DNA from: Candidatus Babelota bacterium
GTDB taxonomy: Bacteria; Babelota; Babeliae; Babelales; JABDEC01
Length of the DNA stretch: 64,000 nt
NCBI GenBank assembly: GCA_013286795.1
Contig: JABDFA010000009.1
Coordinates: 6,023 to 70,022 of the forward strand
Direction: 5' to 3'
A model generated the notes under the pieces. The model ran no database searches. It saw only the letters and a list, made by a program, of their open reading frames with translations, and was not told the origin of the DNA. Made by a program: the position numbers and the translations under genes. How positions within the stretch are numbered: position 1 is the stretch's first letter; each line of letters starts with the position of its first letter. This document shows positions 1-64,000 of the stretch, one piece after another.

Positions 1-82
1 GAAAAAGAGACTATGTATGCCTCTGAAATTTATGAACTTCTGGGTATAGAACCACGTAAAGATTTTAAGTTAACATAAATCT

Positions 83-1024
83 ATGAATATATTTGTATTA
101 GATAAAAGGGCGATATTTGTATCGTCCTTAATTTTTTTAATGGTTATGTTTTCCAATGTTAACTGTCTAGAGTTATTGGTTAGAAAAATTAATATAGAGG
201 TAAACCTAAAATTAGTAGATGCTGTAAGTACTAATGATTTAAAGAAGATTCAAGAAGCATTAAAAGAGGGTGATGATCTTAATTGTGCAACTGGTTTTTA
301 TTTATTCTATAACTACAAGTCTATTATTAGTCATTGGTATTCAATTGACAGAGAGTCAGTAATATTTAAAGGTTCTGAATTATTATTGTATGCTATTGTG
401 TCTAGAAAATTTGATATAGCAAAATATTTGATTAAAGCTGGTGCGTCTATTGAAGATAAAGACCAATTTGCTTTTGATATAATTTTATTATCTTTTGCTA
501 CAGCGAAATCATATTTAGAGCTTCAAGAAGTAATTAATTTTTTATTTCTTGAATTAACAGTTGATATTAATGAGGTAAATAAAAATGGAAATAACTTGCT
601 AGACTTTGCTTGTTCACCTAGATACTTTGAAAATGAGCATTTAAAATTATATACATCAGCTTCGAACTTAGAATTTTTAAAATTTTTAGTTTTTAATGGT
701 CTTGATGTTTATGGAAAATGTTTTGCTAAATTAACAAAGGATCGCATTGAAGATATTGAGGAAGAGAGCGGTATTTTCAATTTTCTTAAGAAATTAAAAG
801 ATTTATTGAAGATCCGGAATGTTAGTTATAGGGATATGGTTTTAAAAATCAACTTTTATCTTAAAAATAAACTCGTTGCTATTTATCCTAAAGATTTGGG
901 TAATATAGTATTTGAATATGTTTATTATTCTGATAATTATAAAGATTTTTTTGAACTTTCAAATGAAGAAATTAATGATATTGTTGACCTTTACAAGCAA
1001 ATTATTGAGCAAAATGGAAAATAA
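83..1024 (+). CDS. ankyrin-repeat protein, N-terminal signal-like segment, C-terminal F-box-like motif
   Basis: ANK-like units ('GSELLLYAIVSRKFDIAKYLIKAGASIEDKD', 'NGNNLLDFACSP...LEFLKFLVFNGLDVYG'). Hydrophobic N-terminus 'IFVSSLIFLMVMFSNV'. Motif 'YPKDLGNIVFEY' at nt 884..919. Confidence 0.7.
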   Translation: MNIFVLDKRAIFVSSLIFLMVMFSNVNCLELLVRKINIEVNLKLVDAVSTNDLKKIQEALKEGDDLNCATGFYLFYNYKSIISHWYSIDRESVIFKGSELLLYAIVSRKFDIAKYLIKAGASIEDKDQFAFDIILLSFATAKSYLELQEVINFLFLELTVDINEVNKNGNNLLDFACSPRYFENEHLKLYTSASNLEFLKFLVFNGLDVYGKCFAKLTKDRIEDIEEESGIFNFLKKLKDLLKIRNVSYRDMVLKINFYLKNKLVAIYPKDLGNIVFEYVYYSDNYKDFFELSNEEINDIVDLYKQIIEQNGK

Positions 1025-1068
1025 AATTTTTATTTCTTAATTACTAGATCTAAAAAAGTTGATTTTCT

Positions 1069-1247
1069 CCGTTCGCCCTTAGCGACCTCTGAACGAGCGT
1101 TTACGCGAGTTGAAGAGGGAGTCGAATGGGTAATAATTTTTTAAGAATTTTATATTTTTGTATACAATATTTTTTTTAATTTAAGAAATCCATTCGACTC
1201 GGTCTTCGACTCCTTACGTCGCTCAGACCTCGCTCAGGACGAACGGG
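1069..1247. repeat. composite GC-rich inverted-repeat (MITE-like) element, copy 1 of 4
   Basis: Left arm 'ccgttcgcccttagcgacctctgaacgagcgtttacgcgagttgaagagggagtcgaatggg', AT-rich spacer, right arm 'ccattcgactc...tcgctcaggacgaacggg'. Same architecture at 32082, 39195 and 60154. Confidence 0.85.
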
Positions 1248-1398
1248 TTGGATGATTTTGCTCTATGAATATGTTATATTTTTATTAAAATAGTTATAAC
1301 ACATTTGCAAGAGATCTTAATCTAATTTTTTTAATCTATTGACTTGTATGATGTAAATAATTCAAAATATAAAAAGAGTTTTTTTAAAGGGAGTCTTA

Positions 1399-1875
1399 AT
1401 GCATAAAACTAGTATAGATATACCGGAGTTAAATAGGATAGCTCTGGTCGATTTATTGAATCAAACTTTAGCAAATATTACTGATTTGCAAATGGCAATC
1501 AAAAATGCTCATTGGAATGTTAAAGGCATGAACTTTATAGCTTTGCATAAATTTTTTGATGAAATTGCAGAAGAAGTAGAAAATCAAGTAGATATAGTAG
1601 CTGAACGAGTAACAAGTCTTGGTGGAACTGCTCTTGGTACATCGCAAGAGACTGTTAAAGGAACAAAATTAAAACCTTATCCAATAGATATTTTTGCAGG
1701 AAAAGATCATCTTGCACAATTAGCAGAGAGATTCGCTTTTTGTGGCAAAATGGCAAGAATAGATATGCAAAAATCTGAAGGCTTAGGTGATATGGCTACC
1801 AATGATGTTTACATTGATTTGACTAGGATGTTAGATAAGAATTTGTGGTTTATTGAAGCGCATTTACAAAATTAA
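1399..1875 (+). CDS. dps: Dps-family DNA-protection/ferritin-like protein
   Basis: 158 aa. 'AIKNAHWNVKGMNFIALHKFFDEIAEEVE' and 'LWFIEAHL' are typical Dps helices. RBS 'aaaggga' lies upstream. Confidence 0.85.
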   Translation: MHKTSIDIPELNRIALVDLLNQTLANITDLQMAIKNAHWNVKGMNFIALHKFFDEIAEEVENQVDIVAERVTSLGGTALGTSQETVKGTKLKPYPIDIFAGKDHLAQLAERFAFCGKMARIDMQKSEGLGDMATNDVYIDLTRMLDKNLWFIEAHLQN

Positions 1876-1902
1876 AAAAATAAAATAAAAAAGGATGAGT
1901 CT

Positions 1903-3525
1903 GTGAAGATTAAAATAGTTTTACTTTGTATAATTAGTGTTTTTAAAATATCTGATATTATAAGTGACTGTGAATGTTCTGTTCCCAATTTGAAATATAA
2001 GGGCAATAGGAGCATAGTAAAAATACGCGCAGCAGATTTTAATTATAATCCTGTTGTTGGAAATGCAGCTTACACAATTAATCAACCTGGAATTTATTAT
2101 CTTGAAGATTATGTAACAGCGTCTCCGGAAGTTGATAATCTTTCTTTAATTTATATAAATTCTAGTAATGTAAAATTGAATCTTAATTCTCTTGTTATTA
2201 CTCAAGATAGTAACCATTTTACAAAAAATATTAATGTTGTTGAAATAGCACCCAACGTTACTGATGTTAATATAACTAATGGAGTATTGCAAAATATTAA
2301 TGGTATCGGTGTAAAATCTAATTTAAATGTTAGTAATTTGTATGTATCTAATTTAGTTATAGATAAATTGACAAATTTGGGTATATATTTAAACAATGTA
2401 AGAAATGCAGTTTTATCACAATTCTGTGTAACAAATTGTAATGGATCTAATCCTAATTCTAGTGATGGGGCCGTATCTGGAAAATTACAGAACTGTTCTA
2501 ATATTCGCATATCAAATTCTTATTTTAATTCAAATATAGCGAATGACCTAAATACAGATTCTATAGGATTATTGATAGATAATTGCAGTAGTCTAAAACT
2601 AGAAAATTGTTCCTCTGTTCAGAATCAAGGTAAAAATGCTTATGGATTTGTTATTAGAAACAACTCATCTGCTTGTACTATAAATAATTGTTCCGTTTTG
2701 GGATGCCAGAGTAATAATGGAAGAGCTGTAGGATTCTTATTTGATAATTCATCTTCTAATTCTTTATTAGATTGTATTTCTGAATCTAATCAATCTGTAG
2801 GAGGAAATTGCGCCGGATTTAGTTTTGATGGACAAGCAGGTTACTATTTTTCAGCAAGGTTAAAAAATCTAAATATCATAAATTGTACATCAAAGAATAA
2901 TAAAGCTTTAGGTGCCTCTAACGATGCCTTTGGATTTTCAGGAAACCTTTTAGATTTTGCAATCTTTAGATCATGTAAAGCCATTTCTAATAGTTCAGCA
3001 GATGGCAATGTTTATGGATTTTATAGTGGTGCTGGAACCAATAACTATTTTGAGTCATGTTCAGCTCAAGACAATATTTCAGGTATAAATACAAATTCTG
3101 TTGTTTCAGGATTCGCTTTATTAAATGGTGAACAAAATAGTTCGATTAAAGAAAGCATATCTGTTAATAATTTTAGTTCATCTGGAGAATCCTATGGGAT
3201 ACGTTTAGGCTATAATACTGATACAAATACCCACGTCAATAATATCATTTATAAAAATTATATTGCTAATAATAAAGGCGGTTCTAAGCAGTATGGTTAT
3301 AGAGATTTTGCTTCTATTACTACAACTAACTTAATTGCTAATATTAGCTTTGGTCAGGGAAAAATAAATCCAAGTCCAATATCACAGCTTGTATTGACGA
3401 ATAATATGAATTATATGTTTACATTACCTTCAACTAAGGCTCCTGCTTATGTAGTTGTAGAAAGCAGCACTGGCGAAGTTGCTGAAATAAAAGTAAAACC
3501 GTTTGGTAATTTATCTGTATATTAA
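1903..3525 (+). CDS. secreted right-handed parallel beta-helix repeat protein (pectin-lyase-fold-like)
   Basis: GTG start and a signal-like N-terminus. Many ~22-25 aa N/S/C/G-rich rungs ('NCSNIRISNSYFNSN', 'NCSSLKLENCSSVQNQG', 'NNCSVLGCQSNNGRAVGF', 'FRSCKAISNSSADGNVYGF'). Confidence 0.6.
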   Translation: MKIKIVLLCIISVFKISDIISDCECSVPNLKYKGNRSIVKIRAADFNYNPVVGNAAYTINQPGIYYLEDYVTASPEVDNLSLIYINSSNVKLNLNSLVITQDSNHFTKNINVVEIAPNVTDVNITNGVLQNINGIGVKSNLNVSNLYVSNLVIDKLTNLGIYLNNVRNAVLSQFCVTNCNGSNPNSSDGAVSGKLQNCSNIRISNSYFNSNIANDLNTDSIGLLIDNCSSLKLENCSSVQNQGKNAYGFVIRNNSSACTINNCSVLGCQSNNGRAVGFLFDNSSSNSLLDCISESNQSVGGNCAGFSFDGQAGYYFSARLKNLNIINCTSKNNKALGASNDAFGFSGNLLDFAIFRSCKAISNSSADGNVYGFYSGAGTNNYFESCSAQDNISGINTNSVVSGFALLNGEQNSSIKESISVNNFSSSGESYGIRLGYNTDTNTHVNNIIYKNYIANNKGGSKQYGYRDFASITTTNLIANISFGQGKINPSPISQLVLTNNMNYMFTLPSTKAPAYVVVESSTGEVAEIKVKPFGNLSVY

Positions 3526-3530
3526 CCACA

Positions 3531-3560
3531 CCCCCGGTCATGGTGAGCCTGTCGAACCAT
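3531..3560. repeat. single GC-rich repeat arm ('cccccggtcatggtgagcctgtcgaaccat')
   Basis: Same module as 29377..29415 ('ccccccgcgctcgtggtgagcttgtcgaaccat'). It is the reverse of the 36564/46247 arms ('gctcgtatggttcg'). It contains the ATG used by ORF 3540. Confidence 0.8.
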
Positions 3561-4379
3561 TTTAAAAATGTAACTTTAAGCTTAGGGTTATTTTTAAGCT
3601 TTAATATTTTTTCAGAAAAATTTATTGATTTTATGAAAGCATCTGAACATTTTAATTCAGAGTGTTTATATAATAAGAATTGGAAAAATATACAAACTAC
3701 TTTTGATAACTTTATAGATAACATTACAGTTTCTAAATCTTCTAGAATCCCCAAAATTATTCATCAGATTTGGTTAGGTGGGCCATTCCCGGAAAGATAT
3801 AAAACTTTGCAAAATAGCTGGATAAAAAATCATCCTGATTGGACCTATATTTTGTGGACAGATGAATCAGTTGAAAGATTTGGTCTTAAAAATAAAGCGC
3901 TTTACAATAAAGCTAAAAACTTAGGTGAAAGATCAGATATAGTTCGCTATGAGGTTCTAGAAAGATTTGGCGGGTTATATATTGATACTGATTTTGAATG
4001 CATAAAATCTTTTGATATTTTACATCATATTTGCGATTTTTATACAAGTGTTGGTTATGGTCCGGATCCTGTTATTTTGTGTGGTCTTATTGGTTCTGTT
4101 CCAGCACACCCTATTCTTAAAGCTTGCATAGAAACTATGAAAAGAAAAGATTCTGAAAAAGACTCTTTTACTGATATCTTAAATAGAACTAGTATATTTC
4201 ATTTTACAAAATGCTTTCTTAATAATTATACTAAATCTTCAATAGCTTTTCCGGTAACATTTTTTTACCCTTTACCTGATTGTGCAAGAAATAGTAAATT
4301 AAAAAACTATTTAAAACCGGAAAGCTTTGCTGTGCATCATTGGCATCTTTCCTGGAATAATGGGAAAATAGGAGATTAA
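3540..4379 (+). CDS. GT32-family (Och1/Gly_transf_sug-like, DxD) glycosyltransferase
   Basis: 'IPKIIHQIWLGGPFPERYKTLQNSWIKNHPDWTYILWTDESV' and 'RSDIVRYEVLERFGGLYIDTDFECI' match the GT32 sugar-binding/DxD signature. Start is uncertain: the ATG at 3540 lies in a repeat, and the next ATG is at 3633. Confidence 0.75.
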   Translation: MVSLSNHFKNVTLSLGLFLSFNIFSEKFIDFMKASEHFNSECLYNKNWKNIQTTFDNFIDNITVSKSSRIPKIIHQIWLGGPFPERYKTLQNSWIKNHPDWTYILWTDESVERFGLKNKALYNKAKNLGERSDIVRYEVLERFGGLYIDTDFECIKSFDILHHICDFYTSVGYGPDPVILCGLIGSVPAHPILKACIETMKRKDSEKDSFTDILNRTSIFHFTKCFLNNYTKSSIAFPVTFFYPLPDCARNSKLKNYLKPESFAVHHWHLSWNNGKIGD

Positions 4380-4436
4380 GTGTGAAAAAGAATTTTGATC
4401 ATATATTAAATCTCTTTCTAAAAGTTGACTCTCTCT

Positions 4437-4586
4437 CCGTTCGCCCTGCCTGCCCGGCGAAGCTCAAAGAGCGAAGTCGGGAGTATCCGTCGAAGCCTTT
4501 GGCGAAGACGGATGTATCGAAGGGTGAATATACATTGCGTTCATGGATTCGATACGTTTGCTTCGCAAACACTCACCACGAACGGG
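4437..4586. repeat. GC-rich palindromic repeat element (chimeric, ~150 bp)
   Basis: Starts 'ccgttcgccctgcc...' and ends '...gttcatggattcgatacgtttgcttcgcaaacactcaccacgaacggg'. The right half closely matches the right half of the 48089..48207 element. Confidence 0.8.
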
Positions 4587-4618
4587 TTTTGAATTCTAGA
4601 AGAAATCTGATTTATATC

Positions 4619-5569
4619 ATGTTCTTTATTTTGTTTAAGATAATTGATGTTTACTCTTTTTGTCCATTAAATAGAGCTGATTTGGTTCTGTTTTCTTATG
4701 ATAGACCATTGCAACTTTATTCTTTCCTTGAGTCTGTAAAAAAGTATATTTTTGGCATTGAAGAAATACATGTAATTTACCGTGTAAGTAATAATGAATT
4801 TGAATCTGGTTATGATATAGTAAAAAAAGATTTTGCTGATGTGATTTTTCACAAACAATTAAAAGCAGATGATTTTAAACCATTAACTCTTGAATCAATT
4901 TTTAATAATGGTTCTAGATATATAATCTTTGGTGTAGATGACATAATAGTTAAAGATTATGTAAATTTAGGTACATGCATTAATTATCTTGAAAAATCTA
5001 ATTCTTATGGTTTTTACTTACGCATGGGCAAAAATATTGTTGAGTGTTATATGCATTTTAATGAACCTACACCAGTTCCAAAAATGAACCAAATCTCCCC
5101 CCCGGTCACCCTGAGCGAAGCCCGTAGGGCGCAGTCGAATGGGTCTCCTGAGTATTTATTAACTAATGTGTATAATGGAGTCTTTCAGTGGTCATTAAAT
5201 GATGGTAAAGGCGATTGGAAATACCCCAATAATCTTGATATGACAATTTACAGAAAGTCTGATCTTAAACAACTTTATAATTACAATTTCCAAAATCCTT
5301 CTGCATTAGAAGCAGTTTGGGCAGATAATGCAAATTATAACCAAAGAGGGTTATGCTTTGAACAATCAAAGATCGTTAATCTTCCATTAAATTTGGTCAT
5401 AGATGAAGCTCGAAATTTAGATAATCGCAATTCTTCTCTTTTTAATACCAAAGAATTACTTGATAAATTTATGTCAGGATTCAAAATCGATATAAATAAA
5501 TTCTATAGAATCAATAACCTAGCACCCCATGCTGCAATTGTTCCTACATTTATTCCAAGAACAATCTAA
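4619..5569 (+). CDS. GT-A-fold-like putative glycosyltransferase carrying an in-frame repeat insertion
   Basis: 'LVLFSYDRPLQLYSFLESV' (GT-A beta1-alpha1-like) and 'YIIFGVDDIIV' (DxD-like). I chose the ATG at 4619 because the track's GTG at 4382 reads through repeat 4437..4586. No family assigned. Confidence 0.45.
   Translation: MFFILFKIIDVYSFCPLNRADLVLFSYDRPLQLYSFLESVKKYIFGIEEIHVIYRVSNNEFESGYDIVKKDFADVIFHKQLKADDFKPLTLESIFNNGSRYIIFGVDDIIVKDYVNLGTCINYLEKSNSYGFYLRMGKNIVECYMHFNEPTPVPKMNQISPPVTLSEARRAQSNGSPEYLLTNVYNGVFQWSLNDGKGDWKYPNNLDMTIYRKSDLKQLYNYNFQNPSALEAVWADNANYNQRGLCFEQSKIVNLPLNLVIDEARNLDNRNSSLFNTKELLDKFMSGFKIDINKFYRINNLAPHAAIVPTFIPRTI
5097..5143. repeat. short GC-rich repeat module inserted in frame in CDS 4619..5569
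   Basis: 'ccccccggtcaccctgagcgaagcccgtagggcgcagtcgaatggg' encodes 'PPVTLSEARRAQSNG'. A near-identical module in yidD (53553..53594) encodes 'PVTLSEARSAKSNG'. Confidence 0.85.
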
Positions 5570-6573
5570 CTTTCTTCTTCTCTTTCTTTATCTTCTTTTT
5601 CCTCTTTAGATTCTGGTTTTGTTTCCGGCATTTGCTCTGCTGCATATTCTGATATTATTCTTGCTAAATCCATAGGACAAGAAGTTGATTCTTCAATTTT
5701 TTGTGCACGTAATTCTTTAGCTCTATCAAATAACCTTAATATAACAGGAGGAAGCTTTTTCTTATAATTTGGGTAATATTTAAGAATCTTATTTTCATCA
5801 AATTTTGCATTCTTGCACAGAAGAGTTCTTATTGTATTTATAAATTTATTTAGTGTTCTTTTCGAATAATTGAAATATGTTAAATCAATTATTATTTGTT
5901 CTAATGGTGTGAATTCTCCGACAATGTTGTAAGGGTTTCCTGTGCCCTTTGTGGTAAATCGTTCACTGGTTTCATCATCAACATATACTGCTAGACTGTT
6001 AACATCAGCTCCATGATTAATTAAATATTCAGCAATTTTTAAATTGGTTTTTGGTGAAACAATGGCCGTGTTAAGAGGTGTTAGGAGTTTCATGTCTCCA
6101 TAGGGTAGATTCCCATTAATATTTGCTTTATGTTCTTCTACTAACTCTTTTACAATATCCAATCTATTTAATTTAACTGCTGTACGTAATGTTTCGCCAA
6201 AATAAGTATCAGATCTTGCTCCTTTTCTTATTAACTGCATTAATAGAGAAAGTTTTTTTGTAGGATCTTTTTTTAGTCTATTATAGTGAGTAATGATATT
6301 CACCATTTCATTATCAAGTATTTGTTTATACAAAATAATAAGTGGCATTATATTAAGATTTAGCAACACATTATGAAACTCTCTTTTATTTTTAAGAAAA
6401 TTTTGTTTTAGTTTTTCAAGAACTTGATTTCCTGGAGCAATTTGCTTATTTTCGAGATAATTTTCTATAAAAGGTATGAGTTTATAAGGATTTTCTTCAG
6501 TACCAATACTTAATAATATATTAGAAAAGGAACCAAAAAGTATGGTAATTAAAGTGATTTTAAATTTATTCAT
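5566..6573 (-). CDS. ankyrin-repeat protein with signal-like N-terminus, F-box-like motif and acidic tail
   Basis: ANK units ('LRTAVKLNRLDIVKELVEEHKANING', 'TPLNTAIVSPKTNLKIAEYLINHGADVNS'). 'CPMDLARIISEY' lies near the C-terminus, followed by the tail 'KPESKEEKEDKEREEES'. Confidence 0.7.
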   Translation of the reverse strand: MNKFKITLITILFGSFSNILLSIGTEENPYKLIPFIENYLENKQIAPGNQVLEKLKQNFLKNKREFHNVLLNLNIMPLIILYKQILDNEMVNIITHYNRLKKDPTKKLSLLMQLIRKGARSDTYFGETLRTAVKLNRLDIVKELVEEHKANINGNLPYGDMKLLTPLNTAIVSPKTNLKIAEYLINHGADVNSLAVYVDDETSERFTTKGTGNPYNIVGEFTPLEQIIIDLTYFNYSKRTLNKFINTIRTLLCKNAKFDENKILKYYPNYKKKLPPVILRLFDRAKELRAQKIEESTSCPMDLARIISEYAAEQMPETKPESKEEKEDKEREEES

Positions 6574-6677
6574 TTACGGCCTCCATTTTTAAATAATATT
6601 CAGATATGAATATATTAGCTTATTTTATCAGTGAAATTCAATATTTTTTTAAAAAATATGATTTTACTCTGTAATTT

Positions 6678-7898
6678 TCAACGTCTTTTTATAATTGTTG
6701 ATTCAAGAGTTTGAATAATATCATTTTTATTTGCTTGTTTTGCGTACCATAAAGCATTGTGGCCGAAAGTATCTACTTTTTTAATATTAGCGCCATGCTC
6801 AATTAGCTGTTTAACTACAGAATTGTTGGTAAAAATTGTTGCATAAGTAAGCGGAGTTAGACCGTCTCTGTCAGTAGAATTTATATCTGAACCCTTGGAT
6901 ATTAAGAAATCTATGATAGAAGATAATCCAAACTTTATAGCTTGCATAAGTGGCGTACGACCCTTAAAATCTTTAGAATTTATATCAAACCCTGGAGATA
7001 AATATTTGTCTACAGAATAAGCGAAGCAAACAGCTCCAGGGTTTTTATATCTTTTTTTTAAATCAATATATTTTGGTGAATCTAATTTTGGATATTTAGG
7101 TTTTTCTTTTTTATAATATTCAGCCAAAAAATACATTAAAGATTCATCTGTTTTAAAATCACTTAAAGGGTTATTCATATTATATTTGTATAAAATTTTA
7201 CTTATAAATTTAAATTTATTGCCACACATTTCTAGAGCAGGGAACATGATTGCAAGATCCCATGTCATTGTTAAAAATGAATCATCATATATAAGATCCT
7301 GAAATTTTATATTTTGAAATAACCAAGAATAATAGGTTCGCAAATGAGTTGCTAAAAAATTTGATCTGAAGCCTCTGTTTTTGATAACATCGTCGCTATA
7401 TGCAGCTGCAAAACCGGTTCCATATTCTATTGGATCACATTCATATTGTCCATATGTTAACCAGACGTTAGAATCTTGATATACATCATTTAAATATTTT
7501 AAAACATTCTCATCTTTTAAACTATCATCTCCATCTAACATAACTACAATTTCATCATGATCACACAAGCTTATTTCTGACCATAAATTTCCCATTGCTC
7601 CACGTCTTACTCTAATTTTTCTTAAAGTTACTAAATCTCCTACATTTTTTTCTTTTATATAAGCTTCGACCAGTTCTGATGTTTGTGGATCATCATTGTA
7701 TACTGCCCCATCTGCAATGTATATTATTCTAAATTTATTTTTATCATAATTTTGATTTATAGCAGAATCTAAGTTTTTCTTATAAAATGAAGCATTTTTA
7801 TAAGATGGTATTATTATTGCAAATCTTTTATCTTCACTTAACACAGTTGAAATTATGTTTAATATAATAATAGTGAGTAGTAAATTTAATTTTATCAT
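6678..7898 (-). CDS. GT2-family glycosyltransferase fused to C-terminal ankyrin repeats
   Basis: N-terminal anchor 'LNLLLTIIILNIISTVL'. GT2 start 'FAIIIPSYKNASFYKKNLDSAINQNY' and DxD 'VVMLDGDDSL'. C-terminal ANK units 'GRTPLMQAIKFGLSSIIDFLISKGSDINSTDRDGLTPLTYA...LIEHGANI'. Confidence 0.75.
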   Translation of the reverse strand: MIKLNLLLTIIILNIISTVLSEDKRFAIIIPSYKNASFYKKNLDSAINQNYDKNKFRIIYIADGAVYNDDPQTSELVEAYIKEKNVGDLVTLRKIRVRRGAMGNLWSEISLCDHDEIVVMLDGDDSLKDENVLKYLNDVYQDSNVWLTYGQYECDPIEYGTGFAAAYSDDVIKNRGFRSNFLATHLRTYYSWLFQNIKFQDLIYDDSFLTMTWDLAIMFPALEMCGNKFKFISKILYKYNMNNPLSDFKTDESLMYFLAEYYKKEKPKYPKLDSPKYIDLKKRYKNPGAVCFAYSVDKYLSPGFDINSKDFKGRTPLMQAIKFGLSSIIDFLISKGSDINSTDRDGLTPLTYATIFTNNSVVKQLIEHGANIKKVDTFGHNALWYAKQANKNDIIQTLESTIIKRR

Positions 7899-7978
7899 GA
7901 ATACCCTTTCTTTTTGATTTGTATAAGAAGTATTATAGATTAAAGTTTATTTTGAAATAATTTAAAAAAAGGTGGGTC

Positions 7979-8773
7979 GTGAAGTCAATAATAAAAAAAA
8001 TATTTTTGCTTATTATTTTAAATCTAAATTGTTTTTTATTAGCCCAAGACAAATTTAAAGTGGGGCTTCTTATAGTTGCCACAGGAAGATATATTAATTT
8101 TGTTCCAGGTTTGATTGACTCCGCAAATAAACATTTTCTTAAGGATCACAAAGTTACTTATTTTGTTTTTACTGATGATACAAGTTTTATGTATACTGAT
8201 AGTGTAAATATTTACCAAGAAAAATTGACATGGCCCTTTGCTACTATGATGCGCTTGGAAACCTATTATAAAAATAGAACCTATTTTAATGATATGGATT
8301 ATGTTTTTGCATTAGACGCAGATATGCTTTTTGTTGATGATGTTGGTAATGAAATATTATCAGAAAGAGTTGCGACCTTGCATCCAGGTTTTTATTTAAA
8401 AAAAGATTTGCCCTATGAACGAAATATTATTTCAAAAGCTTGTGTTAGTCAAAAAGAAGATAATTACTATTTTGCAGGGGGTTTTTTTGGTGGCATAAAA
8501 CAAGAGTTTATTAATTTAGTAAAAACTAATTCAGAAAATATTCAAGATGATTTGAAAAGAGGCTATATTGCTGAGTGGCATGATGAAAGTCACAATAATC
8601 GTTATTTTATAGATAATCCTCCAACAAAAATTCTTTTACCATCTTATTGTTACCCGGAAGATGCGGCATTACCCCATCTTTATGACTCGTATAAAAATAT
8701 TTTAAACATGCCAAGAAAGTTAATTGCCTTGGCAAAAAAACACTCTGAATATCAGTTACCAAATAAAAAATAG
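7979..8773 (+). CDS. GT6-family (histo-blood-group ABO / alpha-1,3-Gal(NAc)-transferase-like) glycosyltransferase
   Basis: Collinear with remembered human GTA motifs: 'HKVTYFVFTD', 'DYVFALDADMLF' (DxD), 'TLHPGFY', 'YYFAGGFFGG', 'AEWHDESHNNRY', 'PTKILLPSYCY'. GTG start after RBS 'aaaggtggg'. Signal-anchor 'IFLLIILNLNCFLLA'. Confidence 0.85.
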   Translation: MKSIIKKIFLLIILNLNCFLLAQDKFKVGLLIVATGRYINFVPGLIDSANKHFLKDHKVTYFVFTDDTSFMYTDSVNIYQEKLTWPFATMMRLETYYKNRTYFNDMDYVFALDADMLFVDDVGNEILSERVATLHPGFYLKKDLPYERNIISKACVSQKEDNYYFAGGFFGGIKQEFINLVKTNSENIQDDLKRGYIAEWHDESHNNRYFIDNPPTKILLPSYCYPEDAALPHLYDSYKNILNMPRKLIALAKKHSEYQLPNKK

Positions 8774-9475
8774 AGGTGTTTTAGAAAAGCAAATTAAAGT
8801 TCTGTGCTGGTCCTGCGTATAAGATGCACCTATTTGTGTAGATCCTAAAATTTTATAATATTTAAAACCAACAGAATTGAATCTTTCAATTTCTGTTTTA
8901 TCATCATCGTGACCTTCAAAAATTACATATTTAAAATTAGATAGAAATTTTAAAAATCTTTGTTTGTCATTTACCCATTTTAATATACTTGTACAAAGAA
9001 CTATATCATAATTATTACCTATTATTTGCTCATAATTATCTATATTAAAATCTAATTGTTTAATTTCCATGGGTATATTAAATGCTTGTTGTAATAGATG
9101 CGCTGCTTCAATCATTCTAGGGTTTCCAACCTTTGCTAGTTGCTCATTTGGCAAATCTACTCCAACACTTGATTTTGCTCTTCTAAATTTTAAAATATAC
9201 ATCGATGACATACCAATGTTGCAACCAAGTTCTAGAATTTTTTTGTTTTTAAAATTTAATGAATCTTTAATTAAATTCCATCTGTTTTCCCAAGCTCTTT
9301 CGCCGCCTATTTTTTCTCCATTTATTGTAATATTATAGTAAGATTTTCCATTTGATCCTCCTGATGGTATAGATAGTGCTTTTTTTAGAAGATCAATATT
9401 TATATCTATTAGGTTTTCAGAAGATTGGGCCATTGTAAATATAGTTGTGAATGATATTAAAGTAAGTTTTTTCAT
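8756..9475 (-). CDS. class I SAM-dependent methyltransferase with signal-like N-terminus
   Basis: Motif I 'KILELGCNIGMSS'. Downstream acidic 'VGVDL' and 'YDIVLCTSIL' fit the Rossmann MTase layout. Last gene of the minus-strand cluster. Confidence 0.65.
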   Translation of the reverse strand: MKKLTLISFTTIFTMAQSSENLIDINIDLLKKALSIPSGGSNGKSYYNITINGEKIGGERAWENRWNLIKDSLNFKNKKILELGCNIGMSSMYILKFRRAKSSVGVDLPNEQLAKVGNPRMIEAAHLLQQAFNIPMEIKQLDFNIDNYEQIIGNNYDIVLCTSILKWVNDKQRFLKFLSNFKYVIFEGHDDDKTEIERFNSVGFKYYKILGSTQIGASYTQDQHRTLICFSKTPLFFIW

Positions 9476-9476
9476 T

Positions 9477-10112
9477 TTAATTCCTTTTTTCTAATAAATC
9501 TTTTATAAAATTTTGATAATCATCTGGATTATATGAAAGCACGTGATTAAAATCAATAATCATTCTTAATTTATCAATATCATTAATGTTTATTATAGGA
9601 TCAAGATCTATTATATGATATTCATTGCAATCAAATGCTATATTATCAGGTACTAAATCTAAATAAATTACTTTATGTAATATAATTTTGCTTTTTAATT
9701 TTTCAATAAAAATTTTATAAAATTCATTTTGTGCATAAGCATCATATAGCTTTGATGCTCCTTTAAAAGAATAATATTTTAGTTTATTATTTAATGGACA
9801 ATCAACTCTGTATGTTATATAGCCTCTACATAAATTATTTTTATCATAAATTATTTCTTTTAAAGGTGATATATCTTGAAAAAATCCAGTTTTAACTGAA
9901 TGAGCAAAGAAATTGCCAAAAATATAGTCAGATTCCCATATCTTTATATATGTATTATTACTTGGATTTAGGTAAACAACTCTTGAATGTTTATTTTGTG
10001 TGGATTCTTTTATTTTTATACACTCTCTAAGATCAATAGATTCTAATTCTATTATTTTGTAATTAGCATTTAAGTTTGTACTTAAAAAAAACAAGAATAA
10101 ATTAAATAGCAT
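9477..10112 (-). CDS. small protein-kinase-like-fold protein (sugar/LPS-kinase-like), signal-like N-terminus
   Basis: 'TYIKIWE' (beta3 Lys-like), 'VIYLDLVPDNIAF' (catalytic-loop D..N-like) and 'YHIIDLD' (DFG-equivalent Asp). Motif-level resemblance only. Confidence 0.35.
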   Translation of the reverse strand: MLFNLFLFFLSTNLNANYKIIELESIDLRECIKIKESTQNKHSRVVYLNPSNNTYIKIWESDYIFGNFFAHSVKTGFFQDISPLKEIIYDKNNLCRGYITYRVDCPLNNKLKYYSFKGASKLYDAYAQNEFYKIFIEKLKSKIILHKVIYLDLVPDNIAFDCNEYHIIDLDPIININDIDKLRMIIDFNHVLSYNPDDYQNFIKDLLEKRN

Positions 10113-11070
10113 TTACCCACTCGATAAAATTTAAAAGTGTATTAATCCTATTTATATATGTGTGATTATTTTTTACAAAATCCATTAATTCAAAAAGTTC
10201 TTCTTGTTGGATATTTTTTAATTTTTCTAAAGCATCATAAAATAATTGATAAGTATTAGAATTATAAACTATTTTTTTATTAAAGAATTTATAAACTGTT
10301 TCTGAATTAGTGATTCCTATTTGACCGTAGCTTATATTTTTAAAAATCCTACAAGGGATGTATCCTTGTTCACATTGCCATTCTCCTTGTAAGGCTGGAG
10401 CCATAAAGGATTGTTGCGTTAATAAAATATTTTCTTCATTTGTTACATTTGTTAAATGTTCAAAATCGATACCATTTTCTTGACATGCTTTTTTAAATGA
10501 ATCTGTTTTATCTTGATTTCCAAAATTTCCAATACCTATTGTTCCAATAAAATAAATCTTCTTAGATTTTTGAATTTTTTGTATAACAGTTTTATTTTTT
10601 TCTATTTCTTCAGGTAATAGATCAGTTGCCCAGGGCATGTATATTATTCTGTCATAAGGGTTACAAAAAATTCCATTTTCTAATTTAGTTACATTACGTT
10701 CTTCACATTCTAAGGTATAAACTTGTAAATATATACATCTATTTTTTTTTATTAATTCATTATATTTCTCAAAATTACAATTATGTAAAATATAAAAACA
10801 ATCTTCACGCAATGGTATATTTTGATCAGCTTGGCCCTCTGTTAAAAATAAACTATTTGAGAAATCAATATTTTTTAAATCATCTTCTTTATCTAACCAG
10901 AGTGTATTATATCCCATAAAATTGAAAGCTTTAAAAAAAGCGCTATGGATATATGAATGTGTATGACTATGTAATTTGTGACCCCAAATTATTACTTTAT
11001 CAAAACTTAATTTTGCTATTATATTAAAACTCAAAAAAAATTGTAATAAAATTAATTTTTTATATTTCAT
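10102..11070 (-). CDS. hypothetical protein, possible GT-B-like glycosyltransferase
   Basis: ORF in an operon position. Start moved to 'MKYKKLILLQFF' (11070) because the 'MDICIKN' extension overlaps the upstream stop. 'KIYFIGTIG' and 'PCRIFKNISYGQIGITNS' are weakly GT-B/CgeB-like. Confidence 0.3.
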   Translation of the reverse strand: MKYKKLILLQFFLSFNIIAKLSFDKVIIWGHKLHSHTHSYIHSAFFKAFNFMGYNTLWLDKEDDLKNIDFSNSLFLTEGQADQNIPLREDCFYILHNCNFEKYNELIKKNRCIYLQVYTLECEERNVTKLENGIFCNPYDRIIYMPWATDLLPEEIEKNKTVIQKIQKSKKIYFIGTIGIGNFGNQDKTDSFKKACQENGIDFEHLTNVTNEENILLTQQSFMAPALQGEWQCEQGYIPCRIFKNISYGQIGITNSETVYKFFNKKIVYNSNTYQLFYDALEKLKNIQQEELFELMDFVKNNHTYINRINTLLNFIEWVNAI

Positions 11071-11075
11071 ATTTT

Positions 11076-14960
<3,885 letters not shown>

Positions 14961-14965
14961 TTAAA

Positions 14966-22665
<7,700 letters not shown>

Positions 22666-22691
22666 TACTAATTTTAACCCTTTTTAAGTTG

Positions 22692-24356
22692 TTAAAAATC
22701 AATTCCTGTATCAAATATTACTCCCCATTGATTTAAAGCATAATTTTTTTTGCCAAACTCTATCTCTCCTGCCAATGAAAAATAGGCTGGGTGGCAACCT
22801 ATTGAATAATTAAAACCAAATGATCCAAAAAATTTATTTGACCAACAAGTCGGATGCAATGGTGCCCCAAAATCTATATCTTCTGGCTCTATAAGTATTG
22901 CGTTAATATTGTCTGGAACATTATCAGGAGCACCTGGTGTAGAAATAGTGGATGTGCTTGCGGTTGTTAAATCTATTTGACATACTATTCCAGGAGCTGT
23001 TCCTGGACCCGACAAAGGTAAATCACCTTTTATGCCTAGTTCTCCTTCAAAAAAGCCATTCATGAAAATATGTTGGCTTCTTTTTTCTTTGGTTCTCAGC
23101 CAAAAATTGTATCCTAAATTAAAGAACATTTTGCAATATGTAAATTGAAACATTAATGATCCATCAAACATAAAATCGGCTCCTATTTTTGTTTGACCAG
23201 ATAAAGCATTAGCGGTTCTTTCAGCATTGCTTATAGTAGTTACGTCAGCATCAAATTGTTTTAATAAAAGGAGCTGACTTCCTGCACCATTATTTTTTAG
23301 AGCGAATAACCTTGATTGTTCTGCTTTAAACAAATGGGTTCCAACTGCATAAAGATATATTCCGAAACTTTTATCATTACATCTTTGCCAAATTTTATAT
23401 GCTTCTACTGTAGCGCCAACTTGCCAAGATTTATTTGCTCCGATTACAGGCTCAAATAAAAATTCAGCTGTAGGTCTGGAGCCTGTAGGTGCAACTACAT
23501 GCATACTGCCAGCAAAGTAAGAACAATCATTTCTATAAAAATCATAACCTAAATCAAAATGAAATCCTGCAACTCCTGTTTTAGTTTGTTTGCATAATGG
23601 GAACTTTCCATATTTTAAAGTGGGTACTAATCCAAAAGGTAAATCACCATTTAAAGCTTGAGAAATTGAACTATAAACTGGATTCACAGCGCTACAGTCT
23701 GTAGAAAATAATCCTGTTGGAAACGCTTGCGAGGTTTGTCCGGTTCCAGTGGAACATAAATTAAAATCTGTTTGACATCTAACTACCGGAACATCAATTC
23801 TTGTCCACAGTCCACATTTTATTTCACTTAAATCAAAAAAGAGGTCAAAATCTGCTATGAAATTATTAACTTCTGGTTTTGCACAAACAGTTCCTGTAGG
23901 TCCTGGTTGTAAGCCTCCTAATATATTTCCATTACTTAACCCTATTTGACTACCATCAATATCAAAAGTTTGATTATTGCCAGGTATACCAACAGTCATA
24001 CAATCTTTACAATTAAAAAAGAACCATTTTGCTGTATCTTTGTTATCAAAAGAGTTTTGATATTCAAAAGTTATGTTTAAGTTTTTTGTAAAACTATTAT
24101 CATCCATAAAGTTTTTACCATTAAGATATTGTAAAATTCTTCTTACTGAATTTGAATCTTGTGGTCTAAAAGAAAAAAAAGTTTTACCAAAAAGATTACC
24201 ATCACAACATTTGAATCTAGTTACATTGTCACATTCATTTTGTGTAAAAACAACAGATTGAAAAATAGAATTTGTGTCTTGACAGCAATCATTGTTAGTA
24301 TAGCAAATGTTTATTTGTAACAAGACAATAAGAGATAATATGCGTTGAATATTCAC
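22692..24356 (-). CDS. putative outer-membrane beta-barrel protein with Cys-rich N-terminal region
   Basis: Signal peptide 'ILSLIVLLQINICY'. Cys-rich 'NNDCCQDT...ECDNVTRFKCCDG'. Alternating amphipathic segments and a C-terminal '...FDTGIDF' (terminal Phe as in OMPs). Lies 26 nt upstream of paralog 3. Confidence 0.45.
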   Translation of the reverse strand: MNIQRILSLIVLLQINICYTNNDCCQDTNSIFQSVVFTQNECDNVTRFKCCDGNLFGKTFFSFRPQDSNSVRRILQYLNGKNFMDDNSFTKNLNITFEYQNSFDNKDTAKWFFFNCKDCMTVGIPGNNQTFDIDGSQIGLSNGNILGGLQPGPTGTVCAKPEVNNFIADFDLFFDLSEIKCGLWTRIDVPVVRCQTDFNLCSTGTGQTSQAFPTGLFSTDCSAVNPVYSSISQALNGDLPFGLVPTLKYGKFPLCKQTKTGVAGFHFDLGYDFYRNDCSYFAGSMHVVAPTGSRPTAEFLFEPVIGANKSWQVGATVEAYKIWQRCNDKSFGIYLYAVGTHLFKAEQSRLFALKNNGAGSQLLLLKQFDADVTTISNAERTANALSGQTKIGADFMFDGSLMFQFTYCKMFFNLGYNFWLRTKEKRSQHIFMNGFFEGELGIKGDLPLSGPGTAPGIVCQIDLTTASTSTISTPGAPDNVPDNINAILIEPEDIDFGAPLHPTCWSNKFFGSFGFNYSIGCHPAYFSLAGEIEFGKKNYALNQWGVIFDTGIDF

Positions 24357-24502
24357 TACTTGCTCCTAATAAAAGAAAGGATGATTATGGAGTCTTCTTT
24401 TTTTTATTTAATAACACTATTAATTATTTTTAAAAAAAACAAGATTGTTGTTGTTGATTAAAATAATATAGTCAAGATATGTATAAATGGTAAAATTACA
24501 TA

Positions 24503-27500
24503 ATGGAAAAATATTTTACTCATTTACATCTACACACAGAATTTTCTCTTTTAGATGGTGCCATAGCAATAGATAAACTTATTGATTTTGGAAAGCGTCA
24601 TAATTTTAAAGCATTAGCTATTTCTGACCATGGCAATATTTTTGGAGCAGTTAAATTCTTTGAAAAATGCAAAGCTGCTAATATTAAACCAATACTTGCA
24701 ATGGAGGCCTATTTTACTGAAGATGTTTCAATTAAATCTGTAGAGAAAAAATATTATCATTTAATCATTATTGTTCAAAATTCTATTGGTTATAAAAATT
24801 TATGTAAATTGATTTCTTATTCTTATCAACAAGGTTTTTATTTCAAGCCACGTATTGATTATAAAATATTAAGTCAATATGCAGAGGGACTTATAGTTAC
24901 ATCAGCTTGTTTGGGGGGTCACATTCCTTCATTATTAATGAATAATAGCGAGGAAGAAGCAGAAGCTAGAATGGATTGGTTTTTGAATCTATTTGGACCC
25001 GATAGATTTTACTTTGAAGTTCAACCGGAGGATCAGGAAGAGCAGAAAATTCTCAATCAAAAACTAATTTATTGGAGTAAAAAAAAAAATATTCAGTTAT
25101 TAGCAACAGCTGATTGTCATTATGTTAATCTTGATGATCATGAAGCTCATGAAATTATGCTTTCTATACAGACTCATAGTAAAATAGATGATCCGGATAG
25201 ATTTAGTTTTGGAAAGTGCAGAGCATATATGCGTACACAAGATCAGATGCTTGAAATTTTTAAAGATAATCCGGAGGCAGTTTGGAATAGTGGTAAAATT
25301 GCTAATATGTGTGATTTTGATTTTCAGACTGGTAAGCTATTTTTTCCTAAATTTGCTATACCTGAATTACATACAGAAATCACTTATTTTAAAGAAATCT
25401 GTTATAGAGGTTTTAATAAGCTGTTGGAAAATGACAGATTTTTGAAATCTGATTATGAAAAATATAAAACTAGATTAGATCTAGAAATTGAGCTAATAGT
25501 CAAAATGGGATTTGTGGGATATTTTTTAGTTGTAAGTGATTTTATCCAATGGGCAAAAGCTTCAGATATTCCTGTAGGACCCGGAAGAGGGTCGGCAGCA
25601 GGTTCATTAGTTGCCTGGGCTATAGAAATTACAAATATAGATCCAATTAAATATAATCTTCTTTTTGAAAGGTTTTTAAATCCTGAACGTATATCTATGC
25701 CTGATATAGATATAGATTTTTGTATTGAAGGTAGAGAAAAAGTAATTCAATACATTAGAGAAAAATATGGAAATGATAAAGTTTGTCAGATTATAACCTT
25801 TGGTACAATGATGGCAAAAGGTGTCATTAAAGATGTTGCCCGTGTTTTGGGATTTCCATTTGAAGATGCTAATTCGCTTACAGATTTAGTTCCGGATCAG
25901 TTAAAAATTTCTTTGAATGAAGCTGTCGAACAAGAGCCTAAATTAAAAATATTGTTAGAATCTAACCCAAAAATATCCCATTTATTTAATATAGCACAAA
26001 AGCTTGAGGGGATAACAAGACATGCATCAAAGCATGCTGCAGGATTAGTTATATCACCTGAAGCAATTGAGGATGTCCTTCCTGTTTATGTACCTCCCAA
26101 GACTAATGAACTTGTTACTCAGTATGCTATGACAGAGTTGGAAAGTTTAGGTTTTTTAAAAATAGATCTTTTAGGATTAAAAAACTTAACTCTAATTGAT
26201 AAAGTTATAAAATTAATAAAAAAAAATCATAACATTGATATTAATATAGATAAAATTTCTTTATTTGATAAAAAAACTTTTGATCTTATTTGCAAAGCAA
26301 AAACTTCAGGAGTGTTCCAATTAGAATCTGACGGTTTAAAGGATGTTTTAGTAAGACTCCAGCCAGATAAATTTGAAGATATAATTGCTGTTAATGCTCT
26401 ATACAGACCCGGGCCTTTGGGTTCAGGGATGGTGGATGATTACATTGAGCGTAGGCATGGACGACAAAAAATAGAATATTTGTTTAATGAACTTGAAGAG
26501 ATTTTGCAAGAAACTTATGGAGTGATTGTATATCAGGAACAAGTTATTAAAATAGCATCTGCAATTGGTGGATATTCTCTGGGAGAAGCAGATATTTTAC
26601 GCCGCGCTATGGGAAAGAAAAAAGTTGATGTAATGGCCAAACAAAGAGAAATTTTTTTGCAGCGATCAAATAAAAATGGCTTTGATACAGAAAAAGCAAA
26701 AACTCTTTTTGATTTGATGGAATATTTTGCTGGTTATGGATTTAATAAATCCCATTCAGCTGCTTATGCATTAATTGCATATCAAACTGCATATCTAAAA
26801 GCTAACTATTTACCTGAGTTTATGGCTTGTCTTATTTCTTTGGAAGCAACTAATGCAGAAAAAATGGTCTTTTATCTTGAAGAAGCAAAAGATTTAGGGC
26901 TTGAGATAGTCATTCCTGATATAAATTTTTCTGAAATTGAATTTTCTGTTAAAAATGGAAAAATTTTATTTGGCTTACAAGGTATAAAGAATGTTGGACT
27001 AGTTTCTCTACAAACTATTATTTCTGAAAGAGAAAAAAAAACATTCGCGGATCTTTTGGATTTTTGTATGCGAATAGATTTACGAACATCTAATAAAAGA
27101 GTTCTTGAAAATTTAATTTATTCTGGTGCTTTTGATAATTTACCAGGCAACAGGGCTCAAAAAATAGCTGAATTGCAAAAAATTATGGATAAAGCTGTTG
27201 AAGAGAAAAAGGCAAAATTAACCGGACAAATGGGTCTTTTTGCTGTTAAAAAAACAGATGCTGTTCAAATGTATGCTTATCAGCCTTTATCTGAATTTGA
27301 AGATAAAGAGAAATTAGAAAAAGAAAAAGAAGTAATAGGGTGTTATCTAAGTTCCCATCCTCTTGATAAACATATTCAATTACGTTGGCTGAAAGTTAAT
27401 TCATTTGAGCAAATTCTTAGCAAAATTAATAATTCTCTGCAAAAAGAACCCTTAGTAATAACATATGGTATTAAAAAGGGACAAAAAATTATAAGAACCA

Positions 27501-27931
27501 AAGCTGGCGATCCTATGGCATTTGTTCAGCTTGAAGATAAAAAACATTCTGCAGAAGTAATATTGTTTCCAAAAGTTTTTACCAAAGTTGAGCAATGGTT
27601 AGAAAAATATAATATTTTTGTAGTTAAAGGGTTTCTTGATTTAGCTTCAACAACTAAATGTAAAATTAAGGCTAATGAATTTATACCAATAGATCTATTT
27701 TTTGATCAATATAAATTAATAGATCAAGTTACTTTTAATTTACCAACTAATTTTACCCCTGAACATTTAGATATTATTAAAGGATTAAAAAAAGGGAAGA
27801 CTAAATTAAATTTAGTCTTCACAGAAAATGGTAAACAGTTACATATTAAAACCAATCAATCAATAAACATAACTACAGATCTTTTGCAAACTGTTTATTC
27901 TAAAGACATTGGTATAAATCTGGTTATATAG
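24503..27931 (+). CDS. dnaE: DNA polymerase III alpha subunit
   Basis: 1142 aa. PHP motif 'HLHLHTEFSLLDGA', 'GPGRGSAAGSLVAWAIEITNIDP', 'MPDIDIDF', 'FNKSHSAAYA'. Confidence 0.95.
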   Translation: MEKYFTHLHLHTEFSLLDGAIAIDKLIDFGKRHNFKALAISDHGNIFGAVKFFEKCKAANIKPILAMEAYFTEDVSIKSVEKKYYHLIIIVQNSIGYKNLCKLISYSYQQGFYFKPRIDYKILSQYAEGLIVTSACLGGHIPSLLMNNSEEEAEARMDWFLNLFGPDRFYFEVQPEDQEEQKILNQKLIYWSKKKNIQLLATADCHYVNLDDHEAHEIMLSIQTHSKIDDPDRFSFGKCRAYMRTQDQMLEIFKDNPEAVWNSGKIANMCDFDFQTGKLFFPKFAIPELHTEITYFKEICYRGFNKLLENDRFLKSDYEKYKTRLDLEIELIVKMGFVGYFLVVSDFIQWAKASDIPVGPGRGSAAGSLVAWAIEITNIDPIKYNLLFERFLNPERISMPDIDIDFCIEGREKVIQYIREKYGNDKVCQIITFGTMMAKGVIKDVARVLGFPFEDANSLTDLVPDQLKISLNEAVEQEPKLKILLESNPKISHLFNIAQKLEGITRHASKHAAGLVISPEAIEDVLPVYVPPKTNELVTQYAMTELESLGFLKIDLLGLKNLTLIDKVIKLIKKNHNIDINIDKISLFDKKTFDLICKAKTSGVFQLESDGLKDVLVRLQPDKFEDIIAVNALYRPGPLGSGMVDDYIERRHGRQKIEYLFNELEEILQETYGVIVYQEQVIKIASAIGGYSLGEADILRRAMGKKKVDVMAKQREIFLQRSNKNGFDTEKAKTLFDLMEYFAGYGFNKSHSAAYALIAYQTAYLKANYLPEFMACLISLEATNAEKMVFYLEEAKDLGLEIVIPDINFSEIEFSVKNGKILFGLQGIKNVGLVSLQTIISEREKKTFADLLDFCMRIDLRTSNKRVLENLIYSGAFDNLPGNRAQKIAELQKIMDKAVEEKKAKLTGQMGLFAVKKTDAVQMYAYQPLSEFEDKEKLEKEKEVIGCYLSSHPLDKHIQLRWLKVNSFEQILSKINNSLQKEPLVITYGIKKGQKIIRTKAGDPMAFVQLEDKKHSAEVILFPKVFTKVEQWLEKYNIFVVKGFLDLASTTKCKIKANEFIPIDLFFDQYKLIDQVTFNLPTNFTPEHLDIIKGLKKGKTKLNLVFTENGKQLHIKTNQSINITTDLLQTVYSKDIGINLVI

Positions 27932-27935
27932 CGCT

Positions 27936-28238
27936 TCATTTTTTATTAAACAGTATATCTTTTAAAGATTTTTTTTCTTTGTTGCATCTTAGGTTTGTTA
28001 GGTATAGATCTAAGTTTGGATCTTTTTTTAATAAGAGAGCAATTTTTCTTAATTTTTTTAAATTATTGATTTGTTTGTGAGCTTCTTCTTCCTTTTTCAT
28101 GATATCTTGAAGCGAGTAATTACGTACAAGTTTCCTGACTGTGTTTATTCTGGCTAAATACATTGAATTTGCGCTGCTGAAAGTAGCAAATAAAAAAGTA
28201 GATAAAACTTTAGTTTTGTAATTTTTATGTGTGAACAT
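27936..28238 (-). CDS. hypothetical small basic protein
   Basis: 100-aa ORF with a hydrophobic N-terminus and a Lys-rich helical remainder. No recognisable family. Confidence 0.35.
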   Translation of the reverse strand: MFTHKNYKTKVLSTFLFATFSSANSMYLARINTVRKLVRNYSLQDIMKKEEEAHKQINNLKKLRKIALLLKKDPNLDLYLTNLRCNKEKKSLKDILFNKK

Positions 28239-28314
28239 ATTATTTATCCTATAAATAGATCTAATACTTAGAATCTTGAAAATTGTACCTATTTAAAAGA
28301 TTTTGTAAATTATT

Positions 28315-28767
28315 TTAAATATTCTTTCTTGCTTCTTGACAATACTTAACGCATTCATGGCACCTGAATATACAGTTTTTACAAGCATCTACTACATCAG
28401 CCATCCATTCCTTAAATTCCTCTCCATAAGTATATGGCGGTTGAGTTTGATCCTGTTCTAGTTGAATCATGCAATTGGTACAAGCTTCCTGGGTTCTATT
28501 AGTAGCTTCTATTGCATGATCATACAATTCAATACATTCTGATTTTTTGCATTCTTTAATATGTTGTGTAAAATGATCTGCAAATCTTTTACAGCTTTCA
28601 ATTGTTTGGTCACAAATTACTAAACATTTATCTACTTGTTCAGCACATTCTAGTTCATTATTTTTTTCAAAAGTGTCTGTCAGTTTTTTACAAATCTCTA
28701 TACATTTTTTGCAAATTATTTCACATTGATTACAGCTTTCTAAAAATTCTTTTGATTTATGATTCAT
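28315..28767 (-). CDS. Cys-rich four-helix-bundle-type (DUF326/YhjQ-like) putative metal-binding protein
   Basis: Repeated C-x2/3-C spacing ('CNQCEIICKKCIEICKK', 'CAEQVDKCLVICDQTIESC', 'ACTNCMIQ', 'ACKNCIFRCHECVKYCQE'). Tandem paralog of 28782..29198. Confidence 0.55.
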   Translation of the reverse strand: MNHKSKEFLESCNQCEIICKKCIEICKKLTDTFEKNNELECAEQVDKCLVICDQTIESCKRFADHFTQHIKECKKSECIELYDHAIEATNRTQEACTNCMIQLEQDQTQPPYTYGEEFKEWMADVVDACKNCIFRCHECVKYCQEARKNI

Positions 28768-28781
28768 AATTACCTCCTTAA

Positions 28782-29198
28782 TTATTTAGATGCATTTATA
28801 CATTCATAACATCTTCTAGCGCATTCATTACATTTTTTTATTACATCTTCACATGCATCAATACATTCTTCCTGATTAGCTTTGCAATAATTTATACTCT
28901 TCTCACATGATGAAATGCATTCTTGGCATGTTTGAATACAGCGTTGCAAAACTGTAACACAGTGTTTGTCATCACAATTTTTTATATGCTCATTACATTG
29001 ATCTATCAATATTTTACTTGCTCCTATAGTTTCTCTACAAATACTTACACATTTGCCTACATCTTCTGCGCAGGCCTCTAAATTTTTTACGCTACACGCA
29101 CCTACTAAAAGTTGGCACACATCTATACATTTTTCACACTTTTCTATACATGTACTACATGCTTCAGCTAAACCTTTTGGTAAATGTTTATTATTCAT
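28782..29198 (-). CDS. Cys-rich four-helix-bundle-type (DUF326/YhjQ-like) putative metal-binding protein
   Basis: 'ACSTCIEKCEKCIDVCQ', 'CAEDVGKCVSICRE', 'CIQTCQECISSCEKSINYC', 'CIDACEDVIKKCNECARRCYEC'. Confidence 0.55.
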   Translation of the reverse strand: MNNKHLPKGLAEACSTCIEKCEKCIDVCQLLVGACSVKNLEACAEDVGKCVSICRETIGASKILIDQCNEHIKNCDDKHCVTVLQRCIQTCQECISSCEKSINYCKANQEECIDACEDVIKKCNECARRCYECINASK

Positions 29199-29376
29199 TT
29201 AACTCCTTAAATTTATATATTCTTAACTTCTTTGTTCAGTGTTGCAAAATTTTTTATACAAGATCAACGTTTTATTAGACTTTATACCTAATTAGATTCG
29301 TCGATTTCTCAGACAAGCTTTTAGGCATTACCAAGTTCTAGGCAAGTAAGTGTACTAGCGTATACAAAGAGTTTTT

Positions 29377-29415
29377 CCCCCCGCGCTCGTGGTGAGCTTG
29401 TCGAACCATACGAGC
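29377..29415. repeat. single GC-rich repeat arm
   Basis: 'ccccccgcgctcgtggtgagcttgtcgaaccatacgagc'. Related to 3531..3560 and the inverse of arms in 36564..36677. Confidence 0.8.
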
Positions 29416-29560
29416 AAATCAAATAATTCATAATATTTTAAGCTGATATCGCAAGAGATCTATTATAACAAGGAACTTATATCCTGCTGGACAAATTGTC
29501 TAATTGTGTTATTATTATATAAATAGTTAATTTATAAATATTATATTTAGGGGCAAAAAA

Positions 29561-30316
29561 GTGAAATTTTTACCAAAAACATTAATTTTTGCGTTATCAG
29601 TGACTTCAGGTATGCAAGCTATGCAGGAAGTTAAAAGGGAAGCTGAAAATAAAGAAGTTGTTGAACTAAGAGAGTTGCAAAAAAGGTTTCCTAGTTCTGT
29701 TAAATTCTTAATTAAAGTCTTAGGCGCACAAAAAGATAAGAAAAAAACCTTATTAGATAGGATTAATCCATTTGCAAAGTGTGAGTCTAGAGTAATAAAA
29801 AATGGTTTGCCTGACGATCTAATCATTAAGATCATTAACAATTATTTATGGATAGATAAAGTAAAATCTATTCCTCGAAATCGTATTATTAATTTGCAGG
29901 ATATAGCCGGTTTTGTAATAACAGGATCCTCTGATTTTGGTAAAACTGATGATATTGAAGGCATGCTTGTATATCCACCAGGTATGGGAGATCAATATGA
30001 TTATATGTCTGGAAATATAGATACATCATGCTATCGTTTTATATTTTACAAATGGGTTCCTCAACCATTCTGTAGGGATTTAAATAGTCCTAGAACATGT
30101 AGAAGTGGCGTTTCTCATAGTTTTAAATTTATGGGCTATTCTGTGTTAGATATAAATTCGAATCTAGATACATATGTTAATAATTTAAAAGAATTGATAA
30201 CTAAAGTTGAAGATGATCCTAAAATTGTTGTTGGTTTAGTGGTTTTGATGGGGGTAACTTATTTGGCAAGTACATCTGGAATAACTTATTATATTTTAAA
30301 AAAATTAAGAAAATAA
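29561..30316 (+). CDS. membrane-anchored protein with N-proximal F-box-like motif
   Basis: GTG start and signal-like 'LIFALSVTSGMQA'. 'GLPDDLIIKIINNYLW' fits F-box helix 1. C-terminal TM 'IVVGLVVLMGVTYLASTSGITYYIL'. Confidence 0.5.
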   Translation: MKFLPKTLIFALSVTSGMQAMQEVKREAENKEVVELRELQKRFPSSVKFLIKVLGAQKDKKKTLLDRINPFAKCESRVIKNGLPDDLIIKIINNYLWIDKVKSIPRNRIINLQDIAGFVITGSSDFGKTDDIEGMLVYPPGMGDQYDYMSGNIDTSCYRFIFYKWVPQPFCRDLNSPRTCRSGVSHSFKFMGYSVLDINSNLDTYVNNLKELITKVEDDPKIVVGLVVLMGVTYLASTSGITYYILKKLRK

Positions 30317-30401
30317 TTTAAAACCATTGATAAAAAAATAGCTCTTATTTATCATTTTTTTGGCTCTTTAAAATTTATAGTTTTACAAGAAGGGACAAAG
30401 A

Positions 30402-30878
30402 ATGAAAAAAAATATATTTTTTGGGTTATTCTTAATAAATTTTTGTTCAACTGTGTTTACAATGAGTTTTAAAAATTCAGAGATTCCTGAAGATCTTAAA
30501 AATTCTATTAGAGCTGCATGTGATAAAGAGTATAAAGAAAAAACAGCAGAGTGTTTGATAGCAGAAGTGTTAATTGAAGAATTTATAAAAAAGGATGCTA
30601 AAAATTTGAACATAGCAGATCAATTGGGAAAAACATTACTAATCTACTCAGTTATATATGGACCATCCAGGATAATAAGATATTTGGTAAAAAATAAAGT
30701 AGATATTAATGCTCAAGATAAGAAGGGTAATACTGCATTAATATATGCAGCTAAATTAAGAAGAAAGAGCGTTGTTGATTTATTGGTTAATGCAAAAGCA
30801 GATGTTACAAAAAAGAATAAAGCTGGCAAGACTGTTTTTAATATGATTGAGCCAGAATTCAAAGATATTGATAAATGA
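30402..30878 (+). CDS. small ankyrin-repeat protein with signal peptide
   Basis: 'GKTLLIYSVIYGPSRIIRYLVKNKVDINAQDKKGNTALIYAAKLRRKSVVDLLVNAKADV'. Confidence 0.75.
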   Translation: MKKNIFFGLFLINFCSTVFTMSFKNSEIPEDLKNSIRAACDKEYKEKTAECLIAEVLIEEFIKKDAKNLNIADQLGKTLLIYSVIYGPSRIIRYLVKNKVDINAQDKKGNTALIYAAKLRRKSVVDLLVNAKADVTKKNKAGKTVFNMIEPEFKDIDK

Positions 30879-30930
30879 GTAAAATTTTGTATGGTTAATA
30901 AATAAAACTAATAAATATTAAGGTAAACGT

Positions 30931-32022
30931 ATGCATCAAAATAAAACAGAAAAAGCAACTATAGTAGATGATATAAGTTTTTCTGGTAATATATTCATTT
31001 TCCATGCATTTGATGTAGGTGAAGATATAGATTTGGAAAGCCTAGAAAAAGCTCAGATATTAACTAGAAAATCTTTTATTTTGCCAAAATATTTCAAAAG
31101 ATATCATGTACCCCTTTCTGTTGAACTTCCAGAACCTAGTGAAGGGAATGATTGTTATAGTATAAAAATTCATAGTTTTGGGGCCATATCAATTACTTAT
31201 AAAATTCCTTTTGAAGAAAGTTTGGAGGATCTTAGAAATAAGATAAATAATTTGGATGAAAAATATCAGGAACAAAGTATAAGTGATGCGTTATCTATAT
31301 TTAATAAGATTAGACAATTTATAGTAAAGCCAAAATTTTTTCATTTAAGAACTTCTTATCCTGTAATTCAAGTTTTTCCAAAAATTGATGCAGTTGCAAT
31401 GAAGGAAAAATATGGCCAAACGGTTGCTTCACTTTTAAGATTTGAAACAGAAAACTTATCTGAATATCAAAAAGATGAAATTTTAGAATCAGCTATGGGT
31501 TATTATCGGGGTGATTTTATAGTAATTGATGCAGAAGCTGCATTTGTTGCAGATGCAGAATTTGAAGAAATATTGGATCTTTTTGAGTTTTCAAATATAC
31601 AACACTTAGAGTTGCAGTTTTTTGATAAGGTTTTAAATAACCAACTTAGTATTATTTATGAACAAAAAGTTAAATCGTTGCCTTTTGCTGCCTACTTACC
31701 ATTCATTGGTGCCAGAGATGCTTCTAATATAGATTTAGGTAGATTAAAAGTTGATATTTCAGTTATCACAGAAAGATTAGAAGATAGCATAAAATTAACT
31801 GGTGAAGTTTATTATTCAGATATTTATGGTCTTCTGGCAAACGCTCTTGATTTAGCTAAATGGAAAGAGTCTATAGATAATAAACTTGATATTATCAAGG
31901 ACATTCAAGAAGTTTATCAAAACCAAATAGACAGTATTCGGGAAGATTTACTTTCTGTGCTTATTATAATACTAATTTTTATTGAGTTAGTTGTAGGTAT
32001 ACTGAGTTATTTAAAGCATTAA
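30931..32022 (+). CDS. hypothetical protein with C-terminal TM helix (possibly DUF155/RMD1-like)
   Basis: 363-aa ORF. C-terminal 'LLSVLIIILIFIELVVGILSYL'. The family assignment is a weak recollection only. Confidence 0.4.
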   Translation: MHQNKTEKATIVDDISFSGNIFIFHAFDVGEDIDLESLEKAQILTRKSFILPKYFKRYHVPLSVELPEPSEGNDCYSIKIHSFGAISITYKIPFEESLEDLRNKINNLDEKYQEQSISDALSIFNKIRQFIVKPKFFHLRTSYPVIQVFPKIDAVAMKEKYGQTVASLLRFETENLSEYQKDEILESAMGYYRGDFIVIDAEAAFVADAEFEEILDLFEFSNIQHLELQFFDKVLNNQLSIIYEQKVKSLPFAAYLPFIGARDASNIDLGRLKVDISVITERLEDSIKLTGEVYYSDIYGLLANALDLAKWKESIDNKLDIIKDIQEVYQNQIDSIREDLLSVLIIILIFIELVVGILSYLKH

Positions 32023-32081
32023 AGCTACAACTTAAGTGTTTTAAAATAATAATTAATTATATAAAAAGAGCTTTATCCAAT

Positions 32082-32330
32082 CCGTTCGCCCTGAGCGACC
32101 TCTGAGCGAGCGTTTACGCGAGTCGATGAGGGAGTCGAATGGGTAAAAATTTTCTTAAAAATTTTATATTTTTTTGCATGAAATAATTTTTTTAAATATT
32201 CAATTATAATAATATTTAAAAACTTAATCTTTTTTTTAGAATACAGGAAACCCGTTCGACTCATTCTTCAACTCTCCTTCGACTCGCTTTGCTCGCTCAG
32301 GATCGTTCAGAATTCGCTCAGGGCGAACGG
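32082..32330. repeat. composite GC-rich inverted-repeat (MITE-like) element, copy 2 of 4
   Basis: 17-bp perfect termini 'ccgttcgccctgagcga' / 'tcgctcagggcgaacgg'. GC-rich arms flank an AT-rich spacer whose 5' part is conserved with copies 1 and 3. Lies between convergent genes. Confidence 0.9.
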
Positions 32331-32362
32331 AGAAAGGGTAACTTTTAAACTTAGACTGATAA

Positions 32363-34114
32363 TTATTGTAATGCTGCTTCCCAGGATGCAAATAATAGTT
32401 TATGTTTTTTTTGTAGCTCGCCTATTTTTTCGTAACGGGAAGAAAATTCTTCTGTGCCATAATCATAATTAGCAAGTTCGCAAGATAGCTGATCAATTTC
32501 TTTTTCAATTTTATTTATTTGATTTTCTAGCTTTTTTATTTCTTTATTTTGTTCAAAACTATTTTTTTTAACAACTTCTTGTGAGATTAGGACTTTTTGT
32601 AATAAAGGTTCCTGCTTTTCTTCAATAAATTTTTTGTGATATGAATATTCTTCGTAATTGCCAGTATATTTATAGGCCCCTGTAGGTGTTAATTCAATAA
32701 TATGAGTTGAAAGATTATTAATAAAGCTTTGGTCATGTGAAACAAATAAAATTGTGCCCTGATATTGTTTTAATGCATCTAGCATTATGTCTTTAGATAC
32801 AATATCTAGATGGTTTGTTGGTTCATCAAGTATCAACAAATTTGCTTGTTGGAGTAATACTTTTGCCATGCTCAGACGGTTTCTTTCTCCACCGCTTAAA
32901 ACCCTTGTTTTTTTATGAATTAAATCTTGAGTAAACAAGAAACATCCAAGCATTCCTCTAATTGCAAGATCAGTAATTTTTGGAGCAGCGGTTTGCATAG
33001 TTTCAAAAATTGTTTTTTCAGGATCCAGCGCAGAAACTTGATCTTGTTCAAAAAATGCAGTTGTAACATTATATCCAAAAGTTATATTACCATTTTGAAG
33101 CTGATATTTTTTCATTATAACATTTAATAATGTTGTTTTGCCTACGCCATTAGCTGCTATTAAGGCTATTTTTTCATTTCTTTCTATTAAAAATTCGATG
33201 TTACTAAATATTTTTTTTGATTCAAATTTATGTTGCACATTTTTTAATGTAAGGACAGTCTGTCCAGAAGGTTCTATTTTTGGTAACTTAAATTCGACTT
33301 TTTTTATTTGTTGAGGTAGTACTATGCGTTCTATTTTATCAAGTGCTTTTTGCATACTTTTTGCTGCAGAAGCTTTTGTTGCCGATGCTTTGAATCTATC
33401 AATTGTTGATTGTTTACGAACGATTTCTTTTTGTTGTTGTGTATATTGAGCTTCTAGGGATTTAAAGCGTTCATTTTTTTGTTTTTCATAATCGCTATAA
33501 TTTCCTTTATATGGAGATCCATTACCGTTTTCTAGCTCAAATACAGAACTGCAAATGTTATCCAGAAAATAACGTTCATGACAGACTAGTAAGAATCCAA
33601 AGGGGGCATCTTTTAGAAAATTTAAAAACCATGCTTTTGTTACAATATCTAAGTGGTTTGTTGGTTCATCAAAAAGATAAAAATCTGCTTTTTGTAAAAG
33701 TAATTTGGCAAGAACCACTCGCATACGCCAGCCTACACTTAATTCTGTAACTGGTTGCTCTATTTGTTTTAGCGTGAAGCCAAGACTCATTAACATTTTT
33801 TTAGCTTCAGCTTTAATGCTTTCAGTTTCTGATTCATCTAGGATTTCAGCAGAGCTCATAACTTCATCAATAACTGATTTTATTGAGTTTAAAATAACCT
33901 CTTGGGGCATGTATCCAATTTTTTTATTTGATGATAGTTGTACAAATCCTGAATCACACTCTTGTTGCTGGGCTATTATTTTTAATAAAGTAGACTTTCC
34001 TGACCCATTTAAGCCTACAAGACCTACTTTTTCGTCTGAGTTTATATTATAAGAAATATTATTAAATATTTTTTGTGTACCAAAAGAAAGGCACAAACTT
34101 TTTATTTGAATCAT
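32363..34114 (-). CDS. ABC-F family ATPase (two ABC cassettes, no TM domain)
   Basis: Walker A 'GLNGSGKSTLL' and 'ANGVGKTTLL'. Signatures 'LSVGWRMRV' and 'LSGGERNRL'. Walker B 'LFDEPTNHLD' and 'ILDEPTNHLD'. C-terminal coiled coil. Confidence 0.9.
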   Translation of the reverse strand: MIQIKSLCLSFGTQKIFNNISYNINSDEKVGLVGLNGSGKSTLLKIIAQQQECDSGFVQLSSNKKIGYMPQEVILNSIKSVIDEVMSSAEILDESETESIKAEAKKMLMSLGFTLKQIEQPVTELSVGWRMRVVLAKLLLQKADFYLFDEPTNHLDIVTKAWFLNFLKDAPFGFLLVCHERYFLDNICSSVFELENGNGSPYKGNYSDYEKQKNERFKSLEAQYTQQQKEIVRKQSTIDRFKASATKASAAKSMQKALDKIERIVLPQQIKKVEFKLPKIEPSGQTVLTLKNVQHKFESKKIFSNIEFLIERNEKIALIAANGVGKTTLLNVIMKKYQLQNGNITFGYNVTTAFFEQDQVSALDPEKTIFETMQTAAPKITDLAIRGMLGCFLFTQDLIHKKTRVLSGGERNRLSMAKVLLQQANLLILDEPTNHLDIVSKDIMLDALKQYQGTILFVSHDQSFINNLSTHIIELTPTGAYKYTGNYEEYSYHKKFIEEKQEPLLQKVLISQEVVKKNSFEQNKEIKKLENQINKIEKEIDQLSCELANYDYGTEEFSSRYEKIGELQKKHKLLFASWEAALQ

Positions 34115-34181
34115 ACTTTTATTATATATAATATATCTTATACGGCAACAGGCTTGAATTTATTAGGTTTTAGGAGCACTT

Positions 34182-35072
34182 GTGAATATAAAACATGTTT
34201 TAATTGTAATTGTCTTTTTACTTGTAGAATCAACAGATTGTATGATTGAGTTAGAAACCCCGGCCAACCAGCTTTTCAGGGGAGCGCAAGAAGGAAAATT
34301 GGGTTTAGTTAAAAGTGCGTTAGATGCTCGCGTGGATGTCAATGTTACAAGAAAAGACAGAGTTGAAATTGACGTTTCTTATGAAGGATTTACACCATTG
34401 ATGCACGCTGCAGAATATGGCCAAGATGAAATAGTTAAATATTTATTAAAAGCTAAAGCTCATATCAATCAACGAAATGAATATGGTGATACTGCATTAA
34501 GAATTGCAGCTGGTTCTAGAGTTATAGGAACATCTGAAGTTGTTCAAATTTTACTGAATGCAAAAGCTAATCCAAATTTAGTGGAATCCTGGACTGGGAC
34601 TACAGCACTGAGCGCTACAAGAAATATTGAAATGATTCAGCTTTTATTGCAATTCAAAGCGGACCCGAATATTAGGCATAAAGATAGCTCTACATTTTTG
34701 ATGGATTTATTTGAAGAGGATAGCTGCAAGGAAAATTTAGTTGATATATTATTAAAAGTTGGAGCAGATGTTAATTTGCAAGACTCTACGGGTATGAATG
34801 TTCTTATGAGGGCAATGTGCCGAAGTTATTGTAATAAAAAAACTATAATTAAATTTCTTAAAGCAGGTATAAATTTATTGCAAGTTGATATGTGGAAAAA
34901 CAATGTCTTAAGTTATATGAAGCGATATAAAATAACTGATCAATTTATAAAAACTTTGATTGAACGTTTGATTGTTCAACAAAAAAGACAGGTTAAAGGT
35001 GAAATTAGTAAACATTTGCTACCAGATTTGGCAAATATTGTTTTTGAATATTTAATTAATCTAGATATTTAA
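34182..35072 (+). CDS. ankyrin-repeat protein with signal-like N-terminus and C-terminal F-box-like motif
   Basis: ANK units ('GFTPLMHAAEYGQDEIVKYLLKAKAHINQRNEYGDTALRIAA'). 'LLPDLANIVFEYL' at nt 35016..35054. Confidence 0.8.
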   Translation: MNIKHVLIVIVFLLVESTDCMIELETPANQLFRGAQEGKLGLVKSALDARVDVNVTRKDRVEIDVSYEGFTPLMHAAEYGQDEIVKYLLKAKAHINQRNEYGDTALRIAAGSRVIGTSEVVQILLNAKANPNLVESWTGTTALSATRNIEMIQLLLQFKADPNIRHKDSSTFLMDLFEEDSCKENLVDILLKVGADVNLQDSTGMNVLMRAMCRSYCNKKTIIKFLKAGINLLQVDMWKNNVLSYMKRYKITDQFIKTLIERLIVQQKRQVKGEISKHLLPDLANIVFEYLINLDI

Positions 35073-36132
35073 TAAATGTACCTTGAGTTATGGTTTGTTT
35101 TACTTTATCAAATTCTTGTTTATAATTTTCATCAATTTGGGATAGTGATAATAGAGTATTATTTATTTGAACTAATGGGTCGGTTCCACTGAACTTGCCT
35201 ATTAAATGTAAATCACTATTTTCTTGGTCGCAAATAATATAACTATTTTTATGGTTTTTAACCTTTCCTACAGACTTTTTTATTTCAGGATCTTCACTTG
35301 TGTTTAGTCTGTTCCATATAATATCATCAGTAGAAAAATGGATATCATTATGATCTATTAATTTAATTTTGCATGCTTGCTTCATTGCCTGACTAGCTTG
35401 GAAGCTTACAAAATTATCCCATGTTGCACCCCAGCGTAATTCAGATAGTTTTATAGATAATAGGCCAAACTGTTTGGCTATTGTTTTATCTTTAAAAAAC
35501 CAATTTCTATTTTCAAAGTATAAATTGTTAATTATATTGAGAATATCTTCTTTGCTTATTAAATTATCTATAAATCCTCCGGCTAAATTATACTCAATTC
35601 TATCAGCGCATAGGTTTGGTAGATTTTGATCGAAGCAAAGTTGTGTTTTTTTCTTTTCTAAACAGCAACTTTTTTCTAATCCATATTTTTTTAAAATTTC
35701 TGTAATGCCACTTTTTTCTAGGTACCATTCATGAATATTATCTTGATATGAGTTTTTTCCGGTACGATAATTATTATCAAAAAAAATGTCTCCAACGTGT
35801 GAAAAAACTGTATGTGATACATCATGTAATAATCCGGCTACTTGTTCTTCTAAAGGTGCCCCAAATTTTTTAGTGATAAAATATACACCTAGTGAATGCT
35901 GATATCTTGTATATTCATATTCTTGATTTGCATAGTAGGTTACACCATATTGGCGAATGTTTTTAAGTCTTTTGAAAGCAGAGCTTTCTATTAATTCTTT
36001 GATAACAGCATCTGTTGTTGTTATTTCGCCATATAGTGTGCTAATTTTTAGACTAGGGTCCATGTTTTTTACGCTTGCGATTCCAAATAGATCAGGTATT
36101 AGAATGGAGATTAAGAATAATATTTTCTTCAT
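35056..36132 (-). CDS. HD-domain metal-dependent phosphohydrolase with signal-like N-terminus
   Basis: 'RYQHSLGVYFITKKFG...VAGLLHDVSHTVFSHVGD' (H..HD..H pattern of SAMHD1/COG1078-type HD proteins). N-terminus 'MKKILFLISILIPDLFGIASV'. Confidence 0.75.
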   Translation of the reverse strand: MKKILFLISILIPDLFGIASVKNMDPSLKISTLYGEITTTDAVIKELIESSAFKRLKNIRQYGVTYYANQEYEYTRYQHSLGVYFITKKFGAPLEEQVAGLLHDVSHTVFSHVGDIFFDNNYRTGKNSYQDNIHEWYLEKSGITEILKKYGLEKSCCLEKKKTQLCFDQNLPNLCADRIEYNLAGGFIDNLISKEDILNIINNLYFENRNWFFKDKTIAKQFGLLSIKLSELRWGATWDNFVSFQASQAMKQACKIKLIDHNDIHFSTDDIIWNRLNTSEDPEIKKSVGKVKNHKNSYIICDQENSDLHLIGKFSGTDPLVQINNTLLSLSQIDENYKQEFDKVKQTITQGTFIKYLD

Positions 36133-36148
36133 TATACTCCTTTATTTT

Positions 36149-36550
36149 TTACATGGTTTTTTCAAAATCTAGTAATTTTATTTTTCTTTCGATTCCCCAT
36201 TTATATCCACCAAGTTTACCATCTTTTCTTATAACTCTATGACATGGCACAAAATAAGCAATCTTATTTTGTGCTAGAGCGTTGGCAACAGCTCTGTGTG
36301 CCTTTGAATGTCCAATTTGGTTAGCAATATCCTGATACGTGACTGTTTTTCCTGAGGGTATTTTTAAAGCGGCTTGCCAGACTTTGATTTGAAATTCGGT
36401 TCCTACTAAATTAAAGTTTTTAAGATTGATATTTTTTGACGATTCAGTAACGTTTTTTTCATCAACAAAAATAGCTTCTTGTATAGCGTTATTATTTGTT
36501 GAAACTTTTATATTTCCTGCAGGGGTTTTATAGTAAAAAAAATTGCTCAT
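36149..36550 (-). CDS. ogt: methylated-DNA--protein-cysteine methyltransferase
   Basis: Active-site 'VPCHRVIRKDGKLGGYKWG' and HTH 'TYQDIANQIGHSKAHRAVANA'. Confidence 0.9.
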   Translation of the reverse strand: MSNFFYYKTPAGNIKVSTNNNAIQEAIFVDEKNVTESSKNINLKNFNLVGTEFQIKVWQAALKIPSGKTVTYQDIANQIGHSKAHRAVANALAQNKIAYFVPCHRVIRKDGKLGGYKWGIERKIKLLDFEKTM

Positions 36551-36563
36551 TAGTTTCCTTAAT

Positions 36564-36677
36564 GCTCGTATGGTTCGTCCTTCGATTTCGTGCTACGCAC
36601 TTCACTCAGGATGACCGGGGGAGGGAGGAAAAAAGTCCAGTCATGCTGAGCTTGTCGAAGCATCACCACGAGCGCGC
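36564..36677. repeat. GC-rich repeat pair filling the ogt-grpE spacer
   Basis: 'gctcgtatggttcgtccttcgatttcgtgctacgcacttcactcaggatgaccgggggaggg' followed by 'gtcatgctgagcttgtcgaagcatcaccacgagcgcgc'. Confidence 0.85.
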
Positions 36678-36685
36678 TTTAACGT

Positions 36686-37174
36686 TTATTTTGCTACTAT
36701 TACTTTGGCTGGTCGTAAAACTTTATCCTTTAATAAAAACCCTTTTTGTAATACAGAAACTATATCTCCAGATTTGTGTTCAGGTGATTCAATTTGTGAA
36801 ATAGCTTCATGGAATTCAGGGTTAAATCCCTTGAAATCTGTTATCTCTTTAACATTATTTTGTTCTAGAAATTTATATAAAGATTTATAGATCATTTCAA
36901 ATCCAGAAAGCCAGGCTGTTAAATCTTTATTTTGTTCTGTCTTTTTTTGTTCCAACATTGCTCTGTCAAAATTGTCTACAATGTCCAAAATATCAGATAG
37001 TAAGTCTGATTTTGCCATTTCTATCCAAGCAATTTTTTCTTTTTCTATTCTTCTTTTGTAATTATCAAAATCTGCGCTGAGCCTAATCAATGATTCCTTT
37101 GATTGTTGTAGCTCATTTTGGCAATTTTCTAAGCTTTTATTTTCTTGTTCAGGTATATTATTCTCAAAATCCAT
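36686..37174 (-). CDS. grpE: nucleotide exchange factor GrpE
   Basis: 'LIRLSADFDNYKRRIEKE' and C-terminal 'GFLLKDKVLRPAKVIV' are typical GrpE. Confidence 0.9.
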   Translation of the reverse strand: MDFENNIPEQENKSLENCQNELQQSKESLIRLSADFDNYKRRIEKEKIAWIEMAKSDLLSDILDIVDNFDRAMLEQKKTEQNKDLTAWLSGFEMIYKSLYKFLEQNNVKEITDFKGFNPEFHEAISQIESPEHKSGDIVSVLQKGFLLKDKVLRPAKVIVAK

Positions 37175-37274
37175 ATTTATTTACCCCTGGTTGACTGAAT
37201 TTGTTTTATTAACACTTTTTTAATATTATATCATGTAATGTAAACATTAGAAGATAGTAAAATTTAAATTTTAT

Positions 37275-37308
37275 CCTTCGACAGGCTCAGGATGACCGGG
37301 AGAGGGGA
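37275..37308. repeat. single GC-rich repeat arm immediately upstream of an RBS
   Basis: 'ccttcgacaggctcaggatgaccgggagagggga' matches 'cactcaggatgaccgggggaggg' at 36603..36625. RBS 'aaaaggag' and the ATG at 37324 follow. Confidence 0.8.
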
Positions 37309-37323
37309 TTAAAAGGAGATTTA

Positions 37324-38565
37324 ATGAGATTTAAAAGAGTATTTTTGATATTGTTTATTTTAACCTTTACTATTTGTTCTATTGATAATCCCCATTTTTT
37401 CAGAGGCAGTTATTTTTTTGGTGAACCCCGCATAGCAAAAGATAATTTATTTACGTCTCAGATAAGATTTTCTGGAGGCGGGACATTTGATGGTATAAAT
37501 CGAGAATGTAAAACTAATATTTTACAAATATATGGTAGGGAAAATATTTTTGAGTTGGCCAATGGCGCGCCGGAATCTGTTTTGGATAAAAATCCAGGTA
37601 GTTTTTTAGATACTTTATGGCAGAAGACTCCTGCAAATAAGAATTTTGGACAAATGGATTTTTTTGGCCATTTTCAGACTATTGAACTTGATTTTGATAT
37701 TCAACAAAATTTTAAGTATGGAATATTTACTGAGCTTTACGTTCCAATTCGAGAGTTGCAAACTCATAATATAAGTTTTAAAGATTTTTCAACAAAGGAA
37801 AATGCTGGTCCTGATATAAATTTTGCCCAATGGCAGAATTTTGTTAGATATTTTGATAGTTATCTGAATAGATACGGTCTTTGTTTGCACAGCTCTAAAG
37901 TTACAAGTTTAGCAGATATGACTACTCTTATTGGCTGGACATTAAACTATGAAGATACTAAGTATATTGATTATATAGATGCTAGCATTAAGTTGGGAGT
38001 TGTTTTTCCCTTCGGTAAAAAAAAGGTTGATAATGTGTTTGCTATATCTCCAGGCTATGGACATTGGGGGTTTCCAGTATATGTTGATCTTTCTGTTGGA
38101 CTTTATGAATGGTTGACTTTAGGCGGACATTTATCCGGCATAGTTTTTGGCTCAGATAGAGAAAACCTTTACATGAAAACTGCAAATTCTCAAAATGGAT
38201 TAATTAAAATTACAAAAGGCGCAGCAACAGTTGATTTTGGGTCAATATTAACTTTTGGATTATTTTTAAGAGGGGATCATGTTAATAGAAGATTTTCTTT
38301 TTTACTTGCATATAGATATGATCAACAATTTGCCACTAAATTGCGTCCATTTGATCTAAGTACATTTAGGTCTGCTATAGTTAATAATGATAGTACGTTA
38401 AAAGGTTGGGTGATGCATACGATAGATTTTTCTATGGAATATGATTTTGCTACTTATTTGTGTCCAAATAGGCCACGTTTAGAACTCTTTTTTGATATAC
38501 CTGTTGCTGGTAAGAGAATTTTTAAAACTACTATGATTGGTTTAGGGGTTTCATTTGATTATTAG
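37324..38565 (+). CDS. putative outer-membrane beta-barrel protein
   Basis: Signal peptide 'VFLILFILTFTICS'. Alternating beta-strand-like segments. C-terminal 'IGLGVSFDY' (aromatic terminus). Confidence 0.45.
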   Translation: MRFKRVFLILFILTFTICSIDNPHFFRGSYFFGEPRIAKDNLFTSQIRFSGGGTFDGINRECKTNILQIYGRENIFELANGAPESVLDKNPGSFLDTLWQKTPANKNFGQMDFFGHFQTIELDFDIQQNFKYGIFTELYVPIRELQTHNISFKDFSTKENAGPDINFAQWQNFVRYFDSYLNRYGLCLHSSKVTSLADMTTLIGWTLNYEDTKYIDYIDASIKLGVVFPFGKKKVDNVFAISPGYGHWGFPVYVDLSVGLYEWLTLGGHLSGIVFGSDRENLYMKTANSQNGLIKITKGAATVDFGSILTFGLFLRGDHVNRRFSFLLAYRYDQQFATKLRPFDLSTFRSAIVNNDSTLKGWVMHTIDFSMEYDFATYLCPNRPRLELFFDIPVAGKRIFKTTMIGLGVSFDY

Positions 38566-39016
38566 TGGCATAAATTTTTTCAAGTTTATTCTGGGCCTCT
38601 TGTAATAAAACCTTAATACAGATCACTTTTTCTAAATCACAATAATTTTTTGTTATATCTCTATATAAAGAATTTAAATCAGCTAAAAACTGATTTAAAT
38701 TTGTCTCTGGCAAGTTAGTAGGAGTTTTTTCTATTTCAAAAAGAAGAGTATTTAAATCTACTGATGAATTTAACATAGCCTGGCAAAATTTATCAAATTC
38801 TTCTGGGGATTGTCCATTGACTTGATAATTTCTTATAAATTGAAACTGATATGAAAATATTTTGTTTAGTTGTTCTACTGGAGATACTGGGTAAAGTTGG
38901 TCAAAAGATATAGGCTCTTTTGCCAGAGAGAAAAAGGTTATTATCATAAAATATATAACTAAAATAAATAGAATCGAAACCATTTTTCTAATAAAACTAA
39001 ACATTTTCACCTCCAC
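38531..39016 (-). CDS. hypothetical membrane-anchored protein
   Basis: 161-aa ORF with N-terminal TM 'MVSILFILVIYFMIITFFSL'. No family recognised. Confidence 0.4.
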   Translation of the reverse strand: MEVKMFSFIRKMVSILFILVIYFMIITFFSLAKEPISFDQLYPVSPVEQLNKIFSYQFQFIRNYQVNGQSPEEFDKFCQAMLNSSVDLNTLLFEIEKTPTNLPETNLNQFLADLNSLYRDITKNYCDLEKVICIKVLLQEAQNKLEKIYATNNQMKPLNQS

Positions 39017-39194
39017 TTAATCTTAATTATAAAATCGCACAAAACTATTCAAATTGTCAATATAGATATGATTTATATAAAAAAACCCTAAAGATTAGGT
39101 TTTTTTGGAGGGGATAAATAAACGTGAGGGTGATTTCTGCTAGAATTGGACATAATTTGGATTTGTTAACTATTAATAAGTATTTTTTTCTATT

Positions 39195-39408
39195 CCGTTC
39201 GCCCTGAGCGACCTCTGAGCGAGCGTTTACGCGAGTCGAATGAGGGAGTCGAATGGGTAAGAATTTTTTAAGAAGTTAATATTTTTATAAATTTCTTTTT
39301 TAAAATATTAAATTAAGAATAATAACAACCCATTCGACTCATTCTTCAACTCTCCTTCAGCTCGCTTGGCTCGCGAAGGATCGTTCAGAATTCGCTCAGG
39401 GCGAACGG
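39195..39408. repeat. composite GC-rich inverted-repeat (MITE-like) element, copy 3 of 4
   Basis: Near-identical to copy 2 in both arms and has the same 17-bp termini. Lies just downstream of ssb. Confidence 0.9.
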
Positions 39409-39457
39409 AAATAAGAAGTCTAATATTATTTTTCTTATAAGAAACCTTAGAATTTAA

Positions 39458-40027
39458 TTAAAATGGTAAGTCATCTTGAAATGGTGGTTCGTCCTTAAAC
39501 TCGATTTCTCCTGAACCTTCAAAGTCAGAATCCTTAGCTTTTTTTGCAGCGGAAGTTTTCTTAACTTTTTTTTCAGTTTCAGAAGATCTAGATTTAATTT
39601 CTTCAAGTTGATCCAATAAATCTTTTTCTAGTTGATTCTTAGGTTCAACTCTTGTATCTGACATATCTTCAGAGGAAATGTCAACTCCTGGTGCGGAGCT
39701 TGATAAGAAAACGACCTTATCAGCTACAATAATATGTTTACTACGAGTTTGGCCTTCTGCATCTTTCCAAGAATCAAATTTTAAACGACCTTCAACTAAA
39801 ACTGGTCTACCTTTTTGAAGATATTGTCTGCAGCTTTCAGCTTGAGGTCCCCAAACTTCTGCATCAATATAACATACTTCTTGTACCAAAGCTCCTGATT
39901 GTTTATTCTTGTATTGACGATTGGTAGCCAATCCTAATTTTGTAAGAGCTTGACCTGTAGTAAGTTGCTTATATTCAGGATCTCTTGTTAAATTTCCAAC
40001 GATGATAATACGATTATATCCGGCCAT
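39458..40027 (-). CDS. ssb: single-stranded DNA-binding protein
   Basis: 'MAGYNRIIIVGNLTRDPE' OB-fold start and acidic C-terminal tip 'FQDDLPF'. Confidence 0.95.
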   Translation of the reverse strand: MAGYNRIIIVGNLTRDPEYKQLTTGQALTKLGLATNRQYKNKQSGALVQEVCYIDAEVWGPQAESCRQYLQKGRPVLVEGRLKFDSWKDAEGQTRSKHIIVADKVVFLSSSAPGVDISSEDMSDTRVEPKNQLEKDLLDQLEEIKSRSSETEKKVKKTSAAKKAKDSDFEGSGEIEFKDEPPFQDDLPF

Positions 40028-40041
40028 GCAGAATCCTCAGT

Positions 40042-40440
40042 TTAGTTTTTATTATTCTTAACAACACAGAACTTCTTTTTTAAAGAAGTTAAATTTTTTT
40101 CTATAATTTTTATATTTTCTTCAAATTTATCTTTAAAAGAATTTAATTCATTTAAAGCATTTTTTAATTCCTGTCTGCTTGCATTTGCTATAAAACAGGT
40201 TTGATCATTTTCAAAACATTCTTCAACAGTATCTAATAATAATCTGCGCAATTCTGTAGATATTTCTGTTAAATTTGTATCTAATTTTAAAATATCTCCG
40301 GAAGTTCTGACTATTTTCTCTTTAGTTTTAGAAGAGGAGTCATTGTTTGGAGAATTTACTTTTTTTTGTATAGTAAACTCTGAATCATTACAAAATTGCT
40401 TAAATGTTGATAATAAAATTATTATTAAAAAAATTTTCAT
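40042..40440 (-). CDS. hypothetical secreted coiled-coil protein
   Basis: 132-aa ORF with a signal-like N-terminus. 4-nt overlap with pgsA. Confidence 0.4.
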   Translation of the reverse strand: MKIFLIIILLSTFKQFCNDSEFTIQKKVNSPNNDSSSKTKEKIVRTSGDILKLDTNLTEISTELRRLLLDTVEECFENDQTCFIANASRQELKNALNELNSFKDKFEENIKIIEKNLTSLKKKFCVVKNNKN

Positions 40441-40997
40441 ACTTTATATAAAATTAATTGTTTAATTCCTATCTTAGCATATTGGTATAAAGATAAAAGT
40501 ACTAAAAATAGACTAAAACAAAATAGCGCAAAATATATATTCACAAGATATAATTTTAAGTAATTAAGTAAAAAAATAATATTAAGTAAAAAAGTTTGGC
40601 TCATCATAGCAGCCTTTCCGGAATTAACAGGTTCAATTTTTACGTAATTTTTATTTAAGAATAGACCAGCGCTTAATATTAATATTAATTCTTTTAATAA
40701 AACTAATAAGAAAAACCATTTTGGTATTATAAAATAACCTTTTTCATAAACTGAAAGTGTATAATAACAAGAAAGAATTAAAAATTTATCTGCTAAAGGA
40801 TCCAAAACAGAACCTAATAAACTTTTTTCATTTCTTATTCTTGCCAATTTCCCATCTAAAATATCACTTAACCCTGCAAATATTGTTAGTCCCAGAGCCA
40901 TACCCCAATCTTGTCTAATTATAGATATTATAATAAAGGGAACTACGATTATTCGCATTATTGTTATTTTAGTGGCCAGTGTGATTTTAAAATCCAT
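40437..40997 (-). CDS. pgsA: CDP-diacylglycerol--glycerol-3-phosphate 3-phosphatidyltransferase
   Basis: CDP-alcohol phosphatidyltransferase motif D-G-x2-A-R-x8-G-x3-D-x3-D in 'DILDGKLARIRNEKSLLGSVLDPLADK'. Polytopic membrane protein. Confidence 0.85.
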   Translation of the reverse strand: MDFKITLATKITIMRIIVVPFIIISIIRQDWGMALGLTIFAGLSDILDGKLARIRNEKSLLGSVLDPLADKFLILSCYYTLSVYEKGYFIIPKWFFLLVLLKELILILSAGLFLNKNYVKIEPVNSGKAAMMSQTFLLNIIFLLNYLKLYLVNIYFALFCFSLFLVLLSLYQYAKIGIKQLILYKV

Positions 40998-40999
40998 AA

Positions 41000-42481
41000 T
41001 TACTCTTCTGGTATAATTATTTTGCTGATTTCATTTTCCAATATAGTTGTTCTTTTTTTCGAATTATAAACTAATTCTCCATTTTTGAGTTGTATTAATT
41101 TTGAAATTGTATGTATGTTTTCTTCAATAGTTTGAATGCAAACATATTGATCATCTATTAGCTTCCATATTTTTATTTTATTGTCAGACCCAAAAGAAGC
41201 TAATGAACCATCTTGTAATTGAATTACTTGATTGACCCAATATTCATGTTCTTGCAAAGTTTGGAAACAATAATATTTGCCATCTTTTATTTTCCATATT
41301 TTTATAGTTTGCCAGGCACAAGTGATCAGTGATCCATCATCTAACTGAATTAAATTTGAAACATCATGAAGCATGTGATCATTTACAATTTGAAACCAAC
41401 TATATTGATTATCTTTTAATTTTAATATTTTTATTGTGTTATTGTGTGAAGAAAAAGCAAAAACTATAGAATTATCTGATAATGGAATTAATTTTCCAAT
41501 TTTGTGGGGATATTCAATTGTTTGATAAAGAACATATTTATCACCTATTAATTTCCATATTTTTATTTTTTTATCTTCTGAAACAGAGATTAGTAGTTTA
41601 TTTGATAACTCTATTAATTTAAGAATTCTATTAACATGGTCAGTTTGGAGTATTTGATGAAGATAATAATGATCATTTCTTAGCCGCCATATTTTTATTG
41701 TATGATTTTCTTGCGAATGAACTAAAGAACCATCTTGTAATTGTATTAGATTGTAAGCACTATTGTATATTTTTTTACAACAACTAAACAAACAACACAT
41801 AAATGGATTACCTAAAATAGAACAAATGTTTCTATTAAGAGTTTGTAGAAGTGTTACTACATCTTCCTTGATAGATAATATTCTTATTGTTCCATCTATA
41901 CTGAGATAAGCATAGTTATTATTATTTAATTTAATTAGATTAAATAGAGGATATTTTTCAGTAATGGTAGCAGGAAAACACAGTAAAGTGCAACATACGA
42001 CATTTCTTATTACTGTATTTTCATGTTCAAGGCTATCTATACCTTGATTATACTTCTTGGTTTTTTTTATTAATTTCCACATAGAGAAACCATATCGACT
42101 GTTGGCTATAAATGAATCATTGCTTAAAGGGATGATTTCACTAATAAAATCTAAATTTTGGAGTAAAGAAAAAGTTTTATCTAAGCCATGAGTATAATCG
42201 TAATCTACAACAATTTGGCTTATTTCTGGTATTAAATATGAGTTTAACTTTTTTTTTATAAACTGGTTTATTAAATCTATCTTTGTGAGAGTTTTTTTCT
42301 TGTCTTTTTTTTGTAGCTCTAATACTTCTTTCTCATCAGTATCTGTATCGATTTTTACTTCTTGTTCATACTTGCTATCTGGTTCAGATGGTAAAATTGA
42401 ATATGACTCATGGTCATGCATTGCTGAAATGTTGAAGGTGAATGTTGTGAGTAAAAATATTTTTCTAAATAACTTGTTCAT
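41000..42481 (-). CDS. WD40-repeat protein with signal-like N-terminus and N-proximal F-box-like motif
   Basis: WD-type strand ends 'HTIKIWRL', 'KKIKIWKL', 'NTIKILKL', 'QTIKIWKI', 'NKIKIWKL'. 'LIPEISQIVVDYDY' near the N-terminus. Cys clusters 'VVCCTLLCF' and 'FMCCLFSCCKK'. Confidence 0.75.
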   Translation of the reverse strand: MNKLFRKIFLLTTFTFNISAMHDHESYSILPSEPDSKYEQEVKIDTDTDEKEVLELQKKDKKKTLTKIDLINQFIKKKLNSYLIPEISQIVVDYDYTHGLDKTFSLLQNLDFISEIIPLSNDSFIANSRYGFSMWKLIKKTKKYNQGIDSLEHENTVIRNVVCCTLLCFPATITEKYPLFNLIKLNNNNYAYLSIDGTIRILSIKEDVVTLLQTLNRNICSILGNPFMCCLFSCCKKIYNSAYNLIQLQDGSLVHSQENHTIKIWRLRNDHYYLHQILQTDHVNRILKLIELSNKLLISVSEDKKIKIWKLIGDKYVLYQTIEYPHKIGKLIPLSDNSIVFAFSSHNNTIKILKLKDNQYSWFQIVNDHMLHDVSNLIQLDDGSLITCAWQTIKIWKIKDGKYYCFQTLQEHEYWVNQVIQLQDGSLASFGSDNKIKIWKLIDDQYVCIQTIEENIHTISKLIQLKNGELVYNSKKRTTILENEISKIIIPEE

Positions 42482-42489
42482 TTGGTTTA

Positions 42490-44004
42490 TTACTCTTCTG
42501 GTATAATTATTTTACTGACCTCATTTGTCCATATTTTGCTTATATCGTCTAATGAGGAAGAAACCAATTCTCCATTCTTTAATTGAATCAATTTATGAAT
42601 TCCTATCCTACGGCCGTCAAAAGTCTGATCTAAAACATATTGGCCATCTACAATTTTCCATATTTTTATTGTGGAATCACTTGAATAGGATGCAAGTGAA
42701 TTGTCTTGTAATTGGATTATACCATTAACCCAATCTGTAATTCCACTTGTACGATGTTTCAAAGTTTGGGAACAAGAATATTTACCATCTTTTAAATTCC
42801 ATATTTTTATATCTTGCCAAGAGCATGAAACTAGAGATCCATCTGGTAATTGGGTTAAATTTAAAACAAAATTTGTATGATCGTTTAAAATTTGAACACA
42901 ATTAAATTGGCCATTTTTTGATTTTAAGATTCTTATTGTGCTATCATCTGCATAAGCAAAAAATACATCTTTTGCTTCGGTTTTTAGTGAAATTAACTTT
43001 CTAATGAGATCCGTGTGTTCAATTGTTTGATAAAGACAATATTGATCATCTACTAAATTCCATATTTTTATTTTTTTATCAAATGAAACAGATATTAACA
43101 TTTGATTAGGTAATTCTAATAAACTAAAAATTTCTTCAGTATGACCAGTCGGTAGAGTTTGATGAAGATAATATTTATCATCTCTTAGTCGCCATACTTT
43201 TATTGTATGATCTTCTTTTATGGAATGTACAAGAGTTCCATCTTGAAGTTGGGTTAAGTTTGTAGCTGTATCGGTTCCTTTTTTGGATATACGTTTTCGT
43301 AATTTGGGAATACAACTTCCACAGTTCACCAATGCATTAAAGGGATTATTTAAATAATAACATAAATTTTTGTTAAGAGTTTGAAGATTAGTATAAGTTT
43401 CATTGTGAATTGCGCCTATACGTATTGTTCCGTTTGTTTTAAGATATGCAAATAAGCCGTTATTTAATTTGATTAAATTATAGTCTTTACTATAAGGGAA
43501 ACAACATAACAAACAACACAAAATTGAATAACTCAGACGTATTGTTGCATCACAGTCATTGTACCATTCTCGATTTACTTTTTCGTATTTACCCGTTTTT
43601 TTTCGTAATTTCCATATTCTATAATCATCCATATATGTATCATATTGTATAAATGAATTATTATTGAGAGGTATTATTTCAGAGGTAAAATTCAAAGTTT
43701 GAGATAAATAATATGTTTTATCTAAGCCATGAGTGTAGTCATAGTCTACAACAATTTGGCTTAATTCCGGTATTAAATGTGAGTTTAACTTTTTTTTTAT
43801 AAACTGGTCTATTAAATCTATCTTTGTGAGAGTTTTTTTCTTGTCTTTTTTTGATAATTCTAACGTTTCTTTTTCATCAACATCTATGTCGATTTTTACA
43901 TCTTGTTCAGATGGTAAAATTGAATATGACTCATGGTCATGCATTGCTGAAATGTTAAATGGTAAAATTGTTAGTAAAAATATTTTTTTAAATAACTTGT
44001 TCAC
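42490..44004 (-). CDS. WD40-repeat protein, tandem paralog of 41000..42481
   Basis: The N-terminal ~90 aa are nearly identical to the neighbour ('FNISAMHDHESYSILPSE', 'KKDKKKTLTKIDLI', 'LIPELSQIVVDYDYTHGLDKT'). WD ends 'HTIKVWRL', 'KKIKIWNL', 'QDIKIWNL', 'STIKIWKI'. Cys cluster 'ILCCLLCCF'. Confidence 0.75.
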   Translation of the reverse strand: MNKLFKKIFLLTILPFNISAMHDHESYSILPSEQDVKIDIDVDEKETLELSKKDKKKTLTKIDLIDQFIKKKLNSHLIPELSQIVVDYDYTHGLDKTYYLSQTLNFTSEIIPLNNNSFIQYDTYMDDYRIWKLRKKTGKYEKVNREWYNDCDATIRLSYSILCCLLCCFPYSKDYNLIKLNNGLFAYLKTNGTIRIGAIHNETYTNLQTLNKNLCYYLNNPFNALVNCGSCIPKLRKRISKKGTDTATNLTQLQDGTLVHSIKEDHTIKVWRLRDDKYYLHQTLPTGHTEEIFSLLELPNQMLISVSFDKKIKIWNLVDDQYCLYQTIEHTDLIRKLISLKTEAKDVFFAYADDSTIRILKSKNGQFNCVQILNDHTNFVLNLTQLPDGSLVSCSWQDIKIWNLKDGKYSCSQTLKHRTSGITDWVNGIIQLQDNSLASYSSDSTIKIWKIVDGQYVLDQTFDGRRIGIHKLIQLKNGELVSSSLDDISKIWTNEVSKIIIPEE

Positions 44005-44044
44005 AGGTCTTCCTGATATGAGAATATTTTGTTTATTTATATTA

Positions 44045-45103
44045 TTACAAAGCTTTTGTAATAACGCTAGATCCTAGACATTTTTCATTTTGATAAAATA
44101 CGGCAAATTGTCCAGGTGCAATACCTTGATCATTTTTATCTAGAGTTACTATAGCATGGGTATTATTGATATACTCAATTGAGCAGTTATATTTTTGTTC
44201 TCCGTGTCTAATTTTTACTTGAAGACCTGTGTTAGGGTTTTCTTGATTGAGCCAATTAAAATTGGACACTTCAAATTTGTTTCTTTCTTTTTCAATAGAA
44301 TGATAATTTTTCGATACATAAACTATGTTTTTTTCTATATCTTTTGCCACAACATACCAAGGTCCGCCACTTAGGCCTATTCCTTGTCTTTGGCCAATTG
44401 TATAAAACCAGAAACCTTCATGTTGAGCCAGCTTTATTCCAGTTTCAAATTCAATTATGTTACCTATTTTTTTACCTACATGAAATTTAATAAATTCTTT
44501 AAATTTAATTTTTCCCAAGAAACAAATTCCTTGGCTATCTTTTCTTTCTTTATTGGGTAAGTCAAACTTATTTGCTAATTCACGAACCTGCTCTTTTTTT
44601 AAATGACCTATAGGGAAAATCGCTCGTGAAAGTTGTTCTTTGCTTAGATTTGCTAAAAAATAAGTTTGATCTTTTATATTGTCCGGAGAGGTTGAAAGAT
44701 AATATTCATTGTCTATTTTATGTACTTGTGCGTAGTGGCCTGTAGCAATTTTATCAAAGCCCTTATCAATATATTTGTAAAATGCACCAAATTTGACCCT
44801 TGTATTACATAAAATATCTGGGTTAGGGGTTCTGCCTGATTTAACTTCTTCTATTGTGTAACTTACAACTTCAGACCAATACTCTTTTTGAAGTGAAATA
44901 ACTTCAAGTGGTACTTCAAGTTTTTCGCACACTTTTGTTACATAATCTAAATCTTCTTGCCATGGGCATGAACCTAAAGATGAAAGTTCGTCTTCTAGCC
45001 AAATCTTTATATAAAAAGCTGTAATATCATAGTTTTGATCTTTTAATAATTTTAGAGCGACTGAGCTGTCAACTCCGCCTGATACTAGAACTGCTATTTT
45101 CAT
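44045..45103 (-). CDS. mnmA: tRNA-specific 2-thiouridylase
   Basis: PP-loop 'KIAVLVSGGVDSSVA', 'RTPNPDILCN', 'KDSQGICFLG'. Confidence 0.95.
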   Translation of the reverse strand: MKIAVLVSGGVDSSVALKLLKDQNYDITAFYIKIWLEDELSSLGSCPWQEDLDYVTKVCEKLEVPLEVISLQKEYWSEVVSYTIEEVKSGRTPNPDILCNTRVKFGAFYKYIDKGFDKIATGHYAQVHKIDNEYYLSTSPDNIKDQTYFLANLSKEQLSRAIFPIGHLKKEQVRELANKFDLPNKERKDSQGICFLGKIKFKEFIKFHVGKKIGNIIEFETGIKLAQHEGFWFYTIGQRQGIGLSGGPWYVVAKDIEKNIVYVSKNYHSIEKERNKFEVSNFNWLNQENPNTGLQVKIRHGEQKYNCSIEYINNTHAIVTLDKNDQGIAPGQFAVFYQNEKCLGSSVITKAL

Positions 45104-45273
45104 TAGATCACTTTAATATTAATTTGTTTAATATAAATAATTTATATCTATTTTTTTTATTTGTAAATACAGTACCAATTTTTTATTTTTTCAATTTGCA
45201 ATAAAATATTATTGACTAAGGGTTATTTATTCTGTTATCCTGATATCATGTGAAATTTATATTCCCCTATAAT

Positions 45274-45348
45274 AAAAGGCTGGCTTTCAAAATCAGATAA
45301 ACCTTTTAGCATTGATTTTGGAAAAACCTTTTATATGCCAGCCTTTTT
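45274..45348 (+). other. nested stem-loop followed by a T-run (candidate small RNA, leader or terminator)
   Basis: Outer stem 'aaaaggctggc' (45274..45284) pairs with 'gccagccttttt' (45337..45348). Inner stem 'caaaatca' (45288..45295) pairs with 'tgattttg' (45313..45320). Lies in the divergent mnmA/ANK spacer. Confidence 0.3.
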
Positions 45349-45404
45349 ATTAAATTTTGGGGGCTAATATTATTGATTTTATGTTATAGTGATTTTTAGT
45401 TATT

Positions 45405-46166
45405 ATGGAGGCTTTGATTATGAATTTTAATTTAAAGTTATTACTAATTTTATCTGTTTTTGGTTCAGTAACCAGCTTGTCATATTCTGCAGAAGCCAAA
45501 GAAAAGTCGGAAAATCCTATTTTTTATCAAATTCGTGATAGATTGATGGATAATCTTAGTCCTGAGATAGGCAACCACAATGCAGTAGGTAGAGCAGAAT
45601 ATTATGATACAGTAAGCAAATTTCTTGAAGAAAATCCAGAAAGTATAAATATTAGAGATTCTCAAGGAAGAACATTATTAATGCACATTGTTGAAGCAGC
45701 TTTACGCGCTGGTGATGTTATTAATATGTTTCAGGACCGTAGCTATCAGCCTGGTTATTTGCATATTACAGATGAAAATGATCCTTTGCAACGGTTATTT
45801 AAGGTTAATGAAGATTTATTTAGAAGAGGAATGTCTGATTCTCCAATCGTAGTAGAGAATGGTAAATTGATAAGAGAAGGTAAACTAAATAGAGTCGTGG
45901 ACGATCGTATTAATTTGATAGATACTATATTTTTACTTTTAGACAAAGGAGCTGATTTGAAGGCTAAAGACAATAAAGGCAAGACAGCATTTGATTATAC
46001 TATTTTTAATATGGTACTCAGGAGAAAAGGTGGGGTATATCATTGGGAGGATAATTTTGTTCAATCAATTTTAAATTCAGCCCAAGAAGAGCGAAATGAA
46101 GAAATTAGAAAGGTATTAGAAGGAAAGATGCTTGGAGATTTAGCGAATATTGTTTGTGAGTATTGA
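45405..46166 (+). CDS. ankyrin-repeat protein with signal-like N-terminus and C-terminal F-box-like motif
   Basis: 'DSQGRTLLMHIVEAALRAGD' and 'IFLLLDKGADLKAKDNKGKTAFDY'. The protein ends 'LGDLANIVCEY'. Confidence 0.7.
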   Translation: MEALIMNFNLKLLLILSVFGSVTSLSYSAEAKEKSENPIFYQIRDRLMDNLSPEIGNHNAVGRAEYYDTVSKFLEENPESINIRDSQGRTLLMHIVEAALRAGDVINMFQDRSYQPGYLHITDENDPLQRLFKVNEDLFRRGMSDSPIVVENGKLIREGKLNRVVDDRINLIDTIFLLLDKGADLKAKDNKGKTAFDYTIFNMVLRRKGGVYHWEDNFVQSILNSAQEERNEEIRKVLEGKMLGDLANIVCEY

Positions 46167-46246
46167 TATCTTTAATTTTATAAGTCTTTGTTTTGATAAT
46201 ATCGTAATTTTATATAGAATAAATAATAGACTTATTACTAAATTGT

Positions 46247-46341
46247 GCTCGTATGGTTCGACAAGCTTCCAGCCTACGCTTTAGTCTTCGCTAAAGCTAT
46301 GCCGGACAAGAAAGCTACGGCGGACAGGCACCATGAGCGGG
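46247..46341. repeat. GC-rich repeat element upstream of argS
   Basis: 'gctcgtatggttcgacaagcttccagcctacgctttagtcttcgctaaagctatgccggacaag...ggcaccatgagcggg'. Shares 'gctcgtatggttcg' with 36564 and 'cttcgctaaagct' with the tRNA-spacer repeats. Confidence 0.8.
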
Positions 46342-46369
46342 TATTGTTGCCTTAAATTTTAGAAAAAAT

Positions 46370-48022
46370 ATGAATTTAATAGAAAAAATTGAAACTGCTT
46401 TTAATTTATTTATTTTAAATAAATATAATCAAAATGTTTTAGAAAATAAAAATATAAGCTTTGAACTTAATGTAGATGAATCTAAAAAAGATTTTGGAGA
46501 TATAAGTTCAAATGCAGCAATGGTTTTGGCAAAAGTTTTAAAGAAAAAACCATTAGATATAGCACAAGAAATCTGTGAAGGTTTCAAGCATGATATTGTT
46601 CAGAAAATAGAAATAGCTGGACCGGGGTTTTTAAATATATTTTTAAAAAATGAAGCGTTTGTTGAGTTATTAAAAGATTTATTTGAATCTAAAGAAGGTT
46701 TTTTTAAATTACCTGAGCAGGCAAAAAGAGGGAAATTTTCTGTAGAATTTGTGAGTGCCAACCCAACAGGTCCATTGCATATAGGACATGGAAGGGGAGG
46801 TATAATCGGGGATGTTCTTGGAAATATTTTAAGATTTCTTGGTAATGAAGTAATAAAAGAATTTTATATAAACGATGCTGGGTCACAAATTCAAAAACTG
46901 GGATTATCTTTAAAAATTCGTTGTCAGCAGGAATTAGGTGGACAAGTTGAAATGCCTGAAGAGAGTTATAAAGGCGAATATTTAATAGAATTAGCTAAAT
47001 TATGTATAAAAGAGAATGGTAAATCTGTTTTATCTAAAGATGATACTTATTTTGAAAATTATGCAAAAGATCATTTACTTAAAGAGATAAAACGAACCTT
47101 GGATGTATATGGGATTCATTTTGATGTTTGGTTTTCAGAAAAACAGTTGCACGATTCTGGTAAGGTAAAAGAGGCTGTAGAAAAATTAATACAAAGTGGA
47201 CATACATATGAACAAGATGGAGCACTTTGGTTTAGATCAACAGCATTTGGAGATGATAAAGACAGAGTAATACGCAAGGCTAACGGCGAATTAACATATG
47301 CAGCAGCTGACATAGCCTATATGATAGATAAGATTGAAAGAGGAGCGGATCATTTAATAATGGTTTTGGGTCAAGATCATCACAGTTATGCTGTAAGATT
47401 GGATGCTATAAGAAAAGCTTTGAATTTAGAAAAATATCCTCTTGATGTTATTCTATATCAGCTTGTAAAAATGAAGGTTAGTGGTGAACTTGTAAGAATG
47501 TCAAAAAGGGCTGGCAATATAGTAACTTTAAAAGATTTGATAGAAACAGTGGGCAAAGATGTTGCTAGATTTTTTTATTTGAATCGTAAAGCTGATGCTC
47601 AGTTGGAATTTGATCTTGATTTGGCACTTAAAAGAACAGAAGAAAATCCTGTTTATTATGCGCAGTATGCTTATGTTCGTATGAATAGTTTGTTGCAAAA
47701 AGCTTATGAAGAAAAAGATTTTCAAGAAATAATAAGTAAAGATATTATATCTATTGGCACTGAAGAATATTTTTTAATAAAAAAATTAACTAGCTTGAAA
47801 AACTTATTAAAAAATATAGGGGAGAATTATCAAATTCATTTGCTAACCTATTATATTTTACAGCTTGCTGGCCTGTTCCATAAATATTATTTTGATAATA
47901 AAATTATTGATAAAAATAATGTTTCAAAAAGCAGAGCTAGATTATTACTGGTAATAACCTTGAAAAATTCACTTGAGACATGCTTGAAATTGATAGGTAT
48001 TGATAGACCCGAAAAAATGTAA
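46370..48022 (+). CDS. argS: arginine--tRNA ligase
   Basis: 'SANPTGPLHIGHGRG' (HIGH), 'RMSKRAGN' (KMSKS-like) and the DALR-type C-terminus. Confidence 0.95.
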   Translation: MNLIEKIETAFNLFILNKYNQNVLENKNISFELNVDESKKDFGDISSNAAMVLAKVLKKKPLDIAQEICEGFKHDIVQKIEIAGPGFLNIFLKNEAFVELLKDLFESKEGFFKLPEQAKRGKFSVEFVSANPTGPLHIGHGRGGIIGDVLGNILRFLGNEVIKEFYINDAGSQIQKLGLSLKIRCQQELGGQVEMPEESYKGEYLIELAKLCIKENGKSVLSKDDTYFENYAKDHLLKEIKRTLDVYGIHFDVWFSEKQLHDSGKVKEAVEKLIQSGHTYEQDGALWFRSTAFGDDKDRVIRKANGELTYAAADIAYMIDKIERGADHLIMVLGQDHHSYAVRLDAIRKALNLEKYPLDVILYQLVKMKVSGELVRMSKRAGNIVTLKDLIETVGKDVARFFYLNRKADAQLEFDLDLALKRTEENPVYYAQYAYVRMNSLLQKAYEEKDFQEIISKDIISIGTEEYFLIKKLTSLKNLLKNIGENYQIHLLTYYILQLAGLFHKYYFDNKIIDKNNVSKSRARLLLVITLKNSLETCLKLIGIDRPEKM

Positions 48023-48088
48023 TAAGTTAAGATTAACTTGATAATTAATTTTATTGTTGCGGGTCGTTAACAAAAATTATAAAAAAAT

Positions 48089-48207
48089 CCGTTCGTGGTG
48101 AGTAGCCCGTTAGGGCGTATCGAATCCATGAATGCATATTAAGACTTTTATTTGAGTTCATGGTTCGATAAATTTTTGCTTACGCAAAAACACTCACCAC
48201 GAACGGG
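48089..48207. repeat. long palindromic GC-rich element with 15-bp perfect terminal inverted repeats
   Basis: 'ccgttcgtggtgagt' pairs with 'actcaccacgaacgg'. Inner pairing 'cgaatccatgaa' / 'ttcatggttcg'. Lies between argS and tsf. Confidence 0.85.
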
Positions 48208-48279
48208 CTTTTAAAAGTTTTTTGTTCTGGAATTTGTGTGAAGTTGATATTTAATGATTAGGTATATACAAAGGATAAT

Positions 48280-48876
48280 ATGGCAAAAGTAGATTTGGAT
48301 TTAATACAACAACTAAGAGAAAAAACTGGTCTTGGGATGCTTGATTGTAAAAAAGCTCTTGAGGAATCTGGTGGAGATATGCAAAAAGCTATAGAAGCTT
48401 TACGCAAACGTGGTGCTGCCATAGAAGCAAAAAGATCGGATAAAAGCACATCTGAAGGTATAGTTCAAGCTTATATTCATCCAGGCGATCAAATGGGCGT
48501 ATTGATTGAATTAAATTGTGAAACAGATTTTGTTGCAAGGACCGCAGATTTTAAGCAATTAGCTAAAGATCTTTGTATGCAAATTGCTGCAAATAAGCCA
48601 CTTTATGTTGCTCCAGACAATGTAGATCCTAAATTCTTGGAACATGAAAAAAATATATTAAAAGAGCAATTGGCAAATTCAGGTAAACCAGCTAAAATTC
48701 TTGATCAGATAATTGAAGGTAAAGTTAACAAGCTTTATAGTGATATTTGTTTACTCAAGCAACAGTTTATTAAGAATGATCAAATTACAGTTGAGGAATT
48801 GGTCAAAGAAGTTATAGCTAAAACTGGGGAAAATATCAAAATAAAACGATTTGTTCGCTTTGAAGTTGGCCAATGA
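48280..48876 (+). CDS. tsf: translation elongation factor Ts (short form)
   Basis: 'IQQLREKTGLGMLDCKKALEESGGDMQKAIEALRKRG' UBA-like N-terminus. 198 aa. Confidence 0.9.
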   Translation: MAKVDLDLIQQLREKTGLGMLDCKKALEESGGDMQKAIEALRKRGAAIEAKRSDKSTSEGIVQAYIHPGDQMGVLIELNCETDFVARTADFKQLAKDLCMQIAANKPLYVAPDNVDPKFLEHEKNILKEQLANSGKPAKILDQIIEGKVNKLYSDICLLKQQFIKNDQITVEELVKEVIAKTGENIKIKRFVRFEVGQ

Positions 48877-49577
48877 TTAAAAAGAAGCTTTTACTTAAAT
48901 TAACTGGAAGTGCTTTAAAAGGGCAGGATGGGAGTAGATTAAGTACGGCTTTTATTGATTCAATAGCCAAGCAAATTAAAAGTTTACAAGGCACTCATAT
49001 TTTTTCGTTGGTAATTGGTGGGGGTAATATTTTCAGGGGTGGACGCGATGGAAAATTATTGGGTCTTGATCCCAGTGTTTCACATCAAATTGGTATGTTA
49101 GCAACTAATATTAATGCACTAATTATTAAAGAAGTTTTCCAAATGAATGGAATTGCTTCAGTGATTTTGTCTGCTCAGCAAAGCCTGGATATTGGAAATT
49201 TGGCCAGTCAGAATAATATTAGTAAAGCTCTAAGAGAAAACTACTGTATAATATTTTCAGGTGGAACTGGAAATCCGTTTTTTTCTACCGATACAGCTGC
49301 AGTTTTGAGAGCTTTACAGATAAATGCTGATGAAGTTTTGAAGGGAACTGACGTAGAGGGTGTGTTTGATGAAGACCCTAAATTAATATCAGATGCTAAA
49401 CTATTGAAAAAAATTGAATTTAAGCAAGCGTTAGAAAAGAAGTTAAATATTATGGATCATATGGCTTTTGTATTGGCTAGCGAAAATAGTTTGCCAATTA
49501 GAGTTTTTAATGTTTTTGAAGAGAATTCTATATTAAAAGTTTGTAAAAATAATGATTTTGGAAGTTTAATTTATTAA
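48873..49577 (+). CDS. pyrH: UMP kinase
   Basis: 'LLKLTGSAL', 'VIGGGNIFRG', 'FSGGTGNPFFSTDTAA'. 4-nt overlap with tsf. Confidence 0.92.
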   Translation: MIKKKLLLKLTGSALKGQDGSRLSTAFIDSIAKQIKSLQGTHIFSLVIGGGNIFRGGRDGKLLGLDPSVSHQIGMLATNINALIIKEVFQMNGIASVILSAQQSLDIGNLASQNNISKALRENYCIIFSGGTGNPFFSTDTAAVLRALQINADEVLKGTDVEGVFDEDPKLISDAKLLKKIEFKQALEKKLNIMDHMAFVLASENSLPIRVFNVFEENSILKVCKNNDFGSLIY

Positions 49578-49588
49578 TTGGAGTTTCT

Positions 49589-50170
49589 ATGATTAAAATT
49601 GTACCAGAAACAACACCTAAAGATTTTGAATCTGCTCTTAAAGTTGAAATGGAAAAACCTTTAGATCATTTTAAAAAAGAACTAATAAAAATAAGAACCG
49701 GCAGAGCTAGCACATCAATGATAGAAGGCATTAAAGTTATTTGTTATGGCTCAGAAATGCCACTTTCACAGGTAGCATCCTTGTCTGCTCCAGAGCCACG
49801 TCTTTTAATCATACAACCTTGGGATAAAGCAGTTATTGCAGATATAGAAAAAAGTCTTTTAGAGTCAGATTTAGGAGTTACTCCTTTAAATGATGGTGAT
49901 ATTATTCGTATATCACTTCCTCAGATGAGTGGATCCAGGCGTGAAGAGCTATCTAAAATTTTGAATAAAAAGCTAGAGGAATGTAGAATCGCTATTAGAA
50001 ACATTCGAAAAGAGTTTCAAAATGCTGTTAGGGATTTAGAAAAGGATAAGAAATTTTCTATAGATTATTCAAAGAGGTTGCTTGCAACATTGCAAGATTT
50101 TACTGATAAGTATGTAGCCAATGCTGAAGAAATGTCAGCTAAAAAAGAAAAAGAAATAAAGTTTGATTAA
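49589..50170 (+). CDS. frr: ribosome recycling factor
   Basis: 'IRTGRASTSMIEGIKV', 'IQPWDK' and 'IRNIRKE' are typical Frr. Conserved tsf-pyrH-frr order. Confidence 0.92.
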   Translation: MIKIVPETTPKDFESALKVEMEKPLDHFKKELIKIRTGRASTSMIEGIKVICYGSEMPLSQVASLSAPEPRLLIIQPWDKAVIADIEKSLLESDLGVTPLNDGDIIRISLPQMSGSRREELSKILNKKLEECRIAIRNIRKEFQNAVRDLEKDKKFSIDYSKRLLATLQDFTDKYVANAEEMSAKKEKEIKFD

Positions 50171-50220
50171 ATATTATTCTTTACATAACCTTTTTTTATT
50201 ATAAAATATATTTGTACTTG

Positions 50221-50296
50221 GGGTCGCTAGCTCAATTGGCAGAGCGTCAGACTCTTAATCTGCAGGTTCTTGGTTCGATTCCAAGGCGACCCACCA
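50221..50296 (+). tRNA. tRNA-Lys (anticodon CUU), CCA encoded
   Basis: Hand-folded cloverleaf. Acceptor gggtcgc/gcgaccc, D stem gctc/gagc, anticodon loop 'ctCTTaa', T arm cttgg-ttcgatt-ccaag, discriminator A plus CCA. 76 nt. Confidence 0.88.
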
Positions 50297-50519
50297 TACT
50301 TCGCTAAAGCTTCGTATGGCAGGCCAGTTTTTTCGAGGAATTAATTTTATTAATTCAGTTGACATTGTTTTTAAAAGCGAAGTATGCCCTTCGTAGCTCG
50401 TAAGAGCGAAGTAGGGCTATAACAATAAGAGTATGACTTAGCTTCTACTTCGCTAAAGCTTCGTCGGACAAGTCGTATGGCAGCCTGCACTTCGTAGCTC
50501 TGCAAAGAGCTAAGTAGGG
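50297..50519. repeat. cluster of GC-rich palindromic repeats filling the tRNA-Lys / tRNA-Leu spacer
   Basis: 'tacttcgctaaagcttcgtatggcaggcc', 'gcgaagtatgcccttcgtagctcgtaagagcgaagtagggc', 'ctacttcgctaaagcttcgtcggacaagtcgtatggcagcctgcacttcgtagctctgcaaagagctaagtaggg'. 'tacttcgc' and 'gcgaagta' pair. Confidence 0.8.
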
Positions 50520-50573
50520 TTAAATTAAAAAAAGAGAATTAGAGTAGCTAAAAAAATATCTATTGAAAAAGAT

Positions 50574-50661
50574 GCAAGAGTGGCGGAATTGGCAGACGCA
50601 CTGGACTTAGGATCCAGCTCCCCAAAAGGGAATGTGGGTTCGACTCCCTCCTCTTGCACCA
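50574..50661 (+). tRNA. tRNA-Leu (anticodon UAG), class II long variable arm, CCA encoded
   Basis: Acceptor gcaagag/ctcttgc. Anticodon arm ctgga-'ctTAGga'-tccag. Variable arm tccc-caaaa-ggga. T loop 'ttcgact'. 88 nt. Confidence 0.85.
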
Positions 50662-50696
50662 TTTTTTTATCTCTAATAATAAAAGGGAGAAATAGT

Positions 50697-52001
50697 ATGA
50701 TTCAAAATGAAGCAAATATTTTGAAATTAGATTTAATATCTTCGTGTAATGTCTTAGTTACGGTTCCTGCAAGTTTTATTAATAAACTTTATAACTATGC
50801 TTCTATAATTCAAAAGAAGTCGGCCTCTCCTTATGGATTTCAAAAAGGTATAACTCCAATCAATTATATTCAGACTAGTTTTAAGCATGATATTTTAGAA
50901 CACATAAAAGAGTTTGTTTTTAAATATTTTGTAATTAATTTTGTTCATACTGAATTAAGAAATAAAAAAATAGTAATTGCTGGATCTCCTAGATTAATTA
51001 AAATATTTTTAGAACCAGACAAAAATGCTGAATTTGTTTTTGAATTTACTCCTACTTTTCCAATTCCTTCTTTAGAAAACTGGAAATATATAATTTATAA
51101 GGCCCCAAAAAGGAAACTCTATAAAGATTTAGATAAACAGGCCTCTTTTTTTATAAATGAAGAAACTGAAAATAAAAGGATACATGATCAAAAAATGCAA
51201 TATGTGTTGGAAATAGGTGATTGGGTTAATTTTGATATAGTACCTTTAAATAATGATAATGAACCTATTTTTGATGGATTTAAAAGTAATTTATGGTTAA
51301 AAATTGGCGATGATGAGCCTAGTTTACAATATCAGGAAATCTTTCTGGGCAAAAAAATTGGGGATAAGTTTTGTTCTATGGCGAGTTCATTGCAAGAATG
51401 TTTTCACGATCAGACTTATGTTAAACATAATTTTTGTATAGAAATTAAGGATATAATTTTTAAATCCTTTTTTTCTTTGGACAATCTTAAGGAACATTTT
51501 AAAATTAAATCTAATAAATATGTACATCAAAAGCTTATTGAAGTATTCTCTTTTAGAAATGATATGTCTTTAAGAAGAGCTATTGTTGAAGATCTATTTG
51601 ATTTGCTTTTTTCAAAAATTCAATTTGAGGTTCCATTTTCTGCTATTTTAAGACAACAACAGGATATATTGCAGCTTTTGCAGTATAATCCTGATTATCC
51701 TGTCTATAAGATGCAAAAAGGATTTAACGAAAAAGTTGAATTGTTAGCAAAAAAACAAACAAAAGAAACCATTTTGATGGATTATTTGGCTTGTTATGAA
51801 AACTTATTAGTAAATCATGTTGATATAAAAAATTATCTTAATTTAGCCAATAGGCCAAGAACAAAAGATTTTATATATTTTCAACATGCCGTACTTAATG
51901 CAAATGAACAGGAGTATCCTATTCAAGCTGAGCTTTTAAAGCAGGAATGTTTAAGAGAAAAAACTTTAAATTATGTTATTAATCGTTTAACAAACAATTA
52001 G
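50697..52001 (+). CDS. tig: trigger factor
   Basis: 'YGFQKGITPINYIQTSF' matches the TF N-domain 'GFRKGKVP' signature. 434 aa from the ATG at 50697 (RBS 'aaagggaga'). The track start at 50580 lies inside tRNA-Leu. Confidence 0.8.
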   Translation: MIQNEANILKLDLISSCNVLVTVPASFINKLYNYASIIQKKSASPYGFQKGITPINYIQTSFKHDILEHIKEFVFKYFVINFVHTELRNKKIVIAGSPRLIKIFLEPDKNAEFVFEFTPTFPIPSLENWKYIIYKAPKRKLYKDLDKQASFFINEETENKRIHDQKMQYVLEIGDWVNFDIVPLNNDNEPIFDGFKSNLWLKIGDDEPSLQYQEIFLGKKIGDKFCSMASSLQECFHDQTYVKHNFCIEIKDIIFKSFFSLDNLKEHFKIKSNKYVHQKLIEVFSFRNDMSLRRAIVEDLFDLLFSKIQFEVPFSAILRQQQDILQLLQYNPDYPVYKMQKGFNEKVELLAKKQTKETILMDYLACYENLLVNHVDIKNYLNLANRPRTKDFIYFQHAVLNANEQEYPIQAELLKQECLREKTLNYVINRLTNN

Positions 52002-52006
52002 GTATT

Positions 52007-52933
52007 ATGCAAAATAAAGTACACAAACTAATTATCATTGGTTCAGGACCAGCTGGTTTAACTGCTGGAATTTATGCTTCTAGGGCTGAACTTAAGCCTT
52101 TAATTATAGATGGTGGGACACCTGGTGGACAACTTATGAGTACTACAGCTGTGGAAAATTGGCCGGGTAATAAGAGTATTATGGGCCCACAATTGATGCA
52201 AAATATGCGTGAGCATGCTCAATACTTTGGATGTGAATTTTTATCAGAAACTATAATAAAAGTTGATTTTACTAAAAAGCCATTTTCTTTATTCACTAAT
52301 AAATCTATGGAATTAAAGGCAGAGTCTGTAATTATTGCAACTGGTGCAACTCCAAAAAAATTGCAATGTCCTGGTACAGATAAATATTGGGGAAGAGGTG
52401 TTACGACTTGCGCTGTATGTGATGGAGCTTTTTATAAAAATAGACCAGTGGTTATTGTAGGAGGCGGTGATACTGCAATGGAAGATGCATCGTTTATGAC
52501 CAAATTTACTGATCAAATAACTATTGTTCAAAATTTAGATCAATTAACTGCTTCAAAAGCTATGCAGAAAAGAGTTATTGGTAATCCAAAAATTAAAATA
52601 ATTTATGATAGCCTAGTAGAAGAAATTAAAGGAAATGGAGAACATGTTAATGAGATCTTAATAAAAAATCAAAAAACGAATAAAATTGACCACCTGTGTA
52701 CAGATGTGGTTTTTTTGGCTATTGGACTCACTCCAAACACAAATTGTTTTGTTGGGCAAATTGATTTAGATAAGGTGGGGTATATAGTTGTTAAGGACAC
52801 AACAAAAACTTCTGTAGAAGGAGTATTTGTTGCAGGTGATGTAGCCGATTATAAATATCGTCAAGCTATAACCTCTGCAGGGGTAGGATGTTCTGCGGCT
52901 TTGGATGCAGAAAGATACTTGAATTCAATTTGA
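52007..52933 (+). CDS. trxB: thioredoxin-disulfide reductase
   Basis: 'IIGSGPAGLTAGIYASRA' (FAD), redox 'CAVCDG', 'VVGGGDTAMEDA' (NADPH), 'VFVAGDV'. Confidence 0.95.
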   Translation: MQNKVHKLIIIGSGPAGLTAGIYASRAELKPLIIDGGTPGGQLMSTTAVENWPGNKSIMGPQLMQNMREHAQYFGCEFLSETIIKVDFTKKPFSLFTNKSMELKAESVIIATGATPKKLQCPGTDKYWGRGVTTCAVCDGAFYKNRPVVIVGGGDTAMEDASFMTKFTDQITIVQNLDQLTASKAMQKRVIGNPKIKIIYDSLVEEIKGNGEHVNEILIKNQKTNKIDHLCTDVVFLAIGLTPNTNCFVGQIDLDKVGYIVVKDTTKTSVEGVFVAGDVADYKYRQAITSAGVGCSAALDAERYLNSI

Positions 52934-53034
52934 ATATAAAATTTATTGTGTTAGTTAATTGTCTTTGATTTATTGATTTTTTTGAGCTATATTAATGGTT
53001 ATTAAATCTTGGCAAATTTACACAAGGAATTCAA

Positions 53035-53187
53035 ATGTCTATAACATTTAAACTAAAGCGCAAAAAGCGTAATAGAAAGCACGGGTTTCTCGCACGTATG
53101 GCAACACATGACGGCAGAAAAATTGTAAACAGGCGTAGATCAAAGGGTAGAAAGCGATTGACTGTTCGTGCTCGTATGGGCAAATAA
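53035..53187 (+). CDS. rpmH: 50S ribosomal protein L34 (absent from the ORF track)
   Basis: Hand translation '[50 protein letters not shown]'. The L34 core 'HGF.ARMAT..GR.....RR.KGR..LTV' is present, and rnpA follows. Confidence 0.9.
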
Positions 53188-53193
53188 GACAAT

Positions 53194-53526
53194 ATGTCAG
53201 AAATTTCTAGGCTAATTTCTTCGTTTAAGAAAAAAGAAGTCGATCAGATATTTAAGGCTTCTAAAAAAAGAATTAAAAAACAGGGGCTGGAAATTATTCT
53301 AGCCCCTAAAATTTTAGATTTTGGTAGAATTTTAGTTATTACATCAAGAAAAACTGGCAGCGCACCTAAACGTAATAAAGTTCGTCGTAGGTTAAAATCT
53401 ATTTTTTATGAAGATAAATTGTTTAGTCTAGGTTATGATTGTGTTATTGTTGTTAGACAAAACTTTGCTATAAATCTAAGTTTTCTTGAACTCAAAGAAA
53501 TTTTAAATTCTGTGTTTCAATTATGA
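53194..53526 (+). CDS. rnpA: ribonuclease P protein component
   Basis: 110-aa basic protein directly after rpmH. 'TSRKTGSAPKRNKVRRRLKSIF' matches the RNR-motif region. Confidence 0.8.
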   Translation: MSEISRLISSFKKKEVDQIFKASKKRIKKQGLEIILAPKILDFGRILVITSRKTGSAPKRNKVRRRLKSIFYEDKLFSLGYDCVIVVRQNFAINLSFLELKEILNSVFQL

Positions 53527-53804
53527 ATTTAATAAAACAACTTTTACCCTTTCCGGTCACCCTGAGCGAAGCACGTAGTGCGAAGTCGAATGGGTTTACT
53601 ACCTTTATAAAAAAACTTTTACTTGATATAATTCTAGTCTTAAGACCCTTATTTGCACCCCAAGGTGCATGTAAATATTTGGTTTCTTGCACAGATTTTG
53701 CAAAAATTGAACTTGAAGAAAAAACCTTTATTTACGCTTTTCTTTCTATTTTAAAACGAGTTTTATCTTGTCATCCCTTTTCAAAAACTAGTAATATCCA
53801 GTAA
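53523..53804 (+). CDS. yidD: membrane protein insertion efficiency factor YidD with repeat-derived N-terminal insertion
   Basis: 'CKYLVSCTDFAKIELEE...LKRVLSCHPF' matches the YidD core (C.F.P.CS.Y......RCHP). Residues 9..25 ('PFPVTLSEARSAKSNGF') are encoded by repeat 53553..53594. Confidence 0.8.
   Translation: MNLIKQLLPFPVTLSEARSAKSNGFTTFIKKLLLDIILVLRPLFAPQGACKYLVSCTDFAKIELEEKTFIYAFLSILKRVLSCHPFSKTSNIQ
53553..53594. repeat. 42-bp GC-rich repeat module inserted in frame in yidD
   Basis: 'ccggtcaccctgagcgaagcacgtagtgcgaagtcgaatggg'. Sister copy at 5097..5143. Confidence 0.85.
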
Positions 53805-54450
53805 TTATATCTGCCAGTTCCTTAGGAATTTTTTCTTCAAGAAGATTATCTTTGATAAGTTTTTTTCTTCTTTCAGGTTCAGTTTCCAGTAAATTTTTTA
53901 TAAGACCAAAATTTCTTTTCATCAACATTTTTGTGACTTCAGGTAGGGTCACATTATAAGGATAAATATCCCAATTTTTATTAGCTTGTTCATTTGCTAT
54001 ATCTAAAGCTGTTTCATCATAATCATTTTTTAAACTTAAATCAGCGCCTGCTTGAAGTAATGCTTTTACAATTTCTAGATTGCCTAAATGTACAGCATGC
54101 ATTAAAGCAGTTATACTCATTCCACCTTTAATATTTGGATCAGCATTGGTATCTAATAATAATTTTATTAAATTAACAATCTCTTCTGGTGTAAAATCTC
54201 TATCATTAATATTGATTACATCTACAGTAGGTGATTTTGATATAAGTATTAAAGCAGTATCGCCAAAATAATCTTTTGCATTTACATTTGCACCTCTTTT
54301 TAAAGCGCTTTTTATTAGCTCTATATCAAAATTTTTTGCGCCTTCAAAAAGCATTTCATAAGGGCTTTTTGTCGGTTTTGCACTCATGCATTGAGTTGAT
54401 TTTGCAAATGTTAAACAAAGAATCGAAATTAATAAATATTTATTTTTCAT
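53788..54450 (-). CDS. ankyrin-repeat protein with signal peptide and C-terminal F-box-like motif
   Basis: 'GDTALILISK', 'GMSITALMHAVHLGNLEIVKALLQAGADLSLKNDYDETALDIA'. Ends 'IPKELADIITGYY'. Confidence 0.8.
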   Translation of the reverse strand: MKNKYLLISILCLTFAKSTQCMSAKPTKSPYEMLFEGAKNFDIELIKSALKRGANVNAKDYFGDTALILISKSPTVDVININDRDFTPEEIVNLIKLLLDTNADPNIKGGMSITALMHAVHLGNLEIVKALLQAGADLSLKNDYDETALDIANEQANKNWDIYPYNVTLPEVTKMLMKRNFGLIKNLLETEPERRKKLIKDNLLEEKIPKELADIITGYY

Positions 54451-55040
54451 GATAACTTCATTTCTTTAGGTTCTTTTGAAAAAGCAGCATATTCAGAAAC
54501 TATTTCTGCTAAATCTAGAATTAAAGATGAATATTCAGCGATTTCTTTTTGTATAGCTAATCTTTTGAGTCTTCTTTTCTCGGCAGTTTTGTTTATTACA
54601 TTTTCTAATAAAGCTTTTTTTCTAGGATTTAATTTTTTTGCAATAATTAAAGCAGTTTCATTATTTTCATTTTTGATATTTGGATCTGCATAAGCATCTA
54701 ATAATAATTCAAAAATATTTCTATGGATGTCTTTTCTTCTTGCAGCTTTCATTAAAGGGGTTTCTCCAGAATTATCTTGTATATTTGGATCTGCACCGGC
54801 ATCTAGTAGTAATTTAATCATATCATCATCCCTACGAATCACTGCCATTATTAAAGGCGTAGTACCCCCTCCAAAATTAATATTGACATCAGCGCCTCTA
54901 TATATTGCATCCCTGACTGATTTAACATTGCCTCGTATTACATGGCACGAATCAATTTCAACATCTTTATTGCTCATGCTATTAACATATTCTGCAAATG
55001 TTAGACAAATAATCGGAATTAATAAATATTTAGTTTTCAT
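54447..55040 (-). CDS. ankyrin-repeat protein with signal peptide and C-terminal F-box-like motif
   Basis: 'GGTTPLIMAVIRRDDDMIKLLLDAGADPNIQDNSGETPLMKAA'. 'LILDLAEIVSEY' lies near the C-terminus. 4-nt overlap with 53788..54450. Confidence 0.8.
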   Translation of the reverse strand: MKTKYLLIPIICLTFAEYVNSMSNKDVEIDSCHVIRGNVKSVRDAIYRGADVNINFGGGTTPLIMAVIRRDDDMIKLLLDAGADPNIQDNSGETPLMKAARRKDIHRNIFELLLDAYADPNIKNENNETALIIAKKLNPRKKALLENVINKTAEKRRLKRLAIQKEIAEYSSLILDLAEIVSEYAAFSKEPKEMKLS

Positions 55041-55172
55041 TGAAGGCCTCCATATTTTTTACAAAATTAATGTCTTAAAATAAATTATATCAGGTATAAG
55101 TGTTAAAAAGCAATATTATCATTTCAGTTTGGAATAATAATATTGCTTTAAGCTTTAGTATATCTAAAAATA

Positions 55173-56579
55173 TTATAACAGTTCTGTAGCCAATCTGCTA
55201 ATTTCGCTTCTCTCTGAAGTTTCTAAAAACAATGCGCCAAAAAGTGATTGGCCCTTAAATCTATTGCTAGCTATAACTAAGCCATTACTACTAAAATCTA
55301 GGTAAGGAGAATCTATTTGGTAAGGGTCCCCAGATAAAATTATTTTGCTTCCTTCGCCTACACGAGTTATTAAGGTTTTTACTTCATGTGGGGTTAAGTT
55401 CTGGACCTCATCAATAAAAATGTATTGATAAGGAATAGATCTGCCTCTCATGTATGTAATTGCTTCTAATCCAATTTTGCCTGATTTTATAATCTCATCT
55501 AGAGGTCTTAATTTATTTAAACTATTTTTATCTTTATGTTTTTCCCTATCTTTAAATTTTGATTTTTTATTTTCTTTATAGCTCATTTCTTCATGCAATT
55601 CTTGTAGATGTTGTTTATTGTGAGAGGAATGTACTATAAGATCCATATTGTCATAAATCGGTTGCATCCAACTATGTAGTTTTTCTTGAATATCTCCTGG
55701 AAGATAGCCAATATCGGGACCAAGTGGTATAACCGGTCTTGAAACAAGAATTCTTTCATAGGTGTTTTGTATTAAAACTTGGTGTAATCCTGCCAATAAA
55801 GCTAAAAAAGTTTTACCTGTGCCTGCAGGGCCTATTAATGAAACAAGTTGGATACTTTCATCTAAAAGAAGGTCCAAAGTCATTAATTGTTGTGGGTTTC
55901 TAGGCGTTATGGGCCATCTAAGTTGTGGAATACTTACGCTTTTGAATGTTTCATTTCCCAAATATCTAAATAACCTATAGTTTGTCGGGTTATTATTGCT
56001 TTCTATCATTACAAATTGATTGATTTCCAGTATTCGCTCAAATAAGAGTTCTCTTAAAATTTCAGGAAAATCCTTTTTGAGTTGTATTGAAGGTACTGAG
56101 ACTCTTATCCAACCCTTATAAAGATCATATTCAGAAACTTTGCCTTTCATATAATCTTCAGATTTTATACCCAAAACATCTGCTTTTACTCTAGCATTAA
56201 TATCTTTGGATATAAAAGTGATATCATGTCCTTGCTGTTTGAGACCCAACACTGTAAGTAGAATTTGATTATCTTCTGTTTGAAGCAAAAATGGAAAAGA
56301 TTGTGCGGCCACTTCTGGGAGTAAAAAAAATATTTGAATTATGCCTCCATTGTTTAATTGAACCCCATCTTTTAAAGAACCTCTTGATCGTAAAGAGTCT
56401 AAATGTCTAATAGCTTCTCTGGCATTTCTTCCTCTGTCTGTAGTTTCAGATTTAAATTTATCTAATTCTTCAATTACCATAGCAGGTATACCTACTATGT
56501 GTTCATTAAAAGAAAATAATGATTGAGGATCATGAATCAAAACATTTGTGTCTAATATGTAAATTTTACGATTGTTCAT
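55173..56579 (-). CDS. PhoH2-type protein (N-terminal PIN domain fused to PhoH-like ATPase)
   Basis: PIN start 'YILDTNVLIHDP'. Walker A 'GPAGTGKTFLALLAG' and Walker B-like 'IFIDEVQN'. 468 aa. Confidence 0.85.
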   Translation of the reverse strand: MNNRKIYILDTNVLIHDPQSLFSFNEHIVGIPAMVIEELDKFKSETTDRGRNAREAIRHLDSLRSRGSLKDGVQLNNGGIIQIFFLLPEVAAQSFPFLLQTEDNQILLTVLGLKQQGHDITFISKDINARVKADVLGIKSEDYMKGKVSEYDLYKGWIRVSVPSIQLKKDFPEILRELLFERILEINQFVMIESNNNPTNYRLFRYLGNETFKSVSIPQLRWPITPRNPQQLMTLDLLLDESIQLVSLIGPAGTGKTFLALLAGLHQVLIQNTYERILVSRPVIPLGPDIGYLPGDIQEKLHSWMQPIYDNMDLIVHSSHNKQHLQELHEEMSYKENKKSKFKDREKHKDKNSLNKLRPLDEIIKSGKIGLEAITYMRGRSIPYQYIFIDEVQNLTPHEVKTLITRVGEGSKIILSGDPYQIDSPYLDFSSNGLVIASNRFKGQSLFGALFLETSERSEISRLATELL

Positions 56580-56703
56580 TCATTTCCTTAATTTTATTAT
56601 ACATGATATTTTCATTAACACCTTACAAAAAAAAATATTCAGCTACAAGAAAACAAAAAATTGGTATAATTTATCCTAAATTAAGCCTAAAGGACAAAAA
56701 ATT

Positions 56704-58410
56704 ATGGAATCACAAAAAAATCTTAATGTTTTAAGGCATTCTGCGGCCCATTTGCTTGCTCATGCTGTTTTAGAACTTTTTCCAGAGACTCAGTTGACAA
56801 TAGGTCCTGCAACTGAAGAAGGTTTTTTTTATGACTGTCTTCCTGTTCGCAATTTTAAAGAAGAGGATTTGCCTAAAATTGAGCAAAGAATGCATGAAAT
56901 ATCAAAAAGAGATCTTACATTAGAACATAAAGAAATTTCCAAAGTTGAAGCCAGAAAGATATATAAGAATAATCCATTTAAACTTGAGCTTATTGAGAAT
57001 ATTCCAGGTGATACAGTAGGCATTGCAACCCAAGGTGATTTTTATGACCTTTGTCGTGGTGGGCATGTTGAAAGAACTAGTGATATAAAATATTTTAAAC
57101 TTTTAGGTATTTCTGGATCATATTGGCGCGCTGATAGAAACGGACAAGCTTTGCAGCGTATTTCTGGTACAGCTTTTTTTACCAAAAAAGATCTTGAAGA
57201 TTATGAACAAAGAATAGTTGATGCCCAACAGTATGATCATCGTAAACTAGCAAAAGAAATGGATCTGTTTTCTTTTCATGAAGAAGGTCCGGGATTTCCA
57301 TTTTTCCATCCAAAGGGTAGAGTAGTTATAAATCAACTTATAAGATTTATGCGTAAATTACAGCAACAACAAAATTATAAAGAAATATCTACACCAATAA
57401 TTTTAAGTGATGAGCTATGGCGTAGATCAGGTCACTATGCACATTATAAAAACAACATGTATTTTACAACTATAGATGATAAAACTTATGCTATAAAACC
57501 TATGAATTGTCCTGGAGCAATTTTGGTTTATAAAGAAAGGCCAAAGTCTTATCGTGAATTGCCTTTAAAATTATCTGAATTTGGGCTAGTTCATAGACAT
57601 GAGCTTTCTGGTGTATTGCATGGTTTACTTAGAGTTAGGGCTTTTACTCAAGACGATGCGCATTTCTTTTGTACTGTTGAGCAAATAGAAGAACAAATAT
57701 TGGGTATAATTAAAATAGCTTTTCATGTTTTAAAAAAATTTGGTTTTGAAAAAATCCAGGTTAACCTTTCAACTAAGCCTGAAGATTCTATGGGAAGTGA
57801 AGAATTGTGGCAAAAAGCAACAGATGCCTTAAAGAATGCCTTATCTAGTATGGATATTAAATATAATATTCAAGAGGGTGATGGAGCATTTTATGGTCCT
57901 AAAATTGATTTTAAAATAGAAGATTCAATGGGCAGGCAGTGGCAATTAAGTACTATTCAAGTTGATTTTTTTCAGCCTATTAATTTTGATTTATCATATG
58001 TTGATTCAACGGGTCAAAAATCTAAACCGGTTATTATTCACCAGGCAATTTATGGTTCTTTAGAACGCTTTTTTGCTATTCTTTTAGAACATCATAAAGG
58101 ACATTTGCCATTTTTTGTCTGTCCTGTACAAATTAAAGTATTAACAATTACTGAAAAACAAAATGAATATGCTTTACAAGTTGTTCAGAAATTAAAAGAA
58201 AATGATATAAGAGTAGAAGCTGATATTTCATCTGATCCTATATCTGCAAAGATTAAAAATGGTTTGCTTGAAAGAATTCCTTGGCTTATAGTAGTTGGAC
58301 AAAAAGAGGTTGATTCAGGTACGATAACTCTTAGATTTAAAGATGGAAAACAGGAATTTAATCTAAAAGTTGAAGATGTTATTAAAAGAGCTATGGATCA
58401 AGATATATAA
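56704..58410 (+). CDS. thrS: threonine--tRNA ligase lacking the N-terminal TGS domain
   Basis: Starts at the editing-domain motif 'LRHSAAHLLAHAV'. Class II motifs 'HRHELSGVLHGLLRVRAFTQDDAHFF' and 'GAFYGPKIDF'. 568 aa. Confidence 0.92.
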   Translation: MESQKNLNVLRHSAAHLLAHAVLELFPETQLTIGPATEEGFFYDCLPVRNFKEEDLPKIEQRMHEISKRDLTLEHKEISKVEARKIYKNNPFKLELIENIPGDTVGIATQGDFYDLCRGGHVERTSDIKYFKLLGISGSYWRADRNGQALQRISGTAFFTKKDLEDYEQRIVDAQQYDHRKLAKEMDLFSFHEEGPGFPFFHPKGRVVINQLIRFMRKLQQQQNYKEISTPIILSDELWRRSGHYAHYKNNMYFTTIDDKTYAIKPMNCPGAILVYKERPKSYRELPLKLSEFGLVHRHELSGVLHGLLRVRAFTQDDAHFFCTVEQIEEQILGIIKIAFHVLKKFGFEKIQVNLSTKPEDSMGSEELWQKATDALKNALSSMDIKYNIQEGDGAFYGPKIDFKIEDSMGRQWQLSTIQVDFFQPINFDLSYVDSTGQKSKPVIIHQAIYGSLERFFAILLEHHKGHLPFFVCPVQIKVLTITEKQNEYALQVVQKLKENDIRVEADISSDPISAKIKNGLLERIPWLIVVGQKEVDSGTITLRFKDGKQEFNLKVEDVIKRAMDQDI

Positions 58411-58572
58411 TTTAATAATTTTAAAATAATTAACAAAAATATTTTTTTTTAGTAAAAAATGTTAAATTTTTTTTCAAAATTGTTGACTTTTAAAAACTTC
58501 AATTAGTAACATATTAATGAGATGTGAAAAAAGGAAGTGTAGTAAGTGTCCTAATAAAAAAGGAGGCCCGAT

Positions 58573-58710
58573 ATGGCAGTAAAAAGGAAAACAGCAAAAA
58601 GAGCAGGAGCTAGAAAAAGCGCAGCTAAAAAAACTGTTGCTAGAAAATCTGTAAAAAGAAAATCTACAGCAAAAAGATCAGCTGCTAAGAAATCTGCAAA
58701 AAGAAGATAA
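58573..58710 (+). CDS. 45-aa Lys/Ala/Arg-rich histone H1-like basic protein (absent from the ORF track)
   Basis: Hand translation 'MAVKRKTAKRAGARKSAAKKTVARKSVKRKSTAKRSAAKKSAKRR'. Strong RBS 'aaaaggagg' 7-8 nt upstream. A hairpin with T-run lies downstream. Confidence 0.6.
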   Translation: MAVKRKTAKRAGARKSAAKKTVARKSVKRKSTAKRSAAKKSAKRR

Positions 58711-58736
58711 GCTCTTTTTCAAGATACTTTTAATAT

Positions 58737-58771
58737 AAGGCGCTATAATTTTTATGGTGCCTTATTTTTTT
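58737..58771 (+). terminator. candidate intrinsic terminator after the H1-like gene
   Basis: Stem 'aaggcgc' (58737..58743) pairs with 'gtgcctt' (58757..58763, one G-U). It is followed by 'atttttttt'. Confidence 0.45.
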
Positions 58772-58867
58772 ATTCTACTACGCCAGAAAACCCAAGCTTT
58801 TAAGCTAGAGATGGAATAGCTTCGAAGAATTTCGCGCAATACAACGGCTTAGAAGCCGTTGAGCGCT

Positions 58868-59614
58868 TCATACCACAAACTCCATTTCTTCATCTTCTTC
58901 AATTTCTTCAGGTTTAGGCTTACTTTGTTCCCCAACAACATAATCTGTTATTATATCACTAATCCCTTTTTCAGTAATATTTGTTTGTTTTATTGTATCC
59001 CAGATAGTTAACCTTATTTTTGCCGGCCAATTTACTAAAATTTCTTTAACTTCTTTTCTTCTTTCAGAAAGTGTATACATATTGGCTTGATCTATTGCTA
59101 TTTGAGTGCAACTTTTATTATTTCTATCTTTTATATTGGCATCTGCCCCTGCTAATAATAGAGCTTCTACTATTTTTGGATATGCACTTTCAATTGCAGA
59201 CATGAGTGCAGTATTGCCATTGTGATTTTTTGCATCTATTTTTGCTTTGGCATTAATCAAAAGCATAACTGCGTCATAATTATCTTGTATACATGCTCTC
59301 ATTAGAGGCGTAAAACCATCATAAATTTCTTCCTTGCCTACATTTGCTCCACTTTTTATTAAAAACTCAATAATTTTAATGTCTGCTTCAGCATTAAATG
59401 CATGTTCAAGAACAGGTATACCAATTTCATCATCTTGGCAATTTACATCAGCTCCCATAAATACTGCTGTTTGAGCCATAATTAAATTATTGGTTTTTAC
59501 TGCTTTTAGAAGCATAATTTTCGCTATATCTTGTACTTTATTATCCATTGAATAAATAAAAGATAAGTGAGTGAAAATAAGTGTGCTTATAAGAATGAGT
59601 TTGATTTTATTCAT
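58868..59614 (-). CDS. ankyrin-repeat protein with signal peptide, weak F-box-like motif and acidic tail
   Basis: 'GFTPLMRACIQDNYDAVMLLINAKAKIDAKNHNGNTALMSAIESAYPKIVEALLLAGADANIKD'. 'GISDIITDYVVG', then 'PEEIEEDEEMEF'. Confidence 0.8.
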   Translation of the reverse strand: MNKIKLILISTLIFTHLSFIYSMDNKVQDIAKIMLLKAVKTNNLIMAQTAVFMGADVNCQDDEIGIPVLEHAFNAEADIKIIEFLIKSGANVGKEEIYDGFTPLMRACIQDNYDAVMLLINAKAKIDAKNHNGNTALMSAIESAYPKIVEALLLAGADANIKDRNNKSCTQIAIDQANMYTLSERRKEVKEILVNWPAKIRLTIWDTIKQTNITEKGISDIITDYVVGEQSKPKPEEIEEDEEMEFVV

Positions 59615-59699
59615 GAAAATTCCCCATGTTCAAGCGATAAATATTATTATATAATATGTAATAATAGCATATTTCATAATATTTTATAGAGGTGTAGCA

Positions 59700-60083
59700 G
59701 TGTTTAAAAAAATCACTCATATTACAGTTTTTGTTTCAAATCAAGACGAAGCGCTTAATTTTTACAAAAAATTAGGATTTGTTGTTCATACAGATGCAAA
59801 TTTTGGCCCAATGCGTTGGCTTACCCTAAATTTAGAGGGCCAGAAGGATATGGAACTGGTTTTGCTAAAAGCAGAAGATGATCAAGAAAAATCTTTAGTG
59901 GGAAAACAGGCAGGCGAAAAACCATTGTTTAATTTAGAGACTAGTGATTGTTTTGCAGATTATGAAAAATTAAACAAATTGGGCATAAATTTCATCGAAA
60001 AACCCACAGAGCAACCTTGGGGTGTCTCAGCTGCATTTAAAGATTTGGATGGCAACCTTATTTATATGTGTCAACCAAGATAA
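59700..60083 (+). CDS. VOC (glyoxalase/bleomycin-resistance) family protein
   Basis: 'ITHITVFVSNQDEALNFYKKLGF' and 'PWGVSAAFKDLDGNLI' are typical of the VOC beta-alpha-beta-beta-beta module. GTG start. Confidence 0.75.
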   Translation: MFKKITHITVFVSNQDEALNFYKKLGFVVHTDANFGPMRWLTLNLEGQKDMELVLLKAEDDQEKSLVGKQAGEKPLFNLETSDCFADYEKLNKLGINFIEKPTEQPWGVSAAFKDLDGNLIYMCQPR

Positions 60084-60153
60084 GATTTAGAATTAATCAA
60101 ATATTTTTAGATCAATCTAGTTTTTTTGGTTATTTAATAATTATTTATTATTT

Positions 60154-60346
60154 CCGTTCGCCCTGAGCGACCTCTGAACGAGCTTTTAAGCGAGTTGAAG
60201 AGGGAGTCGAATGGGTAAAAAATTATTTTTTTAAATATATTAAATTACAGCAATAACTAAAGTTTTATATTATTGTATAAAAAAATATTCCTTCGACTCT
60301 ATCTTCGGCTCCTTACGTCGCTCAGATATCGCTCAGGACGAACGGG
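60154..60346. repeat. composite GC-rich inverted-repeat (MITE-like) element, copy 4 of 4
   Basis: Left arm 'ccgttcgccctgagcgacctctgaacgagcttttaagcgagttgaagagggagtcgaatggg'. Right arm '...ccttacgtcgctcagatatcgctcaggacgaacggg' resembles copy 1. Lies between convergent genes. Confidence 0.9.
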
Positions 60347-60379
60347 TTTTATTATATTTTGGGTTAGTGATAGGTTATA

Positions 60380-61066
60380 TTATCTTTGGCTTTTTACGCC
60401 AATTCTGGGACATAGATTATAAATAGCGCATTTTGAACAAAATGGTGAAATAGGAACACAAATATTCTGTCCCCACATGACCATAAGTTTATTCCATTCG
60501 GACCAATGTTCTTTTGGTAAAACTTTTTGTAAAGCGATTTCAGTTTGTTCAGGGGTTTTGGTTTTTACTAAACCTAGTCTATTAGATATTCTGTGAACAT
60601 GTGTATCAACACAAATTGCTGGAATATTAAAACCTTCGGCTAAAACCAGATTTGCTGTTTTTGGACCAACTCCTGAAATGGAAAGTAATTCTTCTTTTGT
60701 AGAAGGAACCTTATTATTAAATCTTTCGATTATTTCTTTACTAACATCATGAACGAGTTTAGCTTTTTTCTTATAAAATCCAATTGAATGAAATAAAATC
60801 TCTAACTCTTTTATTGGGATCTTTAGAATTTCTTTGGGAGTTTTTGCTTTTTTGAATAGTTCAATACAGATGGGAGTAGTGACAATATCTCTAGCTCTCA
60901 AGCTCAAAAGGCAGCCAATCAATATTAAGAAAGGGTCTCTACCATAATTATTAACTATAATAGAAGACATAGATTCAGGCATGCCCTTTGTGGCCTGACG
61001 TAGAATTTCAATTATTTTTATTGCACGAACAGCTATTTGTTTTTCTTGAATTAAAAAACTATTCAA
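60380..61066 (-). CDS. nth: endonuclease III
   Basis: HhH-GPD 'LLSISGVGPKTANLVL', catalytic-region 'VDTHVHRISNRLG', 4Fe-4S 'CVPISPFCSKCAIYNLC' (C-x6-C-x2-C-x5-C). Confidence 0.92.
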   Translation of the reverse strand: MNSFLIQEKQIAVRAIKIIEILRQATKGMPESMSSIIVNNYGRDPFLILIGCLLSLRARDIVTTPICIELFKKAKTPKEILKIPIKELEILFHSIGFYKKKAKLVHDVSKEIIERFNNKVPSTKEELLSISGVGPKTANLVLAEGFNIPAICVDTHVHRISNRLGLVKTKTPEQTEIALQKVLPKEHWSEWNKLMVMWGQNICVPISPFCSKCAIYNLCPRIGVKSQR

Positions 61067-61255
61067 TTTATATTAACCAAACGGAGGTGCTTCTAAGGCA
61101 ATTTTTACTAAAGCTATTAAGAAAGATATAGTTGACTTATTATAAAATAAGTCATTCACAAATCTTGAGAATCGATTATGCTTGAACATTAAGAACTCCT
61201 ACGTAAATGTTTTAAATATAATGATATTATATAATAAAATACGATATTTTCAATA

Positions 61256-63952
61256 ATGATTTACAATTATTTTAATAGTTATGAATTTTTACTTGCTGTA
61301 GAAATTATTGCTTGTTCAATTAAAGCATATCTTTTAATTATGTTAATTTTAAATGGTATGCATTCGCCAAAAAAACAATGGCCTTGGATTTTTATTATAT
61401 CAGTACTTATAAACGGTATCTTCGAGGATGTTGTCTGGATGATAAACATACTGAAGATATTGGAATATATTAAGTTTGATTATAGAATATGGGTTTTTTT
61501 TGTTAGGTTTGCTTGGATATCTGAAATCATAGAGTACCAGTCTCTGGTATTATTTATAGAGAGCTTAGTAAGAAAAGAATTTAGAGTAAGTCTACTTCAA
61601 AAGGTTTTTTTAACTATAAGCGTTTTATTAGCCTTACCTTTAATTTACCTGTCATTTATATCTTCCTTTTTTACTTATACGCCATTAGATAGATCTCCTA
61701 TAGAAATTAAGTTTATTAAATTAGTATCTATGTATCCATATACAATGGTTATTCCTACATTGATTTTGGCCTTCTATAAATTGAAAAACTCTAGATTGCC
61801 TAAGTTAGTAATGACACATTTTAAAATATTAGTTTTTGGTTTGATAATTCCACGAGTTTTATCTGATTTCTATCAAGTATATCAATTTGCAACGACTGAA
61901 TCATTAAAAGCTAATTACTTTGTAGTAAGTCTTTCAACATTGTTGATTTCTTGCGCTGCTTACTATTGTATGAAAAAAATTATGAGATTACGGTTTCTTA
62001 ATTTTAAACCCCATGTACAATCATCTAAGAAATTCCGTTTTATAAATAATTTTAAATATACTTTAGAGCAATTGAGTTATGTTTCCAATACACAAGAATT
62101 GTTACATATAACTAAGGTTTTCTTTAAAGAACATTTACACATAACTGCAAGTAGGACAACCTTTCATATTAGAAATATAGATTCGAATGATCTTAACATT
62201 AATAATTTTAGCTCAGAAATAGATAAGCATAAAATTTTACTTGTTGAGAGTTTTATAAATAGCAGTGATCATGTAGTAGTGGAACTATTGAAAAAGTCTA
62301 AGGTTTTTATAGTTGATGAAATAGAATTTAATGCATTTTATAAAGATAATCAAACAAATCAATTTATATTAGATTTTTTGAGATCAATTAATACTGAACT
62401 TTTTGTTCCTATATATAAAAACAATATTATTATCGCTTATATTCTTGTTGAACATGATTCTAGAAGTCAGCAAATTTATAGTGATTTAGAAAGAGATGAG
62501 ATTGTTATATTTTCAAGTTATTTGGGTAATATAATTAATTTGATACAGAACAGGAATCTGAATTTTCTAATTCAACAAGAAAAGGATTTAAAAGAAGAAG
62601 TTTATAATAAACATCAGGAAATAAGTCAATATAAAGAGAGTATTAGATCATTTTTAAAAGTGAATAAAAATGAAAAAATAGGGATAATGTTCTATAAAAA
62701 TCGTAAATTTTTGTTTGGTAATAAACATGCTGAAGAACTAATTTCTGTAAATGTTAATACACAAGATGGGTATATAATAACTCAGGATTTGAAAAATATA
62801 GTTCAACAAGTAGAAGAATATAAATCTCAGCAAACATGTTATTCTAGGGATACCGAAGGGGAAGGTATAATTATTACAGGAATTCCAAACATAGATAATA
62901 GCGTAATAATTGTAGTTTATAAACCCGATGTAACTGATACAATAAAAAAACAATTAAGTTTATTAAAAGATCCATCAAAATGGGATTATTTATTATATTT
63001 GGAGACTACTAAATCAGGACAGTTAATAAATCAATTGATTCCAAGTTCAGGAGAAATTTTTTTAAATTATAAATTGGATCTTTTAAAAGTTGCTTTGACC
63101 AAGAAACCAATTTTACTTGAGATTCCTGATGAGGATTTAATTCCTACCGTAGAGATTATACATCACATAAGTTTAAGAGAAAAATTACATGTTTTAAAAT
63201 TGCAAACGCCTACAAAAAATTTTGATATTACGGTTAAATTATTTGGTTTGAATCCTTTATTTGACCAAAAAGATATACAAACACCTATATTGCAAAAATT
63301 GGATGATTCTGGAACTTTATTTATACAAAACATACATTTTTTAGATCTTGAGATGCAAGAATGCATTACTGAGCTAATTCAATATGGTTATTATAAGATT
63401 TTTAAAAGTGATAAAAAAGTTGCAAGTGATGTCAGAATAATTTGTTCAACAAATCAAAATTTAAAAAATTTAGTTCAAGAGAAAAAATTTTCAAAAACTT
63501 TGTATGATATTCTAACTAAAAATGCTGTTAGCATGCCATCATTATTAACAATTTCTGAAGAAGAGCTGGGAGAATTGGCCCACGGCTATTCCCAACAGGC
63601 AATTAAATCTGATCAGTTTAAGAATTTATTAGAATTAACTAACAAAGAAAAAATAAATTTAATAAATAAAAAGCCTATAAGTTTGTTAGAATTTAAAGAA
63701 AAGGTTCAACAAATACTTACAGATAAATCTAAAAAGAATAATATTTACGAAGAAACTCAATTTGATTTATCCTATAATGTGTCAGACCCAAGACTTGTAG
63801 AGGCTGCAAGATTAGGAAAATATGCATTAAAGGACCCTAGAATTATTACACTTCTTTGGGATAAATTTAAAAATCAAAACAAAATAGCAGTGTTTTTGGG
63901 AGTAAATAGGTCATCAGTACATAGAAGATGTAAGGAATTAAATTTAAAATAA
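61256..63952 (+). CDS. membrane-anchored sigma-54-activator-like regulator with degenerate AAA+ motifs and Fis-type HTH
   Basis: ~240-aa polytopic N-terminus and a GAF-like segment ('LFVPIYKNNIIIAYILVEHD'). bEBP-like core 'GTLFIQNIHFLDLEMQECITELIQYG...VRIICSTNQNLKNLVQEKKFSKTLYDIL'. C-terminal HTH 'IAVFLGVNRSSVHRRCKELNL'. Confidence 0.65.
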   Translation: MIYNYFNSYEFLLAVEIIACSIKAYLLIMLILNGMHSPKKQWPWIFIISVLINGIFEDVVWMINILKILEYIKFDYRIWVFFVRFAWISEIIEYQSLVLFIESLVRKEFRVSLLQKVFLTISVLLALPLIYLSFISSFFTYTPLDRSPIEIKFIKLVSMYPYTMVIPTLILAFYKLKNSRLPKLVMTHFKILVFGLIIPRVLSDFYQVYQFATTESLKANYFVVSLSTLLISCAAYYCMKKIMRLRFLNFKPHVQSSKKFRFINNFKYTLEQLSYVSNTQELLHITKVFFKEHLHITASRTTFHIRNIDSNDLNINNFSSEIDKHKILLVESFINSSDHVVVELLKKSKVFIVDEIEFNAFYKDNQTNQFILDFLRSINTELFVPIYKNNIIIAYILVEHDSRSQQIYSDLERDEIVIFSSYLGNIINLIQNRNLNFLIQQEKDLKEEVYNKHQEISQYKESIRSFLKVNKNEKIGIMFYKNRKFLFGNKHAEELISVNVNTQDGYIITQDLKNIVQQVEEYKSQQTCYSRDTEGEGIIITGIPNIDNSVIIVVYKPDVTDTIKKQLSLLKDPSKWDYLLYLETTKSGQLINQLIPSSGEIFLNYKLDLLKVALTKKPILLEIPDEDLIPTVEIIHHISLREKLHVLKLQTPTKNFDITVKLFGLNPLFDQKDIQTPILQKLDDSGTLFIQNIHFLDLEMQECITELIQYGYYKIFKSDKKVASDVRIICSTNQNLKNLVQEKKFSKTLYDILTKNAVSMPSLLTISEEELGELAHGYSQQAIKSDQFKNLLELTNKEKINLINKKPISLLEFKEKVQQILTDKSKKNNIYEETQFDLSYNVSDPRLVEAARLGKYALKDPRIITLLWDKFKNQNKIAVFLGVNRSSVHRRCKELNLK

Positions 63953-64000
63953 AAAAGATGAAAGAAATTAGAGAGTTTGAAGAAAAAAAGAATGAGTTTT

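What the first reader, a model, noticed from the sequence alone, without database searches (positions are those of the whole stretch)
83..59614. A shared short F-box-like motif links ankyrin, WD40 and membrane proteins
I found P-x-[DE]-L-[AS]-x-I-[IV]-x-[EDG]-Y or close variants in ten proteins. C-terminal in ANK proteins: 'YPKDLGNIVFEY' (83..1024), 'CPMDLARIISEY' (5566..6573), 'LLPDLANIVFEYL' (34182..35072), 'LGDLANIVCEY' (45405..46166), 'IPKELADIITGYY' (53788..54450), 'LILDLAEIVSEY' (54447..55040), 'GISDIITDYV' (58868..59614). N-proximal in both WD40 proteins: 'LIPE[IL]SQIVVDY'. In the membrane protein 29561..30316: 'GLPDDLIIKIINNYL'. This matches helix 1 of the F-box (LP.E[IL]...I..YL). WD40 with an N-terminal F-box is the canonical eukaryotic SCF substrate-receptor layout. 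ANK with a truncated C-terminal F-box is the poxvirus PRANC layout. This suggests a family of effectors that hijack host SCF ubiquitin ligases.
Basis: partly seen in the sequence, partly recalled or inferred. Interest (0 to 1): 0.75.

Follow-up and report, generated by a model that had tools for sequence, protein, structure and literature searches.

The report
Shared docking helix on secreted repeat proteins
Nine ankyrin and WD40 proteins, each with a signal-peptide-like N-terminus, in this piece of a Dependentiae (TM6) bacterial genome share a real, non-random 13-residue helix; it looks a little like the first helix of an F-box but fails every test for being one, so it is best read as a new, narrowly distributed docking handle whose partner is unknown.

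Summary
The motif is real. A relaxed pattern finds 9 sites, all in the named ORFs and frames, where 0.05 are expected by chance. A 13-column HMM scores them at 13-17 bits; the next-best site scores 5.5. The tenth case (29561-30316) is a one-residue-longer variant that the HMM does not recognise.

The window comes from a Babeliales/Dependentiae bacterium. The motif sits on 9 of its 11 ANK/WD40 proteins and on none of 40 others. All carriers have signal-peptide-like N-termini.

With relatives, the consensus is [YH]-L-[PI]-[KP]-D-L-[SA]-[ND]-I-[VI]-x-[ED]-Y. It forms the last helix of a ~40-residue helix-turn-helix. The module is C-terminal in ANK proteins and lies directly before the propeller in WD40 proteins. 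It also occurs at the N-terminus of signal-peptide-less ORFan families on virus-like contigs.

Only about 20 of 1.84 billion protein clusters match. No Pfam or NCBIfam family matches, including F-box, PRANC, SOCS, LisH and RIIa.

Profile-profile similarity to F-box helix 1 is weak (P=0.005). It is no better than the similarity to LisH or RIIa helices. Nothing resembling F-box helices 2 and 3 follows.

F-box membership is therefore not met. A one-helix adaptor mimic like poxvirus CP77 remains possible but untested.

The parts
83..1024 (+). ANK protein (313 aa) with a signal-peptide-like N-terminus. Motif 'IYPKDLGNIVFEY' at 881-919 (aa 267-279). Module at about 800-919. A second, degenerate copy 'EEINDIVDLY' at 965-994.
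5566..6573 (-). ANK protein (335 aa), signal-peptide-like N-terminus. Motif 'SCPMDLARIISEY' at 5644-5682, followed by a 25-aa acidic tail.
   Evidence: ortholog P0146 keeps the motif
34182..35072 (+). ANK protein (296 aa), signal-peptide-like N-terminus. Motif 'HLLPDLANIVFEY' at 35013-35051, 6 aa from the C-terminus.
45405..46166 (+). ANK protein (253 aa), signal-peptide-like N-terminus. Motif 'KMLGDLANIVCEY' at 46125-46163; the protein ends at the Tyr.
53788..54450 (-). ANK protein (220 aa), signal-peptide-like N-terminus. Motif 'KIPKELADIITGY' at 53794-53832, 1 aa from the C-terminus. The AF2 model has helices 168-190, 192-205 and 210-219 (the motif) after the last ANK repeat.
54447..55040 (-). 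ANK protein (197 aa), signal-peptide-like N-terminus. Motif 'SLILDLAEIVSEY' at 54489-54527.
58868..59614 (-). ANK protein (248 aa), signal-peptide-like N-terminus. Motif 'ITEKGISDIITDY' at 58940-58978, preceded by 'NWPAKIRLTIWDTIK', the helix-A signature shared with P0150, P0153 and P0155.
41000..42481 (-). WD40-type 8-blade propeller protein (493 aa). Order: signal-peptide-like N-terminus, acidic/Lys-rich linker, helix A (aa 67-82), motif helix 'YLIPEISQIVVDY' (42200-42238, aa 82-94), first beta-strand at aa 105.
42490..44004 (-). Paralogous WD40 protein (504 aa, 57% identical by BLASTP). Motif 'HLIPELSQIVVDY' at 43741-43779.
29561..30316 (+). Doubtful tenth member: 251-aa protein with a signal-peptide-like N-terminus and a C-terminal TM helix. 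'GLPDDLIIKIINNY' at 29804-29845 is a one-residue-longer variant that the motif HMMs do not recognise.

Best explanation
The motif is the last helix of an autonomous, portable helix-turn-helix handle of about 40 residues. An upstream amphipathic, basic helix is followed by a short turn, often with Pro, and then by D-L-[SA]-x-I-[IV]-x-[ED]-Y. The handle has been grafted onto the C-terminus of ankyrin-repeat proteins and onto the N-terminal side of WD40 propellers in a Babeliales (Dependentiae) intracellular bacterium.

Proposed mechanism (inferred, not shown):
- The repeat domain binds a host target.
- The handle presents one conserved face (Leu, Ile, Ile/Val and Tyr, flanked by two acidic residues and one small residue).
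- That face plugs every family member into one common host partner, so the proteins act as two-part adaptors.
- The most specific candidate partner is a cullin-RING adaptor such as Skp1. In that case the handle works like a helix-1-only F-box (as reported for cowpox CP77) without being a recognisable member of the F-box or PRANC families.

Shown: the motif, its modularity, its association with ANK/WD40, its helix-turn-helix prediction and its narrow distribution. Inferred: export to the host, the docking role and the partner.
For: Non-random and specific:
- 9 sites found against 0.05 expected.
- Clean HMM separation.
- Present on 9 of 11 ANK/WD40 proteins and 0 of 40 other ORFs in the window, Fisher p=1.8e-8.

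Modular:
- The same element is C-terminal on ANK proteins and N-proximal on WD40 proteins.
- It sits at the extreme N-terminus of small ORFan families and occurs in tandem pairs (P0147, P0154; degenerate second copy at 965-994).

Under selection:
- It is kept in WD40 relatives that are only 30-43% identical.
- In P0084, on a syntenic contig of another lineage (44% GC), the rest of the N-terminus is unalignable but the motif remains.
- Conservation is at the protein level, not the DNA level.

Structure: AF2 predicts helix-turn-helix, then the propeller at once in the WD40 protein. In the ANK protein it predicts three helices after the last repeat, with motif-helix pLDDT of 83-89.

Host-side action:
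- Copies without signal peptides occur on contigs with eukaryote/virus-type genes (SBDS, zf-C2H2, YqaJ) and on an ORFan-rich contig.
- Dependentiae ANK proteins with signal peptides are thought to be secreted into the host (PMC6561590, PMC4378268).

F-box-like working:
- hhalign places the motif on F-box helix 1 in the Leu-Pro register, P=0.0049.
- The layouts mirror FBXW and PRANC proteins.
- A helix-1-only F-box is reported to bind Skp1, and most Skp1 contacts come from helix 1 and the preceding loop (PMC4353913).
Against: - No partner is known and nothing here tests binding.
- Every family test failed (Pfam, NCBIfam, PDB profile searches).
- The similarity to F-box helix 1 is no stronger than that to LisH or RIIa helices, so it may only reflect a Pro-capped amphipathic helix.
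- The minimal poxviral consensus PHI-P-x2-PHI-x3-PHI occurs 31 times in the window proteome and fits only 3 of the 9 sites.
- The carriers have Sec-type signal peptides, and no route from the periplasm to the host cytosol is established for this phylum.
- The virus-like nature of contigs L085 and L088-L090 is inferred from gene content only.
- I could not inspect model coordinates, so I do not know whether the conserved face is exposed or buried.
Confidence: 0.4

Rival explanations
1. Self-association module: the helix-turn-helix pairs with a second copy to form a four-helix bundle, as the RIIa dimerisation/docking domain or the LisH motif do. This would make the ANK and WD40 proteins dimeric or let family members heterodimerise.
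For: - hhalign to RIIa gives P=0.011-0.013. The register match to helix II ('PPDLVEFAVEYF') is perfect: P, D, L, PHI, PHI, E, Y, PHI. In the ANK proteins helix A starts 'WP.KL', like RIIa 'IPPGL'.
- hhalign to LisH gives P=0.011-0.036.
- A conserved small residue and an invariant Tyr are typical of tight helix-helix packing.
- Two short helices cannot bury their own core.
- LisH plus WD40 is a common eukaryotic layout (established knowledge).
Against: - No Pfam RIIa, Dpy-30 or LisH hit in 28 isolated modules.
- Helix A is about 3 residues shorter than in RIIa and very basic.
- In LisH the matching helix comes first, not second.
- Tandem copies within one protein (P0147, P0154) fit a linear docking motif better than a dimer domain.
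Confidence: 0.2
2. Bona fide, homologous F-box/PRANC domain: the proteins are true members of the F-box superfamily.
For: - Resemblance to 'LPK[DE]L..I[IV]..Y', and hhalign register and P=0.0049.
- The +1 variants 'LPDDLIIKIINNYL' and 'LPNDISKYIISEYL' fit LPxE[IL]xxxI[LF]xxL exactly and lie beside canonical copies.
- The domain layouts match.
- Bacterial F-box-WD40 proteins do exist (P0042 on a bacterial contig).
Against: - No Pfam F-box, F-box-like or PRANC match.
- No helices 2 and 3 and no conserved Trp. The tail is only 0, 1 and 6 residues in three of the seven ANK proteins (0-34 overall), and a beta-strand starts within about 10 residues in the WD40 proteins.
- The Pro position is variable or the Pro is absent.
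- An F-box HMM does not pick out the sites.
- A conserved upstream helix is not part of an F-box.
Confidence: 0.1
3. Bacterial sorting, secretion or anchoring signal: after Sec export the handle is recognised by a Dependentiae-specific export, vesicle-loading or surface-tethering factor.
For: - All nine window carriers, and most relatives, have signal-peptide-like N-termini.
- The WD40 proteins have a long disordered linker after the signal peptide, like tethered surface proteins.
Against: - About 17 other ORFs in the window with signal-peptide-like N-termini lack the motif, including collagen-like proteins, candidate outer-membrane proteins (no family hit), glycosyltransferases and two ANK proteins.
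- The position differs (C-terminal versus N-proximal).
- The motif occurs in proteins without signal peptides on virus/eukaryote-like contigs.
Confidence: 0.1
4. Passive structural cap, or a relic of common ancestry, with no function of its own.
For: AF2 places the motif helix with fair confidence next to the repeat domains. ANK stacks and propellers often carry capping helices.
Against: - The same helix flanks two unrelated folds and several ORFan domains, at either end, and in tandem.
- The closest ANK homologues elsewhere lack it.
- The ANK carriers are only 21-34% identical overall, yet the motif is nearly invariant.
Confidence: 0.1

Closest known systems
F-box (Pfam PF00646/PF12937) and its truncated poxviral/Orientia form PRANC (PF09372), especially the helix-1-only F-box of cowpox CP77
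   Same: Short Leu-Pro-capped amphipathic helix with an acidic residue and Leu/Ile spacing. It sits N-terminal to WD40 and C-terminal to ANK, in parasites of eukaryotic cells. hhalign aligns it to F-box helix 1 (P=0.0049).
   Different: No HMM match. No helices 2 and 3 and no conserved Trp. Pro is variable. The invariant Ile and Tyr fall on variable F-box positions, while the conserved F-box positions 10 and 13 are variable here. A conserved upstream helix is added. The carriers have Sec signal peptides.
RIIa dimerisation/docking domain (PF02197) of PKA regulatory subunits and ciliary proteins
   Same: Helix-turn-helix of about 40 residues. The second helix, 'P-x-D-L-x-x-PHI-PHI-x-E-Y-PHI', matches the motif register exactly. 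Both helices start with P-x-x-L. hhalign P=0.011-0.013.
   Different: No Pfam match. The first helix is about 3 residues shorter and highly basic. No evidence of dimerisation. RIIa domains are N-terminal in eukaryotic cytosolic and ciliary proteins.
LisH motif (PF08513), often N-terminal to WD40 propellers
   Same: 'L-x-x-[LI]-I-x-[DE]-Y-L' is identical in spacing to the motif core. The layout next to WD40 is the same.
   Different: The matching LisH helix is the first of two, and the 'G-[YF]-x-x-[TA]-A' second helix is absent. No Pfam match; hhalign P=0.011-0.036.
SOCS box / Elongin BC box (ASB, WSB, VHL; poxviral ANK/BC proteins)
   Same: A short C-terminal helix on ANK proteins that recruits a cullin-RING ligase. 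The viral versions are truncated to the critical residues (PMC6232478).
   Different: The BC-box consensus [TSP]-L-x3-[CSA]-x3-PHI is not met. The small-residue position is Ile or Val in 33 of 36 copies. hhalign P=0.13-0.38.
Signal-peptide-bearing ankyrin-repeat effectors of Dependentiae (Babela massiliensis, Chromulinavorax destructans)
   Same: Same phylum-level biology: many ANK proteins with Sec signal peptides, assumed to act on the host (PMC4378268, PMC6561590).
   Different: Those papers describe no shared terminal motif. Eight related Dependentiae loci searched here contained none.

Membership tests
F-box (PF00646 / PF12937) | Significant match to the family HMM | tested here: not met
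   No F-box or F-box-like hit at E<=10 in the 10 window proteins, 10 relatives or 28 isolated modules. A genuine bacterial F-box-WD40 protein (P0042) carries PF12937 in the same database.
F-box (PF00646 / PF12937) | Three-helix unit of about 40-50 residues (H1-H2-H3) with a conserved Trp in H3 | tested here: not met
   Only 0, 1, 6, 13, 23, 25 and 34 residues follow the motif in the ANK proteins, and these tails are low-complexity. In the WD40 model the motif helix (85-93) is followed by a 4-residue helix and then strands from residue 105.
F-box (PF00646 / PF12937) | L-P-x-E-[IL]-x3-I-[LF]-x2-L signature of helix 1 | tested here: inconclusive
   hhalign aligns the motif to helix 1 (P=0.0049, 16 columns; 0 of 300 column shuffles reach the score). 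Against this: Pro sits at two registers (14 and 8 of 36) or is absent, and the hydrophobic register is shifted by one. An F-box HMM gives at most 0.3 bits at motif sites. LisH and RIIa score similarly.
F-box (PF00646 / PF12937) | Binds Skp1 and assembles into SCF | not testable with these tools
   No complex prediction with outside sequences was possible and no experiments were done.
PRANC (PF09372) | Match to the PRANC HMM; two-helix truncated F-box at the C-terminus of ANK proteins | tested here: not met
   No PRANC hit. The C-terminal position after ANK is met for 7 proteins. There is no room for a second helix in 45405-46166 (0 aa), 53788-54450 (1 aa) or 34182-35072 (6 aa). Foldseek against the viral library gives only generic ANK matches.
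Elongin BC box / SOCS box (PF07525) | [TSP]-L-x3-[CSA]-x3-PHI helix, plus a Cul2 or Cul5 box | tested here: not met
   The pattern matches none of the motif sites. The residue before Leu is D, E, V or G, and the small-residue position is V or I in 33 of 36 copies. hhalign against ASB9, ASB7 and SOCS2 gives P=0.13-0.38. No Pfam hit.
LisH (PF08513) | Two-helix motif with L..lI..YL followed by G[YF]..[TA]A; family HMM match | tested here: not met
   No Pfam hit. Only the first-helix pattern is present (hhalign P=0.036 for all modules and 0.011 for ANK modules). No second helix follows.
RIIa dimerisation/docking domain (PF02197) | Helix-turn-helix of about 38 residues matching the family HMM; forms an X-type dimer | tested here: inconclusive
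   No Pfam hit. hhalign gives P=0.013 and 0.011, to helix I or helix II separately. The predicted secondary structure is helix-turn-helix. Dimerisation could not be tested.
Ankyrin repeat / WD40 repeat proteins (host domains of the motif) | Family HMM matches above Pfam cut-offs | tested here: met
   Six of the seven ANK carriers reach an Ank-family gathering score. 45405-46166 is just below it (Ank_5 26.7 vs 27 bits, E=7.4e-06). Both propeller proteins exceed the WD40 cut-off. The AF2 models match DARPins and 8-blade propellers.

The most novel reading that the evidence does not exclude
The module is a previously undescribed, minimal 'one-helix box'. It would be a hub-docking motif exchanged between Dependentiae secreted effectors and giant-virus-like ORFan families that share protist hosts. 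It would turn ANK, WD40 and other domains into substrate receptors for a host ubiquitin-ligase adaptor (Skp1 or another), and it would be invisible to current F-box, PRANC and SOCS profiles.
Probability: 0.3. Interest if true: 0.7.

Novelty: new variant of a known kind. Interest (0 to 1): 0.5.

Why it matters
Dependentiae devote around a tenth of their genes to host-interaction candidates, most prominently ANK proteins with signal peptides, and no mechanism is known for these. A conserved, transferable handle gives a direct experimental entry point. One peptide can be used as bait to find the common partner, and one mutation can disable a whole effector family. If the partner is a cullin-RING adaptor, this would extend the truncated F-box / BC-box strategy of poxviruses and Orientia to a new phylum. 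It would also show that current domain profiles miss such minimal mimics. If the partner is something else, or if the module is a dimeriser, it still defines a new small module shared between bacterial and virus-like parasites of protists.

Tried and rejected
- A word-indexed homology search with the 10-module alignment found nothing; short profiles do not suit that tool.
- The ThrRS-anchored scan of GTDB genomes identified the phylum. The 8 related Dependentiae loci held no motif, and the window's own genome is not in that collection.
- Viral-contig scans with the motif alignment, P0149 and P0154 gave no confirmed relatives. A YqaJ query from L089 gave only two weak IMG/VR matches.
- The closest ANK homologues elsewhere lack the motif.
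- Foldseek searches of both AF2 models returned only generic ANK or WD40 folds and say nothing about the module.
- The SOCS/BC-box idea, prompted by the ASB layout, was rejected on pattern and profile.
- The clathrin-box, dileucine, LIR and YxxPHI short-motif readings were rejected by eye, because the required positions are not conserved.
- A DNA-level repeat or gene conversion was rejected.
- Counts of the mimivirus early-promoter octamer did not classify the virus-like contigs.
- I did not use the metagenome scan. Any pattern loose enough to cover the family would give thousands of chance matches.


Full report
**What the window is.** The window is 29% G+C, gene-dense and bacterial. It encodes DnaE, ArgRS, ThrRS, EF-Ts, PyrH, Frr, trigger factor, TrxB, SSB, GrpE and two tRNAs. 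A ThrRS-based scan of one genome per GTDB species gave best relatives at 63-66% identity. All of these are Candidatus Dependentiae / Babeliales MAGs or a Dependentiae isolate genome. The window's proteins also occur on a 74.8-kb NCBI/JGI contig and in Logan assemblies of run SRR8433578. About half of the ORFs start with a signal-peptide-like segment by my own heuristic. This fits what has been reported for Dependentiae: 44% of CDS and 78% of ANK proteins in Chromulinavorax (PMC6561590), and 79 of 126 ANK proteins in Babela (PMC4378268).

**Checking the observation.**
- The literal pattern fits only two sites. The relaxed core [LI][AGS].I[IV].[EDG]Y hits nine times, always in the named ORF and frame and never in the other frames.
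- Residue shuffles give a mean of 0.05 hits and a maximum of 2 in 2,000 trials.
- A 13-column HMM of the nine sites scores them at 13-17 bits against all six-frame segments; the next best score is 5.5 bits.
- The tenth case ('LPDDLIIKIINNYL', 29561-30316) has one more residue inside the helix. It is not detected by this HMM or by a later 36-sequence HMM. Its N-terminal region is not significantly similar to that of the WD40 proteins (E=1.8). I treat it as a possible distant variant, because a similar +1 form sits beside a canonical copy on contig L085.
- Codons at identical residues agree only 59% of the time, so the conservation is at the protein level and not from a DNA repeat.

**Association with domains.** Pfam finds Ank families in nine window proteins and WD40 in two. 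The motif is on seven of the nine ANK proteins and on both WD40 proteins. It is on none of the 40 other ORFs (Fisher p=1.8e-8). The two ANK proteins without it are a GT2-ANK fusion (6678-7898) and a 158-aa ANK protein (30402-30878). About 17 other ORFs with signal-peptide-like N-termini lack it, so it is not a general export tag.

**Extent and anatomy.**
- Aligning the regions shows a conserved amphipathic, basic helix about 10-15 residues upstream, giving a module of about 40 residues.
- AF2 of the WD40 protein 41000-42481 (29-sequence alignment, mean pLDDT 77) predicts helix 67-82, the motif helix 85-93, a 4-residue helix, and then beta-strands from residue 105.
- AF2 of the ANK protein 53788-54450 (mean pLDDT 86) predicts three helices after the last repeat. 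The last is the motif, with pLDDT 83-89.
- I could not inspect coordinates. Foldseek returned only generic ANK and 8-blade WD40 matches.

**Relatives.**
- WD40 homologues at 30-43% identity keep the motif at the same place: P0023 'HLLPDLSQIVFDY', P0024 'HLIGVLSDLVLGY', P0025 'HLIDELSNLVIEY'.
- P0084 'CLPKELTELIAQY' lies on a 44% G+C contig that shares the GrpE / 417-aa protein / 165-aa protein neighbourhood with the window. In P0084 the rest of the N-terminus is unalignable.
- Contigs from the same sample hold a tandem array of about nine propeller paralogs with 'YLPKDLANIVHEY', 'HLPKVLSDIVQEY', 'YMPKVLGDLVLEY' and similar. They also hold ANK C-termini such as 'LLGDLNEIVCDY'.
- An exhaustive profile search of 1.84 billion cluster representatives found only 20 clusters at E<=0.001, one of which is an LRR false positive.
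- New members include three signal-peptide ANK proteins ending '...NWP.KL+..IK.E...HL[IP]PDL..I..DY'.
- Other new members are proteins without signal peptides that begin with the module: P0149, P0152, P0147 and P0154 (the last two with two tandem copies).
- P0154 lies in an array of about 200-aa ORFan paralogs that all start with the module (L088). P0147 lies on marine contigs that encode SBDS, C2H2 zinc-finger, YqaJ and GT41 proteins (L089, L090). From gene content alone these look viral or eukaryote-associated.
- From 36 copies the consensus is [YH]-L-[PI]-[KP]-D-L-[SA]-[ND]-I-[VI]-x-[ED]-Y, with Tyr in 34 of 36 and Ile/Leu in 36 of 36.
- The refined HMM separates members (>=9.6 bits) from 1.67 million residues of six-frame background (<=8 bits). 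The exception is one chance look-alike in two Fervidobacterium loci.

**Is it an F-box?** Tests of membership were negative.
- No Pfam F-box, F-box-like or PRANC hit at E<=10 in 10 window proteins, 10 relatives or 28 isolated modules. No Pfam family was hit by more than one module. NCBIfam gave nothing for the module.
- Module profiles searched against all PDB sequences returned unrelated proteins (TrpRS, MraW). An F-box consensus returned 36 F-box chains.
- An HMM built from five verified F-boxes did not rank the motif sites within the window proteome; the best score was 0.3 bits.
- There is no room for helices 2 and 3.

Tests of resemblance gave a weak signal. hhalign of the 22-module profile against the F-box profile aligned 'LpkdLs~IV~eY' to 'lP~ela~~ils~l' of helix 1 with P=0.0049. 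The score of 15.5 compares with 5.4 +/- 1.1 (maximum 9.8) for 300 column shuffles. The same procedure gave P=0.011-0.036 for LisH (GID8, LIS1), P=0.011-0.013 for RIIa (RII-alpha, Sp17) and nothing for SOCS boxes (P=0.13-0.38). The resemblance to F-box helix 1 is therefore real but not specific. It is at the level of a Pro-capped amphipathic helix.

The invariant positions (Ile 9 and Tyr 13 of the consensus) fall on variable F-box positions. The proline occupies two registers or is missing in about a third of copies. The minimal poxviral consensus PHI-P-x2-PHI-x3-PHI (PMC6232478) occurs 31 times in the window proteome and fits only three of the nine sites. The BC-box pattern fits none.

A review of poxviral ANK proteins states three things (PMC4353913). 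The poxviral F-box has only two of the three helices. CP77 binds Skp1 with effectively only helix 1. Most Skp1 contacts come from helix 1 and the loop before it. Absence of helices 2 and 3 therefore rules out membership, but it does not rule out a CP77-like way of working. The pairing with ANK and WD40 domains is what an adaptor-docking box would look like. So are the tandem copies and the occurrence without signal peptides on virus-like contigs.

**Conclusion.**
- The motif is a genuine, narrowly distributed, portable helix-turn-helix handle on the ANK and WD40 effector candidates of a Babeliales bacterium.
- The best single mechanism is docking of these repeat proteins to one common host partner, with Skp1-type cullin-RING adaptors as the lead candidate (confidence about 0.4).
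- Self-association through an RIIa/LisH-like bundle is the main rival (0.2).
- True F-box homology, a bacterial sorting signal and a passive structural cap are each about 0.1.
- None of the papers I searched or read on Dependentiae mention the motif.

Noticed in passing
window 11076-22665 (- strand): Three tandem paralogs of about 1,285 aa, each with a signal-peptide-like N-terminus. Each has about 700 residues of G-x-T/G-T-T collagen-type triplets (Pfam Collagen, E=5.5e-76) and a C-terminal '[13 protein letters not shown]' repeat region with a weak FG-GAP hit. G+C is about 40% here against 29% in the rest of the window.
   Followed up: partly
window 3540-11091: A cluster of glycosylation genes next to the collagen-like genes. 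It includes a DXD sugar-binding glycosyltransferase with a weak TcdA/TcdB-type hit (3540-4379), a GT2 fused to C-terminal ankyrin repeats (6678-7898), a family-6 glycosyltransferase (7979-8773, E=2e-49; a family otherwise typical of animals) and a methyltransferase. Several unassigned ORFs with signal-peptide-like N-termini lie among them.
   Followed up: partly
window 28315-29198 (- strand): Two adjacent paralogous Cys-rich proteins of about 140-150 aa with repeated C-x3-C / C-x2-C spacing in predicted helices. No Pfam hit at E<=0.001.
   Followed up: no
L084 (Logan SRR8433578 contig, 95-11550): A tandem array of about nine WD40-type propeller paralogs. Most have a signal-peptide-like N-terminus and the motif directly before the propeller. 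One is a WD40-ANK fusion of 618 aa. This is a large lineage-specific expansion in what is probably the same genome as the window.
   Followed up: partly
L088 5789-9690 and 11861-13483; L089 10001-10339 and 2041-2262; L085 37-471 and 1402-1836: The same motif sits at the extreme N-terminus of tandem ORFan paralogs on contigs whose gene content looks viral or eukaryote-associated (SBDS, zf-C2H2, YqaJ, GT41; otherwise ORFans). These proteins have no signal peptide, and the motif is sometimes duplicated. In one protein it is at the C-terminus. This suggests exchange between bacterial and virus-like parasites of protists.
   Followed up: partly
window 965-994 (in ORF 83-1024); L082 3538-4164: Some ANK carriers have a second, degenerate copy about 20 residues after the first ('EEINDIVDLY'; 'QEIDEIINIY').
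   Followed up: no
window 29804-29845; L085 37-471: A one-residue-longer form of the helix ('LPDDLIIKIINNYL', 'LPNDISKYIISEYL') fits the F-box helix-1 spacing exactly. The motif HMMs do not recognise it, and its relation to the canonical form is unresolved.
   Followed up: partly
window 50221-50296 and 50574-50661: tRNA-Lys(CTT) and tRNA-Leu(TAG). The mechanical ORF 50580-52001 (trigger-factor-like by eye) starts inside the tRNA-Leu gene, so its real start must be downstream.
   Followed up: no
PDB 1m6y (MraW/RsmH residues 140-159); loci L053 and L057 (Fervidobacterium): Chance look-alikes of the motif in housekeeping proteins ('EELARIIFEY', 'IKDLSDIAYEY', up to 13 bits). They show the limit of specificity of a 13-15-column model.
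   Followed up: no
window 41000-44004 and relatives: The propellers use an unusual repeat signature ('LIQLQDGSLAS...IKIW'). AF2 and Foldseek place them with 8-bladed propellers (ODA16, NLE1/Rsa4) rather than the 7-bladed FBXW type.
   Followed up: partly

What the first reader, a model, noticed from the sequence alone, without database searches (positions are those of the whole stretch)
1069..60346. Superfamily of GC-rich palindromic repeats at 13 or more loci in an AT-rich genome
GC-rich modules stand out from the AT-rich background at 1069, 3531, 4437, 5097, 29377, 32082, 36564, 37275, 39195, 46247, 48089, 50297, 53553 and 60154. They are built from a few shared sub-modules in both orientations: 'ccgttcgccctgagcg', 'gagtcgaatggg', 'ggtgagc[ct]tgtcgaaccat', 'gctcgtatggttcg', 'ctcaggatgaccggg', 'cttcgctaaagcttcg', 'cactcaccacgaacggg'. 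In some frames they translate to 'AQGER', 'LRTNG', 'VMLSLSKH' and 'MVSLSNH'. From memory, these peptides recur in spurious small ORFs across many uncultured-bacterium genomes. That would imply a very widespread, poorly characterised mobile or REP-like family. No transposase is present in this window.
Basis: partly seen in the sequence, partly recalled or inferred. Interest (0 to 1): 0.7.

Follow-up and report, generated by a model that had tools for sequence, protein, structure and literature searches.

The report
Tiny mobile hairpin repeats, shared across phyla
An AT-rich intracellular-type bacterium carries at least 14 copies in 64 kb of a small GC-rich hairpin repeat that comes and goes between close relatives, and its 13-base loop turns up nearly unchanged in proteobacterial plasmids and phage-like contigs, with no enzyme yet linked to it.

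Summary
All 14 listed loci carry GC-rich modules whose sub-motifs recur far above chance.

Most modules reduce to one unit. It has a 5' tag (CCGYTCR), a 3-bp stem that covaries, and an invariant loop, TGAGC-YT-GTCGAA. Units occur alone, nested in each other's loops, or as inverted doublets of 120-255 nt.

A metagenomic relative about 90% identical shows turnover:
- a clean 33-nt presence/absence with no target duplication;
- an in-frame 75-nt segment inside an intact gene;
- different elements at the same intergenic sites.

The same unit is 27-28/28 nt identical in Alpha-, Beta- and Gammaproteobacteria plasmids, and it hits at least 120 IMG/VR stretches with 32-72% GC. It is absent from 5,426 E. 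coli genomes, from cultured phages, and from 1.5 Mb of 80 other genomes, including the nearest Babeliales relatives.

No Rfam family or paper matched. No transposase is in the window or among 300 neighbouring ORFs. RAYT loci that could be tested lack the unit.

Best reading: a REP/REPIN-like, non-autonomous hairpin element moved in trans by an unidentified enzyme. The enzyme and mechanism are inferred, not shown.

The parts
1066..1249 (.). Type A inverted doublet. Left arm 1066-1131 holds two nested units (+). Then comes an AT-rich centre, then the right arm 1188-1249 (-).
   Evidence: Sequence; motif hits; CM hit 1197-1237. The relative has only a solo (-) arm at this site.
3532..3564 (+). 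Solo simple unit, CCCCGGTCA-TGG-TGAGCCTGTCGAA-CCA-TTTT, a few bases after the stop of ORF 1903-3525.
   Evidence: CM 33.6 bits, E = 1e-6. Clean 33-nt indel against L211 with conserved flanks and no target duplication.
4437..4590 (.). Type D composite palindrome with several internal hairpins. It is intergenic; the true gene start is near 4629.
   Evidence: Fold -31.2 kcal/mol, z = -3.0. The relative carries a different two-unit composite at the same site.
5097..5174 (+). Type B unit (5097-5143, extended loop hairpin GCCC-GTA-GGGC) plus about 31 nt. Together they make a 75-nt in-frame segment (5100-5174) inside ORF 4629-5569.
   Evidence: The relative lacks 25 codons and both ORFs are intact. 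The encoded insert is PPVTLSEARRAQSNGSPEYLLTNVY.
29377..29415 (+). Solo simple unit with an extended stem (GCTCGTGG-TGAGCTTGTCGAA-CCATACGAGC), in a divergent intergenic region.
   Evidence: CM 35.2 bits. The relative instead has a solo type A arm elsewhere in the same spacer. The Logan contig L001 ends at 29410.
32081..32335 (.). Type A inverted doublet between convergent genes.
   Evidence: The orthologous copy in L209 is about 99% identical over the left arm and centre. There it lies inside a further inverted-repeat element X.
36564..36679 (.). Doublet with tags facing inward: a (-) type B-like unit (36573-36616) and a (+) simple unit (36635-36667).
   Evidence: CM hits; fold. The inner stem GTGC/GCAC is compensatory relative to the stems at 5097 and 53553.
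37269..37309 (-). Solo simple unit (CCCGGTCA-TCC-TGAGCCTGTCGAA-GGA), 15 nt upstream of the ATG at 37324.
   Evidence: Best CM hit in the window, 38.4 bits, E = 6e-8.
39193..39410 (.). Type A inverted doublet.
   Evidence: Fold -61.6 kcal/mol, z = -10.3; motif hits. The only Rfam near-hit was a sub-threshold long-hairpin miRNA model.
46247..46344 (-). Composite: a (-) unit (GCTCGTATGGTTCGACAAGCT...CACCATGAGCGGG) interrupted by a type E-like hairpin.
48089..48207 (.). Type D inverted doublet (CCGTTCGTGGTGAGT...ACTCACCACGAACGG) between argS and tsf. The AT-rich flanks extend the palindrome.
   Evidence: Fold -38.8 kcal/mol, z = -10.4; inverted repeat I19.
50297..50530 (+). Cluster of type E hairpins (CTTCGCTAAAGCTTCG; CCCTTCGTAGCTC-GTAA-GAGCGAAGTAGGG), starting right after tRNA-Lys. 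Possibly a separate family.
   Evidence: No copy was found in the relative's three contigs.
53553..53595 (+). Solo type B unit (inner stem GCAC/GTGC), in the first 30 codons of the yidD ORF or just upstream of its true start.
   Evidence: The Pfam YidD match starts at residue 31; translation.
60153..60346 (.). Type A inverted doublet between convergent genes.

Best explanation
These are copies of a family of very small, non-autonomous mobile DNA elements.

The basic unit is about 25-35 nt. It has a 5' tag (CCGYTCR), a short stem whose sequence is free but stays paired, and a fixed 13-nt loop, TGAGC-YT-GTCGAA. By inspection, that loop can close further as T-A, tandem sheared G.A/A.G, G-C and a C(TT)G mini-loop.

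Shown: units are gained and lost as discrete pieces without target-site duplication. They sit inside the loop apex of other units. They pair up in inverted orientation to give REPIN-like doublets of 120-255 nt. They tolerate in-frame residence in a gene.

Inferred: they are moved in trans by an enzyme encoded elsewhere in the genome that recognises the folded single strand (tag plus hairpin), in the manner of HUH/Y1 enzymes acting on REP or IS200/IS605 ends. The near-identity of the loop across phyla would then reflect that enzyme's specificity plus horizontal spread, for example on plasmids and phages.
For: Unit and structure. In 192 distinct units from many contigs the three stem pairs are 93-96% complementary and switch between C-G, T-A and G-C, while the loop is invariant. 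On alignment A6, 93.7% of cells are paired against 83.1% in shuffles, with 0/500 shuffles reaching the observed value; slid controls give 31-55%. Three type B copies in the window carry three different complementary inner stems: GCCC/GGGC, GCAC/GTGC and GTGC/GCAC.

Strand. T.G wobbles at pair 3 number 21 against 0 C.A, so the strand reading TGAGC..GTCGAA is the one kept folded.

Mobility. There is a clean 33-nt indel with conserved flanks and no duplication. There is also a 75-nt in-frame indel with both orthologous ORFs intact. Different elements occupy the same intergenic sites in a relative about 90% identical. One doublet is nested inside another inverted-repeat element in that relative.

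Arrangement. An inner unit replaces the TT of an outer loop in the window's type A arms and in unrelated GC-rich contigs. Adjacent units are inverted 30 times and direct 8 times.

Orientation. Orientation is unrelated to predicted transcription (31 against 33 in one-sided loci). It is biased towards the locally C-rich strand in 68 of 95 loci, p = 3e-5.

Not terminators. The terminator scan flags only one hairpin inside the 46247 composite; no unit or doublet as such scores as an intrinsic terminator.

Distribution. Density is high here (14 loci in 64 kb) and in Sphingobium megaplasmids (up to 22 places), yet the unit is absent from most genomes sampled.
Against: No enzyme is identified. There is no transposase or recombinase domain in the window. 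No transposase family appears among the 25 most frequent Pfam families in either set of 150 ORFs nearest to units in IMG/VR loci.

tblastn with E. coli RayT finds no homologue on the element-rich plasmids. The Methylomonas and Methylocalor RAYT loci lack the unit.

The tag is not the GTAG or CGTC tag of known REPs.

REP/RAYT systems are described as lineage-specific and vertically inherited. This loop is near-identical between a Babeliales-like bacterium and Proteobacteria.

The skew bias puts the folded strand on the C-rich strand. That is not what an IS608-like preference for the lagging-strand template would predict, if the skew reflects replication.

Only one clean empty site was available, so target preference is not established.
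Confidence: 0.5

Rival explanations
1. Classical MITEs: deletion derivatives of a DDE-transposase insertion sequence. The terminal inverted repeats would be the CCGTTCGCCCTGAGC... arms, moved by cut-and-paste or copy-paste by the parent IS elsewhere in the genome.
For: The doublets are 120-255 nt with long inverted termini and an AT-rich centre that is partly conserved among copies. No coding capacity. Mostly intergenic.
Against: Solo units of 33 nt are gained or lost on their own. No target-site duplication is seen at the clean indel or at the doublet ends. Units nest in each other's loops and form 23-nt tandem arrays. Stems covary while the loop is fixed, which is a hairpin signature rather than a linear transposase-binding site. 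No IS with these ends was found among 300 neighbouring ORFs.
Confidence: 0.12
2. A cis-acting structured RNA module, such as an mRNA-stabilising or processing hairpin or a protein-binding RNA motif. It would be selected for function, and its copies would spread secondarily.
For: The stem covaries with wobble pairs, and the loop can be drawn by inspection with tandem G.A pairs and a CUUG-type tetraloop, both classic RNA motifs. Many copies lie just downstream of genes. In phage-like contigs they sit among highly expressed structural genes.
Against: Orientation shows no relation to predicted gene direction (31 against 33; 39 against 56 overall, p = 0.10). Inverted doublets and both solo orientations occur in the window. 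No Rfam family matched. They are not terminator-like. One copy sits in frame inside a gene. Rapid gain, loss and replacement at the same sites between relatives about 90% identical does not fit conserved regulatory sites.
Confidence: 0.12
3. Recombination-driven palindromes comparable to the mobile GC clusters of yeast mitochondria, or host-recruited DNA structural or binding sites like BIMEs. They would spread by gene conversion, repair synthesis or template switching at hairpins, without a dedicated transposase.
For: They are GC-rich hairpins in an AT-rich genome. Different cassettes sharing the same termini replace each other at the same sites. Nesting looks like symmetric arm duplications, and tandem arrays exist. 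No enzyme was found.
Against: It does not explain why a 13-nt loop and a 7-nt tag are kept near-identical from 30% GC to 72% GC genomes. It also does not explain the patchy all-or-nothing distribution among genomes. Paralogous type A copies are only 65-81% alike, so homogenising conversion is not strong.
Confidence: 0.18
4. Chance GC-rich islands or assembly artefacts.
For: None beyond the fact that the window comes from a metagenome-type assembly.
Against: Motif counts are 10 to 1000 times chance. The same elements appear in independent assemblies, Logan SRR8433578 and JGI Ga0207097, and in finished plasmids.
Confidence: 0.01

Closest known systems
REP / REPIN elements mobilised by RAYT (REP-associated tyrosine transposases, HUH Y1 family)
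   Same: A short imperfect palindrome with a conserved 5' tag next to the hairpin foot. Inverted doublets form a larger hairpin (REPIN). High copy number, mostly extragenic, no target duplication, no coding capacity.
   Different: The tag is CCGYTCR, not GTAG or CGTC. The conserved part is the loop rather than the stem. The unit is near-identical across classes and two phyla, whereas the REPIN-RAYT papers listed describe vertical, lineage-specific systems. No RAYT was found next to the units or on the plasmids rich in them. Units also nest within each other's loops.
Rickettsia palindromic elements (RPE), from my own knowledge of Ogata et al. 2000
   Same: Palindromic repeats in an AT-rich obligate intracellular-type bacterium. 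Some are inserted in frame in protein-coding genes without destroying the ORF (here 5100-5174). No transposase is known.
   Different: Here the mobile module can be 33 nt and is shared with Proteobacteria and phage-like contigs. Sequence similarity to RPEs was not tested, because no RPE sequence was available.
Mobile GC clusters of yeast mitochondrial DNA (from my own knowledge)
   Same: GC-rich hairpins of 30-50 nt scattered in a very AT-rich genome. They are polymorphic between strains, sometimes lie inside genes, and have no dedicated transposase identified.
   Different: A different domain of life and no sequence relation. GC clusters are confined to mitochondria, whereas this unit also lives in 60-70% GC genomes, where it is not a GC island at all.
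Small dispersed repeats of heterocyst-forming cyanobacteria (Elhai et al. 2008, from my own knowledge) and bacterial MITEs such as Correia or Nezha
   Same: Very small (about 20-30 nt) or miniature palindromic repeats that insert into each other and into intergenic DNA.
   Different: No sequence relation is known. MITEs have target duplications and a parent IS, and neither was seen here.

Membership tests
REP/REPIN-RAYT system | Short imperfect palindrome able to fold as a hairpin, at high copy number | tested here: met
   Stem covariation; 14 loci in 64 kb.
REP/REPIN-RAYT system | Conserved GTAG (or CGTC) tetranucleotide at the 5' foot of the hairpin | tested here: not met
   The tag consensus is CCG-Y-TC-R. 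Only one IMG/VR contig (L039) has CCGTAGG. The REP survey PMC3733652 and its supplements do not contain these strings.
REP/REPIN-RAYT system | Two units in inverted orientation forming the replicative doublet | tested here: met
   Type A and type D doublets. Across loci, 30 inverted against 8 direct neighbours. Solo units are also gained on their own.
REP/REPIN-RAYT system | A cognate RAYT gene in the genome, typically flanked by its own REPs | tested here: inconclusive
   None in the window. No Y1 family appears in the top-25 listings for the 300 neighbouring ORFs. RAYT loci on Methylococcales plasmids lack the unit. The rest of the source genome could not be read.
REP/REPIN-RAYT system | Lineage-specific sequence, inherited vertically | tested here: not met
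   27-28/28 nt identity among Alpha-, Beta- and Gammaproteobacteria plasmids, and the same loop in a Babeliales-like genome. Absent from the four nearest DnaE relatives.
MITE derived from a DDE insertion sequence | Terminal inverted repeats flanked by a target-site duplication | tested here: not met
   Inverted termini are present in the doublets, but there is no duplication at the clean 33-nt indel or at the doublet ends.
MITE derived from a DDE insertion sequence | A full-length parent IS with the same termini | tested here: inconclusive
   Not seen in the window, in 33 kb of the relative, or in about 1.1 Mb of IMG/VR loci. Whole genomes were not searchable.
Rickettsia palindromic elements | In-frame insertion into protein-coding genes with the ORF preserved | tested here: met
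   A 25-codon segment at 5100-5174 is absent from the intact orthologue. The yidD case at 53553 is undecided.
Rickettsia palindromic elements | Sequence similarity to the RPE-1 to RPE-8 consensus sequences | not tested
Any Rfam RNA family | Covariance-model match at the gathering threshold | tested here: not met
   Only two tRNAs pass. The sole match over an element (39193-39410) is a sub-threshold hit to plant miRNA precursor models, at 58 bits against a gathering score of 230.
Intrinsic transcription terminators | GC-rich hairpin with a loop of 3-8 nt followed by a T run | tested here: not met
   The scans flag none of the units or doublets as such; the only hit is a hairpin inside the 46247 composite. 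Counts equal the shuffled expectation.

The most novel reading that the evidence does not exclude
The 25-35-nt unit is itself the mobile entity. That would make it one of the smallest transposable DNAs known. It would be defined by a fixed non-Watson-Crick loop (tandem G.A plus a CTTG mini-loop) and a 7-nt tag, and it would preferentially insert at the apex of hairpins, including its own loop. A so-far unrecognised enzyme family would move it, and the pair would spread horizontally between phyla on plasmids and phages. This would be a REP-like system that is promiscuous rather than domesticated and vertical.
Probability: 0.3. Interest if true: 0.8.

Novelty: new variant of a known kind. Interest (0 to 1): 0.62.

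Why it matters
If the reading holds, a single hairpin module only tens of bases long is shared by bacteria as far apart as a Babeliales-like intracellular organism and free-living Proteobacteria. It is gained and lost on the timescale of strain divergence. That gives three consequences.

- It is a practical source of annotation error: spurious 'hypothetical proteins', false ORF starts and broken assemblies.
- It is a natural example of peptide segments being added to proteins.
- It is a handle for finding the enzyme that recognises it. The invariant loop gives a sharp search key for phylogenetic profiling across genomes.

It would also challenge the view that REP-type repeats are lineage-bound, vertically inherited partners of a domesticated transposase.

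Tried and rejected
- Rfam at gathering and permissive thresholds gave no family.
- I inspected hammerhead, k-turn, group II domain V, tRNA T-arm, integron attC and Tn3 inverted-repeat resemblances by eye. Each fails at defining positions or has the wrong polarity; this is reasoning only.
- The type A element against plasmids by blastn gave no match.
- The window-specific 24-mer against GTDB representatives gave no match.
- Literature searches by DNA strings, peptides, Dependentiae and REP/RAYT found nothing relevant.
- Pairs of units 3-5 kb apart in L024 and L055 were checked as possible autonomous elements. They enclose several ordinary ORFs, not a transposase.
- The RAYT link was tested through plasmid tblastn and RAYT-locus flanks and came back negative.
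- Pfam on the 300 ORFs nearest to units found phage structural genes and no transposase family among the 25 most frequent families per set.
- A protein search with a window-derived peptide found nothing, because of the word filter.
- The terminator hypothesis is not supported.
- Orientation against crude gene calls shows no bias.

Full report
**Setting.** The window is about 30% GC. It encodes bacterial housekeeping genes: DnaE, ArgRS, ThrRS, EF-Ts, RRF, GrpE, SSB, RnpA and YidD. It also encodes many ankyrin-repeat proteins, two WD40 paralogues and three tandem collagen-like genes. The best DnaE relatives among GTDB species representatives are 61-71% identical. One is labelled Candidatus Babeliales, two 'uncultured Pseudomonadota' and one simply 'bacterium'. 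The next best are about 44-46% identical. The source is therefore most likely a Babeliales/Dependentiae-type bacterium. This placement rests on one marker.

Each quoted sub-module recurs 10 to 1000 times more often than in dinucleotide shuffles. The loci total 1,775 nt, or 2.8% of the window. Pfam finds no transposase or recombinase in about 50 ORFs.

**Anatomy.** Nearly all modules reduce to one unit, written on its (+) strand: a tag CCGYTCR, three stem bases, the loop TGAGC-YT-GTCGAA, and three complementary bases.

- Simple units lie at 3532, 29381, 36635 and 37269. A covariance model scores them at 33-38 bits, with E-values of 1e-6 or lower.
- In type B units (5097, 53553 and 36581 on the minus strand) the two central loop bases are replaced by an extra hairpin flanked by GA on both sides. 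Its stem differs in each copy but stays complementary: GCCC/GGGC, GCAC/GTGC and GTGC/GCAC.
- In type A arms a whole second unit sits inside the loop of the first: CCCTGAGCGA[CCTCTGAGCGA-GCGTTTACGC-GAGTCGAATGAGG]GAGTCGAATGGG.
- Two such arms in inverted orientation around an AT-rich centre give the 180-255-nt type A elements at 1066, 32081, 39193 and 60153. These fold far better than shuffles, with z about -10.
- Types D (4437, 48089) and the 36564 and 46247 composites are other combinations.
- The 'cttcgctaaagcttcg' hairpins at 50297-50530 and 46286 share no submotif with the unit. I treat them as a possible second family.

**Structure is under selection.** I collected 192 distinct units from IMG/VR contigs, plasmids and this genome. 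In these, the three pairs next to the loop are complementary in 93-96% of cases. They alternate between C-G, T-A and G-C, while the 11 specified loop bases never change. On a 140-sequence alignment the named structure is 93.7% paired, against 83.1% in shuffles (0 of 500 reach it) and 31-55% when partners are slid. That seed was filtered for at least 2 of 3 pairs, but the unfiltered table shows the same result.

T.G wobbles occur 21 times at the third pair and C.A never. This marks the (+) strand as the folded one. By inspection, the loop can close further as T-A, tandem sheared G.A/A.G, G-C and a C(TT)G mini-loop, and the extended forms add a second GA/GA step. That is my reading of the sequence, not a tested structure.

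**The elements move.** One scan of JGI metagenomes with a window-specific 24-mer returned three contigs of sample Ga0207097. Two of them (L209, L211) are syntenic with the window, at 90% identity for L209 and 82% over the more rearranged L211 block. The comparison shows six things.

1. The 3532 unit is a clean 33-nt presence/absence with conserved flanks and no duplication.
2. The 5097 unit lies in a 75-nt segment missing from the orthologue. Both ORFs stay open, so 25 codons (PPVTLSEARRAQSNG...) have been added in frame.
3. At the sites of 4437, 29377 and 1066 the relative carries different units or arms.
4. The 32081 doublet is shared and about 99% identical over 195 nt. In the relative it lies inside a further inverted-repeat element with the same CCGTTCGCCCTGA... 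termini.
5. L210, which does not overlap the window, carries three more copies.
6. An independent Logan assembly breaks at 29410, inside a unit.

The family is therefore repeated beyond this window and turns over faster than the surrounding genes.

**Distribution.** The nested pattern CCCTGAGCG...AGTCGAATGGG occurs in GC-rich IMG/VR contigs with the same architecture. Most of these hits have complementary flanks and often the CCGTTCG tag. About ten are conserved phage genes rather than elements.

A 33-nt consensus finds 274 places in 54 plasmids. Matches are 27-28/28 nt identical in Sphingobium (up to 22 places per megaplasmid), Comamonas, Polaromonas and Methylotuvimicrobium. Weaker matches occur in Moraxella osloensis, Sinorhizobium and others. 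Nearly all are unannotated, and the two loci I read are doublets just downstream of genes.

By contrast, the core is absent from several other samples:
- 5,426 E. coli genomes;
- cultured phages, apart from a 19-nt tail-fibre gene coincidence;
- 1.5 Mb around dnaE in 80 diverse genomes;
- the four nearest relatives of this organism.

The distribution is thus wide but patchy. All named hosts outside this genome are Pseudomonadota.

A search with one doublet peptide found 16 small 'hypothetical proteins', including one from a Methylumidiphilus MAG.

**What it is not.**
- No Rfam family matched.
- It is not an intrinsic terminator.
- It is not tied to transcription direction. In loci where genes run one way, units are sense 31 times and antisense 33 times.
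- It has no target duplication.

**Search for the enzyme.** No transposase is present in the window. No transposase family appears among the 25 most frequent Pfam families in either set of 150 ORFs nearest to units in IMG/VR loci; these neighbours are phage structural genes such as capsid, portal and head-tail connector. E. coli RayT homologues occur on 32 plasmids but on none of the element-rich ones. The RAYT loci of Methylomonas and Methylocalor plasmids lack the unit. The enzyme is therefore unknown, and the rest of the source genome could not be read.

**Further regularities.**
- Neighbouring units are inverted 30 times and direct 8 times.
- Inner units replace exactly the TT of the outer loop (L038, L062, L092).
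- A 23-nt tandem array exists in L072.
- The (+) strand lies on the locally C-rich strand in 68 of 95 loci, p = 3e-5. This bias is not explained by gene orientation. Its direction relative to replication cannot be interpreted without origins.

**Interpretation.** A tag plus a hairpin, inverted doublets, no duplication, no coding capacity, strand asymmetry and rapid turnover all match REP/REPIN-type elements acted on as folded single strands by an HUH/Y1 enzyme. That is my preferred model, at a confidence of 0.5. Membership of the REP/RAYT family is not established: the GTAG/CGTC tag and the lineage-specificity criteria fail, and the RAYT criterion is untested for this genome. The rivals are listed with their evidence: DDE-type MITEs, a cis-acting RNA module, and recombination-driven palindromes like mitochondrial GC clusters. 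In-frame residence in a gene parallels the Rickettsia palindromic elements.

**Verdict.** This is a real, mobile, cross-phylum family of very small hairpin repeats that the accessible literature and Rfam do not describe. It is a new variant of a known kind of element. Its unusual features are an invariant loop, self-nesting, and spread across distant hosts.

Noticed in passing
window 11076-22665 (minus strand): Three tandem genes of about 1,285 aa each carry long collagen-like Gly-X-Y tracts (9-nt periodicity, Pfam Collagen E = 1e-79) and N-terminal 165-nt repeats. They raise local GC to 40-50% and dominate the repeat finder's output.
   Followed up: partly
window 41000-44004 (minus strand): Two adjacent paralogous WD40 beta-propeller genes (493 and 504 aa) share blocks of 77-91% nucleotide identity, pointing to a recent tandem duplication.
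   Followed up: no
window 83-1024, against L211 5586-5433: An ankyrin-repeat gene of 313 aa is absent from the relative that is about 90% identical. There the upstream gene is followed directly by a solo type A arm. Ankyrin genes are numerous in the window (at least 10).
   Followed up: partly
L209 9069-9448: In the relative, the shared type A doublet is enclosed by another inverted-repeat element, X (CCGTTCGCCCTGACTATGCATTACCCACATCTTTTT...). X starts and ends with the same bases as type A and has no copy in the window.
   Followed up: partly
window 32081-32275 against L209 9147-9341: The orthologous type A copies differ at 2 of about 195 positions, including the AT-rich centre. Neighbouring genes are 93-96% identical, and paralogous type A copies are only 65-81% alike. 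Either this copy is constrained or it was exchanged recently.
   Followed up: no
IMG/VR loci L007-L126: The ORFs nearest to the units are mostly phage head and tail genes (gp6-like connector 12, HK97 capsid 10, portal 7 of 300). Some sets (DUF2460, BR0599, phiJL001 gp84) recall alphaproteobacterial gene-transfer-agent-like clusters. So the repeat does reside in phage-type DNA.
   Followed up: partly
L072 4019-4081: Three head-to-tail copies of a 23-nt unit (GGTCCCTGAGCTTGTCGAAGGGC), a tandem form not seen in the window.
   Followed up: no
window 50574-50661 and ORF 50580-52001: The mechanical ORF for trigger factor starts at a GTG inside tRNA-Leu, so the true start must lie downstream. Likewise ORF 3540 (start inside a repeat) and ORF 4382 (reads through an intergenic element) are over-extended.
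   Followed up: partly
window 3634-8773: A cluster of glycosyltransferase genes (DXD-type GT, a GT2-ankyrin fusion, GT6) with a methyltransferase, next to the collagen-like genes. This may be a surface-glycosylation island.
   Followed up: no
L039 5106-5230 and 9256-9330: In one 68% GC viral contig the unit carries the tag CCGTAGG / CCTACGG, which contains the GTAG of classical REPs. This is the only hint of a bridge to RAYT-type repeats.
   Followed up: no

Follow-up and report, generated by a model that had tools for sequence, protein, structure and literature searches.

Glycosyltransferases with signal-peptide-like N-termini adjoin collagen-like fibre genes in a Candidatus Babelota genome

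The window analyzed here, a stretch of 64,000 nucleotides, comes from a Candidatus Babelota bacterium, which its nearest homologues and the style of its genome mark as a Dependentiae-like organism that probably infects amoebae or other protists. Between positions 3540 and 11070 lie nine closely spaced genes; the eight that encode glycosyltransferases (GTs), an ankyrin protein, a methyltransferase (MTase) and a kinase-like protein are given below with a repeat element and the adjoining fibre genes.

3540..4379, + strand: GT32-type glycosyltransferase, 279 aa (PF04488)
4418..4600, no strand: GC-rich repeat element (MITE-like), from sequence, with related copies by blastn-short or GC scan
4619..5569, + strand: GT-A-fold glycosyltransferase of a Pfam-less family, 316 aa (AlphaFold and Foldseek, V-D-D motif)
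5566..6573, - strand: ankyrin-repeat protein with signal-like N-terminus, 335 aa (Ank_2, Ank_3 and Ank matches)
6678..7898, - strand: GT2 glycosyltransferase with C-terminal ankyrin repeats, 406 aa (PF00535 and Ank_2)
7979..8773, + strand: DXD-type GT6 glycosyltransferase, 264 aa (PF03414, DAD and HDESH)
8756..9475, - strand: class-I SAM-dependent methyltransferase, 239 aa (weak Methyltransf_11/12/23/25 matches)
9477..10112, - strand: small protein-kinase-like-fold protein, 211 aa (family profile, invariant residues)
10102..11070, - strand: GT-B-fold glycosyltransferase of a Pfam-less, highly conserved family, 322 aa (AlphaFold and Foldseek)
11076..22665, - strand: three tandem collagen-like fibre genes, candidate acceptors (PF01391, FG-GAP_2)

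The original prediction had named these eight island products, and Pfam, AlphaFold/Foldseek and a family profile bear out every assignment. The GT32 enzyme matches PF04488 at E 8.7e-16 (58.8 bits against a cut-off of 23), and a DXD-type motif, DTD, can be read in its sequence. GT6 (PF03414, E 2e-49) is a homologue of the ABO/alpha-1,3-Gal transferase catalytic domain; its DAD aligns with the vertebrate DVD (bovine a3GT, human GTA) and HDESH is kept. The GT2 domain (PF00535, 3.8e-08) is fused to ankyrin repeats (Ank_2, 1.6e-28), as it is in the relative L003. The GT-A gene starts at 4619, as in the public gene call (P0133); the ORF 4382-5569 was rejected as the whole gene because its first 79 codons are GC-rich repeat element. 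The GT-A protein has no Pfam match, and among its 590 homologues a Pfam domain appears only where they are fused to GT2. Foldseek assigns its AlphaFold model (pLDDT 89.6) to the GT-A fold, with matches to GnT-I, POMGnT1, TarP and SpsA (E 1e-7 to 1e-5, TM ~0.45), and a V-D-D motif is invariant in the family. The MTase scores 22.7 with Methyltransf_11 (cut-off 21.2), other class-I models falling under their cut-offs; related clusters also encode comparable MTases with signals. A single-sequence search with the kinase-like protein returned zero matches; a 40-member family profile recovers the PknG/RIO kinase catalytic loop and DFG region (E 1e-4). In this family of 127 clusters, K57, D152 and D169 never vary and N157 hardly does. 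The gene is paired with an MTase gene in two glycan clusters (L250, L252), and its product is possibly a sugar or glycan kinase.

The GT-B model (pLDDT 93.7) finds OtsA, TreT, Gtf3 and GtfC in the PDB at TM ~0.5, and a Hokovirus protein in BFVD (TM 0.72, E 4e-18) beats every PDB entry; the 2775 homologues are 50-63% identical, and those with names are Babeliales or Dependentiae. Gtf3/GtfC (DUF1975) are GT-B enzymes that lengthen the O-glycans of serine-rich repeat adhesins, which are repetitive Ser/Thr-rich fibres, but they are cytoplasmic and coupled to accessory Sec. At only ~11% sequence identity, membership of the window protein in that family is unsupported.

Export signals were called heuristically, for cleavage as well as export, from a hydrophobicity scan combined with n-region charge and -3/-1 sites. 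An N-terminal hydrophobic segment is clear in eight of the nine island products, the GT-A protein having a degenerate remnant. The segments noted in the original prediction are thus real, and the GT32 and ankyrin proteins, which it had not listed, carry them too. Each consists of an uncharged stretch of 14-20 residues, preceded by K/R in 8/9 products (the kinase-like protein lacks it) and followed by acidic or neutral residues; small-residue -3/-1 sites are found in 8/9. No island protein has a stem region, the catalytic fold beginning a few residues past the stretch. Among homologues, the segments differ in sequence and length. The charge distribution predicts an N-in, C-out orientation, contrary to the earlier proposal that anchors hold the catalytic domains in the cytoplasm. 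The immediate onset of the fold, together with the n-region charge and -3/-1 sites, gives these N-termini the look of bacterial Sec signal peptides and not of the Golgi-like type-II anchors first suggested. Vertebrate Golgi GT6 and GT32 enzymes have homologous catalytic domains, and the predicted non-cytoplasmic side is topologically like the Golgi lumen, but the vertebrate proteins are type-II, with a cytoplasmic tail, a TM segment and a long stem, whereas here a cleavable-looking extension of ~20-25 residues heads a bacterial-clade enzyme. Where the uncharged stretch is 16-20 residues long, it might instead be an anchor that stays uncleaved.

Such N-termini extend beyond the island. In the hydrophobicity scan 27 of 49 window ORFs reach at least 2.0, some through internal or multi-pass segments, as do none of the 14 housekeeping proteins checked; about half of the window's non-housekeeping proteins have such N-termini. 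Signal peptides are similarly reported on 44% of CDS and 78% of ankyrin proteins in Chromulinavorax (PMC6561590), and a type II secretion system is present in all seven TM6 genomes compared (PMC4776705). Across ~80 Dependentiae/Chlamydiota loci, the extension is found on 82-88% of GT6, GT-B, GT32, GT-A and GT2 homologues. SDR nucleotide-sugar enzymes (dehydratases, epimerases), FUT8/NodZ-like GTs and MTases of related loci carry it as well, the Rossmann motif being moved to residues 25-42 in about three-quarters of the SDR-type ORFs. By contrast, only 3/160 phage and giant-virus homologues of GT6 and the GT-B family have it (2/80 in one set, 1/80 in the other), the rest starting at the first beta-strand; Bacteroides BoGT6a likewise begins at the fold.

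GT6 falls within a bacterial, Dependentiae/Chlamydiota clade at 50-64% identity (50-55% to Parachlamydiaceae/Protochlamydia sequences), against just 37-38% to vertebrate GT6, which argues against the eukaryotic origin first proposed. There are 1413 GT6 homologues and 410 genome loci, most with a signal peptide and GT2, GT-A and GT-B neighbours; in 75 of ~80 loci a GT2-domain homologue is found no more than 10 kb from GT6. The island families have hundreds of members in Dependentiae and Chlamydiota. The GT6 of Parachlamydia acanthamoebae belongs to the same CAZy family and has the same DXD and HDESH motifs; the part of the account available describes it as expressed and metal-dependent, and as one of two DXD-bearing bacterial GT6 enzymes known in 2014, a rare exception, and in that part neither an N-terminal signal peptide nor the cluster context is mentioned (PMC3961637).

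Nothing points to a recent acquisition of the island: its GC content, 0.277, is near that of window positions 24001-64000 (0.298), and its gene order is partly repeated in two Babeliales-type relatives. The view of the island as horizontally acquired in this genome is not supported. The viral resemblance itself is real: GT6 and GT-B have hundreds of IMG/VR relatives, giant-virus bins and cyanophages among them. Cyanophage and giant-virus glycan clusters, such as those of Synechococcus phages DSL-LC02, B23 and S-SCSM1 and the Klosneuvirus-type multidomain GTs, have these two families in common with the island, in one cluster with methyltransferases and GDP-fucose genes. The viral proteins, however, are 30-52% identical, lack the N-terminal extension and presumably act in the cytoplasm of the infected cell.

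The three fibres that follow the island are predicted to be secreted, ~1285 aa each (PF01391, E 1e-75 to 1e-79), with 188-201 G-X-Y triplets apiece in which Thr occupies ~75% of Y and ~50% of X positions. FG-GAP-like C-terminal repeats match FG-GAP_2 above the cut-off of 23 in fibre 2 (37.7 bits); the model scores 21.5 bits in fibre 1 and has no match in fibre 3. Fibre 3, fibre 2, fibre 1, GT-B, kinase-like and MTase genes follow one another on one strand. The fibre ORFs abut or overlap, fibre 1 lies 5 bp upstream of the GT-B gene, and the gaps from fibre 1 onward are 5, -11 and 1 bp; this operon-like array gives physical support to the link with the Thr-rich fibres drawn in the original prediction. 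Predicted-secreted GXT collagen-like ORFs adjoin GT6 clusters in five other loci, one of them in a complete Dependentiae genome. The link is not general: ~75 of 80 loci have no fibre homologue or collagen-like ORF within 10 kb of GT6, and L003, the closest syntenic relative, lacks a fibre beside its GT-B gene. Within the window, the GXT fibres are probably the likeliest acceptor. BclA-type glycoproteins of Bacillus anthracis offer a parallel, being collagen-like surface fibres O-glycosylated on Thr in GXT repeats, with glycosyltransferase genes adjoining. BclA, however, receives its glycans in the cytoplasm of the mother cell, from enzymes that have no signal peptides; rhamnose and anthrose genes are absent here, and the window fibres are only candidate glycoproteins.

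Export signals on sugar-modifying enzymes suggest that glycan chains are assembled outside the cytoplasm of the bacterium, in agreement with the exported-enzyme alternative raised at the outset. The best explanation, tentatively favoured, is an exported glycosylation pathway that uses host-supplied nucleotide sugars, with the fibres as likeliest acceptor. The glycan-building enzymes of this obligate intracellular bacterium would leave the cytoplasm via Sec for the periplasm or cell surface, and might be carried further by type II secretion or in vesicles. There, UDP/GDP-sugars, SAM and ATP derived from the host would feed them. GT32, GT2-Ank and the GT-A and GT-B family enzymes would build a chain, which the DXD-type GT6 would cap with an alpha-linked Gal or GalNAc, yielding a methylated, possibly phosphorylated oligosaccharide on the three GXT fibres, by analogy with Thr O-glycosylation of BclA and with glycosylated giant-virus fibrils. 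The original objection that nucleotide-sugar enzymes are unexpected in a periplasm is accepted: nucleotide sugars, NAD(P)H, SAM and ATP would have to be available in the periplasm, at the surface or in the vacuole of this bacterium. Chlamydia trachomatis, whose secreted glycogen enzymes act in a vacuole that takes up UDP-glucose from the host, provides a precedent for a Leloir-type GT acting outside a bacterium on a host nucleotide sugar (PMC4829429). There, housekeeping enzymes with gained signals use type III secretion and make glycogen, not a glycoconjugate, whereas here Sec-type signals span a whole predicted heteroglycan pathway.

The signal-peptide evidence applies equally to host-directed effectors, an unlikely alternative in which exported enzymes modify host proteins or glycoconjugates, in the cytosol or at the vacuole membrane, instead of fibres, with ankyrin modules serving as adaptors to host targets, a scheme like that of Legionella Lgt/SetA or of the clostridial glucosylating toxins. 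The GT2-ankyrin fusion and the separate signal-bearing ankyrin protein of the island, the abundance of signal-bearing ankyrin and WD40 proteins in the window, a weak resemblance of GT32 to the TcdA/TcdB catalytic domain (PF12919, E 1.5e-8) and the absence of a fibre gene near most GT6 clusters are consistent with it; signal-bearing ankyrin proteins abound in Chromulinavorax too, where they are interpreted as effectors (PMC6561590). However, five GTs with an MTase and a kinase-like protein look like stepwise assembly of a single glycan, unlike single-hit toxins; relatives' clusters add sugar dehydratases, epimerases, fucosyltransferases and GDSL enzymes, three island genes are operon-linked to fibres, and the homologues from phages and giant viruses are found in clusters for glycan synthesis that also contain GDP-fucose genes.

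Leloir GT-A/GT-B enzymes, SDR sugar enzymes, SAM methyltransferases and kinases require cytoplasmic cofactors, which would favour a conventional surface-glycan cluster, as would the heuristic nature of the signal calls, the uncharged stretches of up to 18-20 residues in some proteins and a gene content like that of O-antigen-like and cytoplasmic cyanophage clusters. The segments would then be uncleaved tethers or mis-predicted, catalysis would face the cytoplasm, and machinery encoded elsewhere would export the product (LPS, capsule or protein-linked glycan). This is improbable: the charges in 8/9 island proteins predict the opposite orientation, the fold starts a few residues after the stretch, the segments vary as signal peptides do, and Bacteroides, phage and giant-virus homologues do without a tether. 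Moreover, the surroundings of the clusters contain no conserved flippase, polymerase, ligase or initiating phosphoglycosyl transferase, and any ORF with at least 6 predicted TM segments occurs within 10 kb in just 15/81 loci.

The repeat element may have caused some erosion: two island genes carry insertions of it at or inside their coding sequence. It supplies the GT32 start codon and first seven residues (MVSLSNH), whereas the sister-strain GT32 (P0002) keeps an intact signal, MPQKIILGLLLFLSFNIFP; upstream of the GT-A gene it is fused in frame to that ORF, probably truncating the signal; and at ~5093-5167 it contributes a strain-specific, in-frame insertion of 25 aa found in no aligned homologue. 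That the island is a decaying remnant which no longer makes a defined product is nevertheless very improbable, since all nine reading frames are intact, the catalytic motifs are kept (GT6 DXD, GT-A VDD, kinase-like K/D/N/D), the GT-A insertion is in frame in a lower-confidence region of the model (residues 161-190, mean pLDDT 68-81), and the sister strain has the genes in common, at 75-90% identity. Related copies of the element lie within the island at ~3527-3560 and ~5083-5160, and elsewhere in the window at, among others, 29368-29422, 32073-32335, 36586-36658, 39192-39412, 53546-53598 and 60153-60349.

Taken individually, each enzyme of the island (window 3540-11070) belongs either to a known family or to a large one that lacks a name, and every item that the original prediction had listed there stands, by Pfam, by AlphaFold models with Foldseek, or by profiles:

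3540-4379, GT32 glycosyltransferase (PF04488, E 8.7e-16, 58.8 bits against a cut-off of 23), with YIDTDFE in the sequence
4619-5569 (+), GT-A-fold glycosyltransferase
5566-6573, ankyrin protein (Pfam domain match)
6678-7898, fusion of a GT2 glycosyltransferase (PF00535, 33.9 bits against a cut-off of 23.3, residues 28-162) with ankyrin repeats, with LDGDD in the sequence
7979-8773, GT6 glycosyltransferase (PF03414, E 2e-49, 168.4 bits against a cut-off of 25)
8756-9475 (-), class-I methyltransferase (weak matches)
9477-10112 (-), kinase-like ORF (family profile against PknG/RIO kinases)
10102-11070 (-), GT-B-fold enzyme (AlphaFold model and Foldseek)

A Gly_transf_sug domain with a DXD motif places the first protein in CAZy family GT32, and a Glycos_transf_2 domain with a DXD-type motif places the fusion in GT2. 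The GT6 protein has a significant GT6 domain and PDB matches to a3GT, GTA/GTB and BoGT6a at E 1e-38 to 1e-35, as expected of the CAZy family; the alignment spans the whole catalytic domain of bovine alpha-3GalT and human GTA, and D113-A-D115 falls on the DVD motif of a3GT and GTA. With this DXD motif, found in all 57 sequences of the GT6 tree, and a catalytic Glu in the HDESH context (W200-HDESH is invariant among homologues), the enzyme is of the metal-dependent subtype. It is a new member of an already known subtype, because earlier work expressed a DXD-type GT6 of Parachlamydia and showed that it depends on metal (PMC3961637). No GDP-fucose gene or fucosyltransferase is identifiable in the island, though such genes lie beside GT6 in relatives and phages.

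Three unknown ORFs gave nothing in single-sequence searches of the PDB, Pfam and NCBIfam and were resolved solely via family alignments with AlphaFold/Foldseek, or via profiles. The ORF predicted as GT-A-like does have a GT-A fold: its AlphaFold model (pLDDT 89.6 from a 42-sequence alignment) matches GnT-I, POMGnT1, TarP and SpsA in Foldseek at E 1e-7 to 1e-5 with a TM of about 0.45, and a V-D-D motif is invariant in its family of about 590 proteins, which has no Pfam domain. The predicted start at 4382 did not hold; 4382-5569 is rejected as a single gene, since a GC-rich repeat element makes up the first 79 codons and the true start is 4619, as in the public gene call. The GT-B family (2775 proteins at E ≤ 0.001, mean column identity 51%) yields a model with a pLDDT of 93.7 that in Foldseek resembles OtsA, TreT and the adhesin-glycosylating enzymes Gtf3/GtfC (TM about 0.5); giant-virus proteins match it better (Hokovirus, TM 0.72, E 4e-18). 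A protein-kinase-like fold of the RIO/PknG kind calls for a beta-3 Lys, a D-x4-N in the catalytic loop and a metal-binding Asp equivalent to that of DFG. The kinase-like label for 9477-10112 finds thin support: the protein has 127 cluster-level relatives, K57, D152 and D169 are invariant in the family and N157 is at least 90% conserved, the family profile matches PknG at E 1e-4 over a 36-residue stretch only (catalytic loop and DFG region), and the RIO1 Pfam model matches six of 40 members.

All nine island products carry a hydrophobic N-terminal segment. An SPase I signal peptide has a positively charged n-region, a hydrophobic h-region of about 7-15 residues and small residues at -3/-1; in a Golgi type-II enzyme, a short cytoplasmic tail and an uncleaved transmembrane segment (about 17-25 residues) are followed by a luminal stem, tens of residues long, that leads to the catalytic domain. 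On heuristic inspection, eight of the nine proteins have a Sec-signal-peptide-like architecture, with uncharged stretches of 14-20 residues and then a -3/-1 small-residue site, preceded by K/R in seven (the kinase-like protein has none) and followed by neutral or acidic residues and, within a few residues, by the catalytic fold. Examples are GT6, where '...CFLLA' is followed by 'QDKFKVGLL' and the fold begins at residue 25-27, and the GT-B enzyme, where '...FNIIA' is followed by 'KLSFDKVIIWGH'. There is no stem region in any family alignment, and the Golgi-type type-II signal-anchors of the original prediction are therefore inapplicable. The signal of the GT-A enzyme is degenerate, apparently cut back by a repeat element; intact N-termini are visible in sister-strain proteins.

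A hydrophobic N-terminus is not special to the island: in a hydrophobicity scan, a score of 2.0 or more is reached by 27 of the 49 ORFs in the window, a few of them through internal segments or as multi-pass membrane proteins, and by none of the 14 housekeeping proteins checked. An artefact of AT-richness or start codons is rejected as the cause, given that the window's housekeeping proteins and equally AT-rich viral homologues lack the segment and that related loci of higher GC have it. In Chromulinavorax, signal peptides are found on 44% of CDS and on 78% of ankyrin proteins (PMC6561590), and one study that compared seven TM6 genomes found a type II secretion system encoded in each of them (PMC4776705); the style of the present genome agrees with that of published Dependentiae.

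Scanning the GT6 alignment against one genome per GTDB species gave 410 relatives, the closest at 55%; the best 80 belong to Dependentiae/Babeliales, to Chlamydiota (Parachlamydiaceae, Simkaniaceae, Rhabdochlamydiaceae) and to a few MAGs labelled otherwise. Among about 80 loci, those with a partner family within 10 kb of GT6 number 75 for GT2-domain homologues, 39 for the GT-A family, 25 for the GT-B family and 24 for GT32, and 82-88% of the bacterial homologues there have an N-terminal hydrophobic segment. One close relative (L003; GT6 identity 64% in the trimmed alignment) has the order GT32, GT-A family ... GT2-Ank(-), GT6(+) ... GT-B family, with an additional epimerase and a GT47-like gene, and a Babeliales MAG (L006) has GT32, GT-A-family, GT2 and GT6 ORFs in the same order. 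In another locus (L004), GT6 lies beside Gmd-/Fcl-like SDR enzymes, FUT8/NodZ-like transferases, GDSL enzymes and methyltransferases. Across the loci, the Rossmann GxxGxxG motif lies at residue 25-42, not at about 7-11, in roughly three quarters of SDR-type ORFs, and all eight FUT8/NodZ-like proteins have an N-terminal extension. Methyltransferase and kinase-like genes are paired in two other glycan clusters examined (L250 and L252).

The nucleotide-sugar SDR enzymes (Gmd-, Fcl- and epimerase-like) of Dependentiae and Chlamydiota GT6 loci carry a signal-like extension of 20-30 residues before the Rossmann motif (L004 10799-12809; L003 4595-5578; many of L009-L083). In two Dependentiae genomes (L071, AP025250.1, 708877-729536, and L062), GT6 is surrounded by about 20 consecutive ORFs of 220-340 aa, mostly of unknown family, nearly all with a signal-like N-terminus and almost none with a further predicted transmembrane segment; four collagen-like GXT genes stand at one end.

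The viral kinship proposed originally is borne out. In IMG/VR, relatives number at least 554 for GT6 and at least 105 for the GT-B family, many of them in giant-virus bins, and in GenBank cyanophages the two families share a cluster with methyltransferases and with GT11 or GDP-fucose genes. The viral homologues start directly at the first beta-strand, with a hydrophobic N-terminus in just two of 80 and one of 80 sequences, and Bacteroides BoGT6a likewise begins at the fold, without an extension. Because bacterial homologues have the N-terminal extension and viral homologues and BoGT6a do not, the comparison indicates that intracellular bacteria associated with protists gained it as a lineage-specific addition and that it is not an enzyme-family property.

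In individual phages, GT6 and GT-B homologues form one glycan cluster in Synechococcus phage B23 (L248, 221447-229714) and phage DSL-LC02 (L249, 91916-102407), with GT11, GT4 and GT25 genes, methyltransferases and GDP-mannose dehydratase/GDP-fucose synthase as neighbours. The GT-B homologue of phage S-SCSM1 lies under features annotated as 'DNA beta-glucosyltransferase', 'coatomer subunit alpha' and alpha-1,2-fucosyltransferase.

A recent or eukaryotic acquisition finds no such backing. The GC content of the island is 0.277 against 0.298 for window 24001-64000, a comparison that gives no compositional sign of recent acquisition. A neighbour-joining tree of 57 sequences, computed without support values, joins the window GT6 to a Babeliales MAG and a Logan relative; Dependentiae and Chlamydiota sequences are intermixed, with a viral clade in their midst, and the vertebrate GT6 proteins are distant (37-38% identity). 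The GT6 gene belongs to a bacterial clade, and its deeper history is clearly one of exchange among co-resident bacteria and viruses.

In bacteria, textbooks place Leloir glycosyltransferases and the enzymes that modify nucleotide sugars in the cytoplasm. Because signal peptides are conserved in the bacteria and absent from the cytoplasmic viral versions, the pattern suggests that the island enzymes work outside the bacterial cytoplasm, as the export alternative of the original prediction had it; for an obligate intracellular bacterium, the host could supply that space. [quoted passage not shown] It is possible, if rather doubtful, that a complete Leloir-type pathway of Dependentiae and environmental Chlamydiota has been Sec-retargeted outside the cytoplasm, where it draws on host nucleotide sugars and decorates GXT fibres or other surface proteins. 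Such a pathway would comprise nucleotide-sugar dehydratases/epimerases, GT-A/GT-B transferases including the blood-group-type GT6, methyltransferases and the kinase-like enzyme, and can be likened to the Golgi lumen as its bacterial counterpart; in cyanophages and giant viruses, the same enzyme families function without signal peptides. In the island, five transferases, the methyltransferase and the kinase-like enzyme would assemble one decorated oligosaccharide stepwise, with GT6 a candidate for retaining alpha-1,3 transfer of Gal/GalNAc onto a Fuc-alpha-1,2-Gal-type acceptor; the sets in relatives add sugar-nucleotide tailoring enzymes, fucosyltransferases and esterases.

Acceptor identity is the least certain step of the proposed pathway. 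The predicted link to the Thr-rich fibres gains from the arrangement of the genes:

11076-22665 (-), three tandem collagen-like genes, fibre1, fibre2 and fibre3

All three lie on one strand with the GT-B, kinase-like and methyltransferase genes; the gaps from fibre1 through GT-B and kinase-like to methyltransferase are 5, -11 and 1 bp, and the fibre ORFs abut or overlap. Each protein has 188-201 collagen G-X-Y triplets with Thr at Y in 140-157 (about 75%); a BclA-like glycosylated fibre combines repeats of this kind with O-glycans, which are putative here. Homologues of the window fibres were not found by BLAST near GT6 in other genomes, and a triplet search found secreted GXT collagen-like genes beside GT6 clusters at five other loci, one of them in a complete Dependentiae genome, which is suggestive. 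Most GT6 loci lack a collagen-like neighbour, which speaks against the fibre link. A serious rival is that the exported enzymes act on host targets, and the ankyrin modules favour such host-directed action. Equally serious is a membrane-tethered pathway with cytoplasmic catalysis, the other arrangement proposed originally, although the charge distribution of the island N-termini predicts N-in, C-out, which opposes cytoplasmic retention.

The island does not fit a Wzx/Wzy- or ABC-dependent O-antigen or capsule cluster, which would include an initiating phosphoglycosyl transferase together with a flippase/polymerase or an ABC exporter. No multi-pass membrane protein is encoded in 3540-24356, ORFs with at least six predicted transmembrane segments occur within 10 kb at only 15 of 81 related loci and, where identifiable, are unrelated transport proteins (e.g., two BPD_transp_1 permeases of L003), and the surroundings of the GT6 clusters show no conserved flippase, polymerase, ligase or initiating transferase, which argues against a conventional lipid-linked pathway encoded in the cluster. 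Of the original interpretation, export, the fibre link and viral kinship survive; Golgi anchors, retention in the cytoplasm, and an acquisition that is recent or from eukaryotes do not.

What would be unusual is for an entire pathway that depends on nucleotide sugars to be tagged systematically with Sec-type signals in two phyla; no description of signal-peptide-bearing Dependentiae or chlamydial glycosyltransferases was found in the searchable literature. If the exported pathway is real, intracellular bacteria build glycans straight from the host nucleotide-sugar pool outside their own cytoplasm, and the single Chlamydia glycogen precedent extends to complex glycoconjugates and a second phylum. 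Part of the large, mostly unannotated Dependentiae signal-peptide proteome would gain a biochemical role, two large Pfam-less glycosyltransferase families (GT-B, >2700 at E ≤ 0.001; GT-A) would get a name, and a single glycan module would be seen to circulate between cyanophages, giant viruses and bacteria that live with protists.

The window itself is bacterial, encoding DnaE, ArgRS, ThrRS, EF-Ts, PyrH, Frr, SSB, GrpE, MnmA, TrxB, trigger factor and Dps, with tRNA-Lys and tRNA-Leu; its GC content outside the fibre genes is 25-33%, and ankyrin and WD40 proteins bearing N-terminal hydrophobic segments are packed densely into it. Where the closest homologues of island proteins have a name, they come from Candidatus Babeliales or Dependentiae MAGs, and from nearest homologues, synteny and genome style we infer a Dependentiae-like intracellular bacterium. 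Scans for promoters and terminators were uninformative because the DNA is so AT-rich: promoter-like sites numbered 93, where 77±10 were expected, and terminator-like sites were fewer than in shuffled sequences.

Short GC-rich repeat elements, mostly intergenic, with motifs such as CCGTTCGCCCTGAGCGA and GGTCACCCTGAGCGAAGC...AGTCGAATGGGT, are scattered across the window:

1067-1262, 3527-3560, 4418-4600, 5083-5160 and 29368-29422, GC-rich repeat elements
32073-32335, 36586-36658, 39192-39412, 53546-53598 and 60153-60349, GC-rich repeat elements

One supplies the GT32 start codon, another precedes the GT-A gene and is in frame with it, and one adds 25 residues within the GT-A coding region, an in-gene insertion reminiscent of Rickettsia palindromic elements.

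The island-plus-fibre block is flanked by secreted proteins of ~550 aa, 1903-3525(+), which is Asn/Ser-rich with beta-helix-like repeats, and 22692-24356(-); neither has a PDB or Pfam match, they are unrelated, not paralogues of each other, and they form no part of the proposed pathway. At least seven more signal-like ankyrin-type proteins lie outside the island (83-1024, 30402-30878, 34182-35072, 45405-46166, 53788-54450, 54447-55040, 58868-59614); the N-termini of ORFs 53788 and 54447 mark these two as tandem paralogues, and their ankyrin repeats are confirmed by Pfam for the former and by precomputed domains on a Logan copy for the latter. Tandem paralogous WD40 beta-propeller proteins, 41000-42481 and 42490-44004(-), share near-identical signal-like N-termini (MNKLF[RK]KIFLLT...NISAMHDHESYSILPSE). 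Two adjacent small Cys-rich proteins, 28315-28767 and 28782-29198(-), have CxxC-type repeats (e.g., CNQCEIICKKCIEICKK) and no Pfam match at E 1e-3, and may be metal-binding helical bundles. An 898-aa protein, 61256-63952(+), combines several N-terminal transmembrane segments with a partial sigma-54-interaction (AAA+) match only (profile positions 90-163), which is an uncommon domain layout in a genome as reduced as this one. The mechanical ORF of trigger factor, 50580-52001(+), begins at a GTG (50580) inside tRNA-Leu (50574-50661); its first ~40 residues are therefore probably untranslated and the real start lies downstream.

Follow-up and report, generated by a model that had tools for sequence, protein, structure and literature searches.

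The probable closest described relatives of the enzyme analysed here belong to a separate prokaryotic clade of GT6 glycosyltransferases carrying the DxD motif, which includes proteins of cyanophage P-SSM2 and Parachlamydia, the latter named PaGT6 (PMC3516806, PMC3961637). In the scheme of Thiyagarajan et al. (2012) it is clade 1, with P-SSM2, marine metagenome and PaGT6 sequences (PMC3516806). PaGT6, which carries DxD, was expressed and found to be inactive without Mg2+ or Mn2+; it transferred GalNAc to H-trisaccharide and 2'-fucosyllactose, and not to LacNAc (PMC3516806).

In this study, a window of 64 kb (the whole stretch of DNA that was analysed) was examined around one such gene. Positions 7979-8773 encode an intact GT6 (blood-group-type) sugar transferase of a protist-associated Dependentiae (Babeliales) bacterium. 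It is very likely, taking the explanation as a whole, that this is a putative functional member of the described prokaryotic DxD GT6 clade, with the roles proposed below. The features of the gene are as follows:

7969..7975, + strand: Shine-Dalgarno-like AAGGTGG, 3 nt 5' of the GTG start codon (direct sequence reading)
7979..8773, + strand: intact GT6 glycosyltransferase gene, 264 aa (ORF, Pfam, PDB matches, AF2, Foldseek)
7979..8044, + strand: predicted Sec signal peptide, residues 1-22 (MKSIIKKIFLLIILNLNCFLLA before QD; sequence features, AF2)
8315..8323, + strand: D113-A-D115, DxD metal/UDP-binding motif (aligned to GTA, a3GalT and BoGT6a)
8474..8482, + strand: A166-G167-G168, donor-specificity triplet (= GTA 266-268; ungapped alignment)
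8576..8593, + strand: W200-H-D-E203-S-H, catalytic WHDESH segment (GTA W300-E303; alignment)
8735..8755, + strand: C-terminal diphosphate-binding segment with K253 (= GTA K346), H255 (= H348) and Q259 (at R352; alignment)

The protein matched the Pfam profile PF03414 (Glyco_transf_6) with an E-value of 2.1e-49 and 168.4 bits (cut-off 25 bits), covering profile positions 72-294 of 313, and phmmer searches against the PDB retrieved a3GalT (1.8e-38), GTA/GTB (~1e-37) and BoGT6a (1.4e-35). The GT-A fold of its AlphaFold2 (AF2) model (pLDDT 96, pTM 0.90) is superimposable on solved GT6 structures, and the top 50 Foldseek matches in the PDB were all GTA, GTB, a3GalT or BoGT6a (E ~1e-25, TM 0.74-0.87). 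These results bear out a previous sequence-only reading, which had assigned the protein to GT6 as collinear with GTA/GTB. All motif strings quoted there for GTA occur in its PDB sequence and align with the window protein, where their counterparts are HKVTYFVFTD, ALDADMLF, TLHPGFY, YFAGGFFGG, AEWHDESHNNRY and PTKILLPSYCY. The GT6 domain extends from residue 26 to ~260, behind a hydrophobic N-terminus of 22-25 residues and with no C-terminal extension; it is a minimal catalytic domain, lacking the vertebrate-type stem and the C-terminal BHB membrane-binding domain. Residues Y38, R92, W200, H201, D202, E203 and K253 align to GTA Y126, R188, W300, H301, D302, E303 and K346, and H135, G137, F138 and H255 also match functional residues of GTA, a3GalT or BoGT6a in the residue map. 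The catalytic Glu of WHDE(S), the UDP-binding Tyr and Arg and the C-terminal Lys are therefore in place, and a pseudogene or inactive copy was rejected because the ORF is complete and no catalytic residue is missing.

The D113-A-D115 motif (within ALDADMLF) pairs without gaps with D211-V-D213 of GTA and D225-V-D227 of a3GalT, and the corresponding position of BoGT6a is N95-A-N97. An intact DxD at the catalytic position had been correctly recognised before; what had been added to it, namely that bacterial and phage enzymes replace DxD with NxN and that this copy is an exception, fared differently. DxD was found in all 120 nearest database homologues (both Asp invariant), in ~146 domain copies versus 4 with NxN among the nearest 150 representatives (clustered at 50% identity; 2474 clusters at E<=1e-3) and in 84/84 GT6 copies from the best 80 species-level genomes (bacterial, Dependentiae and Chlamydiota) of 511 loci matched in GTDB representatives. 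Three phage GT6 proteins checked directly also carry it: P-SSM2 (YFDVDMGI), an uncultured large phage (YCDSDMRF) and Synechococcus phage ACG-2014f (FMDADTQV). The earlier statement that characterised bacterial and phage GT6 enzymes have NxN is correct for one clade alone, the Bacteroides/E. coli type, in which a membrane-binding domain forms the C-terminus; it is contradicted by PaGT6 (PMC3516806) and by the three phage enzymes. A sharing of DxD by many ordinary bacterial sequences, named in advance as what would make the motif unremarkable, is exactly what the counts revealed. The DxD of the window enzyme is what a large, already described bacterial and phage clade normally carries, and no exception, since the motif is common among its prokaryotic relatives and the metal-dependent PaGT6 was published in 2012. 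The family, the fold, the conserved catalytic residues and this wide distribution of DxD are established by the present analysis. Given that a bacterial GT6 with DxD and a need for metal was described and assayed as early as 2012, the DxD finding as first put forward matters little. It is useful as a corrective to the widespread shorthand that equates bacterial GT6 with NxN: NxN is confined to the gut/pathogen clade with the C-terminal membrane-binding domain, and among the surveyed prokaryotic relatives of the window enzyme DxD greatly predominates.

These counts also bear on the idea of an exceptional bacterial enzyme that has kept a metazoan DxD and stands unusually near its animal counterparts, e.g. 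after a recent transfer from or to animals. In its favour, the protein does have DxD at the aligned catalytic position, NxN is indeed what BoGT6a carries, the bacterial enzyme best known from structural work (PMC3961637), and the top PDB sequence match is a bovine a3GalT mutant. That entry (2vxl), however, differs from the other a3GalT entries in having an AGG donor triplet, to which it probably owes its rank. Moreover, DxD is universal among the nearest homologues, the copies of the 80 genomes and the phage enzymes checked, and a prokaryotic DxD clade with a metal-dependent member was already on record (PMC3516806). Sequence identities to GTA (34.8%), a3GalT (37.7%) and the NxN enzyme BoGT6a (35.0%) show no special affinity to animal enzymes, so the suggestion that the protein is closer to the metazoan state gives way to a roughly equal distance (35-38%) from vertebrate and NxN enzymes. 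The phylogeny that had been proposed as a check was run by neighbour joining (NJ), and placed the window protein outside the vertebrate GT6 sequences, which form their own clade (core bootstrap 97-98). Altogether, the idea of an exceptional, animal-like enzyme is hardly credible.

Within the NJ tree (166 leaves) the window protein pairs with a Babeliales sequence (bootstrap 64) and falls in a 71-leaf group, whose deep nodes have no bootstrap support, which takes in all 20 leaves labelled as Dependentiae or Chlamydiota and from which GTA, a3GalT and BoGT6a are left out. Exact-split bootstrap gave zero support for all large clades, and use of the tree was limited to the shallow grouping and the separateness of the vertebrate sequences. 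The nearest genome match is a Babeliales MAG (55-58% identity), and the closest named relatives come from Parachlamydiaceae, Protochlamydia, other Chlamydiota and Dependentiae (52-58%); a cultured relative, Dependentiae strain Noda2021, carries a homologue as well (locus L064). Placement in the PaGT6 clade is suggested by the Parachlamydiaceae/Protochlamydia homologues (52-56%) together with the literature description of PaGT6. The window also encodes DnaE, ArgRS, ThrRS, trigger factor and an ABC-F protein, and the best named matches of its ThrRS are Ca. Babeliales/Dependentiae (65-70% identity). A giant-virus origin, considered on account of the low GC content, the collagen-like and ankyrin proteins and the tRNAs, was rejected because these housekeeping genes mark a bacterial chromosome.

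The donor-specificity segment had been described as one residue longer than in GTA/GTB, leaving Gal versus GalNAc impossible to read off. The strings had been compared one residue out of register: both HMMER and MAFFT pair N-Y-Y-F-A-G-G-F-F-G-G of the window protein with D-F-Y-Y-L266-G-G268-F-F-G-G of GTA without a gap. The correct register gives AGG, and therefore the choice between Gal and GalNAc can be read at least provisionally. Among the 120 nearest homologues the triplet is AGG in 115 and CGG in 5; both are scored as A-type (GalNAc) motifs (PMC5377540), and the UDP-GalNAc user BoGT6a carries AGG too. D202 and E203 are invariant in alignment A1, and K253 is nearly so. The equivalences of K253, H255 and Q259 are provisional; they depend on the C-terminal 27 residues of GTA, which were entered by hand in the alignment behind the residue map. 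Two acceptor- or UDP-contacting positions deviate from GTA: Pro145 at the position of T245 (Pro in just 12/120 relatives) and Gln259 at that of R352 (R in 88/120 and Q in 26/120 homologues).

From homology and prediction we infer the metal dependence, donor, acceptor and export of the enzyme. By homology, it would be a retaining alpha-1,3 transferase of GT-A fold, in which D113 and D115 are expected to hold Mn2+ or Mg2+, the metal bridging the UDP diphosphate (as the DxD motif and the PaGT6 assay suggest), with E203 of WHDESH as the likely catalytic carboxylate and K253 presumably assisting UDP departure. UDP-GalNAc is the most likely donor, since the small A166-G-G168 would leave room for the N-acetyl group. 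The acceptor, the weakest step of the scheme, is by analogy most likely of beta-galactoside type, possibly Fuc-alpha1,2-Gal as for PaGT6. As a hint to the acceptor, 23/80 related loci have a gene of the GT11 (alpha1,2-fucosyltransferase) family ~2.6 kb away from GT6, and another is close to the P-SSM2 GT6 gene; no GT11 homologue was detectable anywhere in the 64-kb window, and therefore a fucosylated acceptor is without local support.

Several neighbouring genes encode glycosyltransferase-like proteins:

3540..4379, + strand: GT32-like glycosyltransferase (Gly_transf_sug) with a hydrophobic N-terminus (Pfam PF04488, 8.7e-16)
4619..5569, + strand: GT-A-like protein without annotation (SYDRP...VDD motifs; homologues in 36/80 GT6 loci)
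6678..7898, - strand: GT2 domain fused to ankyrin repeats, divergent from GT6, with a signal-peptide-like N-terminus (Pfam)
8756..11091, - strand: three-gene run convergent toward GT6 (weak Pfam methyltransferase hits), made up of the next three genes
8756-9475, - strand: methyltransferase (weak Pfam), its end overlapping the GT6 stop
9477-10112, - strand: gene of unknown kind
10102-11091, - strand: GT-B-like protein without annotation, A2 family (weak Glyco_trans_1_2 hits)

The GT2-ankyrin protein (Pfam GT2 3.8e-8, Ank_2 1.6e-28) has a GT2 homologue in 74/80 related GT6 loci, where the centres of the two genes are a median of 0.9 kb apart, while GT32-like homologues and the A2 family are each found near GT6 in 20/80. 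The GT-A-like gene probably starts at ATG 4619, judging from its homologues; no Pfam or PDB match was found for its product, apart from a weak GT2 hint in one member of the family. For this family and A2, both conserved and without annotation, single-sequence and profile searches of the PDB were empty and Pfam gave weak hints only (for A2, Glyco_trans_1_2 in 4/15 members). Both occur near GT6 in many genomes, and nearly all their members have predicted signal peptides. Sec-type signal peptides are likewise predicted for almost every member of the GT6 subclade and of the conserved GT2, GT11 and GT32-like families beside it. A search for repeated copies of a GC-rich island (4426-4600) gave only short shared motifs.

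The N-terminus of the window enzyme consists of a basic n-region, an uncharged hydrophobic core and a small residue ahead of QD, and in the AF2 model a helix (residues 2-21) precedes the first beta-strand. By our own crude rules, which are not a trained predictor and which also passed one NxN protein without an N-terminal extension, 111 of the 120 nearest GT6 homologues have a signal peptide, compared with 0/120 ThrRS controls. The signal peptide, the conserved GT2 partner and the group of signal-peptide-bearing glycosyltransferase-like proteins thus indicate that GT6 probably acts outside the bacterial cytoplasm. Signal peptides on the GT6 subclade and its neighbours are odd, because Leloir enzymes require cytoplasmic nucleotide sugars. 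To our knowledge, no supply of UDP-sugars exists in the bacterial periplasm for a Leloir enzyme behind a signal peptide, and this counts against the explanation favoured here.

The N-terminus might instead be a membrane tether of an enzyme that, as E. coli O86 WbnI or BoGT6a do, works on the cytoplasmic face in the making of surface polysaccharide or O-antigen and adds an A-antigen-like cap to a lipid-linked oligosaccharide. The other bacterial GT6 enzymes have this as their established role (PMC3516806, PMC5377540), the gene sits amid several glycosyltransferase-like genes, and the company of GT11 and GT2 genes in related genomes recalls O-antigen clusters of blood-group type. However, lysines before a short hydrophobic core, followed by small residues, are signal-peptide-like, and the catalytic domain is therefore predicted to lie outside the cytoplasm. 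Babeliales, moreover, lack most LPS synthesis genes (PMC4776705), and no Pfam-recognisable flippase, polymerase or initiating transferase was present among the neighbours covered by a non-exhaustive scan. A cytoplasmic-face role consequently appears unlikely.

Three tandem genes at 11076-22665, 2.3 kb from GT6, encode collagen-like, threonine-rich proteins of 1283-1288 aa with long (G-T-T)n regions, and are followed on the same strand by the GT-B-like gene, the gene of unknown kind and the methyltransferase; all these proteins have signal-peptide-like N-termini. This arrangement raises the possibility that GT6 helps to glycosylate the collagen-like proteins, as in Bacillus BclA or giant-virus fibres. 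Nevertheless, GT6 lies on the opposite strand, and collagen-like/FG-GAP homologues occur in 0/80 related GT6 loci compared with 74/80 for the GT2 partner. The GT6 enzymes we know of extend galactosides and do not start O-glycans on threonine, and such a role for the window enzyme is quite improbable.

The predicted signal peptides across the GT6 subclade and its neighbours suggest an exported glycosylation toolkit. TM6 genomes conserve components of type II secretion (PMC4776705), and GT6 itself has a wide distribution across Dependentiae and Chlamydiota (the best matches, of 511 loci in GTDB, come from 80 species-level genomes). It is possible, as a tentative proposal, that GT6 is part of a Sec-exported, Golgi-like toolkit common to protist-associated members of both phyla, and this may be what is novel here; in our literature search no paper was found linking Dependentiae with glycosyltransferases. 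If exported, the toolkit would need to work where UDP-sugars exist outside the bacterium, the obvious site being a host-derived vacuole or the host secretory pathway, and it could then cap surface glycans of the host or of the bacterium with structures resembling blood group A. The vertebrate GT6 family has been proposed to stem from a horizontal transfer, for which a prokaryotic GT6 that depends on metal and bears a signal peptide would offer a donor already in suitable form.

The window enzyme was also set against the known systems. Like PaGT6 of Parachlamydia acanthamoebae (Hall's coccus; Thiyagarajan et al. 2012, Sci Rep 2:940, PMC3516806), which was compared by description, it is bacterial (the PaGT6 host being an amoeba-associated intracellular organism) and is a minimal catalytic domain (~27 kDa) with DxD and without the C-terminal BHB domain. 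It differs in the phylum of its host (Dependentiae), in a predicted signal peptide, none being mentioned for PaGT6 in the literature found, and, as far as the description of PaGT6 allows, in the Pro and Gln that it has at the positions of GTA T245 and R352. With the GT6 protein of P-SSM2 (PSSM2_268; 40% identity over 89% of the query) and other cyanophages it shares DxD, the minimal domain, WHDESH and the C-terminal Lys, but the phage proteins begin at the first beta-strand, without the hydrophobic N-terminal extension, and the P-SSM2 gene stands in a run with GT11 and nucleotide-sugar epimerase genes, neither of which was seen in the window. BoGT6a of Bacteroides ovatus (PDB 4AYJ, 4AYL, 4CJ8; 35% identity) has the same fold (Foldseek TM 0.80-0.87), the AGG donor triplet and a Y-P-E segment where GTA has W-D-Q. 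In contrast, it is metal-independent, with N95-A-N97 instead of D-A-D and no signal peptide, and in its full-length form carries a C-terminal membrane-binding domain that is absent from the window enzyme (PMC3961637, PMC3516806); D-A-D thus sets the latter apart from the NxN clade of BoGT6a. GTA/GTB and bovine a3GalT (E 1e-37 to 1e-38, 35-38% identity) share with it DxD, the catalytic and UDP-binding residues, the collinear domain and a hydrophobic N-terminal segment ahead of the catalytic domain. The vertebrate enzymes, however, possess a long stem in addition to a cytoplasmic tail and a transmembrane anchor, the catalytic domain of GTA begins close to residue 110, compared with residue 26 in the stemless window enzyme, and the vertebrate donor triplet is LGG or MGA rather than AGG; the window enzyme has neither the type II architecture with a stem nor the grouping with GTA/a3GalT that define the vertebrate clade.

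The glycosyltransferase family 6 (GT6) match is real and well beyond chance. The gene and the element preceding it are:

7979-8773, + strand: GT6 gene, one 264-codon ORF that starts with GTG
7969-7975, + strand: AAGGTGG, three bases upstream of the GTG start

The encoded protein (window GT6) matched Pfam Glyco_transf_6 (PF03414) with an E-value of 2.1e-49 (168 bits; curated cut-off 25) and, among all PDB sequences, bovine alpha-1,3-galactosyltransferase (a3GalT; 1.8e-38), the human blood-group transferases GTA/GTB (~1e-37) and the Bacteroides ovatus NxN enzyme BoGT6a (1.4e-35). Its AlphaFold2 model, computed from a 42-sequence alignment (mean pLDDT 96, pTM 0.90), was compared with the PDB using Foldseek, and the best 50 matches were all GT6 structures (E ~1e-25, TM 0.74-0.87). 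The 3' end of the gene overlaps by 18 nt (8756-8773) the 3' end of a convergent methyltransferase gene (8756-9475, - strand). An ~11-residue insertion, HLYDSYKNILNM (8672-8707, residues ~232-243), sets the protein apart from phage, Chlamydiota and BoGT6a sequences; it lies just ahead of the C-terminal Lys segment and is modelled as a high-confidence helix.

The GTA motifs cited in the sequence-only reading are all present, each pairing with window GT6 in the PDB alignments, and the catalytic DxD is intact, as that reading held: ALDADMLF pairs ungapped with GTA CVDVDMEF and a3GalT CMDVDQVF, and thus D113 and D115 (nt 8315-8323) are the DxD aspartates. A MAFFT alignment with GTA, a3GalT, BoGT6a and the 120 nearest homologues gave the following residue map:

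Y38 and R92: GTA Y126 and R188, conserved
D113-A-D115: GTA D211-V-D213, conserved
H135, G137 and F138: GTA H233, G235 and F236, conserved
W200-H-D-E203: GTA W300 to E303, conserved
K253 and H255: GTA K346 and H348, conserved
Pro145: replaces GTA T245; Pro in 12/120 relatives
Pro226: replaces GTA D326; common to BoGT6a and 111/120 relatives
Gln259: replaces GTA R352; Gln in 26/120 relatives, Arg in 88/120

Positions K346, H348 and R352 were matched via what we take to be the 27 C-terminal residues of GTA; independently of the GTA C-terminus, K253 is nearly invariant in another alignment (A1).

The motif had been considered exceptional for a bacterial or phage GT6. This did not hold, on two independent grounds. 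The GT6 family was split into three clades: prokaryotic DxD enzymes, among them that of cyanophage P-SSM2 and PaGT6 of Parachlamydia acanthamoebae; the vertebrate enzymes; and N-X-N bacterial enzymes that have a membrane-binding domain at the C-terminus (Thiyagarajan et al. 2012, PMC3516806). The same authors expressed PaGT6 and showed that it needs Mg2+ or Mn2+; it is metal-dependent and was one of two bacterial DxD GT6 enzymes then known (Pham et al. 2014, PMC3961637). The second ground is a census. Because its samples were ranked by how closely they resemble a DxD query, it proves that DxD bacterial GT6 enzymes are many rather than giving the overall DxD:NxN ratio. Of the 1413 matches from a word-indexed search against 5.8 billion proteins, the best 120 (50-75% identical) all have DxD. 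Searching 1.84 billion cluster representatives (50% identity) exhaustively with HMMER yielded 2474 clusters at E<=1e-3 (379 at E<=1e-30); of the domain copies in the best 150 representatives, ~146 were DxD and 4 NxN, and a few were degenerate. When one genome was scanned for each GTDB species, 511 loci encoding a relative were found, and the best 80 of these (hereafter, the related loci) contain 84 GT6 copies, all with DxD. The labels of the 80 loci are Dependentiae/Babeliales/TM6 (18), Chlamydiota (26, including Parachlamydiaceae, Simkaniaceae, Rhabdochlamydiaceae and others), Pseudomonadota (9) and Verrucomicrobiota (4), with 23 lacking a taxon label. GT6 is also encoded in 72 phage records, mostly cyanophages, and the three phage proteins examined all have DxD: P-SSM2 (YFDVDMGI), the uncultured phage LR745206 (YCDSDMRF) and Synechococcus phage ACG-2014f (FMDADTQV).

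By showing DxD in numerous ordinary bacterial GT6 sequences, the census refutes the view of window GT6 as an exceptional metazoan-like bacterial enzyme. Nor is it nearer the metazoan state: in the trimmed alignment it is 34.8% identical to GTA and 37.7% to a3GalT, versus 35.0% to BoGT6a, whereas its identity to sequences from a Babeliales and a Parachlamydiaceae MAG is 58.4% and 56.1%, respectively. A neighbour-joining tree built from 166 domains placed it beside the Babeliales sequence and a single metagenomic protein (bootstrap 64), within a 71-leaf group containing all 20 labelled Dependentiae/Chlamydiota sequences; GTA and a3GalT formed a separate clade (core bootstrap 97-98). The deep nodes are unsupported, and therefore no prokaryotic group is named as the vertebrate sister. 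Window GT6 adds a well-preserved member to a kind of enzyme already known and characterised biochemically; DxD is expected for its clade, and as a finding is of low interest.

The donor segment had been taken, wrongly, to be one residue longer than in GTA/GTB, leaving Gal versus GalNAc unreadable. Both HMMER and MAFFT run ungapped across it, pairing N-Y-Y-F-A-G-G-F-F-G-G with GTA D-F-Y-Y-L-G-G-F-F-G-G, so that A166-G167-G168 corresponds to GTA L266-G267-G268. In this register the donor may provisionally be read as UDP-GalNAc, because AGG is shared with BoGT6a (a UDP-GalNAc user), with lists of A-type motifs and with 2vxl. The last, the top single PDB match, is an a3GalT variant with AGG at the triplet, presumably engineered for UDP-GalNAc use. 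Among the 120 nearest relatives the triplet is AGG in 115 and CGG in 5, and both are motifs of bacterial A-type, GalNAc-specific genes (Yamamoto et al. 2014, PMC5377540).

The window contains dnaE, argS, thrS, tig, an ABC-F gene and two tRNA genes, and is thus bacterial chromosome. A giant virus, suggested by low GC and by ankyrin and collagen-like genes, was ruled out by dnaE, argS, thrS, tig and the ABC-F gene. GC is 0.25-0.33 outside repeat genes. The best named matches of the ThrRS (65-70% identity) come from Candidatus Babeliales and Dependentiae, bacteria that live in obligate intracellular association with protists.

Several glycosyltransferase and glycosyltransferase-like families recur near GT6 in the related loci:

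6678-7898: GT2 domain (GT2-ankyrin fusion); homologue in 74/80, its centre a median 0.9 kb from that of GT6; on the same strand in 62
4619-5569, + strand: unannotated GT-A-like family (A3); homologue in 36/80
3540-4379: GT32-like; homologue in 20/80
10102-11091, - strand: unannotated GT-B-like family (A2); homologue in 20/80
no homologue detectable in the window: GT11, fucosyltransferase family (P-SSM2 type); homologue in 23/80

A3 and A2 had no Pfam or PDB sequence match beyond weak Glyco_trans_1_2 hits for A2 (4/15 members, best E 2.5e-4); A3 carries the SYDRP and VDD motifs that typify GT-A enzymes. The two are probably glycosyltransferase families not yet described. Signal-peptide-like N-termini occur on nearly every protein across 83-24356, including two ankyrin-repeat proteins (83-1024, 5566-6573) and the GT2-ankyrin fusion, but not on a Dps-like ferritin (1399-1875).

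The GT11 (alpha1,2-fucosyltransferase family) genes lie ~2.6 kb from GT6, mostly in Chlamydiota, and resemble that of cyanophage P-SSM2 (e.g. L010 7567-8319, L035 6741-7451, L038 5875-6579); ~20 of the 23 have a hydrophobic signal-peptide-like N-terminus. This pairing suggests an exported H-to-A antigen-type module in GT11-bearing loci, and the Chlamydiota neighbours are consistent with an acceptor of the Fuc-alpha1,2-Gal type that PaGT6 uses. The acceptor of window GT6 itself is uncertain, because no GT11 is detectable in the window and Pro replaces GTA T245.

Two further sets of features stand out in the window:

11076-14942, 14966-18817 and 18802-22665, - strand: three tandem paralogous collagen-like genes (1283-1288 aa each)
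4426-4600, 5061-5160, 32241-32340, 36561-36680, 46241-46340 and 48084-48207: short GC-rich islands (GC 0.51-0.57 vs ~0.29 genome)

In each collagen-like protein an N-terminus resembling a signal peptide is followed by a (G-T-T / G-x-T)n stretch of great length (Pfam Collagen 5.5e-76; period of 9 nt across ~1.4 kb), and FG-GAP-like repeats make up the C-terminal part. The three genes explain why the window has blocks of GC 0.46 and of strong AT skew. They are co-directional with and abut the GT-B-like gene, a gene of unknown function and the methyltransferase gene, with which they may form a glycosylated-fibre operon. Adjacency in a single genome is all that suggests glycosylation of these proteins by GT6: none of the 80 related loci has a neighbour of this kind or conserves the arrangement. 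Island 4426-4600 folds into several hairpins in RNAfold (-64 kcal/mol) and had no Rfam match; its 13-20-nt motifs recur in or beside islands 32241-32340 and 48084-48207, at other window sites and in Dependentiae loci L025 and L063. It resembles a dispersed element of the REP/MITE type. A mechanical ORF (4382-5569) probably over-extends through it, the true start likely being ATG 4619.

The N-terminus of window GT6, MKSIIKKIFLLIILNLNCFLLA|QD, has a basic n-region, an uncharged hydrophobic core and a small residue, and lies wholly ahead of the first beta-strand (residue 27 of the model). A similar extension precedes the GT6 domain in 106/120 nearest homologues and in 77/80 related loci, and a crude rule-based signal-peptide test was passed by 111/120 homologues versus 0/120 ThrRS controls. 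Phage GT6 enzymes and BoGT6a start straight at the first strand. In the more distant set formed by the best 150 of the 2474 representatives, the N-terminal region is long in 49, a short hydrophobic extension is present in 31, and 65 lack any extension. Most of the partners also have signal-peptide-like N-termini. The classical bacterial GT6 role, an O-antigen enzyme at the cytoplasmic face, is weakened both by this N-terminus and by the host, as most LPS synthesis genes are missing from Babeliales (PMC4776705). Type II secretion components are conserved in published TM6 genomes (PMC4776705). The best-supported reading is that window GT6 would be a metal-dependent, retaining alpha-1,3-GalNAc transferase, exported by Sec along with its partner glycosyltransferases. 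Such an exported Leloir enzyme might find its UDP-GalNAc in a compartment derived from the host, the obvious candidate. The consistency of predicted signal peptides on GT6 and its partners across Dependentiae and Chlamydiota, which lies outside the DxD finding, is possibly new.
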